Notes under the pieces: model-generated
The model's database searches: none
Told to the model about the DNA's origin: nothing
What the model saw: only the letters and a program-made list of their open reading frames with translations
Shown here: piece after piece, positions 1-64,000 of the stretch
Layout: every line of letters starts with the position of its first letter
How positions within the stretch are numbered: the first letter of the stretch is position 1
Translations under genes and position numbers: made by a program
Source of the DNA: an uncultured Nitrososphaerales archaeon
GTDB taxonomy: Archaea; Thermoproteota; Nitrososphaeria; Nitrososphaerales; Nitrososphaeraceae
Direction: 5' to 3'
Length of the DNA: 64,000 bases
NCBI GenBank assembly: GCA_963695855.1
Contig: CAVOHZ010000008.1
Coordinates: 288,001 to 352,000, forward strand

Positions 1-339
1 TAGATTTTATAAAAAGAGTTGATTCCAGATATGATTCCAGTCACAATATTTGTTGTATTAGATAATGCATCTATACACAGGTCAAAAAAGACAAGAAATG
101 CAATAACACGTTATCATCCCAGAATAGTTCCTGTATTCCTGCCAACCAGATCTCCAGAACTGAACCTGATAGAGGTAAGATGGATGTGGTTACAGAGACA
201 GGCCATAAACAATTCTATATTTAGAAATGAATCTGATATTGGAAAAGCAGTATCTAATTGGACATGTAACTATAACACTAATCATAGAAATATAACTAGA
301 GATAGTTTACATAATGAACTCATCTATTTATTCACATAA
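1..339 (+). mobile_element. IS630-family transposase, C-terminal DDE part (cut by window edge)
   Basis: VLDNASIH and FLPTRSPELNLIE motifs typical of IS630 DDE_3. Confidence 0.85.
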
Positions 340-515
340 CTGTTAACGTAAGAGTACCTGAGCTAAAGCTCGTTCTATCAAAGTATCTTGATAACACTGG
401 TACAATATTGATGAGATATGAGATACTTAGTCTGGGTATCTAATAAAACAAATTTTCAAAAAATCCTTTTTCATAAAACAATGAATTTATAATGCGACAT
501 GTACGAATATTTCAA

Positions 516-656
516 ATGTATTTGAATTGTAGCTCGTGTAAGAAGGAGTTTAATGATTTTGTTGAAGGAGTAAAATATTCCAGCTCAGTCATGGGTATTA
601 TATCATTTTGTTCAGATAACTGTTGTAAAGCATATCTTAATGAAAAATTGAAATAG
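516..656 (+). CDS. Small TRASH/YHS-like metal-binding protein (46 aa, not in ORF track)
   Basis: Manual translation MYLNCSSCKKEFNDFVEGVKYSSSVMGIISFCSDNCCKAYLNEKLK; CxxC...FCSxxC pattern. Confidence 0.55.
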   Translation: MYLNCSSCKKEFNDFVEGVKYSSSVMGIISFCSDNCCKAYLNEKLK

Positions 657-962
657 CTAAATTTCTTAATATCATTTCATCTAAAAGAATAGGAAATATA
701 ATATAATTTGTTGTTCCTATTGTTTAATATGAGAAATGAAGTTATTGATTTTAAGATTGGAAGTCATTTTAGTTTTTAAATTGTTATAATTTATTTTTAC
801 AAAAAAAATTTATTTTATATATTATTCTTAAATAGTTTGATTAGATATTTTATATGCTTAGCAAAAATATATGATAACAGTGACAACCAATTGATAACAT
901 AAAATAACAAATGATAGCAATGATGATATCATTCATTAACTGCTTTTTTATTGCAATCAACA

Positions 963-1330
963 ATGACTGAAATCATAAATAAATTTGGAAAAGAGAAAAA
1001 AGTTATAAATTACATTTACAAGGTAAAACTATTCCTGATATTGCTATAGAGGTTCATATTGTCATTTGGAGATATTTCAAAAAAATAAAGAATATGACAG
1101 AAAAATAAGATTAGAAACACAAAATGGTCTATCGAATGGCATCATTAATCAAATAAAAAGAATTTCAAAATGTAGTAGATCCTATGAATTATTGTTACAA
1201 GGAAAGACGCCAGTAGAAGTTGCAATTGAAATAAATTTATGTTATCACGAAATAAGAAAACATTAGAGAGAATATTTGAGACTGCGAAAAATGAATGAGT
1301 TGTATCAGATATATATTGATAATGAATATC
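963..1330 (+). pseudogene. Frameshifted helix-turn-helix protein, truncated at att-like site 1
   Basis: Fragments GKTIPDIAIEVH and GKTPVEVAIEINL in different frames; reading stops where the GC-rich site starts. Confidence 0.6.
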
Positions 1331-1334
1331 AGCA

Positions 1335-1395
1335 CGAGCCCGTCGGAAGTAACACCAATAGAGCTGCAAAAATAAGAGTCTAATGTGATAGTATA
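1335..1395 (+). repeat. att-like site 1 (degenerate core + arm A)
   Basis: cgagcccgtcggaagt-aacaccaatagagctgcaaaaataagagtctaatgt. Confidence 0.85.
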
Positions 1396-1777
1396 ATGGA
1401 TAATATTTAAGAGATCATAGGTATTCTATCTTCAGTAAATTTGAATTCTCTAAAAACCAACTTTTTATTTATTTATTATCGTTAAACACTTATCATTATT
1501 TTGTATGTGAAAGTAATCCACCAAATGGGCGTGAAGATTCTCCATAGGTTATGATATATACTTCTTTTTTTCTCTCTGCATTAGATTGATTAAGGTTAGT
1601 GCCGCAAATATACATTATAGAGATTTTAGTGGTAATTATAATATACCATTACAGGTATTTAAGTGTTCGTATTTAAGTGTTCAAGAATGGAGAACTTTTT
1701 TGTGTTGTATTCGAATTTTGACTATAAAACGAGAATTGCAATTATTATACTTATATTCTTTAATTTCTTTTATTTAT

Positions 1778-2272
1778 AGCCTATCCCAAAATTATTCTCC
1801 TGTAGATAATAATGCTACTTGCTAATTTTACAAGACCCAGATAGTTCTCATCCTTCTTTTCATATCTTGTAAATAACTTCCTCAATCTGTTATGCCATGA
1901 ATTTGTTCTCTCTCTACAACCCATCTTCTTGCTGGATGTTTTCTACGAGATATTTGTTCTTCTCTTCTGTCTCTTATATGGGAAATATATCATCGCTTGA
2001 CAATTTCTTGTTCTATTTCTTTGGAATGATATGCTTTGTCAAGGCACAGGTTCTGTTTGTGTTTATGCTTTGGTTTGGATAATGATGGTCTTTTGATAAC
2101 CATGCTGTCAACTGTATTAATTGCAACAGTGACATCATAGTGAGTTTTTGCAGATGATATACTAGCAGATAGTGGAATACCACCATCTTTATCTGTAAGA
2201 ATCTGCCTTTTGGTTCCTAATTTACTCCTATCTGTAGGATTATGACCAGTCATCGCCCCCCTAAAGGAGATG
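1778..2272 (-). mobile_element. IS5-family transposase 3' remnant fused to the integrase 3' end
   Basis: SPLGG.MTGHNPTDRSKLGTKR, LCLDKAY, and a RWVVERTNSWHNR-type segment; frameshifted. Confidence 0.85.
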
Positions 2273-3544
2273 ATTGAATTTGTTATTCATTTCTTCTCTT
2301 ATTTGTAGAATTTCTTGAGAATGTTTTTCTTCTAATACTATTAACTTTATATCTTCTTGACCTTTAATTTCATCAAATGCTTGCGGCGTTAAAGGATAGC
2401 TACATTTGGAACAGTATTTGTTCTCTATAGCATTAACTAAATCACACCGTGGACAGTTTATGGTTGATGACCTCTTTGTTATTTCACTTGCAGAAATTAT
2501 TCCATTATGTGTTAGAATTTTCTCTTTAAGATCGTTTCCCATTCTTCTCTTTATGTATCTTGTACCCTGCCTTGAATTCATTGACCATCTTACTTTTTTC
2601 TTCAGTGCATATTCTGGCAAATAATCGCTATCAGCTGTTATAGCACTGTGTCTAATACAGTAGGGGTTCCATTTCTTTGTTTTTAACAGATATTCCAGTT
2701 TTTCGTTTTCTGCTGTATCATTAACTTCTCCATTCTTCAACAAACGAATTATTCTTTCACGTAACTGTTTCATCATTTTGTCAATATTGTCTGGAGTTAT
2801 AGGTGAACCATTGATAAGATTACAAATCAGTCTTGCATCTAGTTCATTTCTAAATGGGTGTTCATTTAACCAATCACGAACATAAGGAAACGATATAGTA
2901 AGCAAGATAGGACCTGTTCCTGTTTTAGCTTCATAGGGTATTTCACCTTCACCATAATTTTCTTTTAATCTTACATGTTTTATCTTCAAAAGTGTAATTT
3001 CATGTGGTCTTGCATCTAGGTCCCAAAGTAACGCAAGAATTGCTTTATTTCTTTTGTATGATTCATACTTGATTATGGTTAATAGATCTTCTTTTTCCCA
3101 CAACTCATTTTCAAGATAAGGGCTAATCCTTTTACTTCCTTTCCTCTTTATTCTTACAAATTCAGGTGTTCGCCAATCGGAAAATGGAACATCATCCAGA
3201 GTTTTATCCTTACAGTTGTACATCCATCTGAAAAAATATTTGATCCTGCCAAGATAGTCGTTCCATGTTGTAATCCAGCGTTTGTCTTGATCTGTCTCTA
3301 TACTTTTTATTTGTGTGTCCAAAAAGGGAAATATTTGACTTTTCTCTCTGATTTGATAAAAGGAAACAGGTGATTCAAGGAATTTACTATATGCTATGAT
3401 TGCTTTCAAATTGTTATTCTGATATCTTTCTGATGTGCCAATTCTTTTCATAAAATCATAGAACTGCAATATTAATTGCTTATTTTCTACATTGTGAACA
3501 TCCCTTTCAATATTGCTTACTGTTGTAGAGAGTTTAACTGTCAT
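2261..3544 (-). CDS. Tyrosine recombinase/integrase with C-terminal zinc ribbon (probable start MTVKL at 3544; last residues replaced by IS5 sequence)
   Basis: Catalytic R (DARPHEI), K (EAKTG), YCIRH (HxxR box variant), W (KVRWS), Y (GTRY); CPRC..CSKC ribbon. Confidence 0.9.
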   Translation of the reverse strand: MTVKLSTTVSNIERDVHNVENKQLILQFYDFMKRIGTSERYQNNNLKAIIAYSKFLESPVSFYQIREKSQIFPFLDTQIKSIETDQDKRWITTWNDYLGRIKYFFRWMYNCKDKTLDDVPFSDWRTPEFVRIKRKGSKRISPYLENELWEKEDLLTIIKYESYKRNKAILALLWDLDARPHEITLLKIKHVRLKENYGEGEIPYEAKTGTGPILLTISFPYVRDWLNEHPFRNELDARLICNLINGSPITPDNIDKMMKQLRERIIRLLKNGEVNDTAENEKLEYLLKTKKWNPYCIRHSAITADSDYLPEYALKKKVRWSMNSRQGTRYIKRRMGNDLKEKILTHNGIISASEITKRSSTINCPRCDLVNAIENKYCSKCSYPLTPQAFDEIKGQEDIKLIVLEEKHSQEILQIREEMNNKFNHLL

Positions 3545-3594
3545 TTCTTGAACCTCCTTTTTTGTATGTCTACTATACTGTCGATACTTGTATA

Positions 3595-3658
3595 TGAACC
3601 CGAATACATAACGGGCCCGTCGGGAGTAATACCGATAGCGGTGCAAAAATAAGAGTAT
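3595..3658 (+). repeat. att-like site 2, integrase-proximal
   Basis: tgaacccgaatacata-acgggcccgtcgggagt-aataccgatagcggtgcaaaaataagagt, about 50 bp upstream of the integrase ATG. Confidence 0.9.
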
Positions 3659-4375
3659 ATGAATTATGACCTAGTCTCAATTAATTAGTCTATTTTTTAC
3701 AAAGAAAATAATTATATTATTATATATAGATAGAAACTCAAGACTCTTACTCCAGAGTAGGCGTATTACTATATAGAACCTAAAATATGGATAATTGTAG
3801 ACACTAATAAACTTATTTTATTTAAATACAGAATAAAAAATAAAATTTGTGTACTTGTAAAATAATTAATTAATAAAAAGTAAATTTTAAATATTAAAAA
3901 CATGATTTGATTTTTTCCCTCAGTTCTGCTCCCAACGTTCTGATCTGCTCTGTTTTCTGTGCTTCCACAAAATTAGAAATTGATTGTAGTCATATGCCCA
4001 CTTACGCAAAATGAAGCTATAATTAATGCATTCAATGTTATTTTATTCCCTATCATTTTTTCCACTATTTTCATGCTACTTTATTGAATGCTAAATTTAG
4101 TTATTAAAAATTGATAACTTTTTAACTAATAAGTAGTCACTAAATTTCTAGTATAAATTTAACTATTAAGAACAAAATCTCTTTACTATCAAAACAAATA
4201 TTGTTTATATGGATTTGATGAAGACGAGACTATTCACAATTCATTATAAGATTTTACTATAAAATTTCTTTATATCTTTTTATAGGTAACAATAGTAATT
4301 AAATATTTTATATACCTTCTACCATGCGATAACCTACAAAATATTAAAAATGATATGTACTAAATTTGACGTACG

Positions 4376-5611
4376 TTGAAGATTATCATTAATTATCGTA
4401 TAATTAATTTACTGACAGTTATAGCTTTGTTTTCAATATTGCTATTTAGTAATAACTCACTTCTAAAAACAAATGTGTACAATGAAGAAGACAATTTAAT
4501 CAACTCAATTTTTGCTCAGAATAGAAATGCCTTTGCAGTTGGGATGGATGTTGAAGATGACGAAGAGAAATCGTTTGAGTACATATTTGATCACTTTGAT
4601 TATATAGAAGATGCTGATTCTGAAAAACAATTAGATACGAATACTAACAATAATGGAGAAGATGATATCCAGTCAATAGCAGAAAATGAAGAAACTAGAC
4701 TTTCCCATGATAATAAAGAAGATGAGGATAGATCTACATTTACATCAAAATCAACGGAGAAAGAAGAATCTGACCATAAATCAGATTTCAATTTCGTAGC
4801 TGTAGGAGATTGGGACTGTAACTCTGAAACTGAAGATACTGTGGAAAACATTTTTGACCATGACCCAGAAGTGGTGCTGGCACTAGGAGATCTTTCATAT
4901 AATGGTAGAGCAGAATGTTGGCTGGATATAATTGAACCAATATCAGACAAAACTGAAATTGCAATAGGTAATCACGAAACTGATTCATCAAAAATTTTGA
5001 GGGATTATATACATTATTTTGGATTGGAAAAACAGTACTATTCTTTTAATTATAAAACTGTTCACTTTATAGCATTATCTACAGAAATTCCATATGAAGA
5101 AGGATCACAGCAATATGAATTTGTAGTTCAGGATCTTGAAAAGTATTCTAAAGATCGATCAATTGACTGGATTGTTGCATTTTATCATAGACAAGTATAC
5201 AGTTCTGGAGGTGGCCCTGAGGACGATGATGATTTTAGGGAGACTTATCATCCATTGTTTGATAAATATAGAGTAGATCTAGCTCTGCAAGGCCATTTTC
5301 ATGCCTATGAGAGATCATATCCAATTAGTTTTAATCATGATTATGGCAATGAACCTATAGTTGAGGATTATGATCCCTCATATTACATAAATCCAAAAGG
5401 AACAATTTTTATAACTGCGGGCACAGGAGGAGCACATGGTATGAAGATCTCAGAAACTAAACCCTTTTCTGCTTTTGGATTAGACGGGGAATTTGGAATA
5501 CTAAATATCTCTGTAGAGAATAACGGAATTACATTATCAGGTTCATTTATAGAGAATAATGACGAGGAGGGTGTATATGACCAGTTTCAGATTATTAAAG
5601 ATAATAAATAA
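4376..5611 (+). CDS. Secreted calcineurin-like metallophosphoesterase (purple acid phosphatase-like)
   Basis: Signal peptide; AVGD, LGDLSY, GNHE and GHFHAYER motifs. Confidence 0.9.
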   Translation: MKIIINYRIINLLTVIALFSILLFSNNSLLKTNVYNEEDNLINSIFAQNRNAFAVGMDVEDDEEKSFEYIFDHFDYIEDADSEKQLDTNTNNNGEDDIQSIAENEETRLSHDNKEDEDRSTFTSKSTEKEESDHKSDFNFVAVGDWDCNSETEDTVENIFDHDPEVVLALGDLSYNGRAECWLDIIEPISDKTEIAIGNHETDSSKILRDYIHYFGLEKQYYSFNYKTVHFIALSTEIPYEEGSQQYEFVVQDLEKYSKDRSIDWIVAFYHRQVYSSGGGPEDDDDFRETYHPLFDKYRVDLALQGHFHAYERSYPISFNHDYGNEPIVEDYDPSYYINPKGTIFITAGTGGAHGMKISETKPFSAFGLDGEFGILNISVENNGITLSGSFIENNDEEGVYDQFQIIKDNK

Positions 5612-5904
5612 AAAAGAATTAAAAAAGAATTATAGTTACTTTTTCTACATCAATATTGAGCAGAAAATTTAAATTACAATGAATAAGCCGTCAACCGTAT
5701 GAAATATAGAATAAATTATTATGTTACTCTAGGTATCAAATTTATGGTATCGATATCTTGTTCTGCAGGAAACATTAGAAAACTATATACAGAAATCGCA
5801 TCAAGAAATTTTCCTTCATTCCATGGATTAGAAAGATACGGGGCAGATATTTGAATATCTCGCTCGGCTAAATCTCTTAATTGAACCAAACTCATCTTAC
5901 AAAA

Positions 5905-6125
5905 TTATATTTGTCCAATTATTGACAGTAGATTTTTTTCAGATTTGTCGAGTTGATATGTTTCCATTTTATTGAGGTATTCTTCATATCCTTTTAATTC
6001 TTGAAGCTTTTTTGATTGTTCAATTCCTATTACTGGTAATTCTTTATCAACCAATAATCCTATCTGGGCTAATAAAGAAGCTTGATCCCAATAGACGTAT
6101 TCATGCAATAAAGCGAAAATTTTCC
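5905..6125 (-). pseudogene. C-terminal fragment of a SnoaL/ester-cyclase-like protein, 5' part lost next to site 3
   Basis: HEYVYWDQASLLAQIGLL..LPVIGIEQ resembles the C-terminal motif of that family. Confidence 0.55.
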
Positions 6126-6130
6126 AGGTT

Positions 6131-6191
6131 ATAGTGAACTCTAGAAAAGTACTGACCCGTCGGGAGTGGAATCTTCCATGTAGTAGGGTTC
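6131..6191 (+). repeat. att-like site 3 (left arm + core + arm B)
   Basis: atagtgaactctagaaaagt-actgacccgtcgggagt-ggaatcttccatgtagtagggttc. Confidence 0.9.
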
Positions 6192-6300
6192 TACTACTAA
6201 TGTTAGCTTTTATTATTAGAAAATTGTTTTGATTGAATTAGTAATTATTTTAGCAATTTAAACAATTAAAGTATATATATTTCGGAATGACAAAAATCTC

Positions 6301-7593
6301 GTGTTTTTTATTAATTTTTTAATATTGTTCATATCTTTATTTACCATAAGTTTTTTTTATTCTTTCAATTGTCTTCTCAATATAATACATTTCTATTCTT
6401 TCTCTGTATTGGATTTTATAGTAAACAATTCAAAGTTATTGTTATCAACTAATACAGATGACCATGATTTGTTACAAAATGTAAATGCAGAAAATAATAT
6501 TGAAGATAGAAATTATAGTAGTACCAATCAAATTATTTCAATAAATAAAAATATCACTGATAATAGTAATGTTGTTATTCTTGGTGCCTGGACCCCTATA
6601 AATAATAGTCTTATTCTTCAAAATTTGAAAGGAGAAGAGCAAAAAAATGCAATATACACTCTTCTTAACCAAGGCTTTTATGAATACTACTTTGCCATGA
6701 ATAACTTTGATCATGAATATGCAAAATTAACAGAAGAATTACTAAAATCTGCAGAGAATACTAATCTAAAAATAATAGTAATTCTCCGTCCGCCTTCAGA
6801 AGGTGATTCTAATACAAATTATGACTGGAAAGGATGGATAAAATATTTTAATTCTCTTGAAAAGAAATATCCAAAATCATTTGAAGGATTTACTATAGAC
6901 GATTTTAATTGGAAAAGTACTAGAGAGGAAACAAAATTCAAATTAAATATTGATTTTATGGAATACTCTAAGCTTATTAAAGCCCTTAAAGATAAAGACA
7001 AAGATGTTAAATTTTATCCAACAATATATTTTCAAGGTAAGCGAACTGACAAAGTAGCCAATAAATATGATGATTTTACAGATGGATTAATTGTAGCCAG
7101 TGGATGCTATTACAATGTTTCTACCTTAAAAAAAGAATTTACCATATTTAAAGAAATTTTTGAAAAGCCTATTAGATATGTTGTCTATCCTATTATAACA
7201 TATAATTATTCTAGACAAGGATATAATCCTCCGACAGACCGCCTTATACAGGCTACTTTATCCATAGCATCCAATTCTGCTGATGGACTAATTATTTGGC
7301 GCGATATAGATAAGCCAGTAATACAAGAGTATTTGGATAATCAAGATGATAAAAAATATCTAGCAAAAATATCAAAGATTGAAGAATTGCAGATTAATGA
7401 TGAAAAAATAACTACAGCTAATTCTAAAAAAAAGTTATTGAATACACCAAATGCTGAGCAATATCTTAATTGTCAAGAATGGTCTAACAGATTTAATAAG
7501 GCATATGATAAATGGAAAGATTTATCTCAACAAGAAAAAGAAGAGGACAAATGGAAAAAAGAGATATTACAAATAATAAGGAAAGATAAATAA
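6301..7593 (+). CDS. Secreted hypothetical protein, possibly glycoside hydrolase-like TIM barrel
   Basis: 430 aa ORF, hydrophobic N-terminus, alternating beta/alpha pattern, GFTIDDF motif. Confidence 0.6.
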   Translation: MFFINFLILFISLFTISFFYSFNCLLNIIHFYSFSVLDFIVNNSKLLLSTNTDDHDLLQNVNAENNIEDRNYSSTNQIISINKNITDNSNVVILGAWTPINNSLILQNLKGEEQKNAIYTLLNQGFYEYYFAMNNFDHEYAKLTEELLKSAENTNLKIIVILRPPSEGDSNTNYDWKGWIKYFNSLEKKYPKSFEGFTIDDFNWKSTREETKFKLNIDFMEYSKLIKALKDKDKDVKFYPTIYFQGKRTDKVANKYDDFTDGLIVASGCYYNVSTLKKEFTIFKEIFEKPIRYVVYPIITYNYSRQGYNPPTDRLIQATLSIASNSADGLIIWRDIDKPVIQEYLDNQDDKKYLAKISKIEELQINDEKITTANSKKKLLNTPNAEQYLNCQEWSNRFNKAYDKWKDLSQQEKEEDKWKKEILQIIRKDK

Positions 7594-7690
7594 ATATAAT
7601 ACAGAAAACTAAAATTATCTAGATAGGAAGAATTTATAGTAGTTCTATTAGTCTCTAAAGCAGATTCCGCATAAATAATATTTGTCGCAC

Positions 7691-7753
7691 ATAGTGGACC
7701 TGAGAAAAGTACGGGCCCGTCGAGAGTGGATCCTTCCATGTAGTAGGGTTCAC
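7691..7753 (+). repeat. att-like site 4 (left arm + core + arm B), direct repeat of site 3
   Basis: atagtggacctgagaaaagt-acgggcccgtcgagagt-ggatccttccatgtagtagggttcac. Confidence 0.9.
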
Positions 7754-7924
7754 CCAACTTGTATATAGCTTTTATCATTAGGAACTTAAGTAAAATAATT
7801 GTACAATAACAGACTAATCTTCATTTGGTTCGATAGAATCATCTATAAATTTCAATACAATTGTTTTTCTTTTCTATCAAATATGAAATACTGTTTTATA
7901 CAACATGTGAAATAAAGCATTTTA

Positions 7925-8110
7925 TTGGAACAGAGAAGAATAGGAATAATTTTTATGGTGTTAGGCGCTGTCATGTTGGCAATTCCGTTAATTATAACTA
8001 TAACAGAGAATTCCATTCGAATATTTGTTCCAATGATTGGTTTACTATTTTTATTGTTTGGTTTTCCAATAATATTAAGTAGTAAGAAAGGCAAGAATAT
8101 AGAAAATTAG
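7925..8110 (+). CDS. Small two-TM membrane protein
   Basis: 61 aa with two hydrophobic helices, between sites 4 and 5. Confidence 0.6.
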   Translation: MEQRRIGIIFMVLGAVMLAIPLIITITENSIRIFVPMIGLLFLLFGFPIILSSKKGKNIEN

Positions 8111-8151
8111 ATAAATACAAACAAAATCTTCTACCATGATGAATATACAGA

Positions 8152-8194
8152 ATAATATCGATAGCGGTGCGAAAATAAGAGTCTAATGTATGGT
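8152..8194 (+). repeat. att-like site 5 (arm A only)
   Basis: taatatcgatagcggtgcgaaaataagagtctaatgtatggta. Confidence 0.85.
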
Positions 8195-8435
8195 ACTAAA
8201 GAAGATAATATTTAGGATTTATTTAATCGGTATTTATTATGTTAACATCTTAATTTTATTTTATTTTGTTATTTTTCATATCTAAAAATGCAGAATTGGA
8301 TAATCTCAATTCTATTAGATTTTCCTCCAATTTTAAAAAAAGATTAGACTGTATGAATTTTTCTTACTAACTAATCATAGTAACAATTAGAAAACTTGTT
8401 ATAGGTTGTTATATCATTGTAGATGTTATATTCTT

Positions 8436-8828
8436 CTAATTCTTATATTCTAATTCGAATTTGAGAGTGCTGTCCTCATCTTTTGGTAATTCTTTAGTCT
8501 GACAGTATTTTGAATTATCATCTGATTCGTCTAAACATACTTCAACTTCATCACCTGGTTGGCCTGATATCGTTTCTTTTATTTTTTCTGTGTCATCTTT
8601 TAAGTCTACCGTTGTTTCTACCTTATCATCTTCTGTTTTGATAGAGAGATCTGCTGTAGTATCAACATTTTCTTCATTCTTGATGGATATATCAAGCTTA
8701 TAATCTTCTGCAAAAGATTTTTGAGAGATCAGGGAAGGAGAAACAAATAAAGTTGCTATCATTGATAAAGATATAATAAATGTCACGTTAATTCGTAGAC
8801 AATTTTTTTCCTTTATTATATTATCCAT
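8436..8828 (-). CDS. Secreted acidic beta-rich hypothetical protein
   Basis: Signal peptide ending SFA, Cys pair, 130 aa. Confidence 0.7.
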   Translation of the reverse strand: MDNIIKEKNCLRINVTFIISLSMIATLFVSPSLISQKSFAEDYKLDISIKNEENVDTTADLSIKTEDDKVETTVDLKDDTEKIKETISGQPGDEVEVCLDESDDNSKYCQTKELPKDEDSTLKFELEYKN

Positions 8829-8957
8829 ATTAGTTATTTATTATTATTATATAAAAATCTTTAAAGATATATATCTATAAAAAAAATCAGAATTAAATAT
8901 GGTATAATATTCTATTTAATTTATAATATTCTAAAATTTAGTTTATTGTGAAATGAG

Positions 8958-9682
8958 GGTCCTGTAAAGTTAAAATTATTTTACGCCCAATATTGAAAGG
9001 AATTCCTATCTAATCTTTGTATTATACAGATAAATGAATAACTTGATTCAATTATATACATGTAATATATTGCATTCTTCTCCTTCTGTTTTTCCAGATT
9101 GTTTACATGGATAATAATCATCAAAACATTCTGTCCTATCCTTGAGATACTGCATCACTCTTTCTATCAGACCTTTCTCTAAAGGTGAATGTAGATGATG
9201 TTTTAATCCAATTATATTGCATACTTCTGGATATCATGTTCCACGATCAGTATAAACTGGACGTCTTCCGTATTTCTCAACTAATGATCTAATAAATTTC
9301 TCAGCAACAAGCATATTTCTCTCTTGTAAAATATAGATTCCAAGTACAAATTTGTCAATTGGTTCAATAGAAATCCATAACCAAAAAGTAATGATTTCCT
9401 ATCTGAACAATAGTTTCCTCTATGATGAACGCTTATATTCTTTTTTTCTTGTAAATCTGCAATGAACCAAATCATTGAATCCAGTTTCATACAACAACAT
9501 AACTCCTTTTTTAATCGTTAAAAGGTTACAGTTCTTTTGACGTATTTCGTAGACTGAGATCAAATACAAATACAAAGAGTACATTACAGTGAATGCAGAT
9601 GTTCTATTTCTTTAAAATCTTAACAACATATTTTGTAGTAGAACATTCACAGATATAGTTCCTTCGTTAACTTAACAGAACC
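8958..9682 (-). mobile_element. IS6-family element, pseudogenised
   Basis: TIRs ggtcctgtaaagttaa / ttaacttaacagaacc; VYTDRGT*YPE and KDRTECFDDYYPC segments with stops. Confidence 0.85.
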
Positions 9683-9781
9683 ATCATTTACGTTCAACTA
9701 AATAGTCCAGATCAATAAAAACAGGATCACTGTAAATAAAATTAATGATAATGAGTGGCCCTAAATATTATTTCCTTATTA

Positions 9782-9857
9782 CTATAACATTATACTGTTA
9801 TTTTTGCACCGCTATCGGTATTACTCCCGACTGGCCCGTACTTTTCTAGGGTTCACC
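9782..9857 (-). repeat. att-like site 6 (left arm + core + arm A)
   Basis: Reverse complement gtgaaccctagaaaagt-acgggccagtcgggagt-aataccgatagcggtgcaaaaataacagtataatg. Confidence 0.9.
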
Positions 9858-10400
9858 TCATTTAGATATATTTAGTTAAAGGTAATTAGACGATTCATTA
9901 AGAGATCCGTTGAAATTCTTAAGTTACCATTTGAATTAATGGCTTATAAAATAAGGTTTAAACATATGTCTGTTGCTTTGGCCCAATCAAATAATAGGGT
10001 ATTATACCCCAAATTCTTCAAACATGAAAAATGCTTTTGCTTCCGTCTGATGTATAGAAGATTTTGTATTCTTTAACCACGTAGTGTTCTTAAATCTTTA
10101 ATTGAATTTTCAGGATATTTGAGGATGCAGAAACAGAATCTATGTCTTGACAGGGCATATCATTCCAGAGAAGTAGAACAAGAAATTGTCAAGAGAGGAT
10201 ACATTCCACATATACGACATAGAAGAGAAGAAAAGAAACTGAACAAGAAATATCCTGCAGGAAGACGGGTACTTGAGAGAACAAACTCATGGCATAACAG
10301 ATACAGGAAATTGTTTACAAGATATGAAAAGAAGGTAGAAAACTATCTTGGTCTTGTGCAATTAGCAAATTGCATAATTGTTTATAGGATGATAATTTGG
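9790..10400. repeat. About 610 bp segment with a near-identical inverted copy at about 25835-26455
   Basis: Direct sequence comparison; ORFs 10119+ and 26121- are almost identical. Confidence 0.9.
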
Positions 10401-10405
10401 GTAGA
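10119..10405 (+). mobile_element. IS5-family transposase C-terminal fragment
   Basis: LCLDRAY..RRVLERTNSWHNRYRKLFTRYEK. Confidence 0.85.
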
Positions 10406-10417
10406 TTCTAATTATAG

Positions 10418-10549
10418 TCAAAAACTTTCCCCTTGTTTATTATGATTTTTAATGTGGCATTGGTCAGAACAAAAATAATCATCACATATGTTACAATATA
10501 TTGGATAGTCTTGAATCTTCTTATAGCAGCTCGCACACGTGGTAGCCAT
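10418..10549 (-). CDS. Small zinc-finger protein (43 aa, not in ORF track)
   Basis: MATTCASCYKKIQDYPIYCNICDDYFCSDQCHIKNHNKQGESF; CxxC/CxxC/CxxxC/H pattern. Confidence 0.6.
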   Translation of the reverse strand: MATTCASCYKKIQDYPIYCNICDDYFCSDQCHIKNHNKQGESF

Positions 10550-10767
10550 ATCCAAATTTTATTATCATACGATGTATTGTATTTCTTACTTACAAAGTTT
10601 TCTTTTTAGATTCAATATTATAGTTAAATAAATCTAGTCAATCGAAACTGGAAAAATGATTTATCTAAAATTGGTATATAGTTTTATTACAGAAGTAAAA
10701 TTTTACTTTAAATGAAAGGAAACGACTGACTAAAATACTGGAAGAGATCATCTACAAGATAATTGAT

Positions 10768-11418
10768 ATGAAAATTGGAATTATTGGAGCAGGTGATGTT
10801 GGCAGCACTCTAGGAAATAGGTGGATAAGAAAAGGAAATCAGATTTTCTTTGGAGTTAGAAACATCAATAGTTCTAAAGTTCAAAATATGTTAAAATCTC
10901 TAGGCTCCGATATTAAAGTTGGAACCATTAGCGAAGCAGCTTCGTTTGGAGATGTAGTAGTACTGTGCGTACCTTGGGAGGCAGCAAAAGAAACTATCGA
11001 AAATGCTGGAGATTTATCTGAAAAGATCTTGGTGGATCTTACTAATCCAATTAGTAAAGATCTAAAAAGTTTAGTAGTCGAACCTTCAACATCAGCTGCT
11101 GAAGAGATTGCAAGATGGTGTAAAGGTTCTAAGGTGGTGAAAGCATTTAATGCCATAGGTGCGAAGACTATGAATGACCTCCAATTTGATTCTTATAGAG
11201 CAGATACTTTTATTTGCGGAGACGATTTTAAAGCAAAATCCGTAGTAACGAAATTAGCAAAAGAAGTAGGTTTTGATGTTGTAGATGTTGGTCCTCTTAT
11301 TAATGCAAGACTGCTGGAACAATTGGCGTTATTGTGGATTGAATTGGTCATTAGACAGAAAATGGGACCAAACATTGCTTTTAAACTCTTGAAAAGAAGA
11401 CCTCGTTTGGAGATGTAG
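10768..11418 (+). CDS. F420-dependent NADP oxidoreductase (F420_oxidored family)
   Basis: GIIGAGDVG Rossmann motif, VDLTNP, VVKAFN, FICGDD. Confidence 0.85.
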   Translation: MKIGIIGAGDVGSTLGNRWIRKGNQIFFGVRNINSSKVQNMLKSLGSDIKVGTISEAASFGDVVVLCVPWEAAKETIENAGDLSEKILVDLTNPISKDLKSLVVEPSTSAAEEIARWCKGSKVVKAFNAIGAKTMNDLQFDSYRADTFICGDDFKAKSVVTKLAKEVGFDVVDVGPLINARLLEQLALLWIELVIRQKMGPNIAFKLLKRRPRLEM

Positions 11419-11861
11419 TAGTACTGTGCGTACCTTGGGAGGCAGCAAAAGAAACTATCGAAAATGCTGGAGATTTATCTGAAAAGATCTTGGTGGATCT
11501 TACTAATCCAATTAGTAAAGATCTAAAAAGTTTAGTAGTCGAACCTTCAACATCAGCTGCTGAAGAGATTGCAAGATGGTGTAAAGGTTCTAAGGTGGTG
11601 AAAGCATTTAATGCCATAGGTGCGAAGACTATGAATGACCTCCAATTTGATTCTTATAGAGCAGATACTTTTATTTGCGGAGACGATTTTAAAGCAAAAT
11701 CCGTAGTAACGAAATTAGCAAAAGAAGTAGGTTTTGATGTTGTAGATGTTGGTCCTCTTATTAATGCAAGACTGCTGGAACAATTGGCGTTATTGTGGAT
11801 TGAATTGGTCATTAGACAGAAAATGGGACCAAACATTGCTTTTAAACTCTTGAAAAGAAGA
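11403..11861 (+). repeat. Tandem duplicate of 10942-11400 (period 461 bp), 3' part of the oxidoreductase gene
   Basis: Appears identical by eye; the second copy ends RRGGM*, the first RRPRLEM*. Confidence 0.95.
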
Positions 11862-11942
11862 GGTGGAATGTAATATTAATTGCATATTTTCTTGTTTTGG
11901 TCATTAATTTCAATATTATTAATCTTTGTAGATAGTTAACAG

Positions 11943-12672
11943 GGTGCTGTTAACTTAAGTTGGTTCGTCTCCTAATTTGAGGGATAGAGTTTCATTTCTC
12001 ATTCCTGAATTATAGAAATATACAAATAATTTCATGCAATTGTAAATATGTGATAGACCACAATTTTTCTTTATTGTTATTGTTCTTACAAGGATAGTAA
12101 TCATCAGAAGATTCAATTCTGTCCTTGAAATATTGCTTTACCCTTTCAATCAAACTCTTTTCTATGGTGAATGCAAGCGATGTTTCAAATGTAAGAAATG
12201 ACATGCTTGTGGATACCAAGTACCACCATCTGTATAAACTATATGTCTTCCATATTTGTCAACCAAAGAATTGATAAAATTATTTGCTACAATCATGTTT
12301 CTCTCTTCTGAAATATAGATTCCAAGTACAGATCTATGAATCGGTTCGATTACAATCCATAACAAAAAATGTTGACCACCAATCTGAATTATAGTTTCAT
12401 CTATGATGAATACAGATATTCTTCTGTGTTTGTTATATATTTGGCATGAACCAAATCGTTGAATCTACTCGCACACAGCAACATAACTTCTTTTTTTGTT
12501 CCTTAAATGGTTCCAATGCATTAGACGTATTTCGTAGACTGAGGCCAAGAAAGTATAGATAAAGAGAATACATTACCATAACTGTGGATGTTCTATTTCT
12601 AATGAATTTAATAAGCATAGATTAGAAATAATACATTAGCATCTAAATCTATTTCCTTAAATTAACAGGTAC
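11943..12672 (-). mobile_element. IS6-family element, frameshifted
   Basis: TIR ggtgctgttaacttaag; [13 protein letters not shown] motif. Confidence 0.85.
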
Positions 12673-12677
12673 AATTA

Positions 12678-12842
12678 GTGTGTAGCTTAATTCAACAATA
12701 ATAAATTTTATTCATAAACAAATTATGCTACAACAATATGAACTTGTTATATAACATTATCTTTACAGTAGTCGCCATCCTTTGCATACTAAATTTTTTT
12801 GATAGTAAATGTTCGACCAATACACGTTTTAACGATGAAAAG
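12678..12842 (-). mobile_element. 3' remnant of an IS5-like element, homologous to 45661-45822
   Basis: Aligns with the 45.7 kb copy, which translates to SLKRVMGKHLLSSKF. Confidence 0.55.
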
Positions 12843-12863
12843 AGATTATATAATTTTCTCAAT

Positions 12864-13166
12864 TTATCTACTACATGTAGGAAGTAAATCTAAATGAAAT
12901 TTAGAATCCTCTTGATCGACTAATGTCCACCTTCCATACGTTATAGTATCTACTTTAAGACGAATAATCTTGCCTAATCTATCGGTAAAAATATTGACTA
13001 CGTCGTCTATTGTACTATTTCGGAGTTTCATTCTAATCTCTTCAATGGTAAATTCGATATCCGTTTCGTGCCTTTTAGGACTTGTATCATGATCATTCAT
13101 AATCACACTATGTACGTGTCCTTTTTTGTCTTTTTTGACGCATTTTATGTAAATGTTATGACTCAT
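12864..13166 (-). CDS. Hypothetical protein (100 aa)
   Basis: ATG-initiated ORF with protein-like composition. Confidence 0.6.
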   Translation of the reverse strand: MSHNIYIKCVKKDKKGHVHSVIMNDHDTSPKRHETDIEFTIEEIRMKLRNSTIDDVVNIFTDRLGKIIRLKVDTITYGRWTLVDQEDSKFHLDLLPTCSR

Positions 13167-13370
13167 GATATATACTCACCTCGCTACTAAATATATCATA
13201 TATCAAATAGAGAACGTGAAATTAAATAACCATTTCATATGTAAATGACTTTATATGTTATTTAATAATAATTCTAAATATCGTATCCTATTTTTCAACC
13301 TTCTTAGATACACAATATGAAATTACCTTCGGTTGTAATGCACTACATAAGAGGCAGAAATGCCACTCGA

Positions 13371-13404
13371 TCCGAATGGCCCGTTTTTATCAGTGTTCGT
13401 ATAC
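13371..13404 (-). repeat. att-like site 7 (degenerate), upstream of an integrase pseudogene
   Basis: tccgaatggcccgtttttatcagtgttcgtatac aligns with the reverse complement of site 2, cccgacgggcccgttatgtattcgggttcatatac. Confidence 0.7.
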
Positions 13405-13431
13405 ATGTGTATTTTTATAATATTTGTAATA

Positions 13432-13695
13432 ATGAGTTACTCTCATAGTTTAAAAAATGTATGAGCAAATTGAAACCGCTGAAAGTAATTTAAATAAAAA
13501 TTTGATAGGAATTTTCAAAATATCTAGTCTCAAAAGATACAAGTGCAAATTATCAGAGAAACTGTATCAAAGTTATGTTGATGTTTGCAGATTTTTTACA
13601 GTCAAGAAAATAGGTAAGCAACTTAACAGTAGTAAATTCTTTTGATGATATTATAGCATTTTTGAATACAAGAAGAAAAAACAAAGATGAAGACT
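13432..13695 (+). pseudogene. N-terminal remnant of a paralogue of the 2261-3544 integrase
   Basis: NKNLI.EFSKYLVSKDTSANYQRNCIKVMLMFADFL..IIAFLNTRRKNKDED aligns with NKQLILQFYDFMKRIGTSERYQNNNLKAIIAYSKFL..IFPFLDTQIKSIETD. Confidence 0.8.
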
Positions 13696-13730
13696 TCTAG
13701 TTCTATTATTGTCTAAAACTTATGAATCGC

Positions 13731-13770
13731 TACATTAGACTCTTATTTTCGCACCGCTATCGGTGTTACT
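13731..13770 (-). repeat. att-like site 8 (arm A + 3 bp of core)
   Basis: Reverse complement agt-aacaccgatagcggtgcgaaaataagagtctaatgta. Confidence 0.9.
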
Positions 13771-13911
13771 GTCTCCTGCAGATATTTCACCTGTCTATAC
13801 TTTTAAAGTATCCAAAATCAATCTTATCAAGTTCTAATTATGACTATACTATTTTTAAAAATAATTTAATATTTTATATAGATAAACAAAAGAAGAATAT
13901 GACGATATTTA

Positions 13912-14607
13912 TCACATAACAATTAAGCGATTAACAATTCCATATACTTGCTGATTTCCAAAATGATTTCCTGTATCTTTATCATCTGGGTCAATAGTTA
14001 TTGTATTGCCTTTAGAAATGGTTATTGATACTTCTGCATGACTCCATCTAGTTATGCCATTTATTTTAATATCAGCGGTTCCATTTATTGATAAACTGTT
14101 ATTACTATTATTATCTGATGTAGATAGAATTATCACGCCTCCATCATCTTCATTTGCACTAAAGTTTGTTATTTGATGAATATGTCCCATTGAACCATCC
14201 ATAGGCGATGCCAAAAAACTTGCTTCAAAGTTTGTTACATTTCCATTATGGACATTTAAAATCCAGTCTCCAGTTAATATTACTTTGAATGCATTTGTTA
14301 TATTGAATTTATCTTCAGGAACTGTTATAACTAAAGAGCTTATTGTTCCTATAGCAGAAAAAGTTGTGCTCCTATTGCTATTACTACTACTATTTATTAC
14401 AGATTGAGTATTTAGATTCATTTTTTGATTTGTATCTTTATCTTTTTCCATTTGAGCAAATACAATAAATGATGATTCATAATCACCATAATTGTTTCTA
14501 ATCATGGCAAATGTAACTATAGATAATGATAGCACAAGGAATATTGTCGTTATAACTTTAGTTATAGTATTGAATGATGATGACGACAATACTCTTGTTG
14601 TAAACAT
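13912..14607 (-). CDS. Secreted beta-rich hypothetical protein
   Basis: Signal/TM segment; C-terminal NHFGNQQVYG motif. Confidence 0.75.
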   Translation of the reverse strand: MFTTRVLSSSSFNTITKVITTIFLVLSLSIVTFAMIRNNYGDYESSFIVFAQMEKDKDTNQKMNLNTQSVINSSSNSNRSTTFSAIGTISSLVITVPEDKFNITNAFKVILTGDWILNVHNGNVTNFEASFLASPMDGSMGHIHQITNFSANEDDGGVIILSTSDNNSNNSLSINGTADIKINGITRWSHAEVSITISKGNTITIDPDDKDTGNHFGNQQVYGIVNRLIVM

Positions 14608-14881
14608 TATTATCGTTATTCTTAATTCTATTATAAATATCTAAAATAATTAGCTTATTATATGGTAAACTAAAGATGTAAATTTCTATTATACTTCTTA
14701 CCGTCCTTTATATTAGACTTTACCTAAGAAAAGTTATTATCCTTCTTGTTTCCTTTCTAATAAAACATGTAATTTTTCATCATTCATTATCTTTTCAAAT
14801 AAAAAAGGAACATAGAAAACAAGAAGTGACTGATAACTGATAATAAAATCTAAATACAAGATAGTAGTATCTCTACAATAA

Positions 14882-14945
14882 ACTCTTATTTTTGCACCGC
14901 TATCGGTATTACTCCCAACGGGCCCAACGTTTCCTCGGGCACTAC
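14882..14945 (-). repeat. att-like site 9
   Basis: Reverse complement gtgcccgaggaaacgt-tgggcccgttgggagt-aataccgatagcggtgcaaaaataagagt. Confidence 0.9.
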
Positions 14946-15058
14946 TTTGTTTTAGACCCCCTTGAGTTTCTATCTATCTATCTAATGTTGTTATAGTATA
15001 ATGAAATTGAAGATTATATCATTATACATATATAATTTTATTAGTCTAGTAATATGCC

Positions 15059-15262
15059 TTGCGAATGTTAGATAAAACCAATACAGAAAATATCCCTAAT
15101 ACGAGTTGGTGTCCTAGTTGCCTGGAAGAAGGAATTTCTGTTCAATTGGGTCCACGCCTTTACAAGAAAGAGGAATTAATTGATGGTGACCTACCACATG
15201 ATTCTTTTGATTGGCTAGAGTGCCGTGATTGCGGTCATATAGTCAAAGATTATTTTAATTAA
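15059..15262 (+). CDS. Small zinc-ribbon protein
   Basis: WCPSC...LECRDCG; between sites 9 and 10. Confidence 0.7.
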   Translation: MRMLDKTNTENIPNTSWCPSCLEEGISVQLGPRLYKKEELIDGDLPHDSFDWLECRDCGHIVKDYFN

Positions 15263-15317
15263 TTAACTAATTTATTACTCTAGTGATATTTTGTTACCGA
15301 ACATGGATAAGGTAACT

Positions 15318-15359
15318 GTTCAACTCCCGACTGGCCCGTAGTTTTCTACGGCCCACTAT
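15318..15359 (-). repeat. att-like site 10, retains a tRNA-like T-loop
   Basis: Plus strand gttcaactcccgactggcccgta-gttttctacggcccactat. Confidence 0.85.
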
Positions 15360-16091
15360 ATACGATAAATATTATTTATGCATCATCTGCTTTAGAGACT
15401 AATATGTTTTTAGAGTTTAAAACCGATAAGATACACAAAATTCATATAATAAATGGAGATTTATAATACTGCAATATATTATTTTATAAAAACACTCCAC
15501 AATAAAAAAAATTATTATGAATAGGAGAAAGGATTTGTCTGCTAGAATTGACAATTAAAAAACATAAGCTAGTTGGTGTAGAAACTGTCTTTTCTATATC
15601 AAGAATATTTGGAAATATGTTACTCCCATTACACTCTTTTTATTCTAAGTTTACATCTGTCTAACATTTCATCTACAGTGTCAGTATCATTTTTGTTTTA
15701 TGCATTTCATTCAATTATTTTAACTAGTTTTATGCTAAATTTTTTTATCCGGTTAAAAATAAGGATAGCATCTGTTCCATCAAAAAAACAACAATAGGAA
15801 AGAAAGAAACAGATAATTCGATATGAAAAAGAAAAGGTAAGGATTACAAACTTTGATATTGTAATTACGAATGATGTAAATTTTGATTCAAGTTAGAGCA
15901 AATATGTTAAACGTTATTATAGTAATCATTAATTGTCAAGCTTCATACGATCAATATGTTATTTTAAGACTGATAAAAACACTTATGGATTATGAAACAA
16001 AAAATTTTGATTCTATAAATAATTCCAAAATTCTAATACATAGAGAATATCTTTTTACATAATTGATAAAAATAATTTGTTTGTTTGATAA

Positions 16092-17024
16092 TTATTGACA
16101 GAATTTTCTTAGTTCTTTAACAAATTCAATAGTTTTGTTTACATCATAATTTTTTTCTGCATTCATGGCAAGAATTACTCTATCTACGCCAGATCTTTCG
16201 AGCATAGATAAATCAGAACCAATTTCATCAATTGTTTCTCCAGTCATAGGAGACCGATTACTTTTTTTTTCAGAGCTACTTCCCACAAGATAAGGAAATG
16301 TTAAAATAGTTAGATCAAAATCCTTCCTTTCTCTTGTACTTTTTTTAATCGAATCATTGAACATTTTAATGGAATTTTCAAAATATTCAAATGATCCTGC
16401 TAAGGTTCCTATATAACCATCTCCATATTTTATCATACGCTCAAACGTCTTTGGCGAGAAACCCCCAAGAAAAATTTTAGGGTGAGGTTTTTGAATAGGC
16501 TTTGGATCAATTATTGACTTCGGAATTTTGTAAAAGTCTTCATTAAATTCTACAATGTCTTCTGTCCATACCTTTTTCATAGCTTTGAGAATTTCGTTTG
16601 CTCTTTCTCCTCTTTTCTCATAAGGAATATTAGCGGCAAGATACTCATCTTTTGACCATCCAATACCAAAACCACAGATTGTCCTACCTTCAGATAAAAT
16701 GTCTATTGTAGTAAACTCTTTAGCAAGTGTTATAGGATTATGAAAAATCATATCAATAATACAAGTTCCTAAATTTACCTTTGTTGTATTAGCCGCAATA
16801 AATGCTAATGTTGTTAATGGATCTAAAACATTCTTAAAAAATTCAGGCCATTCTCTTTTATCTGGAGTCCCGGGATACGGCTGTTGGGGATTGAGAGCAT
16901 ATAGCATTCTATCATATACCCAAAGTGATTCAAATCCTTCTTGTTCTGCAAGTTGAACAAATCTAATTAGATTTTCTTTAGTAGCATTTATGCCAAATTG
17001 AGGAACAGCTAATCCTACTTTCAT
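16092..17024 (-). CDS. LLM-class F420-dependent oxidoreductase
   Basis: AEQEGFESLWVYD, LDPLTTLAFIAA, PKPIQKPHPKIFLGG. Confidence 0.9.
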   Translation of the reverse strand: MKVGLAVPQFGINATKENLIRFVQLAEQEGFESLWVYDRMLYALNPQQPYPGTPDKREWPEFFKNVLDPLTTLAFIAANTTKVNLGTCIIDMIFHNPITLAKEFTTIDILSEGRTICGFGIGWSKDEYLAANIPYEKRGERANEILKAMKKVWTEDIVEFNEDFYKIPKSIIDPKPIQKPHPKIFLGGFSPKTFERMIKYGDGYIGTLAGSFEYFENSIKMFNDSIKKSTRERKDFDLTILTFPYLVGSSSEKKSNRSPMTGETIDEIGSDLSMLERSGVDRVILAMNAEKNYDVNKTIEFVKELRKFCQ

Positions 17025-17085
17025 ATCTATTATTAATTTTTATACTATAAAGACATAATGTAATCAATATTAGTATCTATTTTTC

Positions 17086-17526
17086 TTAATTAGAATATTT
17101 CCAACTTATAGTCTTTTGAATATCAATTATAATGCAAATGTCTCCAATTCCTACCATTTTTTTATACTGAAGATATTTTTCTGACAATAGTGAATGAGCT
17201 TTTTCTATCGTATCTCTATCTTTTAACCTATTTACTATTTTTGCTTTACCTTGGATTATTAAATAAGAAAGATTACTCCAGTCTTTATCGTCATATGTAT
17301 CAATTAGAAAAGAAATATTAGGATTTTTTTGTATATTTTTTACTCTTTTTAACTGGTTTGAATTTACCCTTTTAGGTTTGTCATCTATTGGAATGAAGAT
17401 ATTATTACCATCAAATGCAAATACCACGGGTATTAGGTAAGGTTGATTAATCTCAGGATCTACTGTTGCTAATCTGGCTATTTTTGAATTATTCAAATTT
17501 TCTAATGTTTTTCTGTTTTGCATCAA
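17086..17526 (-). CDS. PPOX-class (pyridoxamine 5'-phosphate oxidase-like) probable F420-dependent enzyme
   Basis: ARLATVD, PVVF, IDDKPK, LKRVKNI..NP, DWSNL. Confidence 0.85.
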   Translation of the reverse strand: MMQNRKTLENLNNSKIARLATVDPEINQPYLIPVVFAFDGNNIFIPIDDKPKRVNSNQLKRVKNIQKNPNISFLIDTYDDKDWSNLSYLIIQGKAKIVNRLKDRDTIEKAHSLLSEKYLQYKKMVGIGDICIIIDIQKTISWKYSN

Positions 17527-17839
17527 TCTACTGCTATAGAAAAGATCTATAACTTAAATTTTTATACTTGTGATTTTTTATATGATAAAATCTTTTATCT
17601 ATAATTTAGATAGAACAACAAATAATATAAAAACATAATAGATGTTTTCCACTTGCTCCCATTAACTAAATGGAGTCCATACTTCCAAATAGGTATATTT
17701 AATATGTTACTAAAGTACTTTATATTATAAAGATTAAATGGGACCAGATAACTTAAATGGGTTCACTACTGTTGATCAGCTAGATTTGTGGGATTTGAAT
17801 GCTTCTATAAAGTGGGGATAGATATTTTCTAATATTAGT

Positions 17840-18889
17840 TGTTGTACTTACACAGATAGGTAACAGATTCACTTACCAACATGGGTAACACTTTTTATCT
17901 GCTTATTTGTTTTGATATTCTTACAACTATTTAATCTTCCTTTCATAAGAAACATTTCAGATGGTGTGTGACCATTGATTCCACCATGTTCTCTTGTTTC
18001 ATTGTATGCTTTGACAAACATGGAATATCTTCTCTTTCCTTCTTCTCTGTTGGAAATATTTTCTATTGCCAAAAATTCATTTTTGACTATCTTGTTATAT
18101 GCTTCAATTTTACCCTGTAGTTGTGGATATCTAGCAGGTATGGATTTATCTTTAATGTTGTTACGTTGTAGAAAACGTCTGAAGATTTTGGATGTAAGCT
18201 GTTTACCATTATCATGCATTATTTTGTGAGGTTTACCATTCTCTACTATGTAGTCTTCCAGTACCTGTAGTACATCTACACTTCGTTTTCTTTCAGACCA
18301 GTCACTTGTTACCTTTCTTGAACAGTCATCTTCACAACTGATAAAATAGTTCTTTTGAGTAGAATTCTCAAGGTAAAATGGTCCTAAAATGTCCATCTGT
18401 ACCATTTGATTGGGTTTTTCCATTGCAAATCTTTTGTATTTTCTATTTCTGATCTTGCATCTTAGTATGTTCAGTCCATGTCTTTTCAGTATCTTGTAGA
18501 TGGTTTTTGTACTGAAGGAGATATCATTCAGTCGTCTTAACCTGAACCTTATGCGATTGCAACCAAATCTTTTTGTTACACGTAAATCCAATATTTCCTG
18601 TTCTATCTCATTTGTTACTTTTCCAGGTTGTATATTATATGGTTTCCTACTTTTATCCCGTAAACCGTCTATTCCATTCTCAAGGTACCTGTTCTTCCAT
18701 TTGTAGTATGACTTTCTAGATGTATGATATCTATTACAGATATTAGTTACAGTATCTCCAGTCGACTCTTTCTCATGAATTAAATTAAATTTTGTTTGTA
18801 ATTCTATTTTTGTATACACTTCCTAGCAGATTAGGAAGTGTTACCTATCTCGGTAAATGAAATTGTAACCTATGTTGGTAAGTACAACA
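17840..18889 (-). mobile_element. IS481-family element, apparently intact (transposase 17869-18819)
   Basis: Ends tgttgtactta / taagtacaaca, 6-bp TSD attagt (17834-17839, 18890-18895), HTH + rve DDE domain. Confidence 0.92.
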
Positions 18890-19202
18890 ATTAGTTATTA
18901 TATTAATTCTAGTCTACTGAAGAGGATCAAATAAGAAAATGGATAAAGTGAATGAAGATGTTAATGGTGACTTAGCAGATAAACTAATTATGTTATTAGA
19001 AGACTACTAACAATACTAAGAACAAACAATATATTTTATCATATTGTCAAAGATTATAATGAAGTTTAAAAAATAATGTATGTTATTTGTACACAAAAGT
19101 ACTATTTTGCAGCAATGCTAGGACAGTAGGATCTATCCTACCAGCATCGGACATGGTGAAGTAATGAGTTGACGTGTCTGCCTATGCTCCATAGGGTTTA
19201 TT

Positions 19203-19237
19203 CTCTTATTATTGCACCGCTATCGGTGTTACTCCCG
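19203..19237 (-). repeat. att-like site 11 (arm A + part of core)
   Basis: Reverse complement cgggagt-aacaccgatagcggtgcaataataagag. Confidence 0.88.
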
Positions 19238-19289
19238 GAATAATAACAAAAACCGACATAGTCAGAGCTATAAAAGACATGAAGGAATG

Positions 19290-19421
19290 ATCAAAGTCAT
19301 TTATAAATTTCCAATATCTCTAAATGATACATGAGCTCGTTTTCTTATCTGATTTAATTGCTTTTTCCTACTTCTGTAATTTAATAACTAGATCCCTTTT
19401 TTGAAATTTATTTAATTGCAT
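19290..19421 (-). pseudogene. HTH protein N-terminal remnant, same family as 963-1330
   Basis: MQLNKFQKRDLVIKLQK*..AHVSFRDIG. Confidence 0.5.
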
Positions 19422-19844
19422 ATGTGTATTACCATCTAACTACAGTATAGTTAGTTTTGAATGGAGCCCTGTTTTCACCTTGTTCTAACTTGATTTCACA
19501 TATTGATACGATGTTTTCAATTAATACCATCTGATTTCTATTGTCTTTTGTAGTTTCAAGTCATTCGTGAAAAACGTGTAAAATGCTACTGTATTTCAAA
19601 AAAATTTTAAAAAAGTTCGTATTTGAACTAGTTTTCATCTCGTTGAAAGCACTATCATATATCAATTAGCATGAATATGCTGGCTCAATTCTATCGCCTG
19701 CTTGCACATTTTACATAAAGATAGTATAGCTAGTGCTAATAACTTGATATATCATATTTGTTGCCACAAAAGTATCAAAGACAGGATTTGAAAAAAATAT
19801 ACGACTCTGAACATGATACTAATGTAAAGTAAAATTCGGATAGA

Positions 19845-19935
19845 GAAATTTTCAAATATCTTGTAGCAAAAGACTCGAGTGCAAGTTATCAAAGAAACTG
19901 TACCAAAATTCTGGTAATGCTTGCAGAAATTACTA
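19845..19935 (+). pseudogene. Third integrase N-terminal remnant
   Basis: FKYLVAKDSSASYQRNCTKILVMLAE is close to the 13510 remnant. Confidence 0.65.
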
Positions 19936-20115
19936 AGAAAGATAATGCTTATGCCTATCTACATAAAAACATTGATTATTTTTATGGTATAGAAATTTAT
20001 TATATGCATTCAAACTATTATTGATCTAGTATGGTAGTTATAAGACATCTATCTTAATTTAAAATTTTACATTTTGATATTATGCTTATAATAGTAGGAG
20101 AACTAAAATAGATAT

Positions 20116-20511
20116 ATGTCTATACTTTCAAAAACTCTTAGACTACGAATTCCTTCTAATATTATTTACCGCGCTTTAAAGGATACAAGATTAGAAAATC
20201 TTTTTCCTGAATTTTTTATAGGGTTAGAAAGAAAAGTTATAACTGATAAAATAAATAAGGAAGTTAGTTATAATACAATAACTCAAGGAAAACAGATTGA
20301 AATTATTGAAACATTCAAATTTAAAATTTCTAACAATAATGAAACAGTTGTAGAATATATTACAGAGATAAAAACAATAGAAGAGAACAATATAATATTA
20401 GAATCAATAGTACAGACACATGTAGCTAATATTTTATATTCACTTTTGATGCTTGAGACAGGATATATTAATGGAGTATTGGAAAAGAAAAAAATAGATA
20501 ATTCAATATGA
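20116..20511 (+). CDS. Hypothetical protein, possibly SRPBCC-like
   Basis: 131 aa ATG-initiated ORF. Confidence 0.65.
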   Translation: MSILSKTLRLRIPSNIIYRALKDTRLENLFPEFFIGLERKVITDKINKEVSYNTITQGKQIEIIETFKFKISNNNETVVEYITEIKTIEENNIILESIVQTHVANILYSLLMLETGYINGVLEKKKIDNSI

Positions 20512-20570
20512 AAAAGGAAAGGTAAGGATTACAAACTTTGATATTGCCATTATGAATGATGTAAATTTTG

Positions 20571-21300
20571 GGCTGTGTTAATTTAAGCAAATAGTTTTAG
20601 CTGTGAACATCCTATCTCTAATAAATGCTTGTTAAATTCATTAGAAATAGAACATCCACAGTTATGGTAAATTATTCTCTTTATCTATTCTTTCTTGGTC
20701 TCAGTCTACGTAATACTTCCAAAACGTTAGTCATATTTAGAGATGAAAAAAGGAGTTATGTTGTTGTATGAAACTGGATTCAATGATTTGGTTCATTGCA
20801 GATTTACAAGAAAAAAAGAATATAAGCGTTCATCATAGAGGAAACTATTGTTCAGATAGGAAATCATTACTTTTTGGTTATGGATTTCTATTGAACCAAT
20901 TGACAAATTTGTGCTTGGAATCTATATTTTACAAGAGAGAAATATGCATGTTGCTGAGAAATTTATTAGATCATTAGTTGAGAAATACGGAAGACGTCCA
21001 GTTTATACTGATCGTGGAACATGATATCCAGAAGTATGCAATATAATTGGATTAAAACATCATCTACATTCACCTTTAGAGGAAAGTCTGATAGAAAGAG
21101 TGATGCAGTATTTCAAGGATAGGACAGAATGTTTTGATGATTATTATCCATGTAAACAATCTGGAAAAACAGAAGGAGAAGAATGCAATATATTACATGT
21201 ATATAATTGAATCAAGTTATTCATTTATCTGTATAATACAAAGATTAGATAGGAATTCCTTTCAATATTGGGCGTAAAATAATTTTAACTTTACAGGACC
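20571..21300 (+). mobile_element. IS6-family element, pseudogenised; 3' 550 bp nearly identical to 8958-9510 in inverted orientation
   Basis: TIRs ggctgtgttaatttaag / ttaactttacaggacc; same internal stops as the 8958 copy. Confidence 0.88.
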
Positions 21301-21505
21301 GTTTTTAGGTAGGTCTAACAGGTTCTTCTGCAGGATGTGACTCCTACTTTATAAAAGTCTAAAAAACCTCACTGATTTGTGGTCCTAACCCTTGTCTCTG
21401 GAAAACAATAGTCAACAACATAATAACGCGGTTGAAACTGAGTTTTAAGCAATGAGTCCTCCTTTAAATATTATTCTACCAGTTTGATTTGAAGGACAGA
21501 CATGT

Positions 21506-21925
21506 TTAGGATTGGGTTCTTAACTGTTCGGTCAATGAAATCATATCTACCAGATTCCAACGCTCTATGCATTTTGTATCATGAAAAGAAAATACTGTCA
21601 TCCCATTGACTTTGAATTGTTTATCGGTTGGCTTAAGATCCATAAATTCACCTTTGTGTGTGCCAGTTAGGTTGTATCTACATGCAACCTTATTTCCTTC
21701 GATAATGATATCATCAAACATAATTCCTATATCAGGAAATGCTTTCCATAGGAGATAAATGAACTGTTTAAAACCTTCCTTGTTCGCCAGAAGATTTGGA
21801 GGGAAACCATGAATTATCAAGGAGTCATCATAAAAATCAAAATAAGATGATTCTCTTTTCTGCGGATTGTTAAATGTGTCTGCCAATTTTCTCACAACTT
21901 CTCTTAAAGGCTCAAGTGATGACAT
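21506..21925 (-). CDS. SnoaL-like ester cyclase
   Basis: AFPD..EGNKVACR..GTHKGEF..PT.K motif. Confidence 0.88.
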   Translation of the reverse strand: MSSLEPLREVVRKLADTFNNPQKRESSYFDFYDDSLIIHGFPPNLLANKEGFKQFIYLLWKAFPDIGIMFDDIIIEGNKVACRYNLTGTHKGEFMDLKPTDKQFKVNGMTVFSFHDTKCIERWNLVDMISLTEQLRTQS

Positions 21926-22072
21926 TATTGAGATATTTATAGCCTTTTTTATAACTTTTTCTTTACCTTCTTTATCTGATATATTGATGACATTGCACTT
22001 TACGCTTTATTATTATGATCGTCAGATTTTTGTACTCGATATTCGTTTGTTAGAAATATAGAGAAGATTATA

Positions 22073-23089
22073 ATGAGCAACATGAGTAAGAAATGCTACC
22101 AACTGGCTCCTGATTTGACAATATGTCGAATACTCAACGGCATGTGGCAGGTCGCAGGTGGACATGGATATGTCAATCCTGAATTAGCAATTGCAGGTAT
22201 GGTGAGATACCATGATGCTGGCTTTACTACTTGGGACCTCGCAGATATTTATGGCCCGGCAGAGGATTTTATTGGGGAGTTCAGGCGTAGATTATTAACG
22301 CTAAAAGGAAAAGAAGAACTCGGCAGAATTCAGTCATTAACAAAATGGGTACCAGAGCCAGGGAAAATTACACGTTCTATTGTTAATGAAAATATAGAAA
22401 GATCACTTCACAGAATGAATGTTAGCTCGTTGGATTTACTTCAATTCCATTGGTGGGATTATAATAATCCGTATTACATGGATGCTCTAAATTACCTTTC
22501 AGACCTTACGAATGAAGGACGAATTAAGCATTTAGGTCTTACAAATTTTGATACTGACCGTATGCAGATCATGACAGATTCGGGTTTACAAATTGTATCG
22601 AACCAGGTTCAATATTCGATCATAGATAGAAGGCCAGAAGTAAAGATGATACCATTTTGTATGGAGCATAACATCAGCCTTCTTGGTTATGGATGCATTT
22701 GTGGAGGGCTTTTATCAGAACGTTATGTAGGAAGAATAGAACCATCTAATGTTGAGTTAGATACATTAAGCTTACGAAAATACAAGAAGATGATAGATGC
22801 ATGGGGCGGATGGAATTTGTTCCAAGACCTTTTATTGACTTTGAAGAGAATTGCGAAAAAGTACAATGTAAGTATCGCAAATGTAGCAACCAGCTATATT
22901 CTTGCCAAGCCTGTAGTAGCAGGAGTTATTATCGGCGTTAGACTTGGAATAGTTGATCACATAAATGATAACACTCAGGTATTCAACTTTAATTTGGACA
23001 AGTCAGATCGTGATGCTATAGATGCAGTATGTGCAAAGGCAAATAACTTGTTTGAGATAATTGGAGATTGTGGTGATGAGTATAGATGA
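22073..23089 (+). CDS. Aldo/keto reductase
   Basis: DLADIYG, TKW, DLLQFHW, GLTNF, NQVQYS. Confidence 0.92.
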   Translation: MSNMSKKCYQLAPDLTICRILNGMWQVAGGHGYVNPELAIAGMVRYHDAGFTTWDLADIYGPAEDFIGEFRRRLLTLKGKEELGRIQSLTKWVPEPGKITRSIVNENIERSLHRMNVSSLDLLQFHWWDYNNPYYMDALNYLSDLTNEGRIKHLGLTNFDTDRMQIMTDSGLQIVSNQVQYSIIDRRPEVKMIPFCMEHNISLLGYGCICGGLLSERYVGRIEPSNVELDTLSLRKYKKMIDAWGGWNLFQDLLLTLKRIAKKYNVSIANVATSYILAKPVVAGVIIGVRLGIVDHINDNTQVFNFNLDKSDRDAIDAVCAKANNLFEIIGDCGDEYR

Positions 23090-24092
23090 TCTGTCTTTTT
23101 GTCTCTTCTACCTATAATGCATGTAGGAAACTGGCATATGGTGATATGTACACATAATCATGAGTTTCATGGCATCTAAACGATTTCGATACTGATCAAT
23201 TCAATTACCAGTGCTATTGTAGAAAATAGTTCGACACTTAATAACATTATTTTATTATATACGGTATGATTTAAGTTAGTCAGATAGCAAAAATGGCAGT
23301 TCAAAACTAGTATTTAACGAATATTTATTCACTCTCGTTAGGGAGGTAATTCTGCAAACCTATATTTGTACTTCATTATAGGAATTTGTTGATGTTGGTA
23401 AATGAATCGTAGCTCTCGATAAATGTCCAAAATAAAAAATAAATTACCATATCAAATTTTTCGGCGCCGAAAAAATAATATTAAAAATATGAAAAAATTA
23501 CTTTCATACAATAATCAGCAGGATGGCTGGACTGGCTCAGATAGATGCCACGCTGTTGTCAGTTACCCATTTTTGGTGTAATGATATGATTACTTCGTAT
23601 TTGTATTATTTATGATATTTGGTAATAAAAAATACTTTTTCATCATGTTATAATTTATCACGTAGAATCAATCGATATTCGTAGACTTATTACTCTTGTT
23701 TATTCGGATATACATGATATGAACTTGAGTTTTCTTAGTACGGTTCTAATACCATCTACATGTCAGTCCAATAAAAGGCTGTGTTGCAATTAGAGTTGCT
23801 CCTACAATCATTCCTATGATGCACATGTTGAATTTTGTTAGCTCAAATATGTTCCTTTATTCTTCTTAGAATAGAAAAAGATTTTCCACGTCTGAAAACA
23901 GAGATGGCTGTAGAGAAGAAACATAATTCTGAACTTGAAAAAGAAGACCAATAGAGTTATAAGGTACTATTTTTTGTAACTTAAGATGAAGGTTCATCTG
24001 TATATTCAGCAAGTTTCTGTGAACTAAAATATTCTAAATACTACGGTTCTATTATATTGTATTAACAATATTATTTGTATGGATATTCCCTT

Positions 24093-24109
24093 CGTCGGGA
24101 GTTGACCAG
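24093..24109 (+). repeat. att-like site 12 (partial core with T-loop-like side)
   Basis: cgtcgggagttgaccag versus site 10 reverse complement agtcgggagttgaacag. Confidence 0.55.
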
Positions 24110-24217
24110 ACATAGTTTTAGTGCTCGATTACAAATTTATATTATAAACTAAATGTCCTTTCTCTATGATTGAAAAAAGTGGAAAGAAGAAGAGGTTGAT
24201 GATAATGATGATTAAAG

Positions 24218-24334
24218 GGCGCTGTTAACTTGATAAAGTAATAGGTATGTTCTACACTTTTATATTATGTTCTGTGCTCAATTTCAGAAGAATTTTTCAA
24301 TTTATTTCATAAATTTTCCTTAACTTACAGAGCC
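24218..24334. mobile_element. IS6-derived MITE or internally deleted element (about 117 bp)
   Basis: Ends ggcgctgttaact / ccttaacttacagagcc match the IS6 TIRs in this window; no ORF, no TSD seen. Confidence 0.55.
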
Positions 24335-24876
24335 ACCTTGCATATTGCTTTTATTATCATAAACTTATTTTAAAATTGTTTTTGAAATTCAAATGAACGA
24401 AATTATCGGCTATATTTGGGCTTGGCTTAATTCTTATTATAGCAGTAGTCAATAATATAATAAAATTAGTTTTTGATTACTTAAAATTACTTAATTTCAA
24501 ATCCAATTTTAGAATTAAAATAACTACTATTAAGTATCAATTATATAATATCAAATAATATTTGCTCATCTCATTCACATAAACAAAAAAGTTTATAATT
24601 CAAAATACAAAGAGGAAGCATTATAATAACTTATACACTTCTGCTATTACCTTTTGGTTGAAGGTGTACTGTATCTAATTTGTTCCTTTAATAATACGAA
24701 TTATCGTATCTTAAATTACTAGAATTATTTTAATTTCCAACGTTATTATTAATAGTAACAAGAATTAAAAAAATTTATTAATATCAAATTATTCGTTATA
24801 GCATAAAAATGTGATTAAGAGTAAGATATTTTTTTATAACTAATTGCAATATATTAATTTATAAGATTCAAAGAGA

Positions 24877-25647
24877 TTATCTGAGAGGGTTATGACGCTG
24901 CGCCCAGTCAATTATTGAACCATCATATACTCTTACATTATGGAAGCCAGCCTGCTTTAATTGCAAGTATTTATGAGAAGCTCTAGCACCAGAGTGACAA
25001 TAGCATATAACCTCCTTGTCATTAGTAATTCCATTATGCTCAAAATCCTTTTGTAATTCTTCTTTACTTTTGAGTATAGTAATACCATTACTATCTAGTC
25101 CTTCTTCCCAACTATGTAATATAGAACCTGGAATTCTAGCCTGCATATGTTCCTGAGGAGTTCTTGAATCAACAATTACGGTCTTGGTATCATTTTGTTT
25201 CGTTTTAATCATCTCTTCATCTGCTCTGATTGTAGAATTTGGTTTAGATATAAATTGAGTATGATTAATAGGTGGAACAGCACGAGTAATTGGCAACCCT
25301 GCTTTCTGCCATGTATTGAATCCAATATCTAAGAGCTTTGTATTTGTATGACCATGATACATCAAAGTCCAGACTATTCTTGCTGCTGAAGGATCCATAT
25401 ATTCACCATAAACTACAACTGTTTTAGTGTCATCAATACCAAGATCACCAAAAATCTTTTCGGCAGTTGGACTATCTACTACCAAGTTTGCCCCGTTATT
25501 AGCAAGTGAAATTATACGCTCAACTCCAAGGACTCTTGCATTTTTAATGTGTCCAAACCTATATGACAGATTTCCCCGGCCATCTATAACTACCAATTCA
25601 GGATCATCTAGATGTGCTACGAGCCATTTATTATCTACAGTTACCAT
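24877..25647 (-). CDS. Tandem rhodanese / thiosulfate sulfurtransferase
   Basis: GHIKNA, YCHSGARAS, YDGSIIDW. Confidence 0.92.
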   Translation of the reverse strand: MVTVDNKWLVAHLDDPELVVIDGRGNLSYRFGHIKNARVLGVERIISLANNGANLVVDSPTAEKIFGDLGIDDTKTVVVYGEYMDPSAARIVWTLMYHGHTNTKLLDIGFNTWQKAGLPITRAVPPINHTQFISKPNSTIRADEEMIKTKQNDTKTVIVDSRTPQEHMQARIPGSILHSWEEGLDSNGITILKSKEELQKDFEHNGITNDKEVICYCHSGARASHKYLQLKQAGFHNVRVYDGSIIDWAQRHNPLR

Positions 25648-25833
25648 ATTATATAGTATAACTATCTAATCTATATTTGATTAGTTTTCTTTAACATCAT
25701 CTTTTTTATTTTTTATAAATTTGCATAGGATCTGTACGAGATATAAAGTAGAATTCATGCTTACATCTTAGGATAGACATACTACGAAGTAGCAGAATGG
25801 TAGTGATGTTGTTAATAAGTAATTGCCTTAGAG

Positions 25834-26121
25834 CTATCTCAAAATTATCATCCTATAAACAATTATGCTATTTCCTAATTGCACAAGACCAAGATACTTT
25901 TCTACCTTCTTTTCATATCTTGTAAACAATTTCCTGTATCTGTTATGCCATGAGTTTGTTCTCTCAAGTACCCGTCTTCCTGCAGGATATTTCTTGTTCA
26001 GTTTCTTTTCTTCTCGTCTATGGCGTATATGTGGAATGTATCCTCTCTTGACAATTTCTTGTTCTACTTCTCTGGAATGATATGCCCTGTCAAGACATAG
26101 ATTCTGTTTCTGCATCCTCAA
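25834..26121 (-). mobile_element. IS5-family transposase C-terminal fragment (copy of 10119)
   Basis: Near-identical protein sequence. Confidence 0.85.
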
Positions 26122-26382
26122 ATATCCTGAAAATTCAATTAAAGATTTAAGAACACTACGTGGTTAAAGAATACAAAATCTTCTATACATCAGACGGAAG
26201 CAAAAGCATTTTTCATGTTTGAAGAATTTGGGGTATAATACCCTATTATTTGATTGGGCCAAAGCAACAGACATATGTTTAGACCGAATTTTATAAGTCA
26301 TTAATTCAAATGCTAACTTAAGAATTTCAACGGATCTCTTAATGAATCGTCTAATTACCTTAACTAAATATATCTAAATGAG

Positions 26383-26458
26383 GTGAACCCAAGGAAAGTG
26401 CGGGCACGTCGGGAGTAATACCGATAGCGGTGCAAAAATAAGAGTCTAATGTATGGTA
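26383..26458 (+). repeat. att-like site 13 (left arm + core + arm A)
   Basis: gtgaacccaaggaaagt-gcgggcacgtcgggagt-aataccgatagcggtgcaaaaataagagtctaatgtatggta. Confidence 0.92.
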
Positions 26459-26538
26459 AAAGAGATATTATTTAAGATTTTCTTTACATCTTAATATTGA
26501 TAACAAAGTTGAATTTTACTACTTATTAATATAATATT

Positions 26539-27000
26539 TTAAGCACTTTTTGACACAGATGCATTTTCAGTACTATCTTTCCTGTTGGATTTTCCTTTTC
26601 CTTTTGTTATTTTTCCTTTTGTTATTCTTAAAAGCATTTCTCTCATTTCCTGCTTTTCTCTATCAGTTAGTTTCTCATCTATTAGATCTATGACAAAAAG
26701 CCACAGCGTTGCTCCAATTTTATTCTCTTTAAATAATGCTTCAGAATCTACCTTCAATTGATTCTTTCTATGCCAGTAGCCTATAATGATTGAAAGAGGT
26801 ATATATATAGCGAAGAATATCAAAGCAAATCCGATTATATTTCCTCCTATGAACGAATTTATGAAAGGAACCTTATCAATCAACAATTTATATTGAATAA
26901 CGATAAACTCTGAAAATGTTATCAAAAAAATAAGATATATCCCATTTCCTTGTCTAAAATCCAACCATCTTCTGCGAAAAAAATTATTATTTACTTTCAT
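26539..27000 (-). CDS. Membrane protein
   Basis: RRRWLDFRQG..YL, two TM helices, IGYWHRKNQ. Confidence 0.75.
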   Translation of the reverse strand: MKVNNNFFRRRWLDFRQGNGIYLIFLITFSEFIVIQYKLLIDKVPFINSFIGGNIIGFALIFFAIYIPLSIIIGYWHRKNQLKVDSEALFKENKIGATLWLFVIDLIDEKLTDREKQEMREMLLRITKGKITKGKGKSNRKDSTENASVSKSA

Positions 27001-27074
27001 TATATTTTTAGTTCTATTTTTTAGATTAATTGTTTATTTGTATTTTGTTATATTTATTAGTTTTTTTTTACTTA

Positions 27075-27430
27075 GAGGCTATCACAAAAATAGATAAGAA
27101 TATAGTTCTTTGGTTCCTATATTACAATGATAATTGAATAACAGGTTCTTTGGTTCCTATATTACAATGATAATTGAATAACAGCAGCAAGACTAAACGT
27201 CACATTAGAACAATTATATGCATTCCAGATAATCTTTGGAACGAAATTAAATATTTTACCTGTTGAAAAATCAGACATACATAGGTCGTCCAATTGTTAT
27301 TTATCGAAAAGGATTTCATGGTATCAGATTTGTATTGAGAACCGGATGTCAATGGAAATTGTTACACAAAGAATTTGGTTATGGTTATACATCTCATAGA
27401 AGATTTCAAGAATGGACACAATCAGGTATT
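27075..27430 (+). mobile_element. IS5-family 5' remnant containing a 40-bp tandem duplication (27105-27184)
   Basis: End gaggctatcacaaaa; IPDNLW, VLRTGCQW and HRRFQEW fragments. Confidence 0.75.
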
Positions 27431-27646
27431 TTTGATACATGATGAACCAGACTACTAAAATTATACGATTTAAAGAAAGGAATCAGATGGAAAGTTACTT
27501 TATAACAGAATGAGATTGTAAGAATAATAAGGGAAAAACTGAGATCTATAAAAACATTGAGCATCAAATTGTCAACGTCGAAAAATTATAAATAAATAGT
27601 TATACATGAATAATAATGATTAAATGAGACTAAAAAAATGAAAAAA

Positions 27647-28054
27647 TTAAAATCGATGAGATTGTTGTTGTTGTCTTGATAGATCTGTTAGTCCTTGAAA
27701 CAATTCTTCTTTGTCAAGACCATCACTTAAATCAATTCTAGCGTTTTGCTTTATATTATCCAAAATAACATCAGCAAAATTGTCTAATTTGTCGATATCT
27801 TTTATAGCCGTTATTTCTGACAATTGTTTTATCAAATCATAACGGTTTACATTATCTTGTGTTGTTTTAAATTTTTGTTTCTCATTCTCATCAAATTGGT
27901 CAGTCACATCTTTTGGTAAAGCAGATAAAAGACCTGATGCAGCCTTGGGAGTAGATTTCTTAAGAAACATTTTGGTTGCACCATTAACTGCCATACTCGC
28001 TATGTTTGGATCTATACCAAATGATTGTGCCAGCATTCCTATCATGTTTTGCAT
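27647..28054 (-). CDS. Hypothetical helical protein
   Basis: 135 aa ATG ORF with an upstream TATA-like AT tract. Confidence 0.7.
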   Translation of the reverse strand: MQNMIGMLAQSFGIDPNIASMAVNGATKMFLKKSTPKAASGLLSALPKDVTDQFDENEKQKFKTTQDNVNRYDLIKQLSEITAIKDIDKLDNFADVILDNIKQNARIDLSDGLDKEELFQGLTDLSRQQQQSHRF

Positions 28055-28399
28055 ATTTTACTATATATAATAGTCATTGTTATAGATAAATTTTCCGAAA
28101 ATTTTTAATATTATTGAACTTATTATTTAATGTAAAAATGAGATAAAATAATGGAATAATTGACATTTAGCACATAAAGTTATTTATGATAAAAATATGG
28201 AGGGTTAGAGAATATGAGTTTAAATCTGTGACAGCGATATCACTTTTACATTCTGAAAATATTGTGAACTCCAAGAAAGTATAAGAGAATAAAAAGTATT
28301 ATGTAATAGTAAATTATTTCTTAATTTTAGTACATAATACTGAAATTAGTTATAATAAATTTGTATAGTTTGGTAAAAATAATATTAATAATAGTTATT

Positions 28400-28618
28400 A
28401 TGAACGATTTAAAAAGAACAAAAGTTAAATCAAAAATAACATTAAATCTACATAATAGAATTAATAAAAAATTATTTGTTACTAAGACATTTTTATATTG
28501 CAATACTTGTGGAAAAAGTATTAAGAAAAGTCCAATATTGGGTCATATGTTCATAGAATATTTTTGTACTAAAAAATGCCTTATTCAAAAACATAAGACA
28601 TATTTGGAAAAGCCATAG
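28400..28618 (+). CDS. Small TRASH/YHS-like metal-binding protein
   Basis: YCNTCGK...YFCTKKC. Confidence 0.5.
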   Translation: MNDLKRTKVKSKITLNLHNRINKKLFVTKTFLYCNTCGKSIKKSPILGHMFIEYFCTKKCLIQKHKTYLEKP

Positions 28619-29036
28619 TTCTTCTATGAAGAAAATTCAATAGACTCAGTTGGACGAAGAGGTATTTTTGCCTCTATTTTGTTACTCTTATAATAATTAA
28701 CATCAAATAAATTTCATTAACTTGAATTATCAAGGATGTAATTATATTTAGTATAAAATATGATCAAATAAAGTATCCTAGATTTATTAGCTAAATTATT
28801 TCCTAATAAAATTGCTTATTTTTCTTTTGTAAATGTGATACTCCAAATTTTTGAATCCAATTCCGTACAGATATATATATAAATCTATTTTCTTAACACA
28901 GACATTGTAAGCCTCATCTACATATAGATTATCTTTACTGCGTATAGCAGCCTCAGATGGTCAAAGAACTCTCCTTGGTATAATAACAGATTACCGATGA
29001 ATATGTTTATTTATATCATTTATTTATTAAAAATTA

Positions 29037-29606
29037 ATGACAGGTACAATACTTGTAAGTATTTTAGCTTTAGTATTTGCTGTTTTGATTTCAGCTAATT
29101 TTCTTGATAATTCACAAGAACAGATAACAGGTGATCTTTCTCTCTATAAATCAATAGAAAGAGAGGGAATTTCTCTTCATGTTCCATCTGATTGGAAAGA
29201 ATTAGCTACTGAAAATGAAAATCAGCTAATTAGAATTTCATCTTCTGATGGAAATTCTTTTATTACTATCAATAGGTATGATTCAGGACCCATAAATGAA
29301 GTTTTAACAAAAAGAGTGAATGAATTTGTAAAATATTTACCAGGAATTGAATTTTATAATATAGAAGTTAACTCAAATCCATTGGAATTTAAGACTATTC
29401 AATCTCAATATATCATACAAGCTGGCTCTATTCAAGAGGAAAATAATTCGAAACTTTTGCATTATGAAAAAGGATATATGATGCATAATAGTCCATTAAT
29501 GATTACCCTTTATTATGCTGGCTTGGATGAATCTTATTATAATAACAGTCCCATTGCTGATAGTATTATCGAATCGCTAAAGATTGATCCTCAAGCATTT
29601 GGATAA
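29037..29606 (+). CDS. PsbP-like secreted or membrane-anchored protein
   Basis: N-terminal TM, GISLHVPSDW, ADSIIESLKI. Confidence 0.7.
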   Translation: MTGTILVSILALVFAVLISANFLDNSQEQITGDLSLYKSIEREGISLHVPSDWKELATENENQLIRISSSDGNSFITINRYDSGPINEVLTKRVNEFVKYLPGIEFYNIEVNSNPLEFKTIQSQYIIQAGSIQEENNSKLLHYEKGYMMHNSPLMITLYYAGLDESYYNNSPIADSIIESLKIDPQAFG

Positions 29607-30403
29607 TTGAGTTACTTCACAATTAATTAAACATTTATCGTTTTTTATCTAAATTTATAAAGAACTAGGTTTATATTTTGTATTTTTTTTAAGTTTAAAA
29701 TTTTTAAAAAATGTAAATTTGTATTAATTTAAAATGTGCTGATAATATATTTTGAAAGATCCTAAAATTAAGTCATATGCATTGATTAACCTGATGTATA
29801 AAATATGAAAATTGATAGCGCATTAATCATTATAAATTAATATTATGAAACTAGAGATAAACGCATTAAAATATAATTACAAGAAATTAATTAATATCTT
29901 TCTATTTTGGTGTTTCTTTGATAACCCCACATTTCTGACATTGTTCATATTTTATGTTTTCATAGGAACCATAGTGGGACTCAAAAGTACAATCAGATTT
30001 TTTTCAGTAATTGATGATATTTCTCTAACGTTAATTATAAAATTAAGATTTGTTGAGGTTGTTAGATTGTCTTGCTTTTCTTGTGCGTAAGCATTAATGG
30101 TTGTAACAGCAATTATAAAAAAAATACTAAAGAAAATACTGATTGCTACCAGTTTAGTTACTTTCATCTAAAATTTTCAGATAATTATATCTTTTAAAGA
30201 TATTGAAAATAAACGATATACTGATTATATAGCATAGTCTAAAACTAGAAATTTAGAAAAAATTATTAAAAATAAAGAAAATGACAGAGTATAGACAATT
30301 ATTTTATAAACTCATTCTTCTGAAAATAGAAATAAGAATTAACCCCACCTGAAAGACCCTGACTGTCTCCTGTCTTACCTTCATCTATTGCCTTCAATGC
30401 ATA

Positions 30404-31570
30404 TCAGTCAAGTGGCTTGGTTAATGTCATATCCTTTTAACTAACAGGTCTAAATTATTGAATAGGTAAAGCTTAAGGTATCCTGAATATCATAATTCTA
30501 TGTACCATGGTTCTACTACCAAACTCAACCTCACCACAGGACAGAAGAACAGTCTAAAGTCGTTGATGAAATATAGTACCGACAAGAAGCATTATCGCAG
30601 ATTAATGGCAATACTTCAGAAGAGCAACGGTAGAACTTTTGCAGATATAGCAAAGGAACATGGTGTCAGTATCAGGTCAGTTCAAAGATGGATATCGGCA
30701 TATCTCCAGATAGGAACAAAAGGATTGGAGATAAGGAAACCAGGTGGTACAAAATTCCGTATAACAGATGAGGATAGAGAGACTATACTTTCTGTACTTT
30801 TTAACGATCCCAATATTTTTGGTTACATCAGAAACACCTGGAGTCTGAGGTCACTGGCAAAGTGTCTTACAGAAGAACTTGACATTCCAATCAGTTTCAA
30901 ACACCTTCAAAGGATACTGAAGGACATGGGTATCAGATGTAAGAGACCCAAGCTTGAACTTGAACATGGAGCTGATTATGAAGAGGGAAAGAAACAGATA
31001 AAGAACTACAAACAAGTAGCATCAGCTCTCAAAAAAAGAAAGTGATGTTGGTCTTTGAAGATGAAACTATAGTAACACAGAAGCCATGTATAAGAAAGTC
31101 AATGAGTTTTGAAGGTGAACAACAAAAAATTAGGCATAACGGTAGTAGAAAGAAATTCTCAATGTACATATCCATGCTATGGCCTGAACAGAATCTGTTG
31201 TATGATTTCTATGACAGATCAAATTCCACCAATGCTATAAACCATTTAGAGAATCTCAAGATACATGTAATGAAAAATAATGGTTGGAAAAGAATTGTAC
31301 TGGTATGGGATAACGCTTCATTTCACCTAAGCAAGATGACAAAAAAATATATCAATGGACAGAAAAAAGACTGGCTCAGTATAATACACCTTCCAAAGAG
31401 GGCGCCATACCTTAATCCAAATGAGAGAAAAGTAAACCAGAAGATAAAATCAGATGTGTGTGCAAATAGATTCTATACCAATATAGAAGAACAAAAAGAT
31501 GCAATATCAGAATATCTGGATAAGAGATTTGGAAGATGGTGTAACGACATTCATGATGACACTTGACTTA
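30404..31570 (+). mobile_element. IS630-family element, two ORFs (30500-31045, 31042-31566) joined by a probable -1 frameshift
   Basis: Imperfect TIRs tcagtcaagtg / cacttgactta flanked by TA; A7G slippery tract at 31031; WDNASFH and PYLNPNE. Confidence 0.9.
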
Positions 31571-32273
31571 TAAATTTACCTTCACTATCAAATTTTTGAA
31601 TATTTTGATGCGAATATTCAGCAACATATATGTTATTCATAAAATCTACATCCATACTTTCAGGTTGCAGGAATTTACCAGGACCTTTTCCTTTAGTACC
31701 CCATTTGGTGATAAATTTTCCACTGGCATCAAATTTCTGAATATTACAGTTCTCTGCATCGCTAACATACACATTATCTTCAGAATCGATGGTTATACCA
31801 TGAGCATGCAGAAACTGTCCATCATCGGATCCTACTGTACCCCAACTATCTATTAAATTTCCATCTTGATCAAATTTTTTTACAAAGTGAAAATCTGAAA
31901 AATAGGAATCAGAACTTGCATCATTACCGGAATACAAAACAGATTCAATTTGGTTATTGATACAATTCTCTTTAGTCCCCTCCTCCGAATTTTGGGTGGT
32001 CGATGTCTGAGAATTCGTTGGATTTTGTTTTGAATAGAAATAATCATTCGGGTTAACTTGAAATTCCTGTCCATATATTGAGGATTTGAAATCTATCAGA
32101 AAAAAATATGAAGCCATCAAACTAAATATAATAATGAGTAAGTTGAGTGTATTCTTCACAATCTTAAGTAGCTCTGTATATTTATTAAGATTGTATAGGA
32201 AAATTATGGTCAATTTCTCTAGTACAACAATCGAACAAATACAAAAATATTTAATATTAACCATTCTATTCAA
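31571..32273 (-). pseudogene. NHL-repeat six-bladed beta-propeller, truncated by IS630
   Basis: Repeats GQFLHAHGITIDSEDNVYVSD and IQKFDASGKFITKWG end at the IS boundary. Confidence 0.85.
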
Positions 32274-32693
32274 ATTATGACTAAATATAATAACTATTTA
32301 TATATGGTAATAACTTAATAAATAAATAATACATAATTGATAAATAAATTAACTAAAATTTGATTAAGCAAAATATTTATAGCAATATTCCGAATATTTC
32401 GTCTCAACTTTAATAATATTTTTATGTTGTAACGGTTTTATTTGACAAAATAATAAATCGATGACTCATGATGTTTCATATTTGGTGTTAAACAAATTTA
32501 TTTCTATGATTATTAATCGCAAAATATTTGTTAAATTAAGAGCCATTAGCTATATCTTCTACTGATTAAGTTAAGAATTCATATGACAATAAAGAAGTAT
32601 ATTATTAACATAATTTGTTTTTATATATATGCAGAATATTCAAGGATATTAAATATTTTTAAAAGCTTATACTGCCTTTTATAATTATGAATA

Positions 32694-32876
32694 ATGAGTG
32701 ATAAAAGTTATTCAATCAATATAGAGATAGAAAATGTAGATTTTGTAGAAATAGAAGAAGATAAAATTGAAAATTATCGCAATATATTAAAAGAAAATAT
32801 ACGAAAAATATTCAATACAAGGATTGTCAATCACGTTGGAGACATAAAGATTGTTTTTAATGAAAATAGCAATTAA
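32694..32876 (+). CDS. Small hypothetical protein
   Basis: 60 aa acidic ATG ORF. Confidence 0.45.
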   Translation: MSDKSYSINIEIENVDFVEIEEDKIENYRNILKENIRKIFNTRIVNHVGDIKIVFNENSN

Positions 32877-33303
32877 AATGGTTATAATAAAATTATAAAT
32901 GTCTAAGAATTAAATAAATTTTATAGTAAAATTTTTTATTATTTATAAATGCGTTTAAATGAGGCTCCCAAAAATAAAAATTATTTGATTAAAAATTGTT
33001 TATAATGCAAAAAATATAATTATCTTTTAGAGATAAAAATAAAAGTTAGTTAATCATCCAGAAACTTTTGACACATTTAAATTAGTTAAAAAAATTAAAA
33101 TTAATCAATGAATAAGACACCACATCTCATCTATTTTATTGATTCAATCGTTAGGAATATCTCGATCTAAAAGACAAATAATTGAATACATTGGAATGTT
33201 GTTAATGAATAAACTCAAAATTGGAAGAATTCACATAAATAATAATAATGTTCATATAATTAAATAGATTATCTAAATACGAATAGCTAATATCGACAAG
33301 AAA

Positions 33304-33426
33304 ATGATGAAGTGTTTGAATTGTTATCTTGAATTTTCTCCAACCTTATTAAAACCGATATGTCCGTATTGTGGTTTTTGTTATTATTGTAGGGAATTTA
33401 CATGTTTTCATAATGTTCAAAGATAA
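33304..33426 (+). CDS. Cys-rich micro-protein (40 aa, not in ORF track)
   Basis: MMKCLNCYLEFSPTLLKPICPYCGFCYYCREFTCFHNVQR; three CxxC plus CxH. Confidence 0.55.
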   Translation: MMKCLNCYLEFSPTLLKPICPYCGFCYYCREFTCFHNVQR

Positions 33427-34042
33427 TTTCATAACAATAAAGTTTAATGATGTCTTCTTACTTAAAGATACTTGAATCTAATTTTAGAATCAATAATACA
33501 ATGGAAACCACTGGCTACATATTGTATAAGGAGACAGTAAATTATATTAACATTTTCAATAAACACAAAAATTACATATTATTTTCACGATGATAATGAA
33601 TTTGCTAAATATTCAGAAATTGTCAATATGAAAAATATGAAAACTAAAACTAACTCTATCATTATAAGAAATGAACAATGGGTTTTCGATTGTATAGAAT
33701 AGAATTATCATTCCAATGGAGTATATGATAGTAAATAAGATACATTTACCATCACTGGCAAATTTAAAGGTAATTCCTAAGGGTAAGGTGTAAATTATAA
33801 TAGATGATGACGAATTTAATTTATAAGATTTAAATCTCTGAGTACAATACACAAAAATATATCATTCAATATTTCTCGTTTCTTCTTTTAAACTAATTTT
33901 CAAAACGTTTTGTACTTCTTTCTATATACTAAATAGTGCAGATATTTCATCTACAATCCTAAATATTTTCTTAACAAAAAATGAGCTGGACTACGAATGA
34001 TCGATGATGAAAAAATAAATACAATATTCTATCGGTAAAAAT

Positions 34043-34767
34043 GGCTGTTAACATAGGACTATTTTACCTCCAATTTTGAATAGAATTTTGTTTCTGATTT
34101 TTGAATTATATAGATAAACGAATAATCTTATCCAATTGTATACATGTTGTAGATGACAATTTTGTATAATATTATTACAAGGATAGTACTCATCAAAACA
34201 TTCCGTCCTATCCTTGAAATACTGCATCCCTCTTTCAATCAGACTTTTCTCAAATGGTGAATGCGGTATGTGTTTTAGATTTAAAAAGTTGCATGCTTGT
34301 GGATACCACGTACCACCATCATCTGTGTATACTGTATGTTTTCCATACCTTGATACAAGGGATCTGATAAAATTTTCTGCTACAAGCATGTTTCTCTCTT
34401 CTGAAATTAGATTCCAAGTACAGATTCATGAACAGGTTCAATACAAATCCAGAACCAAAAGTGTTGATTACCAATCTGAATCATTGTCTCATCGATTATG
34501 AATGCGGAAACTCTTCTATGCTTGTTATAGATCTACAATGAACCAAATAGTTGAATCCATTTCCAAACAGTAACATTACTTCTTTTTTCATTTCGAAATA
34601 TGACTAACGCTTTGGATGTATTTCATAGACTGAGACCAAGAAAGTACAAATAAAGAGAATACATTACAATAAAAGTACATGTTCTATTTCTGACAAATCT
34701 TAACAACATCTATATTGTTAGAATAGAACGTTCACAGCTATAGCTCTTTCCTTAAGTTAACAGCACC
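34043..34767 (-). mobile_element. IS6-family element, frameshifted
   Basis: 8-bp TSD gtaaaaat (34035-34042, 34768-34775); TIR cttaagttaacagcacc. Confidence 0.88.
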
Positions 34768-34811
34768 GTAAAAATAGATAAATTATCTAGTAATTTTGTT
34801 AATAACTATTT

Positions 34812-35450
34812 TTATAGACCTGGTTGAAATTGAATAATTTCTGAGTCAACAACAGGATTTTTATCTTCCGTGTCATCCTCACCTTTATCTTGTTTATCTG
34901 TGGCATCTTGCTCCTCGTCGCTGTTTTCTTCATCTCCATCTCCATCTTTTTCTTCTGACCCATTTTTGCTCATGACGTTTTGAACTTCTATTTTGGTTGC
35001 CTTATCGGAAACTAGATTAATGTCAACTATCTCAGGTCTTTGTGCAGGAGAGTTTTCTCCGTTTTTGCATATGACAGTTATATCTTTTATAGTCAATATA
35101 CAAGTTGTAAAGGTATCTCCTGCATTAACCTCAGTTCCATTAAAATTGAATGAGACTTCGGAGGTATCTCCATATAATAGTTCATCATAGGGATGAAATA
35201 TTTTAAAGTGTGTAATATTTTCAGAGCTACTAAAGGTTATTACATCACCAGTATTCTTATTCACACCAAATAAAGTAAGAATTACATCGAAGGAATTTTC
35301 TCCGGTCTGTGCATCTACATTGATATTATCATTTGTTGTGGTCGTGATAACAGTAGTTAGAGCAAATACAGCAAAGGAAAGTAATATTGTCATTATAAAT
35401 TTTCTTAAAATTCGTTGCTCCCTCATTTGAGTTAAGTATCCTACTATCAA
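34812..35450 (-). CDS. Secreted protein with acidic tail
   Basis: Signal peptide, C..C..GENSPAQRPEIVD motif. Confidence 0.75.
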   Translation of the reverse strand: MIVGYLTQMREQRILRKFIMTILLSFAVFALTTVITTTTNDNINVDAQTGENSFDVILTLFGVNKNTGDVITFSSSENITHFKIFHPYDELLYGDTSEVSFNFNGTEVNAGDTFTTCILTIKDITVICKNGENSPAQRPEIVDINLVSDKATKIEVQNVMSKNGSEEKDGDGDEENSDEEQDATDKQDKGEDDTEDKNPVVDSEIIQFQPGL

Positions 35451-35731
35451 TTATAAATATTGTGTTAGGTGATTCTGTCAAGTTAGAGACCATAGAATTT
35501 CTGAAAAGGACTCGGAGACTTGAGAGAAGATGAACAGAAATTACCAACCTCAATCGATTTAAATGTCAAGCAATTTTCAATAAATATGATATCTTTTAAG
35601 TATTTCTTAAATCACCATCTTACAAATCAAATGAATGAAAAATGATTTAATGTTACAATATTTTACATTATCCACAAATAATTGACCATGTCTTCCAACA
35701 GGTTCAAATCCATAGGATTATCATGGGACCA

Positions 35732-35771
35732 AAATTTAGGTTATATTTGTTTCACAAACCACTGGCGCCAT
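35732..35771 (+). repeat. Second dispersed site family, copy 1
   Basis: aaatttaggttatatttgtttcacaaaccactggcgccat aligns with 44079-44119. Confidence 0.65.
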
Positions 35772-35869
35772 AACAGCCTAAATCTTCATATTTCCTCAAT
35801 TTTTTAAAAGATTTTTTGCTTAGATAAATGAAATAAAATTAAAATAATATAGAATTATATTTTTAGGAT

Positions 35870-37402
35870 TTATTTTATAGTAGGCTTTTCTTTGATTATG
35901 GCAGGTATTATGGCAATAAATACCAATATAGAAGATACAAAAAATATTATATGAAGTGAAGACATAAACTTATTTTCAATTGTTTTATTATTATTCGATA
36001 TCGTAAAGTTTAGAGTTTGGTTAGAAGTATTAACAGTATCTGTGGCTATTGTTGTATCAGTATTTCTAAAATCTATTATAATATCTTTTACATATTCTGA
36101 TGGCAAGATACTCGTCATTATTAAAAATGAGATTCCTACACTCAACGATCTGCCTACATAAAATAAAGTAGTACCTGTACTTCCTGACACCCCTCTCCTA
36201 CTTGGAGGCACACTATTCATTATTGATGCTCTATTGGGTGATGTAAATATACCCATTCCTGCTCCAAGTAAAATAAAAGGTAATAGTAATTCGAGAAAAT
36301 TAGTTTTAATTTGCAACTGAGTAAGGGATAGAAACCCGATGCCACTTATGAATAAGCCAAGTGCTGAAAAAAATCGAGAACCATATCTATCAGATAACCA
36401 TCCACTTAAAGGTCCGAATATTGCTAAAGCAGCAGAGACCGGAATCAGATAGATTCCAGTTTCAACAGGAGTCAAATTCAGAAATGCTCCTTGCAGATAA
36501 ATTGATATCAGAAAGATGAAATTACCTCTTGCTATTGAATTGAGAAGAATGGCAATATTACCTCCTAAGAATGATTTAATTTTAAATAGTGAAAAGTGAA
36601 ACATAGGATATTGCTTGGAAATAAATTTCTCTATAAAGGTAAATATTATGATAAGAGCTATTCCACCAAAAATGAGTAAAAATATTATAAAAATGTTAGA
36701 TATGATACCAAATGAGCTTAATGTCATTCCTGCTAATATAAAAAATAATCCTCCTGCAAAAGAGATATTTCCAAGCCAATCAATTTTCTCTTTTCTTATT
36801 GAACCTAGTTCTTTTAGATATTTGTAGGACAATACTACTCCAATTATTCCTATTGGAATATTGATCCAAAAGATAGATCTCCAACCTAGGTATGAAGTTA
36901 AAAAGCCACCTAAAACCAAACCCAGTATTGAACCTAACACAATTGCAATTTGATTTATACCTAATGCTTTTCCCCTTTCATTTGATGGAAATGAATCAGT
37001 AAGTATTGCTACACTATTTGAAAAAAGAAAAGCAGCACCTACCGCTTGAACAATTCTAAAAACTACTAATTCTTCTCCTGACTGAGATATACTACATAAT
37101 CCTGAGCCAAATGTGAATATGATAAATCCTAAGGTGTAAAGCTTTACTCTGCCAAAAATATCTGCGAGACGACCAAAATTCAAGAGAATAGATGCTGTAA
37201 CAACAGAATATCCAATAATTATCCATACCATAGTAAATAGAGAAGTACCAAGTTCTGACGCAATAGTAGGTAATGCTATAAAGATAATATTCGCATCAAG
37301 CGATGCAATAAGTGTGCCAAGCGTGGTATTCCCTAACGCTATCCATTTGTAGGAAAGCCATAAACGACTTCTTTTATTATCGGAGGGGGTAGCGTTAACC
37401 AA
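35870..37402 (-). CDS. MFS transporter, DHA2 (EmrB/QacA-like)
   Basis: ALPTIA, GRLADIFGRVK, ERGKALG, GWRSIFWINIPIG. Confidence 0.92.
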   Translation of the reverse strand: MVNATPSDNKRSRLWLSYKWIALGNTTLGTLIASLDANIIFIALPTIASELGTSLFTMVWIIIGYSVVTASILLNFGRLADIFGRVKLYTLGFIIFTFGSGLCSISQSGEELVVFRIVQAVGAAFLFSNSVAILTDSFPSNERGKALGINQIAIVLGSILGLVLGGFLTSYLGWRSIFWINIPIGIIGVVLSYKYLKELGSIRKEKIDWLGNISFAGGLFFILAGMTLSSFGIISNIFIIFLLIFGGIALIIIFTFIEKFISKQYPMFHFSLFKIKSFLGGNIAILLNSIARGNFIFLISIYLQGAFLNLTPVETGIYLIPVSAALAIFGPLSGWLSDRYGSRFFSALGLFISGIGFLSLTQLQIKTNFLELLLPFILLGAGMGIFTSPNRASIMNSVPPSRRGVSGSTGTTLFYVGRSLSVGISFLIMTSILPSEYVKDIIIDFRNTDTTIATDTVNTSNQTLNFTISNNNKTIENKFMSSLHIIFFVSSILVFIAIIPAIIKEKPTIK

Positions 37403-37559
37403 TCAACAAATTTTCAAGTAATTCATTATTTGTATATCTATGTTTGGGATATTAAAATATTATATTTAACAAATAGTTTGTTAAATTTCAATATTATAAA
37501 CTTAAATCGTATTATTGAAGGTTAGCGGATCAATAAATTCCATAGTATAGATTGTGAAC

Positions 37560-38099
37560 CTAGTTACCTGGAGGTTGTTCTTGATCTGTTTGTTTAGTCA
37601 TAATCTGAGATCTAATCGAAGCCAAGGATTGATCAATTTGATATACTGCTAGTTTGTCTCTTCCAATTATCTCGAACTTTTGAAGAATTGCTTGAAATAA
37701 AGTCTCTTCTTCTACTTGTTCACTTACAAACCATTGCAAGAACGAGTATGTAGCACGGTCTTTTTCTTTTTCAGCAATTTCTACTAAATTGTTAATGAGC
37801 TTTGTAACAGTTTGTTCACTATTTAGACCAGCTTGGAAAGTAGATTCTAGTGAATCGAATTTACTTTGAGGCTTTTCTATCGCTGGAATTATCGCTTCGG
37901 CTCCAGTATTATTAAGATAGTGAAGGAACTTTAGCATGTGTGTATTTTCTTCATTAGCTTGTTCGAAAAAGAATGCTGCACTTCCCTCATATCCAGTTCT
38001 TTCACACCAAGATCCAATAGCAACATATGCATTGGTAGCTGATGCTTCAAAAGAAATTTGATCATTAATTGCTTTTTCCATTTGTGATGAAATTCTCAT
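37560..38099 (-). CDS. ftnA: Non-haem ferritin
   Basis: QANEENTH, LQWFVSEQVEEE ferroxidase residues. Confidence 0.9.
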   Translation of the reverse strand: MRISSQMEKAINDQISFEASATNAYVAIGSWCERTGYEGSAAFFFEQANEENTHMLKFLHYLNNTGAEAIIPAIEKPQSKFDSLESTFQAGLNSEQTVTKLINNLVEIAEKEKDRATYSFLQWFVSEQVEEETLFQAILQKFEIIGRDKLAVYQIDQSLASIRSQIMTKQTDQEQPPGN

Positions 38100-38159
38100 T
38101 GTAACAATGTTAGTATTTCTCGGATATCTATATATTTTGGAATCGAGTTTTTTAGAAAT

Positions 38160-39766
38160 ACTAGTACGGCATTATTCATCTTTAAAGACGAGAAAAGAAG
38201 TTACGTCTGTGCGGAAGTAAATACAAAAATTTGGATAGTATAATTTGTACGGGCATAAACTTGTTTCTGTCATAATAGATGAGACTATCATACAGATTGG
38301 AAGCAAACATTACTGGTTACAGGTTTGTATTGAGCCAATACACAAAACAGGCTTGGAACTCTATCTAAGTACGGAAATATGTTAGTACTTTTATGTTTTG
38401 ATATTTGGTTGAAAAATATGGTAAGCGTACAATATGTTCAACTGATGGTATTTTGTAGTCGGAGGAGGCCTGCAAGACAATGAGATTGAACCATCACTGT
38501 ATTGCCGACTGGAAAAGAAGATGATTGAAATGTTATGCAGTATTTCAAAGATAGAATGGAAGGATTCGATGATTATTAAACATGTATCGAAAAAGAAAAT
38601 GAATGCAACTTCTTTAATGTAAATAAGTGGTTACAATTCTTTGTCTCTCTATAACGATACGTTATACAATAATAATTATTTTATAATTGAGTTGTAAGAC
38701 AGAGGTGTTAATCTATCTTAAATTATGCTCTGTTGCGTAACTCGTCTAGATAATCATCTATTTTTTGTTACTAAGGTAAATTATGTAACCCTTATACTTT
38801 GAAACCAGTTATACAAAGACGCTTTCAGTATTATCTCCTTTATCATGTTCTCAAATCTTATAGCAGTAACATATTCGCCAAACATTCTCTTAATACAGGA
38901 AAAGACAGTTTCTACAATCCATCTTTGTCCATAGTCTACACTATCCTTCCATTGTTGTAGATTGGTTTTCTGTGATTGTACGTTCTTGTTTCTCAAATAA
39001 TGGTTTGTCTTTCTATACTTGGCATTCTTTCTTACTTTAATTGCTGGTTGAATTCCTTTAAATGATAAAAATTGAAAATTCTTGTTACTGTCATAGGCAC
39101 CATCCATAATGGCAGTTTCAACTACTTTGTTCTGTTTTATAGTTATATCACCCACTAATTTAGGTAATACTTTTCCATCATGCACTTCTTCACTGGTTAC
39201 ATGTAATGATAGAATTCTCTTCTTTTTTATGTCAACTGCTATATGTATTTTGAGATAACCTCTTTTTACTTTCCATTTGTGCCTAATCCATTCTCCTCTG
39301 TTTGTAACTTTAACACCAGTAGAATCAATTACAATTACAAAATTATCATCATGTTGTAAAGTGGATTTATCCTGATCATCATCATCATCATCTATTTTGA
39401 TATCCAATCTGTTTATTCTTCTGCAAATCCCGCTATAATCTGGAATTGATGGTAACGTATTTGCAGCATGAGCTCGTACAATACCCTCAGTTTGTCTGTA
39501 TGGTAAATGAAAATATGCTCTCACATATCCAAGTAGTTTGATGAATGACTCTGGATATACAAATTTTCTACCTTCTTTGTATTCATTCATCTTCTCTAGT
39601 TCATAATCCCAGTTATCTATAACATCAAAATCAAGTAATACCTCACCACGTTTAACAAGAGATTCATTGTACCTCTTCCAGTTCACATGTATTATGACTA
39701 GAATAGGCTAGCTAAATGTGTTAGGAATAGCGAGTTACGCAACAAAGCATTAAATTAACACAGTCC
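38160..39766 (+). mobile_element. Degraded IS6-family element whose right TIR is split by an IS5 insertion (left boundary approximate)
   Basis: [10 protein letters not shown] and YFKDRMEGFDDY fragments; TIR cttaaatta|acacagtcc. Confidence 0.75.
38726..39749 (-). mobile_element. IS5-family element, intact transposase (38781-39686)
   Basis: 19-bp TIRs tgctctgttgcgtaactcg / cgagttacgcaacaaagca; 8-bp TSD ttaaatta; IDSTG, DGAYD, RWIVE. Confidence 0.93.
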
Positions 39767-39834
39767 TTTAATTATTATTTCTTCTATTATCTTGAAATTA
39801 CAACTGGCTATTGCTCAACCCAAAATGACTAATT

Positions 39835-40100
39835 TTATTTTATAAAGATCTTGTCTTCATAACACCGTTTCCAATTTTCGCGAGGTTCATATGATTTTAT
39901 AATGGGATGAGTCGTTTCTTGAAAGTGTTTTGTACCATGTTTATTGACTGAAGAATCACATCAACCAACATCTACACATGAAAGACAAAGACGCAAATGG
40001 ATCTAGCCTGAGCCAATTTTTTCACATCCTTCACAGCCCCCGTGGTATTTCCCTTTATATTATCATTAACTTGATTAACGTGTAAACATCTATTAATTAT
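39835..40100 (-). pseudogene. UBP-type zinc finger protein pseudogene
   Basis: GCEGCEKIGSG*IHLRLCLSCVDVG*CDSSVNKHGTKHFQETTHPIIKSYEPRENWKRCY with in-frame stops. Confidence 0.8.
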
Positions 40101-40263
40101 CCACATTTATTATACGTATTTGATTTATTTAAATAATGGCAGTATACCATGTATCTATTTTTTCACTAGTTTCAAATAATTATCTCGTTCAAGTAAGATT
40201 TTAAATACCTACTTAGTATTAAATTACTACTTAACTTAAATATTTTGAACTGTATATTATAGT

Positions 40264-41217
40264 ATGTCAAAAATCAACAATCAAAATATAATAAAAGATA
40301 TGAAACATCGAGCAGTTACATCATATCCTGATTATTCTGTCAATAACAAATCCATTCGTTCAGTATTACGAATAATAAAGAGTGAAACAACTCAAGATGG
40401 CGAAGGTGTAATATTAAAAAGATCCTTTCCAAATAGCTTCATTTCAGAGTTTGATCCATTTCTGCTATTAGATGAGATAGGCCCTACTGATATAAAACCA
40501 GGAAAGCAAAAAGGATTTCCTAATCATCCACATAGAGGATTTGAAACTGTTACTTACTTGCTAGACGGAAAATTTGAACATAAAGATTCACAAGGTCATG
40601 TTGGAACTATTAGTGCTGGCGATGTACAATGGATGACTGCTGGTTCTGGAGTTATTCATTCAGAGATGCCTGAAAAAGAATTTAGTAAAAATGGGGGAAG
40701 ATTACATGGTTTTCAATTATGGGTAAACCTTCCTAAACGTAATAAAATGATGAAACCAAGGTACCAAGAAATGTCTCAATCAAAAATTCCAACGGGAACT
40801 AGAGAAAATGGTAATGTTACTGTTAAAGTTATAGCAGGTGAATCCTTAGGTGCAAAAGCAGTAATTGATACAATAACACCAATTATGTATTTGCATTTTA
40901 AATTAGAACCTGGTTGCAGAATAATACAGTCAGTTCCAGAAAAATACAATATCTTTGCTTATGTAATTAAAGGAAAAGGAGCGTTTGAACAGAATAATAA
41001 TAAAATAGTTGAAAAAGGTAACTTGATAATATTTGAAAAGGACGGTAAAGCAGTATATATCAAAGCTATTGATGATTCACAAACGCCACTTGAATTATTG
41101 CTAATTGGAGGAATTCCTTTGAGAGAACCAATAGCAAGGTATGGGCCGTTTGTGATGAATACTCAACAAGAAATCTATCAAGCCATAGAAGATTATAGAA
41201 GTGGAAAATTAGGATAA
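40264..41217 (+). CDS. Pirin family protein
   Basis: DPFLLLD, HPHRGFETVTY, WMTAGSGVIHSE. Confidence 0.93.
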   Translation: MSKINNQNIIKDMKHRAVTSYPDYSVNNKSIRSVLRIIKSETTQDGEGVILKRSFPNSFISEFDPFLLLDEIGPTDIKPGKQKGFPNHPHRGFETVTYLLDGKFEHKDSQGHVGTISAGDVQWMTAGSGVIHSEMPEKEFSKNGGRLHGFQLWVNLPKRNKMMKPRYQEMSQSKIPTGTRENGNVTVKVIAGESLGAKAVIDTITPIMYLHFKLEPGCRIIQSVPEKYNIFAYVIKGKGAFEQNNNKIVEKGNLIIFEKDGKAVYIKAIDDSQTPLELLLIGGIPLREPIARYGPFVMNTQQEIYQAIEDYRSGKLG

Positions 41218-41378
41218 ATATCTTCTCAATTTCTTTCGGAATGCAAACAACAAAAAAAATTTGATATTAACTTTTTACCATAATCTTTATTTCACAAAAT
41301 TAATAATAGCATTTTCCTTTGAGGATTTATTGCACACGAAAGACTATTTATTTTTCGACTAGCTTTAAAAATAAAAAG

Positions 41379-41993
41379 ATGACAAAGAACGATAATAATG
41401 ATGATAACAATCCGTATAAGCATTCAAACCCAGTTACCGTGATTGTTAAACGCATTGCTAAAAAAGATAAAATTAGAGAATTTGAACAATGGCTTTCAGG
41501 AATTTCTAAGGAAGTCTCTAGACAAGAGGGTAGTATGGGTATTGATATAATTAGACCAACTAATAATAATAAAGCTAAACTTGAATATGTTGTCATATTT
41601 AGGTTTAATAATTATGATAATCTTACAAAATGGGAGAAATCACCAGTGAGAAATGAATGGATACAAAAGGGCAGGAAACTAGTAGAAGCCGATCCTGATG
41701 TACAAAAATTGACAGGGTTCGAATTCTGGTTTACTCCGAATTTTAAAGATGAATCTTCACCTATGATTCCTCTAAACCCTCCACCACGTTACAAAATGGT
41801 AATTGTTACTATTCCTGTAATATCAATTCTGCTATTGACTTTGGTTCCTCAAATATATATTTTAACAGAATTGTTATCAATACCATTTCCAATAAGACTC
41901 GTTATTGCTATTACGATAACAGTTCTGCTAATGACTTATGTGATAATGCCTCTTTTAACAAAATTATTAAAATCTTGGTTATTCAAAGGTTAA
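41379..41993 (+). CDS. ABM-like domain membrane protein
   Basis: YVVIFRF..W..S..R..W, GFEFWF, PPRYKM followed by TM helices. Confidence 0.8.
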   Translation: MTKNDNNDDNNPYKHSNPVTVIVKRIAKKDKIREFEQWLSGISKEVSRQEGSMGIDIIRPTNNNKAKLEYVVIFRFNNYDNLTKWEKSPVRNEWIQKGRKLVEADPDVQKLTGFEFWFTPNFKDESSPMIPLNPPPRYKMVIVTIPVISILLLTLVPQIYILTELLSIPFPIRLVIAITITVLLMTYVIMPLLTKLLKSWLFKG

Positions 41994-42098
41994 AATTAAA
42001 AATGTGTTACTTTCTTGAATATAGTCATAGATAATAATTTATTGATTATAATATCTTAAATCTTTATTACTTGGTAGTATAATATAACCTACTATAAT

Positions 42099-42464
42099 AT
42101 GGTGAAAGTGTCTGATAGTGTATCTTTAAATTCTAAACATGAAACTAAAATTTTGGAAGAAAAATGTGAAATACTAGATATTTGGGATGTATTAAGCAGA
42201 AGATGGTCATTACTAATATTAAAGAACGTAAGTACCAAAAATGTTATTCGATTCAATGAGTTAAAAAGAAGTTTGAAAGATATTAGCAATACTGTTTTAT
42301 CTGATAGATTATCAGAACTTGAACGAGAGGGCCTAATTACTAAAAAAATTTATCCAGAAATACCGCTTAAAGTTGAATATAGATTAACAACAAAAGCAAA
42401 AGACCTTGAAGCAATTTTGCAAAGTCTTAGTAGATGGTGTGAGAAATGGGAATCAAAAAAATAA
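42099..42464 (+). CDS. HxlR-family transcriptional regulator
   Basis: RWSLLIL, RFNEL, LSDRLSELE..GLI, VEYRLT. Confidence 0.9.
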   Translation: MVKVSDSVSLNSKHETKILEEKCEILDIWDVLSRRWSLLILKNVSTKNVIRFNELKRSLKDISNTVLSDRLSELEREGLITKKIYPEIPLKVEYRLTTKAKDLEAILQSLSRWCEKWESKK

Positions 42465-43479
42465 ATCTGCAATTAATGGAAACTAGTTGGGAAAAAAATG
42501 ATGAGCCAATTCAACGTTGTAAATTCTAGAAAAAAGGTAGAAATTGAGTGATATTTTACCCATTGTGAATATGTTATTTGCTATAAACTCAAGACTCCGA
42601 TATTTATTTTTTCGTTAATAATATTTGTGAATATGGAAGTCATTCTATATAATGATGTTAATAAAATTTAGTATGAATATTTAATTTAAAAGTTAACTGG
42701 TACAATTTTATCGAAGAGTTCCAATCTCACACATTTAGCTGAAAAGTAGTGCTGAACCCGTTTAAGATGATCTGGTCCCACTTGCAACATTCTTCTCTCT
42801 ATCTATCTATCATGAGATTTATTCTTAGTAGCATATTATAGAGAAACATTGTAAATATGGAATAAGATATTGGATCTAGTTTAAAATTAAGCAGCTTGGT
42901 GTTTTTTGGTCAATAAATAAAGATCTTGATGGATATTAAATTGAATATATTAATAACTTTCTATCTATCTATCTATCTTCTATTGCTAGTTTCTTTATCT
43001 CTTCATCTAGTTCTACTATTTTTCTATCCAGGAAAACTATGGTACCAAGACAATCATATAATGCAGGTATCCGTAGTGAACGTAAATGGCATTTTCCTTA
43101 TTTAGAGAATTGATCATTTTTAATCAAGGTGTGTTATTAGTCACATTAGCATCTAACAATCATCACTAAAGATAAAGGTATAACGAACCACAGATTATTT
43201 TCGATCATATTTGCAAAAAATATACATTATATCGAATAAATTCAAATTTGATCAACAATAAATAGAAAATATCAAAGCAATAACAAATTTGAAAACCGCT
43301 GGTAGATTGTTATGTTCTTTATTTCTACTCATTTTGACAATCTTTTCTATCGATAAAAGTTAGTGTATACAATAACAATTAATTAATAATGAAAGTATCT
43401 ATTTTAATTAATTATCACAACTTCTTAATACAACATTCTGTATTAATAAAGTAGTGCAAATAATAAGTGAATTTTTATT

Positions 43480-44043
43480 TTGAATGATAAGTGGATATTG
43501 GAAAAAAAACATAAAGCATTATTGTTTGCTGCAAGTATTGCAGTTAAATCATTTCTTATGGCAACAATATCTAGTAACATCTTTTGTAAAAGTATAGATC
43601 CTAATATACTATTTCTCCATTGTTCTATGAATATTGTATATGTAGGATTAAGTACAGGCGCTATAATAGTCATGGGAACGATATTTGGATATTACATCAT
43701 AAATATGAAAACCTTTGATGATATTTTTGCCAACATGATGAAATCTGATTATATTATTACTACAATGTATTTTAGTATGGGATTTCTGGCTCCAGCAACA
43801 ATGTCTACTATCATAATGGTATGGTTATTTGGCATTTGGATTCTTGGTATGCTTTTAGCGCCATTTAATAAAGAGAAAACAATTCTAAAAAAAGTAACTC
43901 AATATGGTTCATTAGTCGCAGTAGGTATTTTATTAGTTGCCTCTTTAATACCACAATTACATGAATATGGACAATCTTTTGCAATTGGTGCTATTATAAG
44001 CAGTCTTATGAGTATTTTTGGAGCAGGTAGAATACAATCTTAA
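43480..44043 (+). CDS. Multi-pass membrane protein (start uncertain)
   Basis: Several hydrophobic helices. Confidence 0.6.
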   Translation: MNDKWILEKKHKALLFAASIAVKSFLMATISSNIFCKSIDPNILFLHCSMNIVYVGLSTGAIIVMGTIFGYYIINMKTFDDIFANMMKSDYIITTMYFSMGFLAPATMSTIIMVWLFGIWILGMLLAPFNKEKTILKKVTQYGSLVAVGILLVASLIPQLHEYGQSFAIGAIISSLMSIFGAGRIQS

Positions 44044-44078
44044 AAGTTTGACAAGAGCTAAAAGCGAAAAAAATCTCG

Positions 44079-44119
44079 AAATTTAGATCAAATTTGGTTC
44101 ACAAATCACTGGCTCAATT
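44079..44119 (+). repeat. Second dispersed site family, copy 2
   Basis: aaatttagatcaaatttggttcacaaatcactggctcaatt. Confidence 0.65.
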
Positions 44120-44348
44120 GTGGTATTAGTTCCCTAATTAGTTTTACAAGTGAAAAATTTGATCAAAATTAATTTCTTACTGATAATTCACTTACTATAC
44201 TTTTAAGTTTCCTTGATATCCAATTCATTGATTATCCATTCGATTCGGTTAATTATGGTAATTTACTACCAATATATGTAAAAATTTTCTGACTATAAAG
44301 AAATCTTGAATCGAGAATAATTCCTAAAATATTTCAAGTTGTTAATTT

Positions 44349-44579
44349 TTAATCTAATATATCATAATTGCCTATAATATCTTTATACGAAAATACAGTA
44401 ACTTCTACTTTTTTATTTCCAATTTTATTTGAAATTATTTCTTCTACTTTATCTATTATATGAGCGGGGTAACCATCGATATTATCATATTCTTTGAAAA
44501 TTTCGTCATATGGTTCCACAAACCACCATTGCTGCTTTTCTTCATCAACTTCTATTTGCGAAATTTTTAGTACTGTCAT
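44349..44579 (-). CDS. Small hypothetical protein between two family-2 sites
   Basis: 76 aa acidic ATG ORF. Confidence 0.6.
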   Translation of the reverse strand: MTVLKISQIEVDEEKQQWWFVEPYDEIFKEYDNIDGYPAHIIDKVEEIISNKIGNKKVEVTVFSYKDIIGNYDILD

Positions 44580-44642
44580 TTAGTTTTCAATTATTTATAA
44601 GTATCATTTTATATAAAATTTTAAGTTTTCAATTGAAATTCC

Positions 44643-44681
44643 TTTTAGGTCAAACGTGGTTCACAAGCTATTAGCCCAATA
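44643..44681 (+). repeat. Second dispersed site family, copy 3
   Basis: ttttaggtcaaacgtggttcacaagctattagcccaata. Confidence 0.6.
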
Positions 44682-44755
44682 AAACTCTGGGCTTCAATCC
44701 TGACAGATTAATTGAAAAGCACTAACAATATTTTAAATGGTAAAAAATACAATTA

Positions 44756-45368
44756 GTGCCTTTATTTTTTCCATTACTTTTTTTGTATCCTTTAGTAGCC
44801 ATTCATTTTATCGTTTCTGAAAATATCAAATGGCTCGATTATAATGATCCTGATGGTCTATTTACTTTAGAATTTCCTAATGAAACTGACTGGAAAATTG
44901 AAAAGATAGAAAATAAAAACCCTCCTTTCTATAATGAAGTTTTAATATCGCACCTAGATATTTCTGCAAATGTACGAATATCGTTTAACGTTATCCCTCT
45001 TGATGATATATATTAATGGCAAGTATGGTTTTCCATTATTCAAGTCTTATTCTTCTTATGCTGATTCCTTGATAGATCACTTGGAGGTTGAAATGCAAAA
45101 TAGTGATCCAACTTTTCAACTCGTAGAAAAGCATTCCGACAAATATTTGATAGACGGATATCAAGCATCAGGAATTTTGTCTAGACATTCACATTCTCTG
45201 GGAAATACTACAGGTATGTTAAACTTGTATGCAATCGATAAGACAAATGATCTTGTATTAATATATAAGTATAATTTTGATGCGAATTCATATATTCTTT
45301 ATTTACCCATAGCAGAAAAAATACTAGACTCTATTAAAATTAATAAATTGTATAAAACTTTAACTTAA
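44756..45368 (+). pseudogene. PsbP-like protein split by a frameshift near 45010
   Basis: YNDPDGLFTLEFP..DW in the first ORF; IDGYQA and LPIAEKILDSIKI in the second. Confidence 0.7.
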
Positions 45369-45660
45369 TAAATTTCACAAGATTAATTACGAACTGTAAA
45401 GATTACGTTAACTTTTTTATAAAATATGCCCATCATGATTTTAATCATTAAAAAAATCGTTATTATATTGTATATGTCTTTATTTTTTTATTGATTATAT
45501 TCCTATTTGTGTTCCTTAAGATTTTGACTAGTTTTCCTATTACATTTTGTTTACTATATTGATCCGAAAAATATATTTAAATACAAATAGCAAAAAGTGT
45601 TCTCTAGAGTCAATATAATAATAATCAGATTTTACATCCTATGAAGATTGTATACATGAA

Positions 45661-45960
45661 TGTTAAGCTTAATTCGACAATGATATCTTTATTTATAAAC
45701 AAATTATGCGACAGCGAAATAAACTGTTATACATCATTACCTTATTGCAGTCTATGCCTTTTGTATACTGAATTTGCTTGATAGTAAATGTTTTCCCATT
45801 ACTCGTTTTAATGAGAAAAAGAATTCAACACTTCATCTCTGTCCTGTATTTTTTTAATTGCTTGTATCCATCATGTACAATTTTTCGAATTTAGATGTAC
45901 CTATTCATTACATGTTCTACAACATTCCTTCTGATAGATATGCAGGTTCAATATGCAATT
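45661..45960 (-). mobile_element. IS5-like transposase 3' remnant
   Basis: GQR*SVE..SLKRVMG fragment. Confidence 0.6.
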
Positions 45961-46073
45961 TGTCTTTGATATAATAATTATATGCGATTATATAATAACA
46001 TAATATTATGGGTAATTATTTATTTGAAATTATTTAATAAAAAAAGTACATAGCTTAGAAATAGTTTATAAAA

Positions 46074-47156
46074 TTATGGTTTAATTTCGTATACAATATT
46101 TATTGGTGTGTCTATAGCTCTTTTAAAATGTGAAAAACCACTCTTCCTTACTATCTCTCTGATCCTTTCTTCTCCGGCCTGTGCACCTAGGGCTGGTCCA
46201 TTAAAAGCTAGCGAATTTGGTACGCATATTAGTGTAGAGGCAGCATAATATGTTTTAGATATTGGATTTATATTATCTTCAAGTTTATTTTGTGAATAAG
46301 GTTCAACTATCATACAAACTCCTTCCTCTTTATTGATTGTATTTAATACATGAGTCAATGCACCTTGAGGGTCTCCCATATCATGAAGACAATCAAATAA
46401 TGTTATAAAATCGTAATTGGTACCTGGAAATCCTGATGCTGAAGATATCTCAAATTTTACATTGTTTAAATTTTCTTGTTTTGCAAGATTATTTGCTTTT
46501 TCAATTGATTCTTTGTGGAAATCAAATCCCATAAATTCGGAATTTGGAAAAGCTTTTGCCATCAGTATTGTACTTATTCCATAACCACATCCTACGTCTG
46601 CCACTTTGATCCCTTGTTTAAGTTTTTCATGAATTTTTCCATTTTCTATCGATGGTATCCATAAATTTAATAAGTTACCTAAATATCCAGCTTTAAAGAA
46701 TTCGGCCCAACCCTCTGCCATACATGGATGATGATCTAACCATGAAAAAGTTCTTTCATTTTTAAACATTTTTATAAATTCTTCTTCATCTTTAAAGTAA
46801 GATTTTATTGCTTTAAATGCGCCATGGATATAGATGGGACTATTAGGGTCAGCTAATGCAAGTGCATGTTCAGGAGGTAAAAAATATTTTTCTGTTGAAG
46901 GATCATATTCTATATAACCACTAGAAACTTGATTTCCTAACCATTCTTTAACTAGTCTTTCATTCGTTTCAGTTTTTTTCGCAAGTTCTTGAAAAGTGAT
47001 ATATCTGTTTTCATTTGCCATCGCTTTATATAAACCAAGTCTTTCTCCAAGTATCACTAGCACGGCAGTAGAGCTTCCAGCAATATCCTGTATAGCTTTA
47101 TTCATAAATTCCTGTATCTTGGATTCATTGATATTATTTTTTATTTGTTGGATCAT
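46074..47156 (-). CDS. Class I SAM-dependent methyltransferase with N-terminal winged helix
   Basis: GERLGLY, VADVGCGYG, FDCLHDMGDP, LGAQAGE. Confidence 0.92.
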   Translation of the reverse strand: MIQQIKNNINESKIQEFMNKAIQDIAGSSTAVLVILGERLGLYKAMANENRYITFQELAKKTETNERLVKEWLGNQVSSGYIEYDPSTEKYFLPPEHALALADPNSPIYIHGAFKAIKSYFKDEEEFIKMFKNERTFSWLDHHPCMAEGWAEFFKAGYLGNLLNLWIPSIENGKIHEKLKQGIKVADVGCGYGISTILMAKAFPNSEFMGFDFHKESIEKANNLAKQENLNNVKFEISSASGFPGTNYDFITLFDCLHDMGDPQGALTHVLNTINKEEGVCMIVEPYSQNKLEDNINPISKTYYAASTLICVPNSLAFNGPALGAQAGEERIREIVRKSGFSHFKRAIDTPINIVYEIKP

Positions 47157-47453
47157 TAAGATGCTAATATAGATTATTGATATAAATATTCCGTAGTGGT
47201 CTGCTCTCTATTCCTAGAAAATCGAGATAGTTTTCTGTTATATTTCCTGTAAGATAACAAATATTATATGTAGATTAGTAAATGCTAATAGCTTGTTTTA
47301 TGATACTTCTAAAAGATATAAAAAATACAACTATAAAAATAGTTCATGAAACTTTTTTAGATTAATCCTACTGTAAAAAACAAAGGTATTGGATCAGTTA
47401 AAAAAACTTGCGGATCCAATGTATTGAACAATTTATTCCACATATATTCAATA

Positions 47454-48051
47454 TTAATTTTTATTTTCTTCCAAACTAACTTCTACTGGAGTTGGACGAG
47501 AAACGATATCAAATACTGGTGATCTCTTTTGTGCGAGTAGTACCAGTTCCTGTAATTTTTCTTTTGGCGCATCTGCCTTGATCTTAAATACAACCTTTAT
47601 CTTTTCGTAGCCGTTTCTTACATTTTCATCCAATCCAAGGAAACCATGTAAGTCGAGGTCTCCAGAAAATGATGTTTCCACTTCATCTATTTTTATTCCT
47701 TGTGCTGCAGCATGATAAATAAGACTTGTTGTTAAGCGACCGTCAAGCGCTGCAATTACATATTCAACGGGGTTTGCACCATGATCTTCTCCTAATAATA
47801 CCGGTGGCTCATCTTTTTCAAAGACAAAGGCTTGACTTCTTTTGAATGTTTGACATGCACCATAAAAGTCGTTAATAGTTGTACGACCATGTGCTCCATC
47901 AATCCATTTACCTTTTGCTTTAAAATTAAATTTTGCAATTTCAGGTTTTTCCTTAATTACTCCTACTGTTTCAGAGTTTGCTTACATTAACTCCATTTAC
48001 AATCTGTTCTTCTTTTTCTTTTTTTGTTTTTTGTATGTTTATTTGATTCAT
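47454..48051 (-). pseudogene. OsmC-family protein with two frameshifts
   Basis: VNGVNV, DEPPVLLGEDHGANPVEY, GDLDLHGFLG, SPVFD in shifting frames. Confidence 0.85.
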
Positions 48052-48055
48052 AGCT

Positions 48056-48110
48056 ATGCTATCATGATAGCATTATATAAACGTTACCCATAAATGCTAT
48101 CATGCTATCA
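48056..48110. promoter_or_regulatory. Putative operator pair around the TATA box of the osmC-like gene
   Basis: Perfect 18-bp palindrome atgctatcatgatagcat (48056-48073) and a related copy at 48094-48110; tttatataa on the minus strand between them. Confidence 0.65.
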
Positions 48111-48514
48111 CACGGTGAAGGCAAACGAAACTTTATACTGTATTGGACTCTATTATAATATAAGTTCACCACCATCAAATTCAAAATTGAAATTATTATT
48201 TTTTATAGTATAATTGTATGTAGCAGCAACGAATTGTATATAGTCATAAACATCAATTAGGTCTTATTCCTTTTGCATACGTAAGATAGCAATCATCAAA
48301 ACTTCCGATTTTATCCTTGAAACATTAATTAACTGGTTTCGTTAGACTTTTCTCTAACGACGTATGTAAATAGTGTTCCAATCTCATACATTACAAAAAC
48401 CATGATCAGAATATAATCGAATATATGCTTTAAATAAATATTGATGACTATATCAATTACAAATTTGTCTTATATTAAGTTGATAGTTATATATTAGTAA
48501 TTAATGAATATATT

Positions 48515-49108
48515 ATGAGTAATGATAACTATTCACCTACATCTGATGATATTAAAGAAATAAGTTCTGATATAAGCAATATATCAGAAGTCAATCCAGA
48601 AAAACGCGAATCTGAGGAAACAGGAAACTATCATATTTCAAAAGATAATCTTCCTTCTTTTAAAAGAATACTAGTTACTGACGATGGAAGAGATATATCA
48701 AATAAAGCACTTAATTATGCTGTTTCTTTATCTAATTCGACTGGAGCAGAATTACTTATTCTTCGTATATTAAAAGATGTTGAAAAATTTGGAAATATTT
48801 CTGTAGAAGGTTCTTACGAGATATCGCAATTGGATAATCAAGACTTCCATAGAAAAGTCAAAGCTGATGTAATAGATGTCATGGAAGAAAAAATAAATAA
48901 ATGCCAAAAAGCTGGATGTCAAAATAAAGTTTCTTATAAATTTCTGACCGGAAATATAGTTGATGAAATAGTGAATGAAATTAACAATAATAACTATGAT
49001 TTGGTAGTTATGTTAACTGCTCATATAGATTCGTGGTTTAGATCCTTATTTAGTGATGTCAGAAAAATAATTAATCATATTAGTAAACCTGTTTTGATAA
49101 TACAATAA
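48515..49108 (+). CDS. Universal stress protein (UspA domain)
   Basis: KRILVTDDG..SNKALNYA, YDLVVM, KPVLII. Confidence 0.88.
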   Translation: MSNDNYSPTSDDIKEISSDISNISEVNPEKRESEETGNYHISKDNLPSFKRILVTDDGRDISNKALNYAVSLSNSTGAELLILRILKDVEKFGNISVEGSYEISQLDNQDFHRKVKADVIDVMEEKINKCQKAGCQNKVSYKFLTGNIVDEIVNEINNNNYDLVVMLTAHIDSWFRSLFSDVRKIINHISKPVLIIQ

Positions 49109-49967
49109 ATTCTCTATTTATTTTTCTAGACATTATCTATAATTGGAGATAACTGTTTCTATATCATGTGTAATCAATATATCTAATTTTATTCTATTTC
49201 ATTTAGAATTATTATTATTTAGAAAGATACATTTTAAAAGGATTTTATTTTTACAAATTAATTCGTTATTAGTTTCCTTTGATTCCCTGTACAACAAGAT
49301 TGCATGGCATCCAGGACCACATATAGGTTTTAATCCTTTACTGTTTCCATTACCAACCCAACAGCATGGTTTGACTCTTCTCATGTGATCTAATGAGATG
49401 TAGCCAATGAAGAACATTCATCAGTATTCTATTTTTTTTGTTGCTCTTAAAATATAAGATAGTGTTATGTCTAAAAAGATTTGTACTAAATATTATAATA
49501 TTATTTAATGATTTATTCACGGAAATGTTATTGAATTTACCGGAATTGATAATACAATTTAAAACAAATAAAAATATAGTTACTTATAATATATCCAATT
49601 TTTTAATTCTTTAAGCACATATTCCTGTCATATATTTTTTGAACTTCGATTTTTGCTAGGATTAGAATAATTGGAATGTTTTCTCATATTTTTTTCCTAT
49701 TATTAGAATGATCTTTGAGAAAATTACCTTTTAATTGGTCGGAAGAACATTCCACCATTCAAAAAAATATTGTATAATTTATCAAATTAAATATTCTTTC
49801 TACGTCAAATATAAAGAATTACATCTAATCATCTAGCTAAGTCAACTATCTTGTAAGATCTTGAAAATTGTAATATTATCATTTCAAATATGATAGATGT
49901 ATTTATCCCTAGAAAGATAGAGAATGACATAGATCTATAGATAACAAAACTAACTAACTTATATACT

Positions 49968-50342
49968 TTGGTACCTATATATTACTATATGAAGAGAATA
50001 AAAAATAATAATAATAATCATTACAATTTCTTATTAATTGATAATAAAAGTAGTAAACCTCTAATAATTGTAAAAGATTCCAATCTGCAACTATCTTCAT
50101 CTTCACAATCATCATCTACAAATATAGCAAATACAAAAGACGAAAGATTAGATCTTATAAAAATTTCTAAAGGATTAATTGAAATTTTACAGATCAATGG
50201 TTTTACAGTTGAAATGATATTAGAATATGGTCCCTCACAAATTGCAGAAATGCTAGGAATAGATGTGTATATTGGAAAAATAATATATGATGAGACTAAA
50301 AAAGCAACTAGTAATTTAAATCCTAATACTTTAATCAATTAA
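49968..50342 (+). CDS. Hypothetical protein, possible HhH-like domain
   Basis: ISKGLIEILQINGF..IAEMLGIDVYIGKII. Confidence 0.6.
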   Translation: MVPIYYYMKRIKNNNNNHYNFLLIDNKSSKPLIIVKDSNLQLSSSSQSSSTNIANTKDERLDLIKISKGLIEILQINGFTVEMILEYGPSQIAEMLGIDVYIGKIIYDETKKATSNLNPNTLIN

Positions 50343-51292
50343 ATGAATAAATTATCAAACAAAAGAGAACAATAACCAAAACAAAATCGAAGATATTCGC
50401 AATTCCTTTTTGCATGACTCAGTATTCCTAAAACAATTAGAATACTGTGTCATACTATACAGTTAACTGTTAAAGAAATACAGTCATTCTAGTAAAAGAG
50501 AAAAGATTGTCTTTATAGGTATGCATAGACAATGAAGGGATATCGTTATCGTGTGTTTATACTAAAGTTGTTATTTGGGATAACTGGTCTTCCATTTATT
50601 TTCAGTTTGCTCAATAGCCTGAATACATTTTTGAAATAGTCATTCTCTGACTTCTAGAAGGATATCGTGAGATTACCTTCATTACGAGAATCAATTCTAG
50701 GTCTACTACTGTCTCCACTCTTGCCATTTTTGTTTATATCTACTCCATTTTTAGTGGTATCTGGCACAAAACACCCAATTAAAAACCGTATATATGCCAA
50801 AAGGCCTACCCCTCTATCACATTGCCATAGTTACCAAGCCTTTGTCAAACATACCATGTCTATTACTCTAACTTTTTTACAATATTTCCCAGATATTACA
50901 TTTTAGCCAAAAAATGCCGTATTTTACATTTCTTAAAATTATTTTAGTTTATTTAATATTATTTACGGTGATAAAAAATTAAAAATACCTGGTTTTTCTA
51001 TATTTTGGCCTACTTAACTCAACCAAAATATCTTCAAAGATATAAACAAAGTATCTATTACTTGATTGTACTTGAGATTACTGGCATCTCCGTAAATCTG
51101 CTTTTTAAGTACAATTTGCTTTAGAAGCAGCTAATACCAATACAAAAATGTGTTAAATCCATTGATCTTATAAAACGAATTTGAAAATCAAAAATAAGGA
51201 AAAGATAAAAAATAGTAATTATTTTATATATTTGTATTTATAAAAATTAGAAGGCTGAATATACTACGTCTATTATTGTTGGACCGGATGAT

Positions 51293-51643
51293 TTGACGAA
51301 AGCTAGAATAGTAAATATGATTCTTGGTAAAAAAACAGAAGAAGCGTTACAAAATCTGAGCCGATTCTATAAAGTTACACCACCTGCAATAACTGTTGGA
51401 ACTATAAAAGGGAAGAGAAAGACCGTATATGCAGTGTATGTCCAAAGAGAAAGCACGATTTATTGTATAAACTCCGATGTGTTTTATAATCCATTTATAG
51501 TGTTACATGAGTTTTATCATCATATACGAACAATAAGCGGTATTCACAGAGGTTCGGAGAAGTATGCCAACATGTATGCAAAAAGCTTCATTGACTCTTA
51601 TAAAAAAATAACAAATCAAATAACAAAACAAAATCAGAAATAA
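51293..51643 (+). CDS. Small HExxH zinc metallopeptidase-like protein
   Basis: VLHEFYHH..SEKYAN. Confidence 0.75.
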   Translation: MTKARIVNMILGKKTEEALQNLSRFYKVTPPAITVGTIKGKRKTVYAVYVQRESTIYCINSDVFYNPFIVLHEFYHHIRTISGIHRGSEKYANMYAKSFIDSYKKITNQITKQNQK

Positions 51644-51774
51644 TAAAATATTTTCATATAATTGGCTTTAAAATTAGTTATGAATTGACTGGGAAATTGG
51701 CTGACCCATTTTGATCGAGCAACTCTAATTTCACTGGCATGTACAGCAAAAAAATTACAGGATAATAAAGATAT

Positions 51775-52461
51775 TTGAAAGTTTCGACTTCAAATATTGA
51801 ATTTCTAGATTTATACAAGGAACGTAATAGACTCAAGTGGAATTACAACAACAGGACAGAACTAGAATACAAGAAATACGGTCTTGTGACTCCGGATAAT
51901 CTTGATTTTCAAATAAAGAATTTTCTTGCAAAAGTAGATCCAAAAGGCAAATTTTTGGTCACCAGATCGGTTAAAAAAATTGTACGATTGAAAGCAATTG
52001 ATTTTGATGACAAACATAATAACGAACAATAATATCTTGTTTATTATGAAGATTGGGAGAATTGTAAAGACTATCTAGGTCGTCCAATCAGTGGTGTAAG
52101 GTCGCATTTACAAGGTGTATATGACGAAATTATTTTGGAGGACGTTATCGATAAACATGGTGATTATCGGGGTCAAAGGGTCAACGTATGACATGTACAC
52201 GAAAACGCCACTATATTCCATTTAGCAAAAAAAGCAGTTGATGACGCCATGGCAACTTCAGATAACACAGATTAAAATAGTATCGAATATGTGTTTAAAG
52301 GTCCACAATTTAGAACTGGAGGATATTCTTATGAACAATTTGTAAATTCATCATGGGAGTTAATGGAAGAAATGTCACGAATTAATGGCGGTCCTAAAAT
52401 GTGGGAGCACGATGTTAAGCAAAGACAGGAGAATTTTAAGAAATATCAGCAGGTACCATAA
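51775..52461 (+). pseudogene. Hypothetical protein broken by stops and frameshifts
   Basis: Coding-like sequence continues after the stop at 52032 (YLVYYEDW...FRTGGYSYEQFVNSSW). Confidence 0.55.
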
Positions 52462-52767
52462 CCATTATTTTTATTTATTTTTCAATTCTTAGTAATTGAT
52501 TAACTAACTAAACTAACTGACTATAGTCTAATGTATGATATTATTACAATATTTCATATTGTACTTGTAGATCAATTGCTATTCTTCTTATAGTCAATAA
52601 TTCAGCATGATAAAATATTACAAGATTAGATAATGTTCCTTCCAACCTTAGATATAATAAATTCGCATTTAACAATGTAATGAGCAATAACAACAATAGA
52701 ATCATAGTTTTTGCTTCTATACCAATTAATATAATTATGCTGACATTAATTTAACATCATGGTCATA

Positions 52768-53823
52768 CACTTTAGACAATAATAGATTTAGCTAAGAAAG
52801 GAAGCATACAGTTTATCATTTGATTGAGAGCAACAATCTTTCTAGAACAAGATTTGAGCAACTGTATAAACGAGAATCTGATGCAGGTGTAAAGGAAAGA
52901 ATGTTGCTTGTGTTAAACGTAGTATATGACAAACATATTCCTGCACAGGTTGCAAGAGATCTCCACAGAAGCAGAACATGGGCTTCTGATTGGTTAAAGA
53001 GGTACAGGGAAGAAGGTATAGAAGGATTAAAAAACAGATCAAAAAGTGGTAGACCACCAGATATACCAGAAGAGACAGTATACAAGATAAAAAATAAACT
53101 GTCGTCTAGCAAACAGGGATGGACTACAAAACAGGTTTATGATATCATAGTCAGAGATAGCGGTATACACTACCATCATATTTACATCTACACCTTACTT
53201 CGCAGATGGGGATTCAAACAGAAAGTACCTAGAAAAGTACATGTAAACACTGCACCAAAAGAAGAGAAAGAAGGTTTTAAAAAAGAGCAAGAAAGATACT
53301 GGATAATCTCCAAGAAGGATTTACAGTAGTATCTACTGATGAATCATTCTTTTTCTTTGACTCTCTTGTAAGAAGAGTCTGGATAAGAAAAGATGAAAGA
53401 CCAGTAGTGAGAATTAATGGATCTCATCAGGCGTCAGTTCTATTTGGTGCCACAAGTTTAGAAGGAAAACAACTGTTCAGGCAATATGACTGGTTTGATG
53501 AAAATACATTTCTTAATTATCTAAAACAGATACACAGGAAATTTCCAAAATGTTATATATTTCTGGATAAAGCAAAACAACACTATAAATCAAAAAAGGT
53601 ACTGCAATATTTTGACAAACACAAAAAGGATCTGATTCCAGTATATCTTCCAACAGCATCTCCAGAATTTATGGTACTGGAAGAATGCTGGAATATAGCC
53701 AAAAACCATCTGCTTGTCCTACAATACTATCGGTCATTTACAGATTTCATAATTAAAATATCTACATATTTTAGAACAAAAAGATTCAATCTGAATATGA
53801 GAAATTACCTGGTTGGAGGTGAG
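52768..53823 (+). mobile_element. IS630-family element, two ORFs with a probable -1 frameshift
   Basis: HTH ORF 52820-53329; slippery tttaaaaaag near 53276; TDES, LDKAKQH, SPEFMVLEE; TA at both ends. Confidence 0.88.
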
Positions 53824-53825
53824 TA

Positions 53826-55009
53826 AGCATATTTATCTTAATTGGTATATACTAGGAGCAATACTAGCGACAAGTATACTGGCTCTAAACCCATCAACAA
53901 TTACAAATGTAGGTGCACAAATGTACGGAGACCAGTACGGATATGATAGGAACTATTACCAAGACGACAATAGATACGGATATGATAATAACCATCCAGA
54001 AAAAAAGAATGTAAATGTCCAGAAAATAAAGTGTGTAAACAGTAACATAAACGTAAACGGTGTAGATATTACCAAGATACCTCGAGACGATATTGCTGGC
54101 TTAGCGGCGGCAAATGAAGCAGGAGAAGGTCCAGATGGAGCAAATACACAAAACGGTAACGGACTTGGAGATAAAATTAACTTCGACAGGAACCTTGTAA
54201 ACGTATGTGTAAATGTCAATGACAACGAACAGACAAAAGTTACTCCACCAGGAACACCACCAGAAGAAGAAACAGCGACTTTGCTTGTGACCAAAACTGT
54301 TGCCTGCGAGGACAATAGAGATAGCGGTCTTTCGGCTCAACAAGAATTGAACCTGTGTACTTTAGTTACAACAGCTATACAAGAAAGTCTGTTCATTATC
54401 GACGTGACAGATACAGATCCAGTGCCAACTCAATTTCCAGGTTCAGTAGCCGGAACATCTGTTACATTGGGGCCAGGCAATTATGTAGTGGAAGAGACAC
54501 CAAATGAAGCAGCCATTGAGGCTATTATAGATGATATTGAAGGTCTAGATGGATTTCAAATAACTGGTCCAGTCGCAACGTTTTCACCAGATTGTACTCA
54601 AAGCGATGATTTTGAGGCAACAGGATCAATTGCAGCAGGGGAATCAGAGACTTGTAACATAGTAAACACATTTCAAGTAGTGAATAACCCAGACCAAGGA
54701 ACTTGTGACGACTGCTTTAAACCCGAAAATGAAGGCGGAACACTTCCACCTCCTAGAGTTGAGGATTTAGAAAATTACCTAGCTGATCCTGATAATATAG
54801 TACCAATAGGTGCGGATGCAGATGTAAACAGTATAGAAGAGTTATGTGATGCAATTGATGCAGCTTCTGATACCTCGACTCCAGTAACGGAAGATGAGAT
54901 AAGAGATCTTCTTGAGGCCGCCTTAACAAATCCAAATGCACCTCCTGGTCAAGTCACGCAGGTAATTAATTGTCTACTAGACTTAGAATTGATAACAGAA
55001 TCTCCCTAA
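53826..55009 (+). CDS. Secreted or surface acidic protein with Cys pairs; 5' end disrupted by IS630
   Basis: Partial signal peptide, Tyr-rich segment, KIKCVNSNINVNG, Ig-like middle region. Confidence 0.75.
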
Positions 55010-55026
55010 CCGACAATCTATCCTAC

Positions 55027-55041
55027 CTTTTTTATTTTTTT
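55027..55041 (+). terminator. Oligo-T archaeal terminator
   Basis: ctttttt-a-tttttt directly after the stop codon. Confidence 0.45.
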
Positions 55042-55063
55042 TAAATATAAATTAATTAATTAA

Positions 55064-57431
55064 TTATTTTGGAATATACATTCCACTATCAATTAGTTTT
55101 CTTGCAACATCTTTCTTTTGTCCTTTCTCCAATATCTCGAATTTGTCTAGAATGTCTACCATAACAGAATGATGTTTTAACATTTGTTCTTTGATCTGGT
55201 CTAATTCCTGTTCCCGTTCATTTTCCTTGGTCCTTAATACCTGATTTACATACTGTAATTCCTCGATCTTTGTCTGTAGGTCCGCGCCCTTTCTCTCTAG
55301 TTGTTGCATATCCAGAAATGTCAGATAGGGTTCAATCTTCTTGTAAAGTTCTGCTTTTTCGCTATCTTTCTTTTGCCAATAGGTAGAACCTGCATGACCG
55401 ATAAACCACTCAGAGTAGTCGGAATAGCCAAGATCTGAAATTGTGGTTTTCACAAACCTTCTAAAACTATGAAAGGTAATCTTTCTTCTATTTTCATTAT
55501 ATTCCTCCCTGGATCCTGCACCAATTCTATCCAAAGTTTTTTGAAATAAAGTTATGATGTAGTAATACTGATTTTGAGGTTTTGATCTTGGTGTTCTGGT
55601 TGATTTTTTAGTTTCGTTGTTAATCGTATAATTGCGGACTGAAAATAAAAGATCATTGCCATTCTTTTCTGGTGTCCTATATTCATCAATTAATTTGCCA
55701 GTGTTTTTATCTCTACTGCATACACGACGGGTTCTATACTTGTAATCTAACCACTTTTTGATCTGTTCAGTCATTTCTTTAGTCAAAAAGACATATCTGT
55801 CTACTTTGGTATTTGTGTACTCATCCCTTATGGTAACTTTTGCAGGGATAGATTCAAAGTCCAAATCTTTGACACAAATAGATAGGGCCTCTACTGCTCT
55901 CATTCCGGTAGAAGCCAAAAACATAACGTAGGTCTTTAACTTGATATCAGAACAGCCATTCAAAATATTGATGATTTCATGTTTATCAATTGCTTCCTTA
56001 TTCCTCTTGATATCTTTTGGCAGTCTAATTTTTATCTTGAATTTTCTTGGACTAATATCGATATCATTGAATTCAAGGAAATTCTTTGTAGTGACAATTC
56101 TTTGTTTTAAAGTCGTGGTATAAATGTTTGATTTCTGTAAATAGACACAATAATCACCTAATGCCTCATAGACATCAAATTCCCCTTTCTTTAGCCCATC
56201 AACGAATTTATCAATACTAATGCTATGACCATAACATGAAGTTAGAAACTTTTCAAAATTCTGTCAACGAACATGATATTCATTTGCTGTCCGTGTATTC
56301 ATAATACTGATATTTTTAATGTAGTGTTCTGCCTTGTTGCACAACTTGTTCTTCTCAACACATTTAGCTAACCAATTCTAGTCATATTATGTGAACTGGA
56401 GAAATTACAACGAATCTCTTGTTAAACGTGGTGAGGTATTACTGGATTTTGATGTTATAGATAACTGGAATACTGAACTAGAGAAGATGAATAAGGAAAA
56501 GGAAGGTAGGAAATTCGTATATCCAGATTCATTTGTCAAGTTATTGGGATACATGAGAGCATACTTTCACTTACCCTACAGACAAACTGAAGGAGTAGTA
56601 AGAGAACATGCTTCAAACACTTTGCCATCAATTCCAGATTATAGTAACATTAGCAGAAGAATAAATAGACTGGATATCAAGATTTCTGATGATATAACCA
56701 AATCTAACTTGCATGATGATAATTTTGTTATTGCAATTGATTCTACCGGTATAAAGGTATCTAAGAGGGGTGAATGGATTAGACACAAGTGGAATGTAAA
56801 AAGAGGATATCTAAAGATACATTTAGCAGTCGATATAAAAAAGAAGAGAATTCTATCATTAGATGTTACTAGTGAAGAAGTACATGATGTAAAAGTACTT
56901 CCAAAATTGGTTGATTATATAGCAATAAAACAGAATAAGGTAATAGATACTGCTATCATGGATGGTTCCTATGATAGCAACAAGATCTTTCAGTTTCTAT
57001 CATTTAAAGGCATACAACCAGCAATAAAGGTAAGAAAGAATTCTAGATGCAGAAACAAGACCAATCATTACCTTAGAAACAAGATGGTGAAAATGCAGAA
57101 GAATGATTTGCAAGAATGGAAAGATAGTGTACGCTATGGACAAAGATGGATGGTAGAATCTGTTTTTTCCTCTATGAAGAGAATGTTTGGTGAATATGTT
57201 ACTGCTATCAGGTTAGAGAACATGATAAGAGAGATAATGTTGAAAGCATCGTTGTATAACTGGTTTCAAAGTATAACTGTTACATAATTATCAATTATAT
57301 AATAATGAGAACGATTGGTTAAACGAGTTATGCAACAAACCATAGTGTTCTACAGTTTTCTGCTGTTCTGTTTCAATTGTTTTTTCTTAGATATTGGTTC
57401 TTTCTCCCTTCTTCTTCTCCTGCTGTTGCAT
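55064..57431 (-). pseudogene. Second tyrosine integrase (different subfamily), inactivated by nonsense codons and an IS5 insertion
   Basis: TGMRAVE, FHSFRR, IGH, STYW; frame continues upstream through a TGA at 56264-56266 and across the IS (KTVEHYIKN). Confidence 0.88.
56330..57342 (+). mobile_element. IS5-family element, intact transposase (56391-57287), relative of the 38726 element
   Basis: TIRs tgccttgttgca / tgcaacaaacca; 8-bp TSD tagtgttc (56322-56329, 57343-57350). Confidence 0.93.
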
Positions 57432-57775
57432 CAATCTGAAAACCGTATTCTACCTTATCAATATATTGTATTATTTGTTATGAAATATGCATTAGCAATT
57501 TGGTTATTTGATATGAATTTTTATATGAAAGAGATCACATGGTTTTTTCTATTTCAATTTCAATTTTGCAGATATATCTACCACCCCAGAAAAATTATTC
57601 CAAATAAAATTTAGATCAAGATCAAAAGCATTATTGATAAATTCAAATCAATACCGTCATTACTCTGCTTTTTATCTTTTATTTAATCAGGAGATTATCC
57701 TATATTTAAGTAATAGTTCATAAATTTTGAACTATATAAAAAAAGACAAAAACAGTCGATTTACAAAACAATAAA

Positions 57776-58684
57776 ATGTTTATCGATACAAAATTGATTA
57801 TTGAAATGAGCATTAAACTTTCCATCTTTTCTTTTGCTATCTTACTTTTTATTCTGCTTTCTACTACAAATTATGTTTACGGTTTCAATATTATTACGGT
57901 AGGAGACGTTGATTGTAAATCTACTGCAATAGAATTAGTAAACGATATTGTAAAAAAAGGAGCGGATTTTTATTTATGGTTAGGAGATCTCTCATATACA
58001 GAAACCCCTGAAGGTGATGAATGTTTTATAGATATGTTAAAAAACAAAGAAATACTAGATAAATCTTATATTGTTCTAGGAAATCATGACCTTTTGAATG
58101 AAAAAGATTATCTTGACACTTTTAATCTAACGAAGCCATATTATTCTATGGATTTTAATTATAAAATAGAGCATTATAAAAATAATTTAAATATACATTT
58201 GATAGTCATTAATACAGAAGAAGAGATTTCGAAGAATACCGAACAATACAAATGGATTGAAAATGATCTTGATAAAGTATGGAATAACGGAAAGGAGCTT
58301 TATAATTATACATTGGTTGCCACTCATAGACCAATATATGGCGCAAAGGATGTCAAACAAGACTTAGGGGAAGTTAAATCATCCTCGTTTCAGTCTCTTC
58401 ATCCTTTATTCAAATCCAGGGGTGTTGATCTTGTCCTTTCAGCTCATCATCACGTCTATTATCGCATGATTCCTTTGGATGGAATACAATACATAACCAT
58501 AGGTACTGGCGGTGCACCCCAACATCATTTTTTTACAGCTGATGAAAAACCGAAGAATATTTTCATCAGATTTGCAGGAATTCATGGATTTTTAAATATT
58601 GATTTTTCCGATAAAATTTATGGAACTTTTCTTGATATACCAGATAACAACGTATTGGACTCCTTCTCTATTCAATCTAATTGA
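57776..58684 (+). CDS. Secreted calcineurin-like metallophosphoesterase
   Basis: TVGD, LGDLSY, GNHD, SAHHHVYYR. Confidence 0.88.
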   Translation: MFIDTKLIIEMSIKLSIFSFAILLFILLSTTNYVYGFNIITVGDVDCKSTAIELVNDIVKKGADFYLWLGDLSYTETPEGDECFIDMLKNKEILDKSYIVLGNHDLLNEKDYLDTFNLTKPYYSMDFNYKIEHYKNNLNIHLIVINTEEEISKNTEQYKWIENDLDKVWNNGKELYNYTLVATHRPIYGAKDVKQDLGEVKSSSFQSLHPLFKSRGVDLVLSAHHHVYYRMIPLDGIQYITIGTGGAPQHHFFTADEKPKNIFIRFAGIHGFLNIDFSDKIYGTFLDIPDNNVLDSFSIQSN

Positions 58685-58842
58685 AAAATCATTAATTTGC
58701 AACTCTTTTGATTGGTAATTGTTGTAAAATCCTTCCAAACAATAGTTTTTCACATTTTGTTATATTTTTATTGTGTATTGTAATATTATATCATAATTGT
58801 AGGTAAATATTATATAATGTAATAATCATTACATAATGTAGG

Positions 58843-59376
58843 GTGATTAATAAAGTGAAAGAATCATGGAATTTTAAAAAGATCTTTGAAGATCTTGATA
58901 AAGAATTTGCGACAGCAGAAAATATGTTGAATCAAATCTTTATAACAACAGGAGAAAGTGAGACATCTGTGAAACAAAAAGTTCCATATTTTTATGGCTA
59001 TCAAATTATTGTAGGTCCAGATGGGAAACCTCACATCAGTGAATTTGGAAACGTAAAACCAAGTAAAAAAGCATTAGTGGAAAGTGATAAAAGAGAACCT
59101 TTAGTTGATGCAACGTTCAATGAAAAAGATAGTACATATGTTGTAACTGCTGAAATGCCAGGAGTAACAAAGGAAGATATCAAGGTAAAAATCTCCGAAA
59201 TGACTGTAGTCATAAGTGCTGAACGTGCAGATAAAAAATATTATAGTGAATTTCCATTGGACCTTGAATTAAATGCAAATTCTGCAAAGCTAAGATACAC
59301 AAACGGGATATTGGAGATTAAGATAAAAACAAAGGAGCAACCCAAACCAAAGTCAACATACGTTAAAGTTGAATAA
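58843..59376 (+). CDS. hsp20: Archaeal small heat shock protein Hsp20
   Basis: YGYQI.VGPDGKP..EFGN, EPLVD, AEMPGV.KEDI, NGILE. Confidence 0.92.
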   Translation: MINKVKESWNFKKIFEDLDKEFATAENMLNQIFITTGESETSVKQKVPYFYGYQIIVGPDGKPHISEFGNVKPSKKALVESDKREPLVDATFNEKDSTYVVTAEMPGVTKEDIKVKISEMTVVISAERADKKYYSEFPLDLELNANSAKLRYTNGILEIKIKTKEQPKPKSTYVKVE

Positions 59377-60223
59377 TTCTTTATTTTCTTAAGTTTAAAA
59401 ATAAAGGACTAAAAATAACAAGGTAAAACTTAGAGTTCTTTGGGTAAAACTATTGAAAAGAGTAACAGATCAATAGTTAATAACAGTAATAGAGAGTGAT
59501 CACTAGTAGCAGCATATTAATATCCTAGATGATGAAATAATATGAGAATTTTTTTAACTTTATTTTAGTTTTAAACTAATTACCATAGTTTAACTGTTTT
59601 GATTCATTACGGTAATCCTTGAATATTTCACCTTATCTTAAATTATCTAATATTCGATGTTAAAATCCGTTAACTGCACTTCATAATTAAGTTTGTAAAC
59701 ATGCATGAGATTTATTAAATATATATCATTTAATTTTAAAAGTACCTACAATTATATGAATTAGATTAGATAGTTTATTGTATTACTATTACTAAAATTG
59801 TGGATTTTGAAGATTGTTATGTTCTGTTTCTAACTTATTAATTCTACTTTCATTTTAAAATGAACAGAATGGATAATTAAACATATTTGTAACCATATTA
59901 GATAGACCGCGGTATTAAATAAATACATACGATAAGATGAAACCAGTAATTTCCCTTGCAATAATGTCACTTTAAAAGAATTCTACATAATAACAACATA
60001 TCAAAACTATAAATCTACAATGTCCTAACAACGATTATTATTACTATTAAAGTTCTTTGATATTTAGAATTAGAATACTTATCTTAAGTTCTAAGAATAA
60101 TCTTTGGGGAGATGGTCTCGGACCAAGTATGATAATTGTCATAATAGACAGGATAGTTTAAACTTCCTTGTTATGTGAAAAATATTATGTAATTTTAAAT
60201 ATAGATCGATACCATTACTGGTT

Positions 60224-60586
60224 ATGCGAACAACTAATGATAGCAAGAATGTAATCAAAAAATCGATAAAAGATAGTGATGTTTATGACCTACTGTTACA
60301 AATACCTGCAGGGAAGGTATCTACTTATGGGGATCTTGCAAAAGCTCTTGGAAATCCTTCATCTTCAAGAGTAATTGGACGAATACTTGGCAAGAATCCA
60401 AACCCAATTAAAGTGCCATGTCACAGGGTAGTGATGTCTGATGGTAAAGTGGGAGGTTATTTTTATGGCAGTGACAAAAAGAGGGAGTTGCTTGAAAAGG
60501 AAGGAATATCTTTTACTAATGGAATAGTTAGCAATTTTAAGAATGTTAGATCAGTCATCAACAAAAACGCCAATAAACTGAGCTAG
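60224..60586 (+). CDS. ogt: Methylated-DNA-protein-cysteine methyltransferase (MGMT domain)
   Basis: IPAGKVSTYG, active-site PCHRV. Confidence 0.88.
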   Translation: MRTTNDSKNVIKKSIKDSDVYDLLLQIPAGKVSTYGDLAKALGNPSSSRVIGRILGKNPNPIKVPCHRVVMSDGKVGGYFYGSDKKRELLEKEGISFTNGIVSNFKNVRSVINKNANKLS

Positions 60587-61314
60587 ATATTTCATAATTA
60601 TATTCAATGAATATAACAATTTGTTCTTAGATAACTCTACCATTACTTAAAAAATTTTGTTTATAAACAGGTGATTTTAAATTCAATATTAAATCATGTT
60701 TCGTATACTTTATAGTCATCATATCTGTCGATGCCTACAGGAAAATTAATTCTATTTTTTATTTTTTCATACCTATATTGAAACAAAAAATTGAGAAAAG
60801 CTTCATTATTATATTTTATTTTAAAATATTTTTTCCTATAAAACGTCATTAGGTATTTTTTGATCTTGCTTATATTCCTGTTTCTCATCTTATAATTTAT
60901 TCCTAATTAATTAACAAAATTTTTATTATTCGATATCTCGATTATTTATTTTCTTGTGGCTATAAGACAGCTATTTAACAGTTGAACTCCAATACATTTT
61001 TGCATCTTTTCAGTAGATTCTGAAAGAAATTCGACATAAATTCAGACCTCAATACTTCTCTAGCATTCAATTTTGTCGTTGATATTTGTAAATCATCAAT
61101 GTATTATGAGATTAATAAAAAGTATGGTATAAGGTTTGCTATTTATAGGATAGGTAGAACTTTTATACATATTAAATAAATTCTATTATAATAAAATAGA
61201 CATACAAAAATATAAAATCAAAATAATTCTTTATTTACTAAAAATGGTATGTAACCTCTTAAAATATATGGATGGATTTTTATTACGAATCCGCAAAGAA
61301 ATATGATCTTTTTC

Positions 61315-62685
61315 TTACTTATTTTGTTTGCTTGTTCCTTTAGTAAAGAATATTTCATGATTACCTGGTGTAAAATCTTCCCATACAACATAAATATAAT
61401 TTTCAGATGCTGTAACCTGAGGACACTCTGAAACTCCTGTATTATTACTTAAATTTAATATTTTAGTTGCCTGAAAATTGTTTTTAATATTTGTCATAAA
61501 TATGTCTTGGTTTTTTTTTGAAATTACGTCCTGCCATGTTATATTTGAATGATCATTAGAGGAGGTTATTTCAACGTTCGTAGGATGATTGATTTTATTC
61601 GAATAATTTTGATCTTTACCTTTAGTAACGTTTTCTAAAATTGTATGTGGATCCGTAAAAGTAGTACCATTATCATAGCTTTTGACGAAATAGATATTAT
61701 TTATATTTTTTGAATGTAGTCCTCCCCAAATTACAAATATTTCATTTTTAGAAATCGCTATTTGCCCTTCTCCAAAATTATCATGAGCTATCTTATAGAT
61801 ATTTTCAAAACTATTTCCTTTATCATAACTTCTAACAAAAAATAGTCCGTTGTTTTTAAAATCTATGGAACTGCTATCATTATTTTCATTATTCCATACA
61901 ACATATACATAATCAAAATAGGCGTTAACCTTGGGATAAGAATCTTTAGTATTATTTGTTAGTTGGTTTGTATTATTGAATGTTCTTCCATTATCTGAAC
62001 TGCTTTTAAACATAATACTAGACAAAGTTTTTTTATTATTGTTGGAAGAAGCTGGATTTGTTTCTTGCCATACAACATACACATTTCCATCAGAAGCAGA
62101 AATTTCTTGATTATTTGAATTCTTTGAATTATTACTTAAGTTTATTGCTTCACTAAATGTTGTACCATTATCCAAACTTTTGGTAAAGAATATGTTAATG
62201 TTATTCGAATTAGTATTGTCTGCCCAAACTATAAAAATTCCATTTTTAGATACGGCAATCTGAGGATGTTCTGAAAATCCAGTATTATTGCTCAAATTGA
62301 TTGCTTTACTGAAAGTATTCCCATTGTCTAAACTTTTTTTAAAATAAATGTCATAATTATTTTCATTAGAGTTATCATTAACAGATTCTTGCCATATCAG
62401 ATATACACTATTATCAATTGCCGCTATCTGAGCATACACAGAGTCGAGTTTATTGTTTGTAATATTAATTATATTTGAAAAGTTCAAGTCGGGGATAAAA
62501 GTACTATTATGACCATTTTGAATCTGCAAGGAACCATCGAAAGATGACTTTTCAGCTATTTCATTTATTGCGAAAATCTCACACAAATAAAATAAAGAAC
62601 TTAGGATAACGGCGAATAAGATGAATTTCAGGTGGAATCGGATTAATATAGAAAGATTTTTTGAATTTGACTTAAGAATAATCAT
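61315..62685 (-). CDS. Secreted BNR/Asp-box (sialidase-like) repeat protein
   Basis: Repeated SxDNGxTF boxes. Confidence 0.85.
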   Translation of the reverse strand: MIILKSNSKNLSILIRFHLKFILFAVILSSLFYLCEIFAINEIAEKSSFDGSLQIQNGHNSTFIPDLNFSNIINITNNKLDSVYAQIAAIDNSVYLIWQESVNDNSNENNYDIYFKKSLDNGNTFSKAINLSNNTGFSEHPQIAVSKNGIFIVWADNTNSNNINIFFTKSLDNGTTFSEAINLSNNSKNSNNQEISASDGNVYVVWQETNPASSNNNKKTLSSIMFKSSSDNGRTFNNTNQLTNNTKDSYPKVNAYFDYVYVVWNNENNDSSSIDFKNNGLFFVRSYDKGNSFENIYKIAHDNFGEGQIAISKNEIFVIWGGLHSKNINNIYFVKSYDNGTTFTDPHTILENVTKGKDQNYSNKINHPTNVEITSSNDHSNITWQDVISKKNQDIFMTNIKNNFQATKILNLSNNTGVSECPQVTASENYIYVVWEDFTPGNHEIFFTKGTSKQNK

Positions 62686-62879
62686 ATAATTATTACTATC
62701 GGTTTTGAATCTATTTCAATATATATGAAACTAGATCTATTTTTTAAGATAAATCTTTAAGAACAATTCAGGGCAGTTCTGTGGTATAATGAGAATTGCA
62801 ATAACGATGTATCTAATATAGATACAGTCTATGTTCTCATTAGATATTTTACAATATCCAGTTTGCATCTTGTACTTGT

Positions 62880-63290
62880 TTAATAGGTACAGATTGTATC
62901 TTTCAGATTATCAAGGATAGGATAATAACAAGAAAATATGATGTATTTTCCGGGCCTCCAGCAATCTTGTTTGTGCTGGATTAAATTTGGTGAACCAACA
63001 GGCAAATGTTCTAGTTTGATGGTATCCTTATTTGCATCAAGAAATTTTCTGGTAATCCTGCAACAATGTGATGTTACTCTACCAACAAACATTACAAATT
63101 TACCAAATCTTTTGTGTATCTTTAGTAGGTAGGCGGCAGACGTATTGTTGTCAAATCTATCTTATTGTTTGAATAACTGTCTACCATCCATCGCTTAATT
63201 ACCAAAAACAATTGTTCTTTTACAAGAACGTGTTACCGTATATATGATGTTTATCTTTAGAAATTCATCTTCTTCCTTCTAACGTGGATA
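62880..63290 (-). mobile_element. Degraded IS630-family transposase fragment
   Basis: LEHLPVGSPNL and DGRQLFKQ fragments. Confidence 0.65.
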
Positions 63291-63749
63291 TTAAAAAAAC
63301 AATATTAGGAGTGGTTTACCTTATCTTTATTAGAAATTTGATTTAAAAGTATTTTAATATAACGATTTCCATGTTATATATCACGTATACTATGTTTAAG
63401 CTGAAATAAGGTAATTTTTTATAATAATTAAAATTAGAAATGAATATTAAATATTTTAACTATTATCTCACATAATTGATTTGTCTAACATCCTGTGAAA
63501 AAGTGTTAAAGATGGTCTTGCCAGAAATTAATTCCAATGATACCTAAATTTTTGTAACCCTTTGTTAAAAACACCAAACTTCTGAATTGACTATTCATAC
63601 TCTTGAAAAATATAAATAAAAAGGTGGGTAAATTTAAAATATTTACCTAGTATACTATATGACTCGTAAATCAGTTACAAGATAAGAAAACACAATTATC
63701 CTGATTGTGCTAGAAAAAGGAATAAAAATAAGATTATCTAAACTTTGAT

Positions 63750-64000
63750 GTGCACTTAATAAATAAGGGAATAGCCAGAAAGCAAATCAAATATATTTTT
63801 GTTACTGGTGGTGTTCTTTCTGGCCTTGGAAAAGGAATAATTACATCCTCAACTTCAAAAATATTACAATTAACTGGGTTAAATGTTTCTTGCTTAAAAA
63901 TTGATCCATACGTAAATTACGATGCAGGTACCATGAATCCTGTTGCCCACGGTGAGGTTTTTGTAACATTTGATGGTGGAGAGTGTGATATGGATATCGG
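63750..64000 (+). CDS. pyrG: CTP synthase, N-terminal part (runs off window; start uncertain)
   Basis: [47 protein letters not shown]. Confidence 0.95.

Follow-up and report, generated by a model that had tools for sequence, protein, structure and literature searches.

The window, a 64,000-nt stretch of DNA from an uncultured Nitrososphaerales archaeon, carries copies of a repeated site that part small groups of unrelated genes, together with a tyrosine integrase (Table 1). An nhmmer profile of the 102-nt site, scanned over window positions 1-28000, recovered 11 copies, five of them complete (at 3589, 9763, 14851, 15272 and 26378) and the other six consisting of an arm alone or of a core with a differing arm. 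The motif is real, and its recurrence far exceeds chance: the 17-nt core has eight window matches at up to three mismatches versus 0.01 expected, and a 28-nt piece of the right arm seven versus 0.00 expected. A first-pass annotation had counted 13 copies and described same-orientation sites bracketing unrelated genes. Eleven of these copies stand, but not all in one orientation, with six on the plus and five on the minus strand; the copy placed at 24093 is a 9-nt half core that the profile did not match, and position 13371 holds nothing convincing as a site. At the place of site 5, the orthologous unit of a close relative (G075) carries a complete site.

Table 1. Sites, integrase, cargo genes and insertion sequence in the window
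Feature	Coordinates	Strand	Description
Site 1	1326..1408	+	Degenerate core ACGAGCCCGTCGGAAGT, 2 mismatches; type-A arm; third-type left arm ..ATATCAGC
Tyrosine integrase	2261..3544	-	427 aa, full length; C-terminal CxxC...CxxC zinc ribbon
Site 2, complete	3589..3686	+	Integrase-side left arm TATATGAACCC-GAATACATA; perfect core 3611-3627; type-A arm 3628-3662
Calcineurin-like metallophosphoesterase, cargo	4376..5611	+	Pfam Metallophos (3.9e-12), Metallophos_C
Site 3	6130..6197	+	Common left arm GTGAAC..AGAAAAGT; core with 2 mismatches; type-B right arm GGAATCTTCCATGTAGTAGGGTTC
430-aa protein, cargo	6301..7593	+	Without Pfam family
Site 4	7690..7761	+	Common left arm; core with 1 mismatch; type-B arm
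Site 5	8153..8213	+	Type-A arm alone, without core
Site 6, complete	9763..9861	-	Orientation opposite to sites 1-5
Site 7	13725..13770	-	Type-A arm alone
231-aa protein, cargo	13912..14607	-	Without Pfam or PHROG family
Site 8, complete	14851..14945	-	Core with 3 mismatches
Site 9, complete	15272..15361	-	Common left arm; core with 1 mismatch; third right arm, type C, TGAACAGTTACC..
Luciferase-like monooxygenase and PNPOx-like protein, cargo	16092..17526	-	Monooxygenase 16092-17024, PNPOx-like 17086-17526 (Pfam)
IS481-type IS	17833..18890	-	Transposase 17869-18819; Pfam rve/HTH_32; inside a unit
Site 10	19198..19237	-	Partial type-A arm and 8 core bases CCGGGAGT
Relic	24093..24107	+	9-nt half core GTCGGGAGT, then TGA.., resembling the tRNA side of the core; direct reading
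Site 11, complete	26378..26474	+	Core with 2 mismatches

The integrase begins at an ATG 45 nt from site 2 and reads away from it, where a spacing of about 50 bp had been given earlier, and site 2 is an attP-like junction. Pfam returned no family for the protein at E ≤ 0.01, and a PDB profile search matched its zinc ribbon only. PHROG integrase families gave E values of 4.1e-7 and 1.2e-5, archaeal XerA of NCBIfam gave 7e-5 (22.5 bits, below the cut-off of 220), and the nearest Atlas clusters were all PF00589 archaeal integrases (score 0.99). End-to-end alignment with 18 homologues showed R179, K207, R298, H299, W320 and Y330 to be invariant in all 19 sequences, with Y295 at the H/Y position. 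The protein thus carries the tyrosine recombinase pattern R...K...H/Y-x-x-R...H/W...Y, in which we take R179, K207, Y295-x-x-R298, W320 and Y330 to be the catalytic set on the strength of the familiar motif; the AlphaFold (AF2) model is poor in the catalytic part (residues 139-250). Across 79 loci of the integrase family, a tRNA gene of one of several kinds lies just upstream on the same strand in 27, and the site is confined to a subclade at least 75% identical to the window's enzyme. Wherever such an integrase retains its N-terminus at loci elsewhere, the site lies just upstream (8/8). The proposed tie between site and integrase clade is borne out, and att specificity appears to follow the clade.

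The origin of the core, which the first-pass annotation missed when it proposed an att site, lies in a tRNA gene. The genome's tRNA-Lys(UUU) gene, which is located on the same contig (C8) 285 kb upstream of the window, has the 17-nt core as its 3′ end. The core comprises the last three T-loop bases, the 3′ strands of the T-stem and the acceptor stem, the discriminator base and one base more. At C8:2806-2822 the core, as its reverse complement, runs on into a gene that ARAGORN with introns calls at C8:2734-2821 and labels 'Stop (tta) with intron'; from the loop CUUUUAA and a 14-nt intron we read it as a predicted tRNA-Lys(UUU). The type-C arm of site 9 has five more bases in common with the T-loop side of the tRNA. 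An integrase paralogue, 80% identical to that of the window, starts 71 nt past the tRNA gene. Because the core matches the tRNA 3′ end and the paralogue directly follows the tRNA, we regard the repeated site as a putative double-stranded att site, flanked by conserved element-side arms and used by a tyrosine integrase that targets a tRNA gene, and the system would accordingly rest on conventional tRNA-type attP/attB recombination.

These observations bear on two other origins of the repeats, a classical integron (IntI with folded attC) and the ends of an IS or MITE. The layout of an integrase reading away from a proximal site, followed by gene/site/gene, is that of an integron, but the site does not resemble attC, as had already been suspected. 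Single-stranded folds of three sites on both strands were no better than those of shuffled sequences (z = -0.31 to -1.34, with 18 to 68 of 200 shuffles folding at least as well), and the consensus on reading contains no RYYYAAC...GTTRRRY pair; we therefore reject attC identity. Throughout this genome, neighbouring sites lie less than 12 kb apart in 37 cases (median gap 3032 nt); in 33 of these the two sites point the same way, and the sites are therefore not terminal inverted repeats. Their common flank is the tRNA-derived core rather than a variable target duplication, and IS or MITE ends are rejected too. With no Rfam family at gathering score anywhere in the window and with relatives of the integrase adjoining tRNA genes, either origin is extremely improbable.

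The site extends well beyond its core. A left arm of about 25 nt exists in three types, and a right arm of about 35 nt, with a roughly 45-nt extension, in types A, B and C. All array junctions read left arm, core, right arm, as expected where integration recurs at a single att site. Right arm A is found with every left arm type (i, ii and iii), and type i is in addition found with B and C; the arms thus reassort around a constant core. Sites adjacent to an integrase have the same left arm type in 11 of 11 cases, and the common left arm, seen 30 times with the core, never adjoins an integrase. At the ten tRNA-Lys(UUU) loci of the genus with downstream sequence, the common left arm abuts the true tRNA gene in three, touching it in three species, the integrase arm does so in three and the third arm type in two.

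The site recurs in all seven other genomes of the genus in our draw and in 5 of 73 genomes from 17 other genera of the family. Records of the relatives are named Ca. Nitrosocosmicus, and the host is a soil ammonia-oxidising archaeon. This genome holds 58 sites at E ≤ 1e-3: 22 complete, 25 with right arm only, six with core and right arm, and five with left arm and core. Eight array loci from four relatives, covering 128.7 kb, contain 36 sites, all co-oriented within their contigs (36/36). The array in the window, by comparison, is of mixed orientation, partly decayed, invaded by IS elements and 285 kb from the tRNA.

Alternatively, the right arm could be mainly a regulatory or expression module, with a palindrome (ACCG-ATAG-CGGT) and a TATA-like ATATTTA box, that accompanies variable-region genes and is only secondarily linked to the att core. 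Allowing one mismatch, 72 of 92 arm-bearing sites have the box; in 51 of them it falls at arm positions +51 to +55, whose columns are the best conserved. The arm is also well conserved in the 25 of 58 sites that lack a core, so that its conservation is uncoupled from an intact crossover site, and in two genomes (G012 and G016) several sites are followed, after 45-53 nt, by the start of a gene for a ~175-aa predicted secreted protein of one family, at the place where a leaderless mRNA driven by the TATA box would begin. However, a co-oriented ORF of at least 60 aa starts within 260 nt of only 21 of the 92 arm-bearing sites, genes after the sites are of mixed orientation, and the integrase-adjacent attP-like junctions combine this arm with both the tRNA-derived core and the integrase-side arm. 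We consider a primarily regulatory arm improbable.

The cargo consists of ordinary accessory genes. The phosphoesterase noted initially between sites 2 and 3 is confirmed by its Pfam match, and a Pfam tally over 92 array ORFs includes OsmC, SDRs, hydrolases, regulators, a permease, a photolyase domain and IS transposases. IS copies abound in the region. The IS481-type element has at least six further copies in the genome at 99-100% identity, an empty site in one metagenome contig (side 114), and no counterpart in the luciferase-like/PNPOx-like unit of G075; it is no part of the att system.

That arrays part unrelated cargo in an order that differs among relatives, as the first-pass annotation had anticipated, is evident in G075, G013 and G015. 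G075 has the same units at 87-96% identity in a different order, with the unit right of site 11 coming directly after the 8150-8957 unit, and at three inspected G075 junctions the partner switches at ..GGGAGT|AATACC.., the boundary of core and arm. Sites also enclose the 430-aa unit in four relatives (G013 and G015 among them), where its neighbours differ, and the unit at 13722-14866 is 93-95% identical in three relatives. Assembled contigs of public metagenome runs, matched at 90% likeness, contain joints at sites (6197->7762, 3656->6203, 3653->7771, 14860->19216 and, backward, 14871->13732), which are weak, being from short Logan contigs with sides of just 21-32 nt where given.

Two explanations of such arrays deserve the most weight. 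In one, the units are remnants of integrase-bearing tRNA-Lys integrants whose integrases and backbones were deleted; their order would reflect homologous recombination and IS activity, and they would now be immobile. For archaeal elements, the available portions of PMC8371274 and PMC6563490 describe both integration in tandem and the subsequent loss of integrases, and the loss of the core from 25 sites and the abundance of IS copies agree with decay. One array of G012 opens with an N-terminal integrase remnant (blastn), and arrays of this genome contain or adjoin short integrase fragments (C8:205459-205617 and C3:370438-370587), indicating that some integrase decay has happened. Furthermore, the near identity of the repeated arms means that homologous recombination inside them would leave breakpoints that look like those of site-specific exchange. 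Other evidence points away from decay. The common left arm is never the one beside an integrase; tblastn (E < 1e-5) found neither an intact integrase nor a remnant in the 128.7 kb of relatives' arrays; and the 25 commonest of 97 families among the 92 array ORFs include no virus or plasmid hallmark and no element backbone gene. About 100 nt of arm is kept across unrelated cargo and in three other genera. Types A, B and C share the 17-nt core alone, which makes their exchange by homologous recombination hard. We judge an immobile, decayed array unlikely, though well ahead of a regulatory arm.

The first-pass annotation had offered a capture system or a decayed array of small elements, and the data tend to favour units that are non-autonomous and are moved in trans. 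Our main reading, to which we assign a probability of roughly 0.55, is that the site is the att of a tRNA-targeting integrase at which small non-autonomous units accrete, probably moved in trans. Most units, with one to a few accessory genes, a median length of ~3 kb and no integrase, would be non-autonomous elements that keep a working attP. A few resident integrases would integrate, excise and shuffle them in trans; tblastn finds two cognate full-length integrases in this genome, one adjoining the tRNA and one in the window, which may play this role. Strand exchange would probably take place in or beside CGGGAGT, at the boundary of core and right arm. Arrays distant from the tRNA, including that of the window, could have arisen by recombination at secondary sites or between inverted sites and have been further scrambled by IS elements. 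Less easily fitted to this reading are cargo genes that lie behind a type-A arm in one genome and a type-B arm in another, the mixed orientation of genes inside units, and the coreless sites that keep a conserved arm. In function the system would be a gene-accretion platform like the integron; in mechanism we infer lambda-type double-stranded att recombination.

Bacterial CIMEs, mobilisable genomic islands and ICE accretion provide precedents in which recombinase-less, att-flanked units use the integrase of a neighbouring or co-resident element and accrete in tandem at a tRNA or other att site, usually as one or two large islands per site. The units here are likewise att-flanked, without a recombinase of their own and arranged in tandem, but they are very small, number tens per genome and occur genus-wide in an archaeon. 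Elements integrated at archaeal tRNA genes can also be trapped and broken up, with att repeats and cargo left behind as in the present arrays, and 'gene capture' by integrase-mediated insertion in Sulfolobus chromosomes was reportedly described by She et al. in 2001 and 2004. SSV-type integrases split their own gene upon integration, whereas the integrase gene here is intact beside the site and att lies outside the ORF.

Also comparable are the cryptic integrated elements and tandem integrations of Thaumarchaeota, for which the available text of Krupovic et al. 2019 (PMC6563490) gives short att sites with a median of 17 bp, the length found here. Shared features, as far as that text goes, are a tyrosine integrase adjoining a tRNA gene, the use of intron-bearing tRNA genes and arrays formed by re-use of one site; the 19-kb tRNA-proximal island of this genome, with type I R-M, ApeA-HEPN, RadA-like and TBP genes, fits these elements. 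Tandem integration at tRNA-type att sites is known in archaea from the same portions of PMC6563490 and PMC8371274. The former, in which the word Nitrosocosmicus is absent from the available text, describes tandem pairs there, versus dozens of integrase-less units of 1-5 kb with ~100-nt conserved arms here.

Classical integrons are reported in archaeal MAGs (PMC9668308; bioRxiv 10.1101/2022.02.06.479319, in the parts available). Like bacterial integrons and CALINs, the present system has a tyrosine recombinase at one end reading away from the adjacent site, long co-oriented site arrays that part one to a few unrelated accessory genes, many arrays without a nearby integrase, and unit order that varies between relatives. 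Unlike them, it has a double-stranded att with a tRNA-Lys(UUU) 3′-end core in place of a folded single-stranded attC, an array that can begin at the tRNA gene itself, and an integrase of the tRNA-targeting archaeal family. The co-oriented promoterless genes under a platform promoter that mark integrons are replaced by units of mixed gene orientation that seem to bring their own TATA-like box. We tentatively suggest, at somewhat less than even odds, that the genus Ca. Nitrosocosmicus has independently evolved an integron analogue, in which a tRNA-Lys(UUU)-specific integrase would capture, store, excise and reshuffle a genus-wide pool of tiny integrase-less units, each with a ~100-nt attP and TATA-like box, in arrays of tens at the tRNA and at secondary sites. 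With dozens of site copies in arrays parting small integrase-less units, the genus carries what resembles an integron built of ordinary tRNA-type att sites.

The recurrent motif described by the first-pass annotation is real and lies far above chance expectation: in the window, the 17-nt core ACGGGCCCGTCGGGAGT has eight matches at no more than three mismatches (0.01 expected), and a 28-nt segment taken from the right arm matches seven times (0.00 expected). An nhmmer profile of 102 nt, built from 14 copies (positions 1–25 left arm, 26–42 core, 43–102 right arm), matched 11 copies in window positions 1–28000, of which only five are complete. These account for 11 of the 13 copies originally claimed; of the other two, 24093 is no more than a half core of 9 nt, and nothing convincing was found at 13371. 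Nor is the orientation uniform, as had been stated, since six sites lie on the forward strand and five on the reverse. The reported lack of an attC-type hairpin was borne out, with single-strand folds no better than those of shuffled sequence (z −0.31 to −1.34); the site is thus not attC-like. Rfam at gathering thresholds returned no family for the entire window.

Sites, arm types, arrays and repeats. Coordinates refer to the window unless a contig of the source genome (C3, C8, C10) is named.
Feature	Location or sequence	Strand	Remarks
Sites, forward	1326, 3589, 6130, 7690, 8153, 26378	+	nhmmer profile
Sites, reverse	9763, 13725, 14851, 15272, 19198	−	nhmmer profile
Right arm, type A	AATACCGATAGCGGTGCAAAAATAAGAGTCTAATG		
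Right arm, type B	GGAATCTTCCATGTAGTAGGGTTC		
Right arm, type C	TGAACAGTTACC..		five more bases common with tRNA
Left arm, type i	GTGAACCC or GTGGGCCCT plus AGAAAAGT		
Left arm, type ii	TATATGAACCC plus GAATACATA		
Left arm, type iii	..AGCACTT plus ATATCAGC		
Array	C8:2.8–45 kb		starts at tRNA
Array	C8:177–202 kb		
Array	C8:258–315 kb		includes the window
Array	C3:68–79 kb		
Array	C10:913–946 kb		
Further sites	a few smaller places in the source genome		
Integrase-bearing island (L097)	C8:2822–21797		19 kb
IS481-type element	17833–18890		1057 bp
IS481-type transposase	17869–18819	−	
Direct duplication, 300 nt	10942–11241 and 11403–11702		perfect; spacing 461 nt
F420-dependent oxidoreductase-like gene	10768–11418		second ORF 11490–11873
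Direct repeats, ~380 nt	9184–9563 and 12166–12548		75–80% identical; 2.98 kb apart
Multi-copy families	30406–31570, 34044–34770, 38726–39749		75–93% identity
Transposase-family fragment (PHROG 4716)	1990–2253	−	
Transposase-family fragment (PHROG 4716)	10119–10445	+	
Transposase-family fragment (PHROG 4716)	25834–26121	−	

Site copies were aligned throughout the repeat-rich source genome (3.55 Mb in 11 contigs, ~31% G+C). The copy at C8:2806–2822, on the contig that includes the window (C8:288001–352000), continues into a tRNA and not into the usual right arm. ARAGORN, with introns allowed, placed this tRNA at C8:2734–2821 under the label 'Stop (tta), 14-nt intron'; from its loop CUUUUAA plus the intron we read it as tRNA-Lys(UUU), and no second tRNA-Lys(UUU) gene was called in the genome. 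The reverse complement of the core corresponds to the last three T-loop bases, the 3′ T-stem, the 3′ acceptor strand, the discriminator base and one further base. The site is a conventional att site, with a tRNA-derived core between element-side arms. ARAGORN without introns found no tRNA in the window, which leaves the window array without an anchoring tRNA. Three of 12 fetched loci stop only a few bases away from the tRNA-Lys(UUU) gene, and contig ends this close to its 3′ end in several metagenome-assembled genomes of the genus (L104, L111 and contig C71 of the relative G013) fit assembly breaks caused by a repeated att site.

The integrase beside site 2 is 427 residues long, and its ATG at position 3544 lies 45 nt from the site, in agreement with the ~50 bp noted previously. 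The protein is a divergent tyrosine recombinase. Pfam assigned no family at E ≤ 0.01, PHROG integrase families matched at 4e-7 and 1e-5, and the archaeal XerA model scored 7e-5, under the model cut-off; all atlas neighbours are PF00589 archaeal integrases. R179, K207, R298, H299, W320 and Y330 are invariant across 19 homologues. An AlphaFold2 model from 19 sequences has a mean pLDDT of 63.6, with values below 50 over residues 139–250, and PDB searches with the sequence alone and with its profile returned nothing beyond weak matches between the zinc ribbon and ribosomal proteins. An 80% identical paralogue at C8:2901–4172 (tblastn) has its ATG 9 nt further upstream, at C8:2892, 71 nt after tRNA-Lys(UUU). 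Another paralogue, 61% identical, directly follows tRNA-Arg(tcg), and a further 61% identical copy lies on contig C2; the genome has only two cognate full-length integrases.

The integrase family set comprises 79 loci in Nitrososphaeraceae records, several of them named Ca. Nitrosocosmicus, Nitrosopolaris or Nitrososphaera, and 27 of these loci have a tRNA gene (Lys, Arg, Pro or Ala) just upstream on the same strand. A site with the tRNA-Lys core is found upstream only in the subclade that shares at least 75% identity with the window integrase, where it precedes every one of the eight loci with the N-terminus present; the first-pass annotation had proposed such linkage as a check. Neither an exact core/arm junction nor a relative of the integrase was detected among IMG/VR viral contigs, and hence no free virus or plasmid form was found in that collection.

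Searches at E ≤ 1e-3 recovered 58 sites in the source genome: 22 complete, 25 with the right arm only, six with core and right arm, and five with left arm and core. Thirty-seven gaps between neighbours are shorter than 12 kb (median 3032 nt), and the sites that bound them share an orientation in 33 of the 37 pairs. In one draw, the site was present in all seven other genomes of the genus and in 5 of 73 genomes from 17 other genera of the family. Eight array loci from four relatives' genomes (128.7 kb) contain 36 sites, co-oriented within every contig. No tRNA-Lys was found in these loci, nor any integrase by tblastn at E < 1e-5; blastn detected a remnant of an integrase N-terminus at the start of the array in the relative G012. 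Overall, we regard it as shown (roughly 0.9) that the sites serve a tRNA-Lys(UUU)-specific integrase as att sites and that repeated use of the site builds the arrays.

Arm types pair freely around the constant core. Left arm type ii occurs at 11 of 11 integrase-adjacent sites, and none of the 30 type i instances with a core lies beside an integrase, in a sample biased by the many loci fetched for their integrase. Downstream of the true tRNA-Lys(UUU) in loci of the genus, we found type ii plus integrase three times, type i three times, type iii twice and other sequence twice, and two more contigs stop at the tRNA; in some species, therefore, the real attB is joined to the ends of units that lack an integrase. 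Right-arm types A and B both lead into a common extension with a TATA-like box. In a minor alternative, the arm would act mainly as a promoter or regulatory element. Of 92 arm-bearing sites, 72 carry an ATATTTA box, but a co-oriented ORF lies within 260 nt of just 21, and on this count a general role as promoter of the unit's first gene was rejected. Mixed gene layout likewise led us to discard a promoter for the gene on the opposite side. In arrays of G012 (L010 and L011, contig C16) and of another relative, G016 (L012, contig C32), many members of a ~175-aa family start 45–53 nt after a site, ~25 nt past the TATA-like box, the spacing expected if their mRNAs are leaderless.

Unit order differs among relatives, the second check that had been suggested. 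Compared with 18 genomes of the genus, window positions 1–20000 match piecewise, unit by unit, with ends close to sites. The unit encoding a 430-aa protein is site-flanked in G013, where its neighbour is a homologue of window 21475–21965, and in G015 it adjoins a homologue of C3:78793. The relative G075 carries units of the source genome at 87–96% identity in a different order; there, unit 8150–8957 is followed directly by the unit that begins at window 26411, whereas the source genome has ~17.4 kb between them, holding all five reverse-strand sites of the window. In a genome-wide screen for site-bounded duplicated units, the matches listed are dominated by IS and gene-family repeats but include a 425-bp unit (7728–8153) that recurs at C8:22976 and C10:925588. 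Among the public runs listed, none was of RNA. Logan contigs from four soil and cave metagenomes, at 90% likeness and interpreted only where they cover the window, join at sites (6197→7762, skipping the 430-aa unit; 3656→6203; 3653→7771; 14860→19216; and backward, 14871→13732), these joints being weak, with sides of 21–32 nt where given. As a background for divergence, window positions 27001–47000 were compared with five relatives and gave no more than short mosaic matches. The entire window is mosaic, with no colinear match above 2.7 kb to five relatives.

Three junctions set side by side between the source genome and G075 switch partners at ..GGGAGT|AATACC.., and arm-only sites tend to retain GGGAGT or the half core GTCGGGAGT, with a gradient towards GGGAGT that is qualitative because the classes are partly mis-anchored. 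From these switches and retained ends, strand exchange would appear to occur at the core/right-arm boundary. Homologous recombination within near-identical arm repeats would be expected to produce the same breakpoint appearance. It forms part of the main rival explanation, decay of complete elements combined with homologous recombination and IS activity, which we regard as less likely. We infer that the majority of units are non-autonomous and are mobilised in trans, given the site-to-integrase ratio, a distinct arm class never linked to an integrase yet joined to the tRNA, arms conserved across unrelated cargo and across genera, the absence of backbone genes, and the shuffled unit order.

Insertion sequences and other repeats are also present. 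The IS481-type element has at least six other copies in the genome at 99–100% identity, is absent from the orthologous unit in G075, and has a solid empty site (17833→18890, side 114) in a metagenome contig; by these comparisons it looks recently active. The 300-nt duplication, inside or beside the F420-dependent oxidoreductase-like gene, is absent from one near-identical metagenome contig (X1) and reflects either tandem duplication in recent times or an error of assembly. The ~380-nt repeats are bridged by several metagenome contigs, with skips of ~3010 nt; the small reverse-strand ORFs that these repeats cover belong to one family, represented in the G012 array as well. The three multi-copy families, with tens of copies in the relatives G010 and G012, presumably represent insertion sequences or one gene family in repeated copies. 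One PHROG 4716 fragment lies directly behind the integrase and another just left of site 11.

Window cargo includes a metallophosphoesterase, consistent with the phosphoesterase annotated at first pass, 430-aa and 231-aa proteins without family, the F420-dependent oxidoreductase-like gene, a luciferase-like monooxygenase with a PNPOx-like protein, an aldo/keto reductase, two transposase fragments and the IS481-type element. A Pfam tally of 92 ORFs (80 aa or longer) taken from the window and relatives' arrays yields 97 families, the commonest being wHTH regulators, DDE transposases, DUF899, SDRs, hydrolases, response regulators, cyclases, AhpC, VIT1, a photolyase domain and a permease; the 25 commonest include no hallmark of a virus or plasmid. 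The ~175-aa family numbers 16 proteins across the G012 and G016 arrays, and its N-terminal hydrophobic segment predicts secretion. The L097 island beside tRNA-Lys(UUU) carries type I R-M, a YgjP-like peptidase, an ApeA-like HEPN protein, a RadA/KaiC-like ATPase, a methyltransferase and an extra TBP paralogue, and looks like a defence island.

If units do move in trans, the arrays would constitute an archaeal cassette-capture platform based on ordinary tRNA-type att recombination and not on attC folding. Integron-like gene storage could then evolve from a common integrase, and one explanation would be at hand for the large, variable accessory genome of the genus. The compact integrase/att pair is also a candidate genetic tool for ammonia-oxidising archaea, for which we know of no such tool. 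We found no published description of such arrays in main-text literature on Thaumarchaeota and Nitrosocosmicus integrated elements and on archaeal integrons; passages of two genome papers on Nitrosocosmicus go no further than naming integrases and integrase-flanked islands, without analysis. The arrays resemble integrons and CALINs in layout but differ in that their sites fail the attC folding test, and they are therefore not members of that family. The system belongs instead to the tRNA-targeting integrative elements of Thaumarchaeota, whose att sites have a median length of 17 bp according to PMC6563490, and tandem integrations at tRNA-type sites occur in archaea, as described in PMC6563490 and PMC8371274.

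Follow-up and report, generated by a model that had tools for sequence, protein, structure and literature searches.

The 64,000-nucleotide stretch of DNA analysed here, which we call the window, corresponds to positions 288001-352000 of contig C8 in a 3.55-Mb genome (G000:C8:288001-352000). Its G+C content is only 29.7%, and for this reason one recurring GC-rich motif stands out conspicuously from its surroundings. The copy designated site 10 reads GTTCAACTCCCGACTGGCCCGTA; the 21 letters given for it in the preliminary description are exact, and the next two are TA. When the window is searched with the core consensus ACTCCCGACGGGCCCG, eight matches with three or fewer mismatches are found in the 64 kb (Table 1), compared with a mean of 0.01 and a maximum of one in 100 dinucleotide shuffles of the window, none of which reached eight. 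Site 10 departs from this core at a single base, a G to T change at core position 10. Throughout the genome, the core matches 38 times at three or fewer mismatches and 28 times at two or fewer, and a profile that also recognizes half-sites returns 57 matches.

Table 1. Core copies, flanking arms, genes and units. Positions refer to the window unless preceded by C8; core copies in the window come from the core search at three or fewer mismatches.
Feature	Position	Strand	Description
Integrase gene, intact	2261..3544	-	427 aa plus stop; C-terminal four-cysteine zinc ribbon; 80% identical to C8:2892-4172
Core copy	1335..1350	-	2 mismatches; class A left arm; direct repeat with 3612
Core copy	3612..3627	-	only exact core copy in the window; attP-like: class A left arm 3628-~3700, core, integrase-side right arm TTATGTATTCGGGTTCATATAC at 3590-3611
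Core copy	6152..6167	-	2 mismatches; class B left arm, R1-type right arm
Core copy	7712..7727	-	1 mismatch; class B left arm, R1-type right arm
Core copy	9823..9838	+	1 mismatch; class A left arm; R1 arm, then IS5-like element (DDE_Tnp_1_2 ORF 10119-10445)
Core copy	14911..14926	+	2 mismatches; class A left arm
Site 10	15318..15340	+	copy of the tRNA-Lys(UUU) 3' end; core 15323-15338; class C left arm
Core copy	26401..26416	-	1 mismatch; class A left arm; inverted duplicate of the 9823 site and its IS
Left half-site	19219..19237	+	class A arm plus ACTCCCG, unrelated sequence beyond; found by profile from the genome's copies
Class A arm unjoined to Lys core	8150..8215	-	within a ~470-bp module also at C8:22906-23398 and C10:925550-926020
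Unit, 2.3 kb	3612 to 1335	-	integrase gene and IS fragments only; direct core repeats at both ends
Unit, 2.5 kb	6152 to 3612		metallophosphoesterase gene 4376-5611 (+)
Unit, 1.56 kb	7712 to 6152		one ORF of unknown function, 6301-7593 (+)
Unit, 0.4 kb	14911 to site 10		67-aa CxxC...CxxC ORF 15059-15262
Lys cores, first group	C8: 2806 (tRNA), 34057, 43679	+	
Lys cores, second group	C8: 177064, 186975, 220264, 271836, 278684, 279087, 289335, 291612, 294152, 295712	-	
Lys cores, third group	C8: 297823, 302911, 303323	+	
Lys core, last	C8: 314401	-	
Left arm, class A			...TAGACTCTTATTTTTGCACCGCTATCGGTATT
Left arm, class B			...GTAGTAGAACCCTACTACATGGAAGATTCC
Left arm, class C			...ACTCTAGTGATAT...CTGTTCA; site 10
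Left arm, class D			GAGGCAAAAATGCCTCGCAA; joined at CCCGAC
Further left arm			tRNA-Lys itself
Right arms			integrase arm; R1 type TACTTTTCTAGGGTTCAC; R2 type TGCTGATATAAGTGCT

The core proves to be the tail of a tRNA gene. Among the 36 candidates that ARAGORN returned for the whole genome with introns allowed, a single tRNA ends in GGGTTCAACTCCCGACGGGCCCG; it lies at C8:2734-2821 on the plus strand, on the same contig and strand as the window, 285 kb before the window start and 300.5 kb from site 10. The Rfam tRNA model aligns to this gene over its full length (model positions 1-71) and scores 56.8 bits (gathering score 29; E 2.1e-10); the alignment places a 15-nucleotide insert past the anticodon loop CUUUUA. 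We read the anticodon from this alignment as UUU, and thus the gene as tRNA-Lys(UUU) with an intron. ARAGORN mislabelled the gene itself; its equivalents in two related genomes (L040 and L074) were called tRNA-Lys(ttt) with an intron.

The preliminary description had regarded the motif as a tRNA-derived att core copied away from its tRNA, had offered tRNA-Arg and tRNA-Lys as possible sources, and had proposed a search for a tRNA with a matching 3' end. That search is positive by both ARAGORN and Rfam, and the gene that it locates ends in the exact 16-mer and specifies one of the two amino acids named. Because the genome does contain a tRNA with a matching end, the interpretation of the core as a tRNA tail stands. 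The proposed division of the motif into T-loop, T-stem, acceptor and discriminator agrees with the Rfam alignment in its 3' acceptor strand (CGGGCCC) and its discriminator (G), and needs amendment in the 3' T-stem strand, which is CCCGA and not CCGA; the T-loop is TTCAACT. The window was correctly said to hold no complete tRNA: ARAGORN predicts no tRNA gene in it, Rfam returns no match at the gathering score over the 64 kb, and no match appears at E<=1 over positions 1-30000. One further call, 'tRNA-Asp c[601334,60]' at the start of the contig, was rejected as a wrap-around artefact of the circular mode of ARAGORN, and Rfam sees a truncated tRNA at C8:1-65.

Only a short and sharply bounded part of the tRNA-Lys gene has been multiplied. 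Its first 60 nucleotides are single copy in the genome, and the multicopy part comprises only the last 16-21 bases, positions 73-88 in most sites and 68-88 in site 10 and its relatives. Every copy starts at position 68 or 73 and ends at 88. Site 10 is identical to positions 68-88 at 20 of 21 bases, and its identity to the tRNA begins at GTTCA because its left arm belongs to class C.

On either side of the core, the sites of this genome combine at least four left-arm classes with at least three right-arm classes. The right flank TTATGTATTCGGGTTCATATACAAGTATCGACAG directly follows both tRNA-Lys and window site 3612, and an integrase open reading frame (ORF) comes next at both places, about 70 bp past the core in each case (C8:2892-4172 at the tRNA). 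The arrangement at 3612, in which a class A arm, the core and the integrase arm succeed one another, is attP-like, as expected for an attP or for the joint of two tandem elements. The last ~37 nucleotides of the class A arm and the core are well conserved in 49 copies, and the DNA beyond is unrelated; however, only 18 of the 49 carry the Lys core at three or fewer mismatches, and the other 31 leave the core after 0-10 bases. Given these numbers, either the class A arm belongs as a module to an element family that uses several targets, or many of its sites are broken. At C10:640915-644079, a class A arm is joined to ACTCCCTCCGGGGCCCG, an Arg-like core, 3.1 kb downstream of tRNA-Arg(CCT) and on the same strand, and thus the arm module also occurs with the core of another tRNA.

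The way in which sites diverge from one another offers some indication of where strand exchange would fall. The breaks in hybrid sites and half-sites fall to the left or right of CCCGAC(G), which spans core positions 4-9/10, and for this reason we consider this segment the most likely place of exchange. Class D arms share identity only from CCCGAC onward, one class B variant shares it only as far as CCCGAC, and homology to the 6168-7711 unit in other genomes begins at the C of ACTCCCGAC in four matches and 5 nucleotides further in for one. Among the 31 class A arms that lack the full core, identity to the core ends after three bases in eight, after six in five, and after nine or ten in three. 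As we read the alignments, the type of right arm is matched by the mismatches found towards the 3' end of the core.

The gene that adjoins the core at both 3612 and tRNA-Lys belongs to a family that escapes curated models, since all of its matches lie below the cut-offs of Pfam and NCBIfam. The window protein matches PF00589 (Phage_integrase) with E 0.029 and 14.6 bits, where the cut-off is 27.1, and XerA_Arch of NCBIfam with 7e-5 and 22.5 bits, where it is 220. In an alignment of 20 family members, 14 match PF00589 at E<=0.1 (best 3.3e-4), and three models of N-terminal SAM-like integrase domains give eight member-hits (four, three and one members, respectively). The AlphaFold model is mediocre, with a mean pLDDT of 67, a pTM of 0.38 and a catalytic part below pLDDT 50. 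When this model was compared with the PDB by Foldseek, all of the hits among ranks 1-48, with similar chains omitted, were tyrosine recombinases, with XerA (5hxy) best at 8.5e-3 and XerH, IntI, lambda Int, Cre, XerD and Tn1549 Int among the others. By sequence, neither phmmer nor the family profile finds a recombinase in the PDB, and both return only zinc-ribbon ribosomal proteins at E values of 0.25 or worse. Residues R179, K207, R298, H299, W320 and Y330 are invariant in the family alignment, and together with the four-cysteine ribbon they would, in our reading, fit a divergent tyrosine recombinase; the recombinase signals are weak but consistent.

Members of the family are repeatedly located behind tRNA genes. 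Full-length paralogues in this genome lie just 3' of tRNA-Arg(tcg) (C10:1147352-1147426) and tRNA-Val(tac) (C10:1703131-1703207). Eighty related Nitrososphaeraceae loci come from records named Nitrosocosmicus, Nitrosopolaris, Nitrososphaera and others. In 26 of them, a count that also covers loci matched without their N-terminus, a same-strand tRNA for Lys, Arg, Pro or Ala ends no more than 200 nucleotides upstream. Among the closest homologues for which upstream DNA was read, two (L036 and L065) lie behind a real tRNA-Lys(TTT), and six (L013, L014, L016, L064, L072 and L075) are preceded by a core that is identical or one to two bases off and is flanked by non-tRNA arms. A separate motif, GGGTTCATATAC, with the variants GGGCTCATATAC and GGGTTCAAATA, occurs about 10 nucleotides past the tRNA end in most of loci L015-L074 and in L093. 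Integrases with different tRNA targets all retain it in the gap that separates the tRNA from the integrase gene, and it may be an integrase promoter or binding site.

Comparison with related genomes reveals that the core is genus-wide. It is present at one or no mismatch in all 18 same-genus genomes searched, 17 of which carry 2-58 copies and one a single copy, whereas 12 genomes from other genera of the order have zero or one copy each. The arms fall into a few conserved classes that are common to several genomes. What follows the tRNA-Lys gene varies among relatives: at least five different sequences occupy its 3' side in 22 genus loci, in which the integrase arm is found four times, R1 five times, an R2-type arm five times, two other flanks twice each and a contig end four times. 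When window positions 3400-8300 are used as a query against the genus, the similarity ends right at the outer core boundary in 10 matches, and another 12 extend ~30 nucleotides into the class A arm. Contigs from soil and cave metagenomes likewise part from the window exactly at 3611, the core boundary, beyond which they have an R1-type arm. Several contigs of relatives have one of their ends at the core or only one or two bases away from it (for example G012:C15:1-16, G018:C188:1-16, G004:C203:2-17 and G013:C71:2-17), and we conclude from this that the repeat fragments short-read assemblies.

Among public sequencing runs, only Logan contigs of soil and cave metagenomes cover parts of the stretch (best share 0.53), and over the parts covered these metagenome contigs reveal neither an excision product nor a circular form, nor any clean joint at an empty site. 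Joints of positions 3649-3660 to 6203 or to 7756-7762, and of 6197 to 7762, do occur in them; they have foreign letters between the two sides, or sides shorter than 40 nucleotides, and so we rejected them as excision events and take them to be cross-matches of similar arms in other organisms.

We consider it highly probable that the sites are attL, attR or attP-like junctions of small integrative elements that inserted, through site-specific recombination, at the 3' end of the single tRNA-Lys(UUU) gene or at earlier copies of its 16-bp core. A circular element carrying a P-arm, a core and a P'-arm would recombine with a genomic core; this would rebuild the tRNA end and add one extra core copy per event, and repeated events (accretion) would produce arrays of direct repeats. 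Loss of integrase genes would leave short non-autonomous units, and insertion sequence (IS) activity and inversions would have shifted and flipped parts of the array. It is presumably because of such movements that the window sites now lie ~300 kb from the tRNA and in both orientations. Direct core repeats of the attL/attR type indeed surround the integrase gene at 3612 and 1335 on the minus strand, and same-strand runs extend along the contig from C8:2806 to 43679 (plus) and from 177064 to 295712 (minus). With respect to the array suggested in the preliminary description, the tRNA-derived att core is retained, but we read its copies as junctions of several element families rather than the product of one array-building system.

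The units range from 0.4 to 51 kb, the genes of the two cargo units are opposed to the integrase gene, and by hand count about 12 of roughly 22 intervals between same-strand neighbours are under 3.6 kb. Because such intervals are shorter than any autonomous element, serial integration would require either decay or mobilisation in trans. One way to account for them would be an integron-like platform, in which a dedicated integrase captures and shuffles short and mostly single-gene cassettes that carry a tRNA-derived site and are mobilised in trans. The window does contain three successive direct-orientation units of 2.3, 2.5 and 1.56 kb with one gene each, and a fourth of 0.4 kb with its 67-aa ORF; moreover, the core and the adjacent end of the class A arm are conserved beside unrelated DNA in 49 copies, and IntI (2a3v, 2.6e-2) is among the Foldseek fold matches. 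We nevertheless regard this platform as very unlikely. Among the matches listed for window 3400-8300 against 24 other genomes of the genus, no unit is spanned from core to core: the 1.56-kb unit has homology that begins inside one core and ends 60-120 nucleotides before the other, and the 2.5-kb unit is matched over its gene only, which belongs to a multicopy family. Cargo genes come from families that are found elsewhere without sites, they are opposed to the integrase gene, and unit size is far from uniform. There is also no common hairpin, as single-strand DNA folds of eight sites give z-scores from +0.42 to -2.13 with differing structures, and a core behind a real tRNA with an adjacent integrase is the layout of an integrative element and not of an attI. 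Because core-to-core matches are absent from those listed, cargo occurs elsewhere without sites, orientation is mixed and a hairpin is lacking, we interpret the short units either as remnants of integrative elements or as their non-autonomous passengers, which may have been mobilised in trans.

Readings that dispense with a site-specific integrase fare worse still. The region is rich in insertion sequences (DDE_Tnp_1, DDE_Tnp_1_2, DDE_3 and rve ORFs, with dozens of repeat copies) and the class A arm occurs 31 times without a full core, as might be expected if the motif were the end of a transposon or MITE that resembles or prefers tRNA-like sequence and was spread by a transposase. However, at class A sites the two arms have no sequence relationship to each other and are not inverted repeats, and the repeat common to all sites is direct and equals the tRNA end. 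The common block is exactly this 3' end and stops at the last base of the tRNA, the units have no fixed length, no target-site duplication was noticed among the arms compared, and the conserved gene adjoining the core is recombinase-like rather than a DDE transposase, so that we consider transposition an extremely improbable origin. Just as improbable is the view that the sites are decayed tRNA-pseudogene fragments or chance GC-rich matches without any link to mobile elements. Chance is excluded by the eight matches observed against 0.01 expected. A truncated gene copy could resemble site 10 and its class C relatives, whose identity extends over 21 nucleotides into the T-loop, but pseudogenes would not readily account for copies that all begin at one of the same two tRNA positions and end at the same base, or for a few arm classes that are conserved and common to several genomes. 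Furthermore, outside the core the left arms do not resemble the body of the tRNA significantly: their local alignment scores of 11-16 lie within the shuffle range and were matched by 22 to 269 of 300 shuffles.

Serial integration at the tRNA tail leaves room for the idea that, in this genus of soil ammonia oxidisers, the Lys core and its conserved arms are a working exchange system, in which the two intact integrases would move both whole elements and short units that lack an integrase and would invert segments between opposed cores. We think this unlikely on present sequence evidence. If true, the ~300-kb stretch from tRNA-Lys to the window would be a gene-shuffling region, similar in function to an integron or shufflon and built on the tail of a tRNA.

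Several known systems share parts of this organization. ICESt1 and the related CIMEs of Streptococcus thermophilus undergo site-specific accretion, in which integrative and cis-mobilisable elements of bacteria accumulate at tRNA genes or at other att sites. They share with the present loci tandem arrays with direct att repeats at the borders, units without an integrase beside units that bear one and, as proposed here, the use of any att copy by newcomers; in contrast, the host here is an archaeon, the integrase belongs to another family and mobilisation in trans is only putative. Integrons, with their IntI, attI and attC arrays, are reportedly present in archaea as well, examples being attributed to Ghaly and colleagues in 2022. 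They combine a tyrosine recombinase, the probable class of the integrase described here, with a similar series of short gene-bearing units around a recurring site, but the sites described here are tRNA ends, have no attC-type hairpin, exhibit no core-to-core recurrence among the matches listed and accompany genes of mixed orientation.

The closest parallel is provided by the integrated elements of Thaumarchaeota (Krupovic et al., 2019, PMC6563490). According to the main text of that survey, tRNA genes are the insertion sites of 39 of 68 elements, with a single exception in their 3' part; the median att repeat measures 17 bp, and 20 genomes carry 1-8 elements each (median 3). The same text notes that elements with tyrosine recombinases are known to build arrays by using one site repeatedly, and that cryptic integrated elements can be as small as 2.6 kb. 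The elements discussed there and those inferred here have in common insertion in the 3'-distal part of tRNA genes, intron-containing genes included, and short att repeats, which are 16-21 bp in our case; the integrases there are tyrosine recombinases, as the one here probably is. The numbers differ, however: against the 1-8 elements per genome of that account, one core alone is present here in 28 copies at two or fewer mismatches, or up to 57 by profile, several other tRNA ends are present in 9-29 copies, and many units are below 3.6 kb and lack an integrase. Nitrosocosmicus is absent from the main text of the survey, whose supplementary att tables could include related elements. Among the papers listed by our literature search on Nitrosocosmicus integrases at tRNA genes, none treats the subject by title or abstract. 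The 'suicidal' archaeal integrases of the SSV type (PMC7253208) are tyrosine integrases, as the protein here probably is; their genes contain the attP and are split upon integration, whereas here the core lies ~70 bp upstream of an uninterrupted 427-aa ORF. Consequently, the kind of genome scar that we describe is already known, and what is new is its scale in copy number, the genus, and an integrase family that evades curated models. In the genus, probably Candidatus Nitrosocosmicus, att copies derived from tRNA tails greatly outnumber the 1-8 elements per genome given in the main text of the 2019 survey of Thaumarchaeota. A conspicuous GC-rich repeat of an AT-rich genome is now explained, and for annotation the sites can be used as borders of mobile DNA over ~300 kb.

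The tRNA-Lys tail is one of several tRNA ends that are repeated in this genome at 9-29 copies; at two or fewer mismatches, those of Val(tac), Arg(tcg) and Ser(gct) occur 16, 12 and 14 times, respectively. A tRNA-Pro(GGG)-like gene at C8:91508-91603 ends in AATCCCACTGGCCCCA, which is found in 29 copies genome-wide at two or fewer mismatches. Twelve of these form direct repeats from 91588 to 172066, between the first two groups of Lys cores. They lie on the same strand over 80 kb directly downstream of the gene (C8:91508-172081), and constitute a cleaner array than that of Lys.

Rearrangement of the Lys array is evident. Positions 14840-15359, which include site 10, are an inverted copy of C8:278662-279176 at 91.8% identity, and positions 9762-10398 (637 bp) are an inverted copy of 25842-26474 at 96%. 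These duplicates include whole att sites with their arms, which we take as evidence for the copying and inversion of segments that bear sites. At the far end of the contig (C8:601324-601342, minus strand), TTGCAAATATGCCTCTATTTATAT comes after a core that the contig end truncates. The flank TTGCAAATATGCC..., which directly follows tRNA-Lys(UUU) in two relatives (L096 and L113), is found here at this far contig end and on the other strand, and may be the original downstream flank of tRNA-Lys, now ~600 kb away.

The window contains further repeats. Positions 10942-11400 and 11403-11861 form a 459-bp tandem repeat of 100% identity in and after a gene for an F420-dependent NADP oxidoreductase (ORFs 10768-11418 and 11490-11873), which must stem from a duplication that happened very recently or else from an error of assembly. 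A family of ~730-bp repeats, with window members at 8958-9690, 11943-12668 and 20576-21300, numbers roughly 60 copies genome-wide (65-91% identity); it contains nothing but fragments of ORFs and probably represents a decayed IS. Finally, an IS at 17822-18905 encodes a transposase with HTH and rve domains (ORF 17869-18819), and it has probably been active recently, because at least seven other copies with ~99% identity over ~1.06 kb are present on five contigs.
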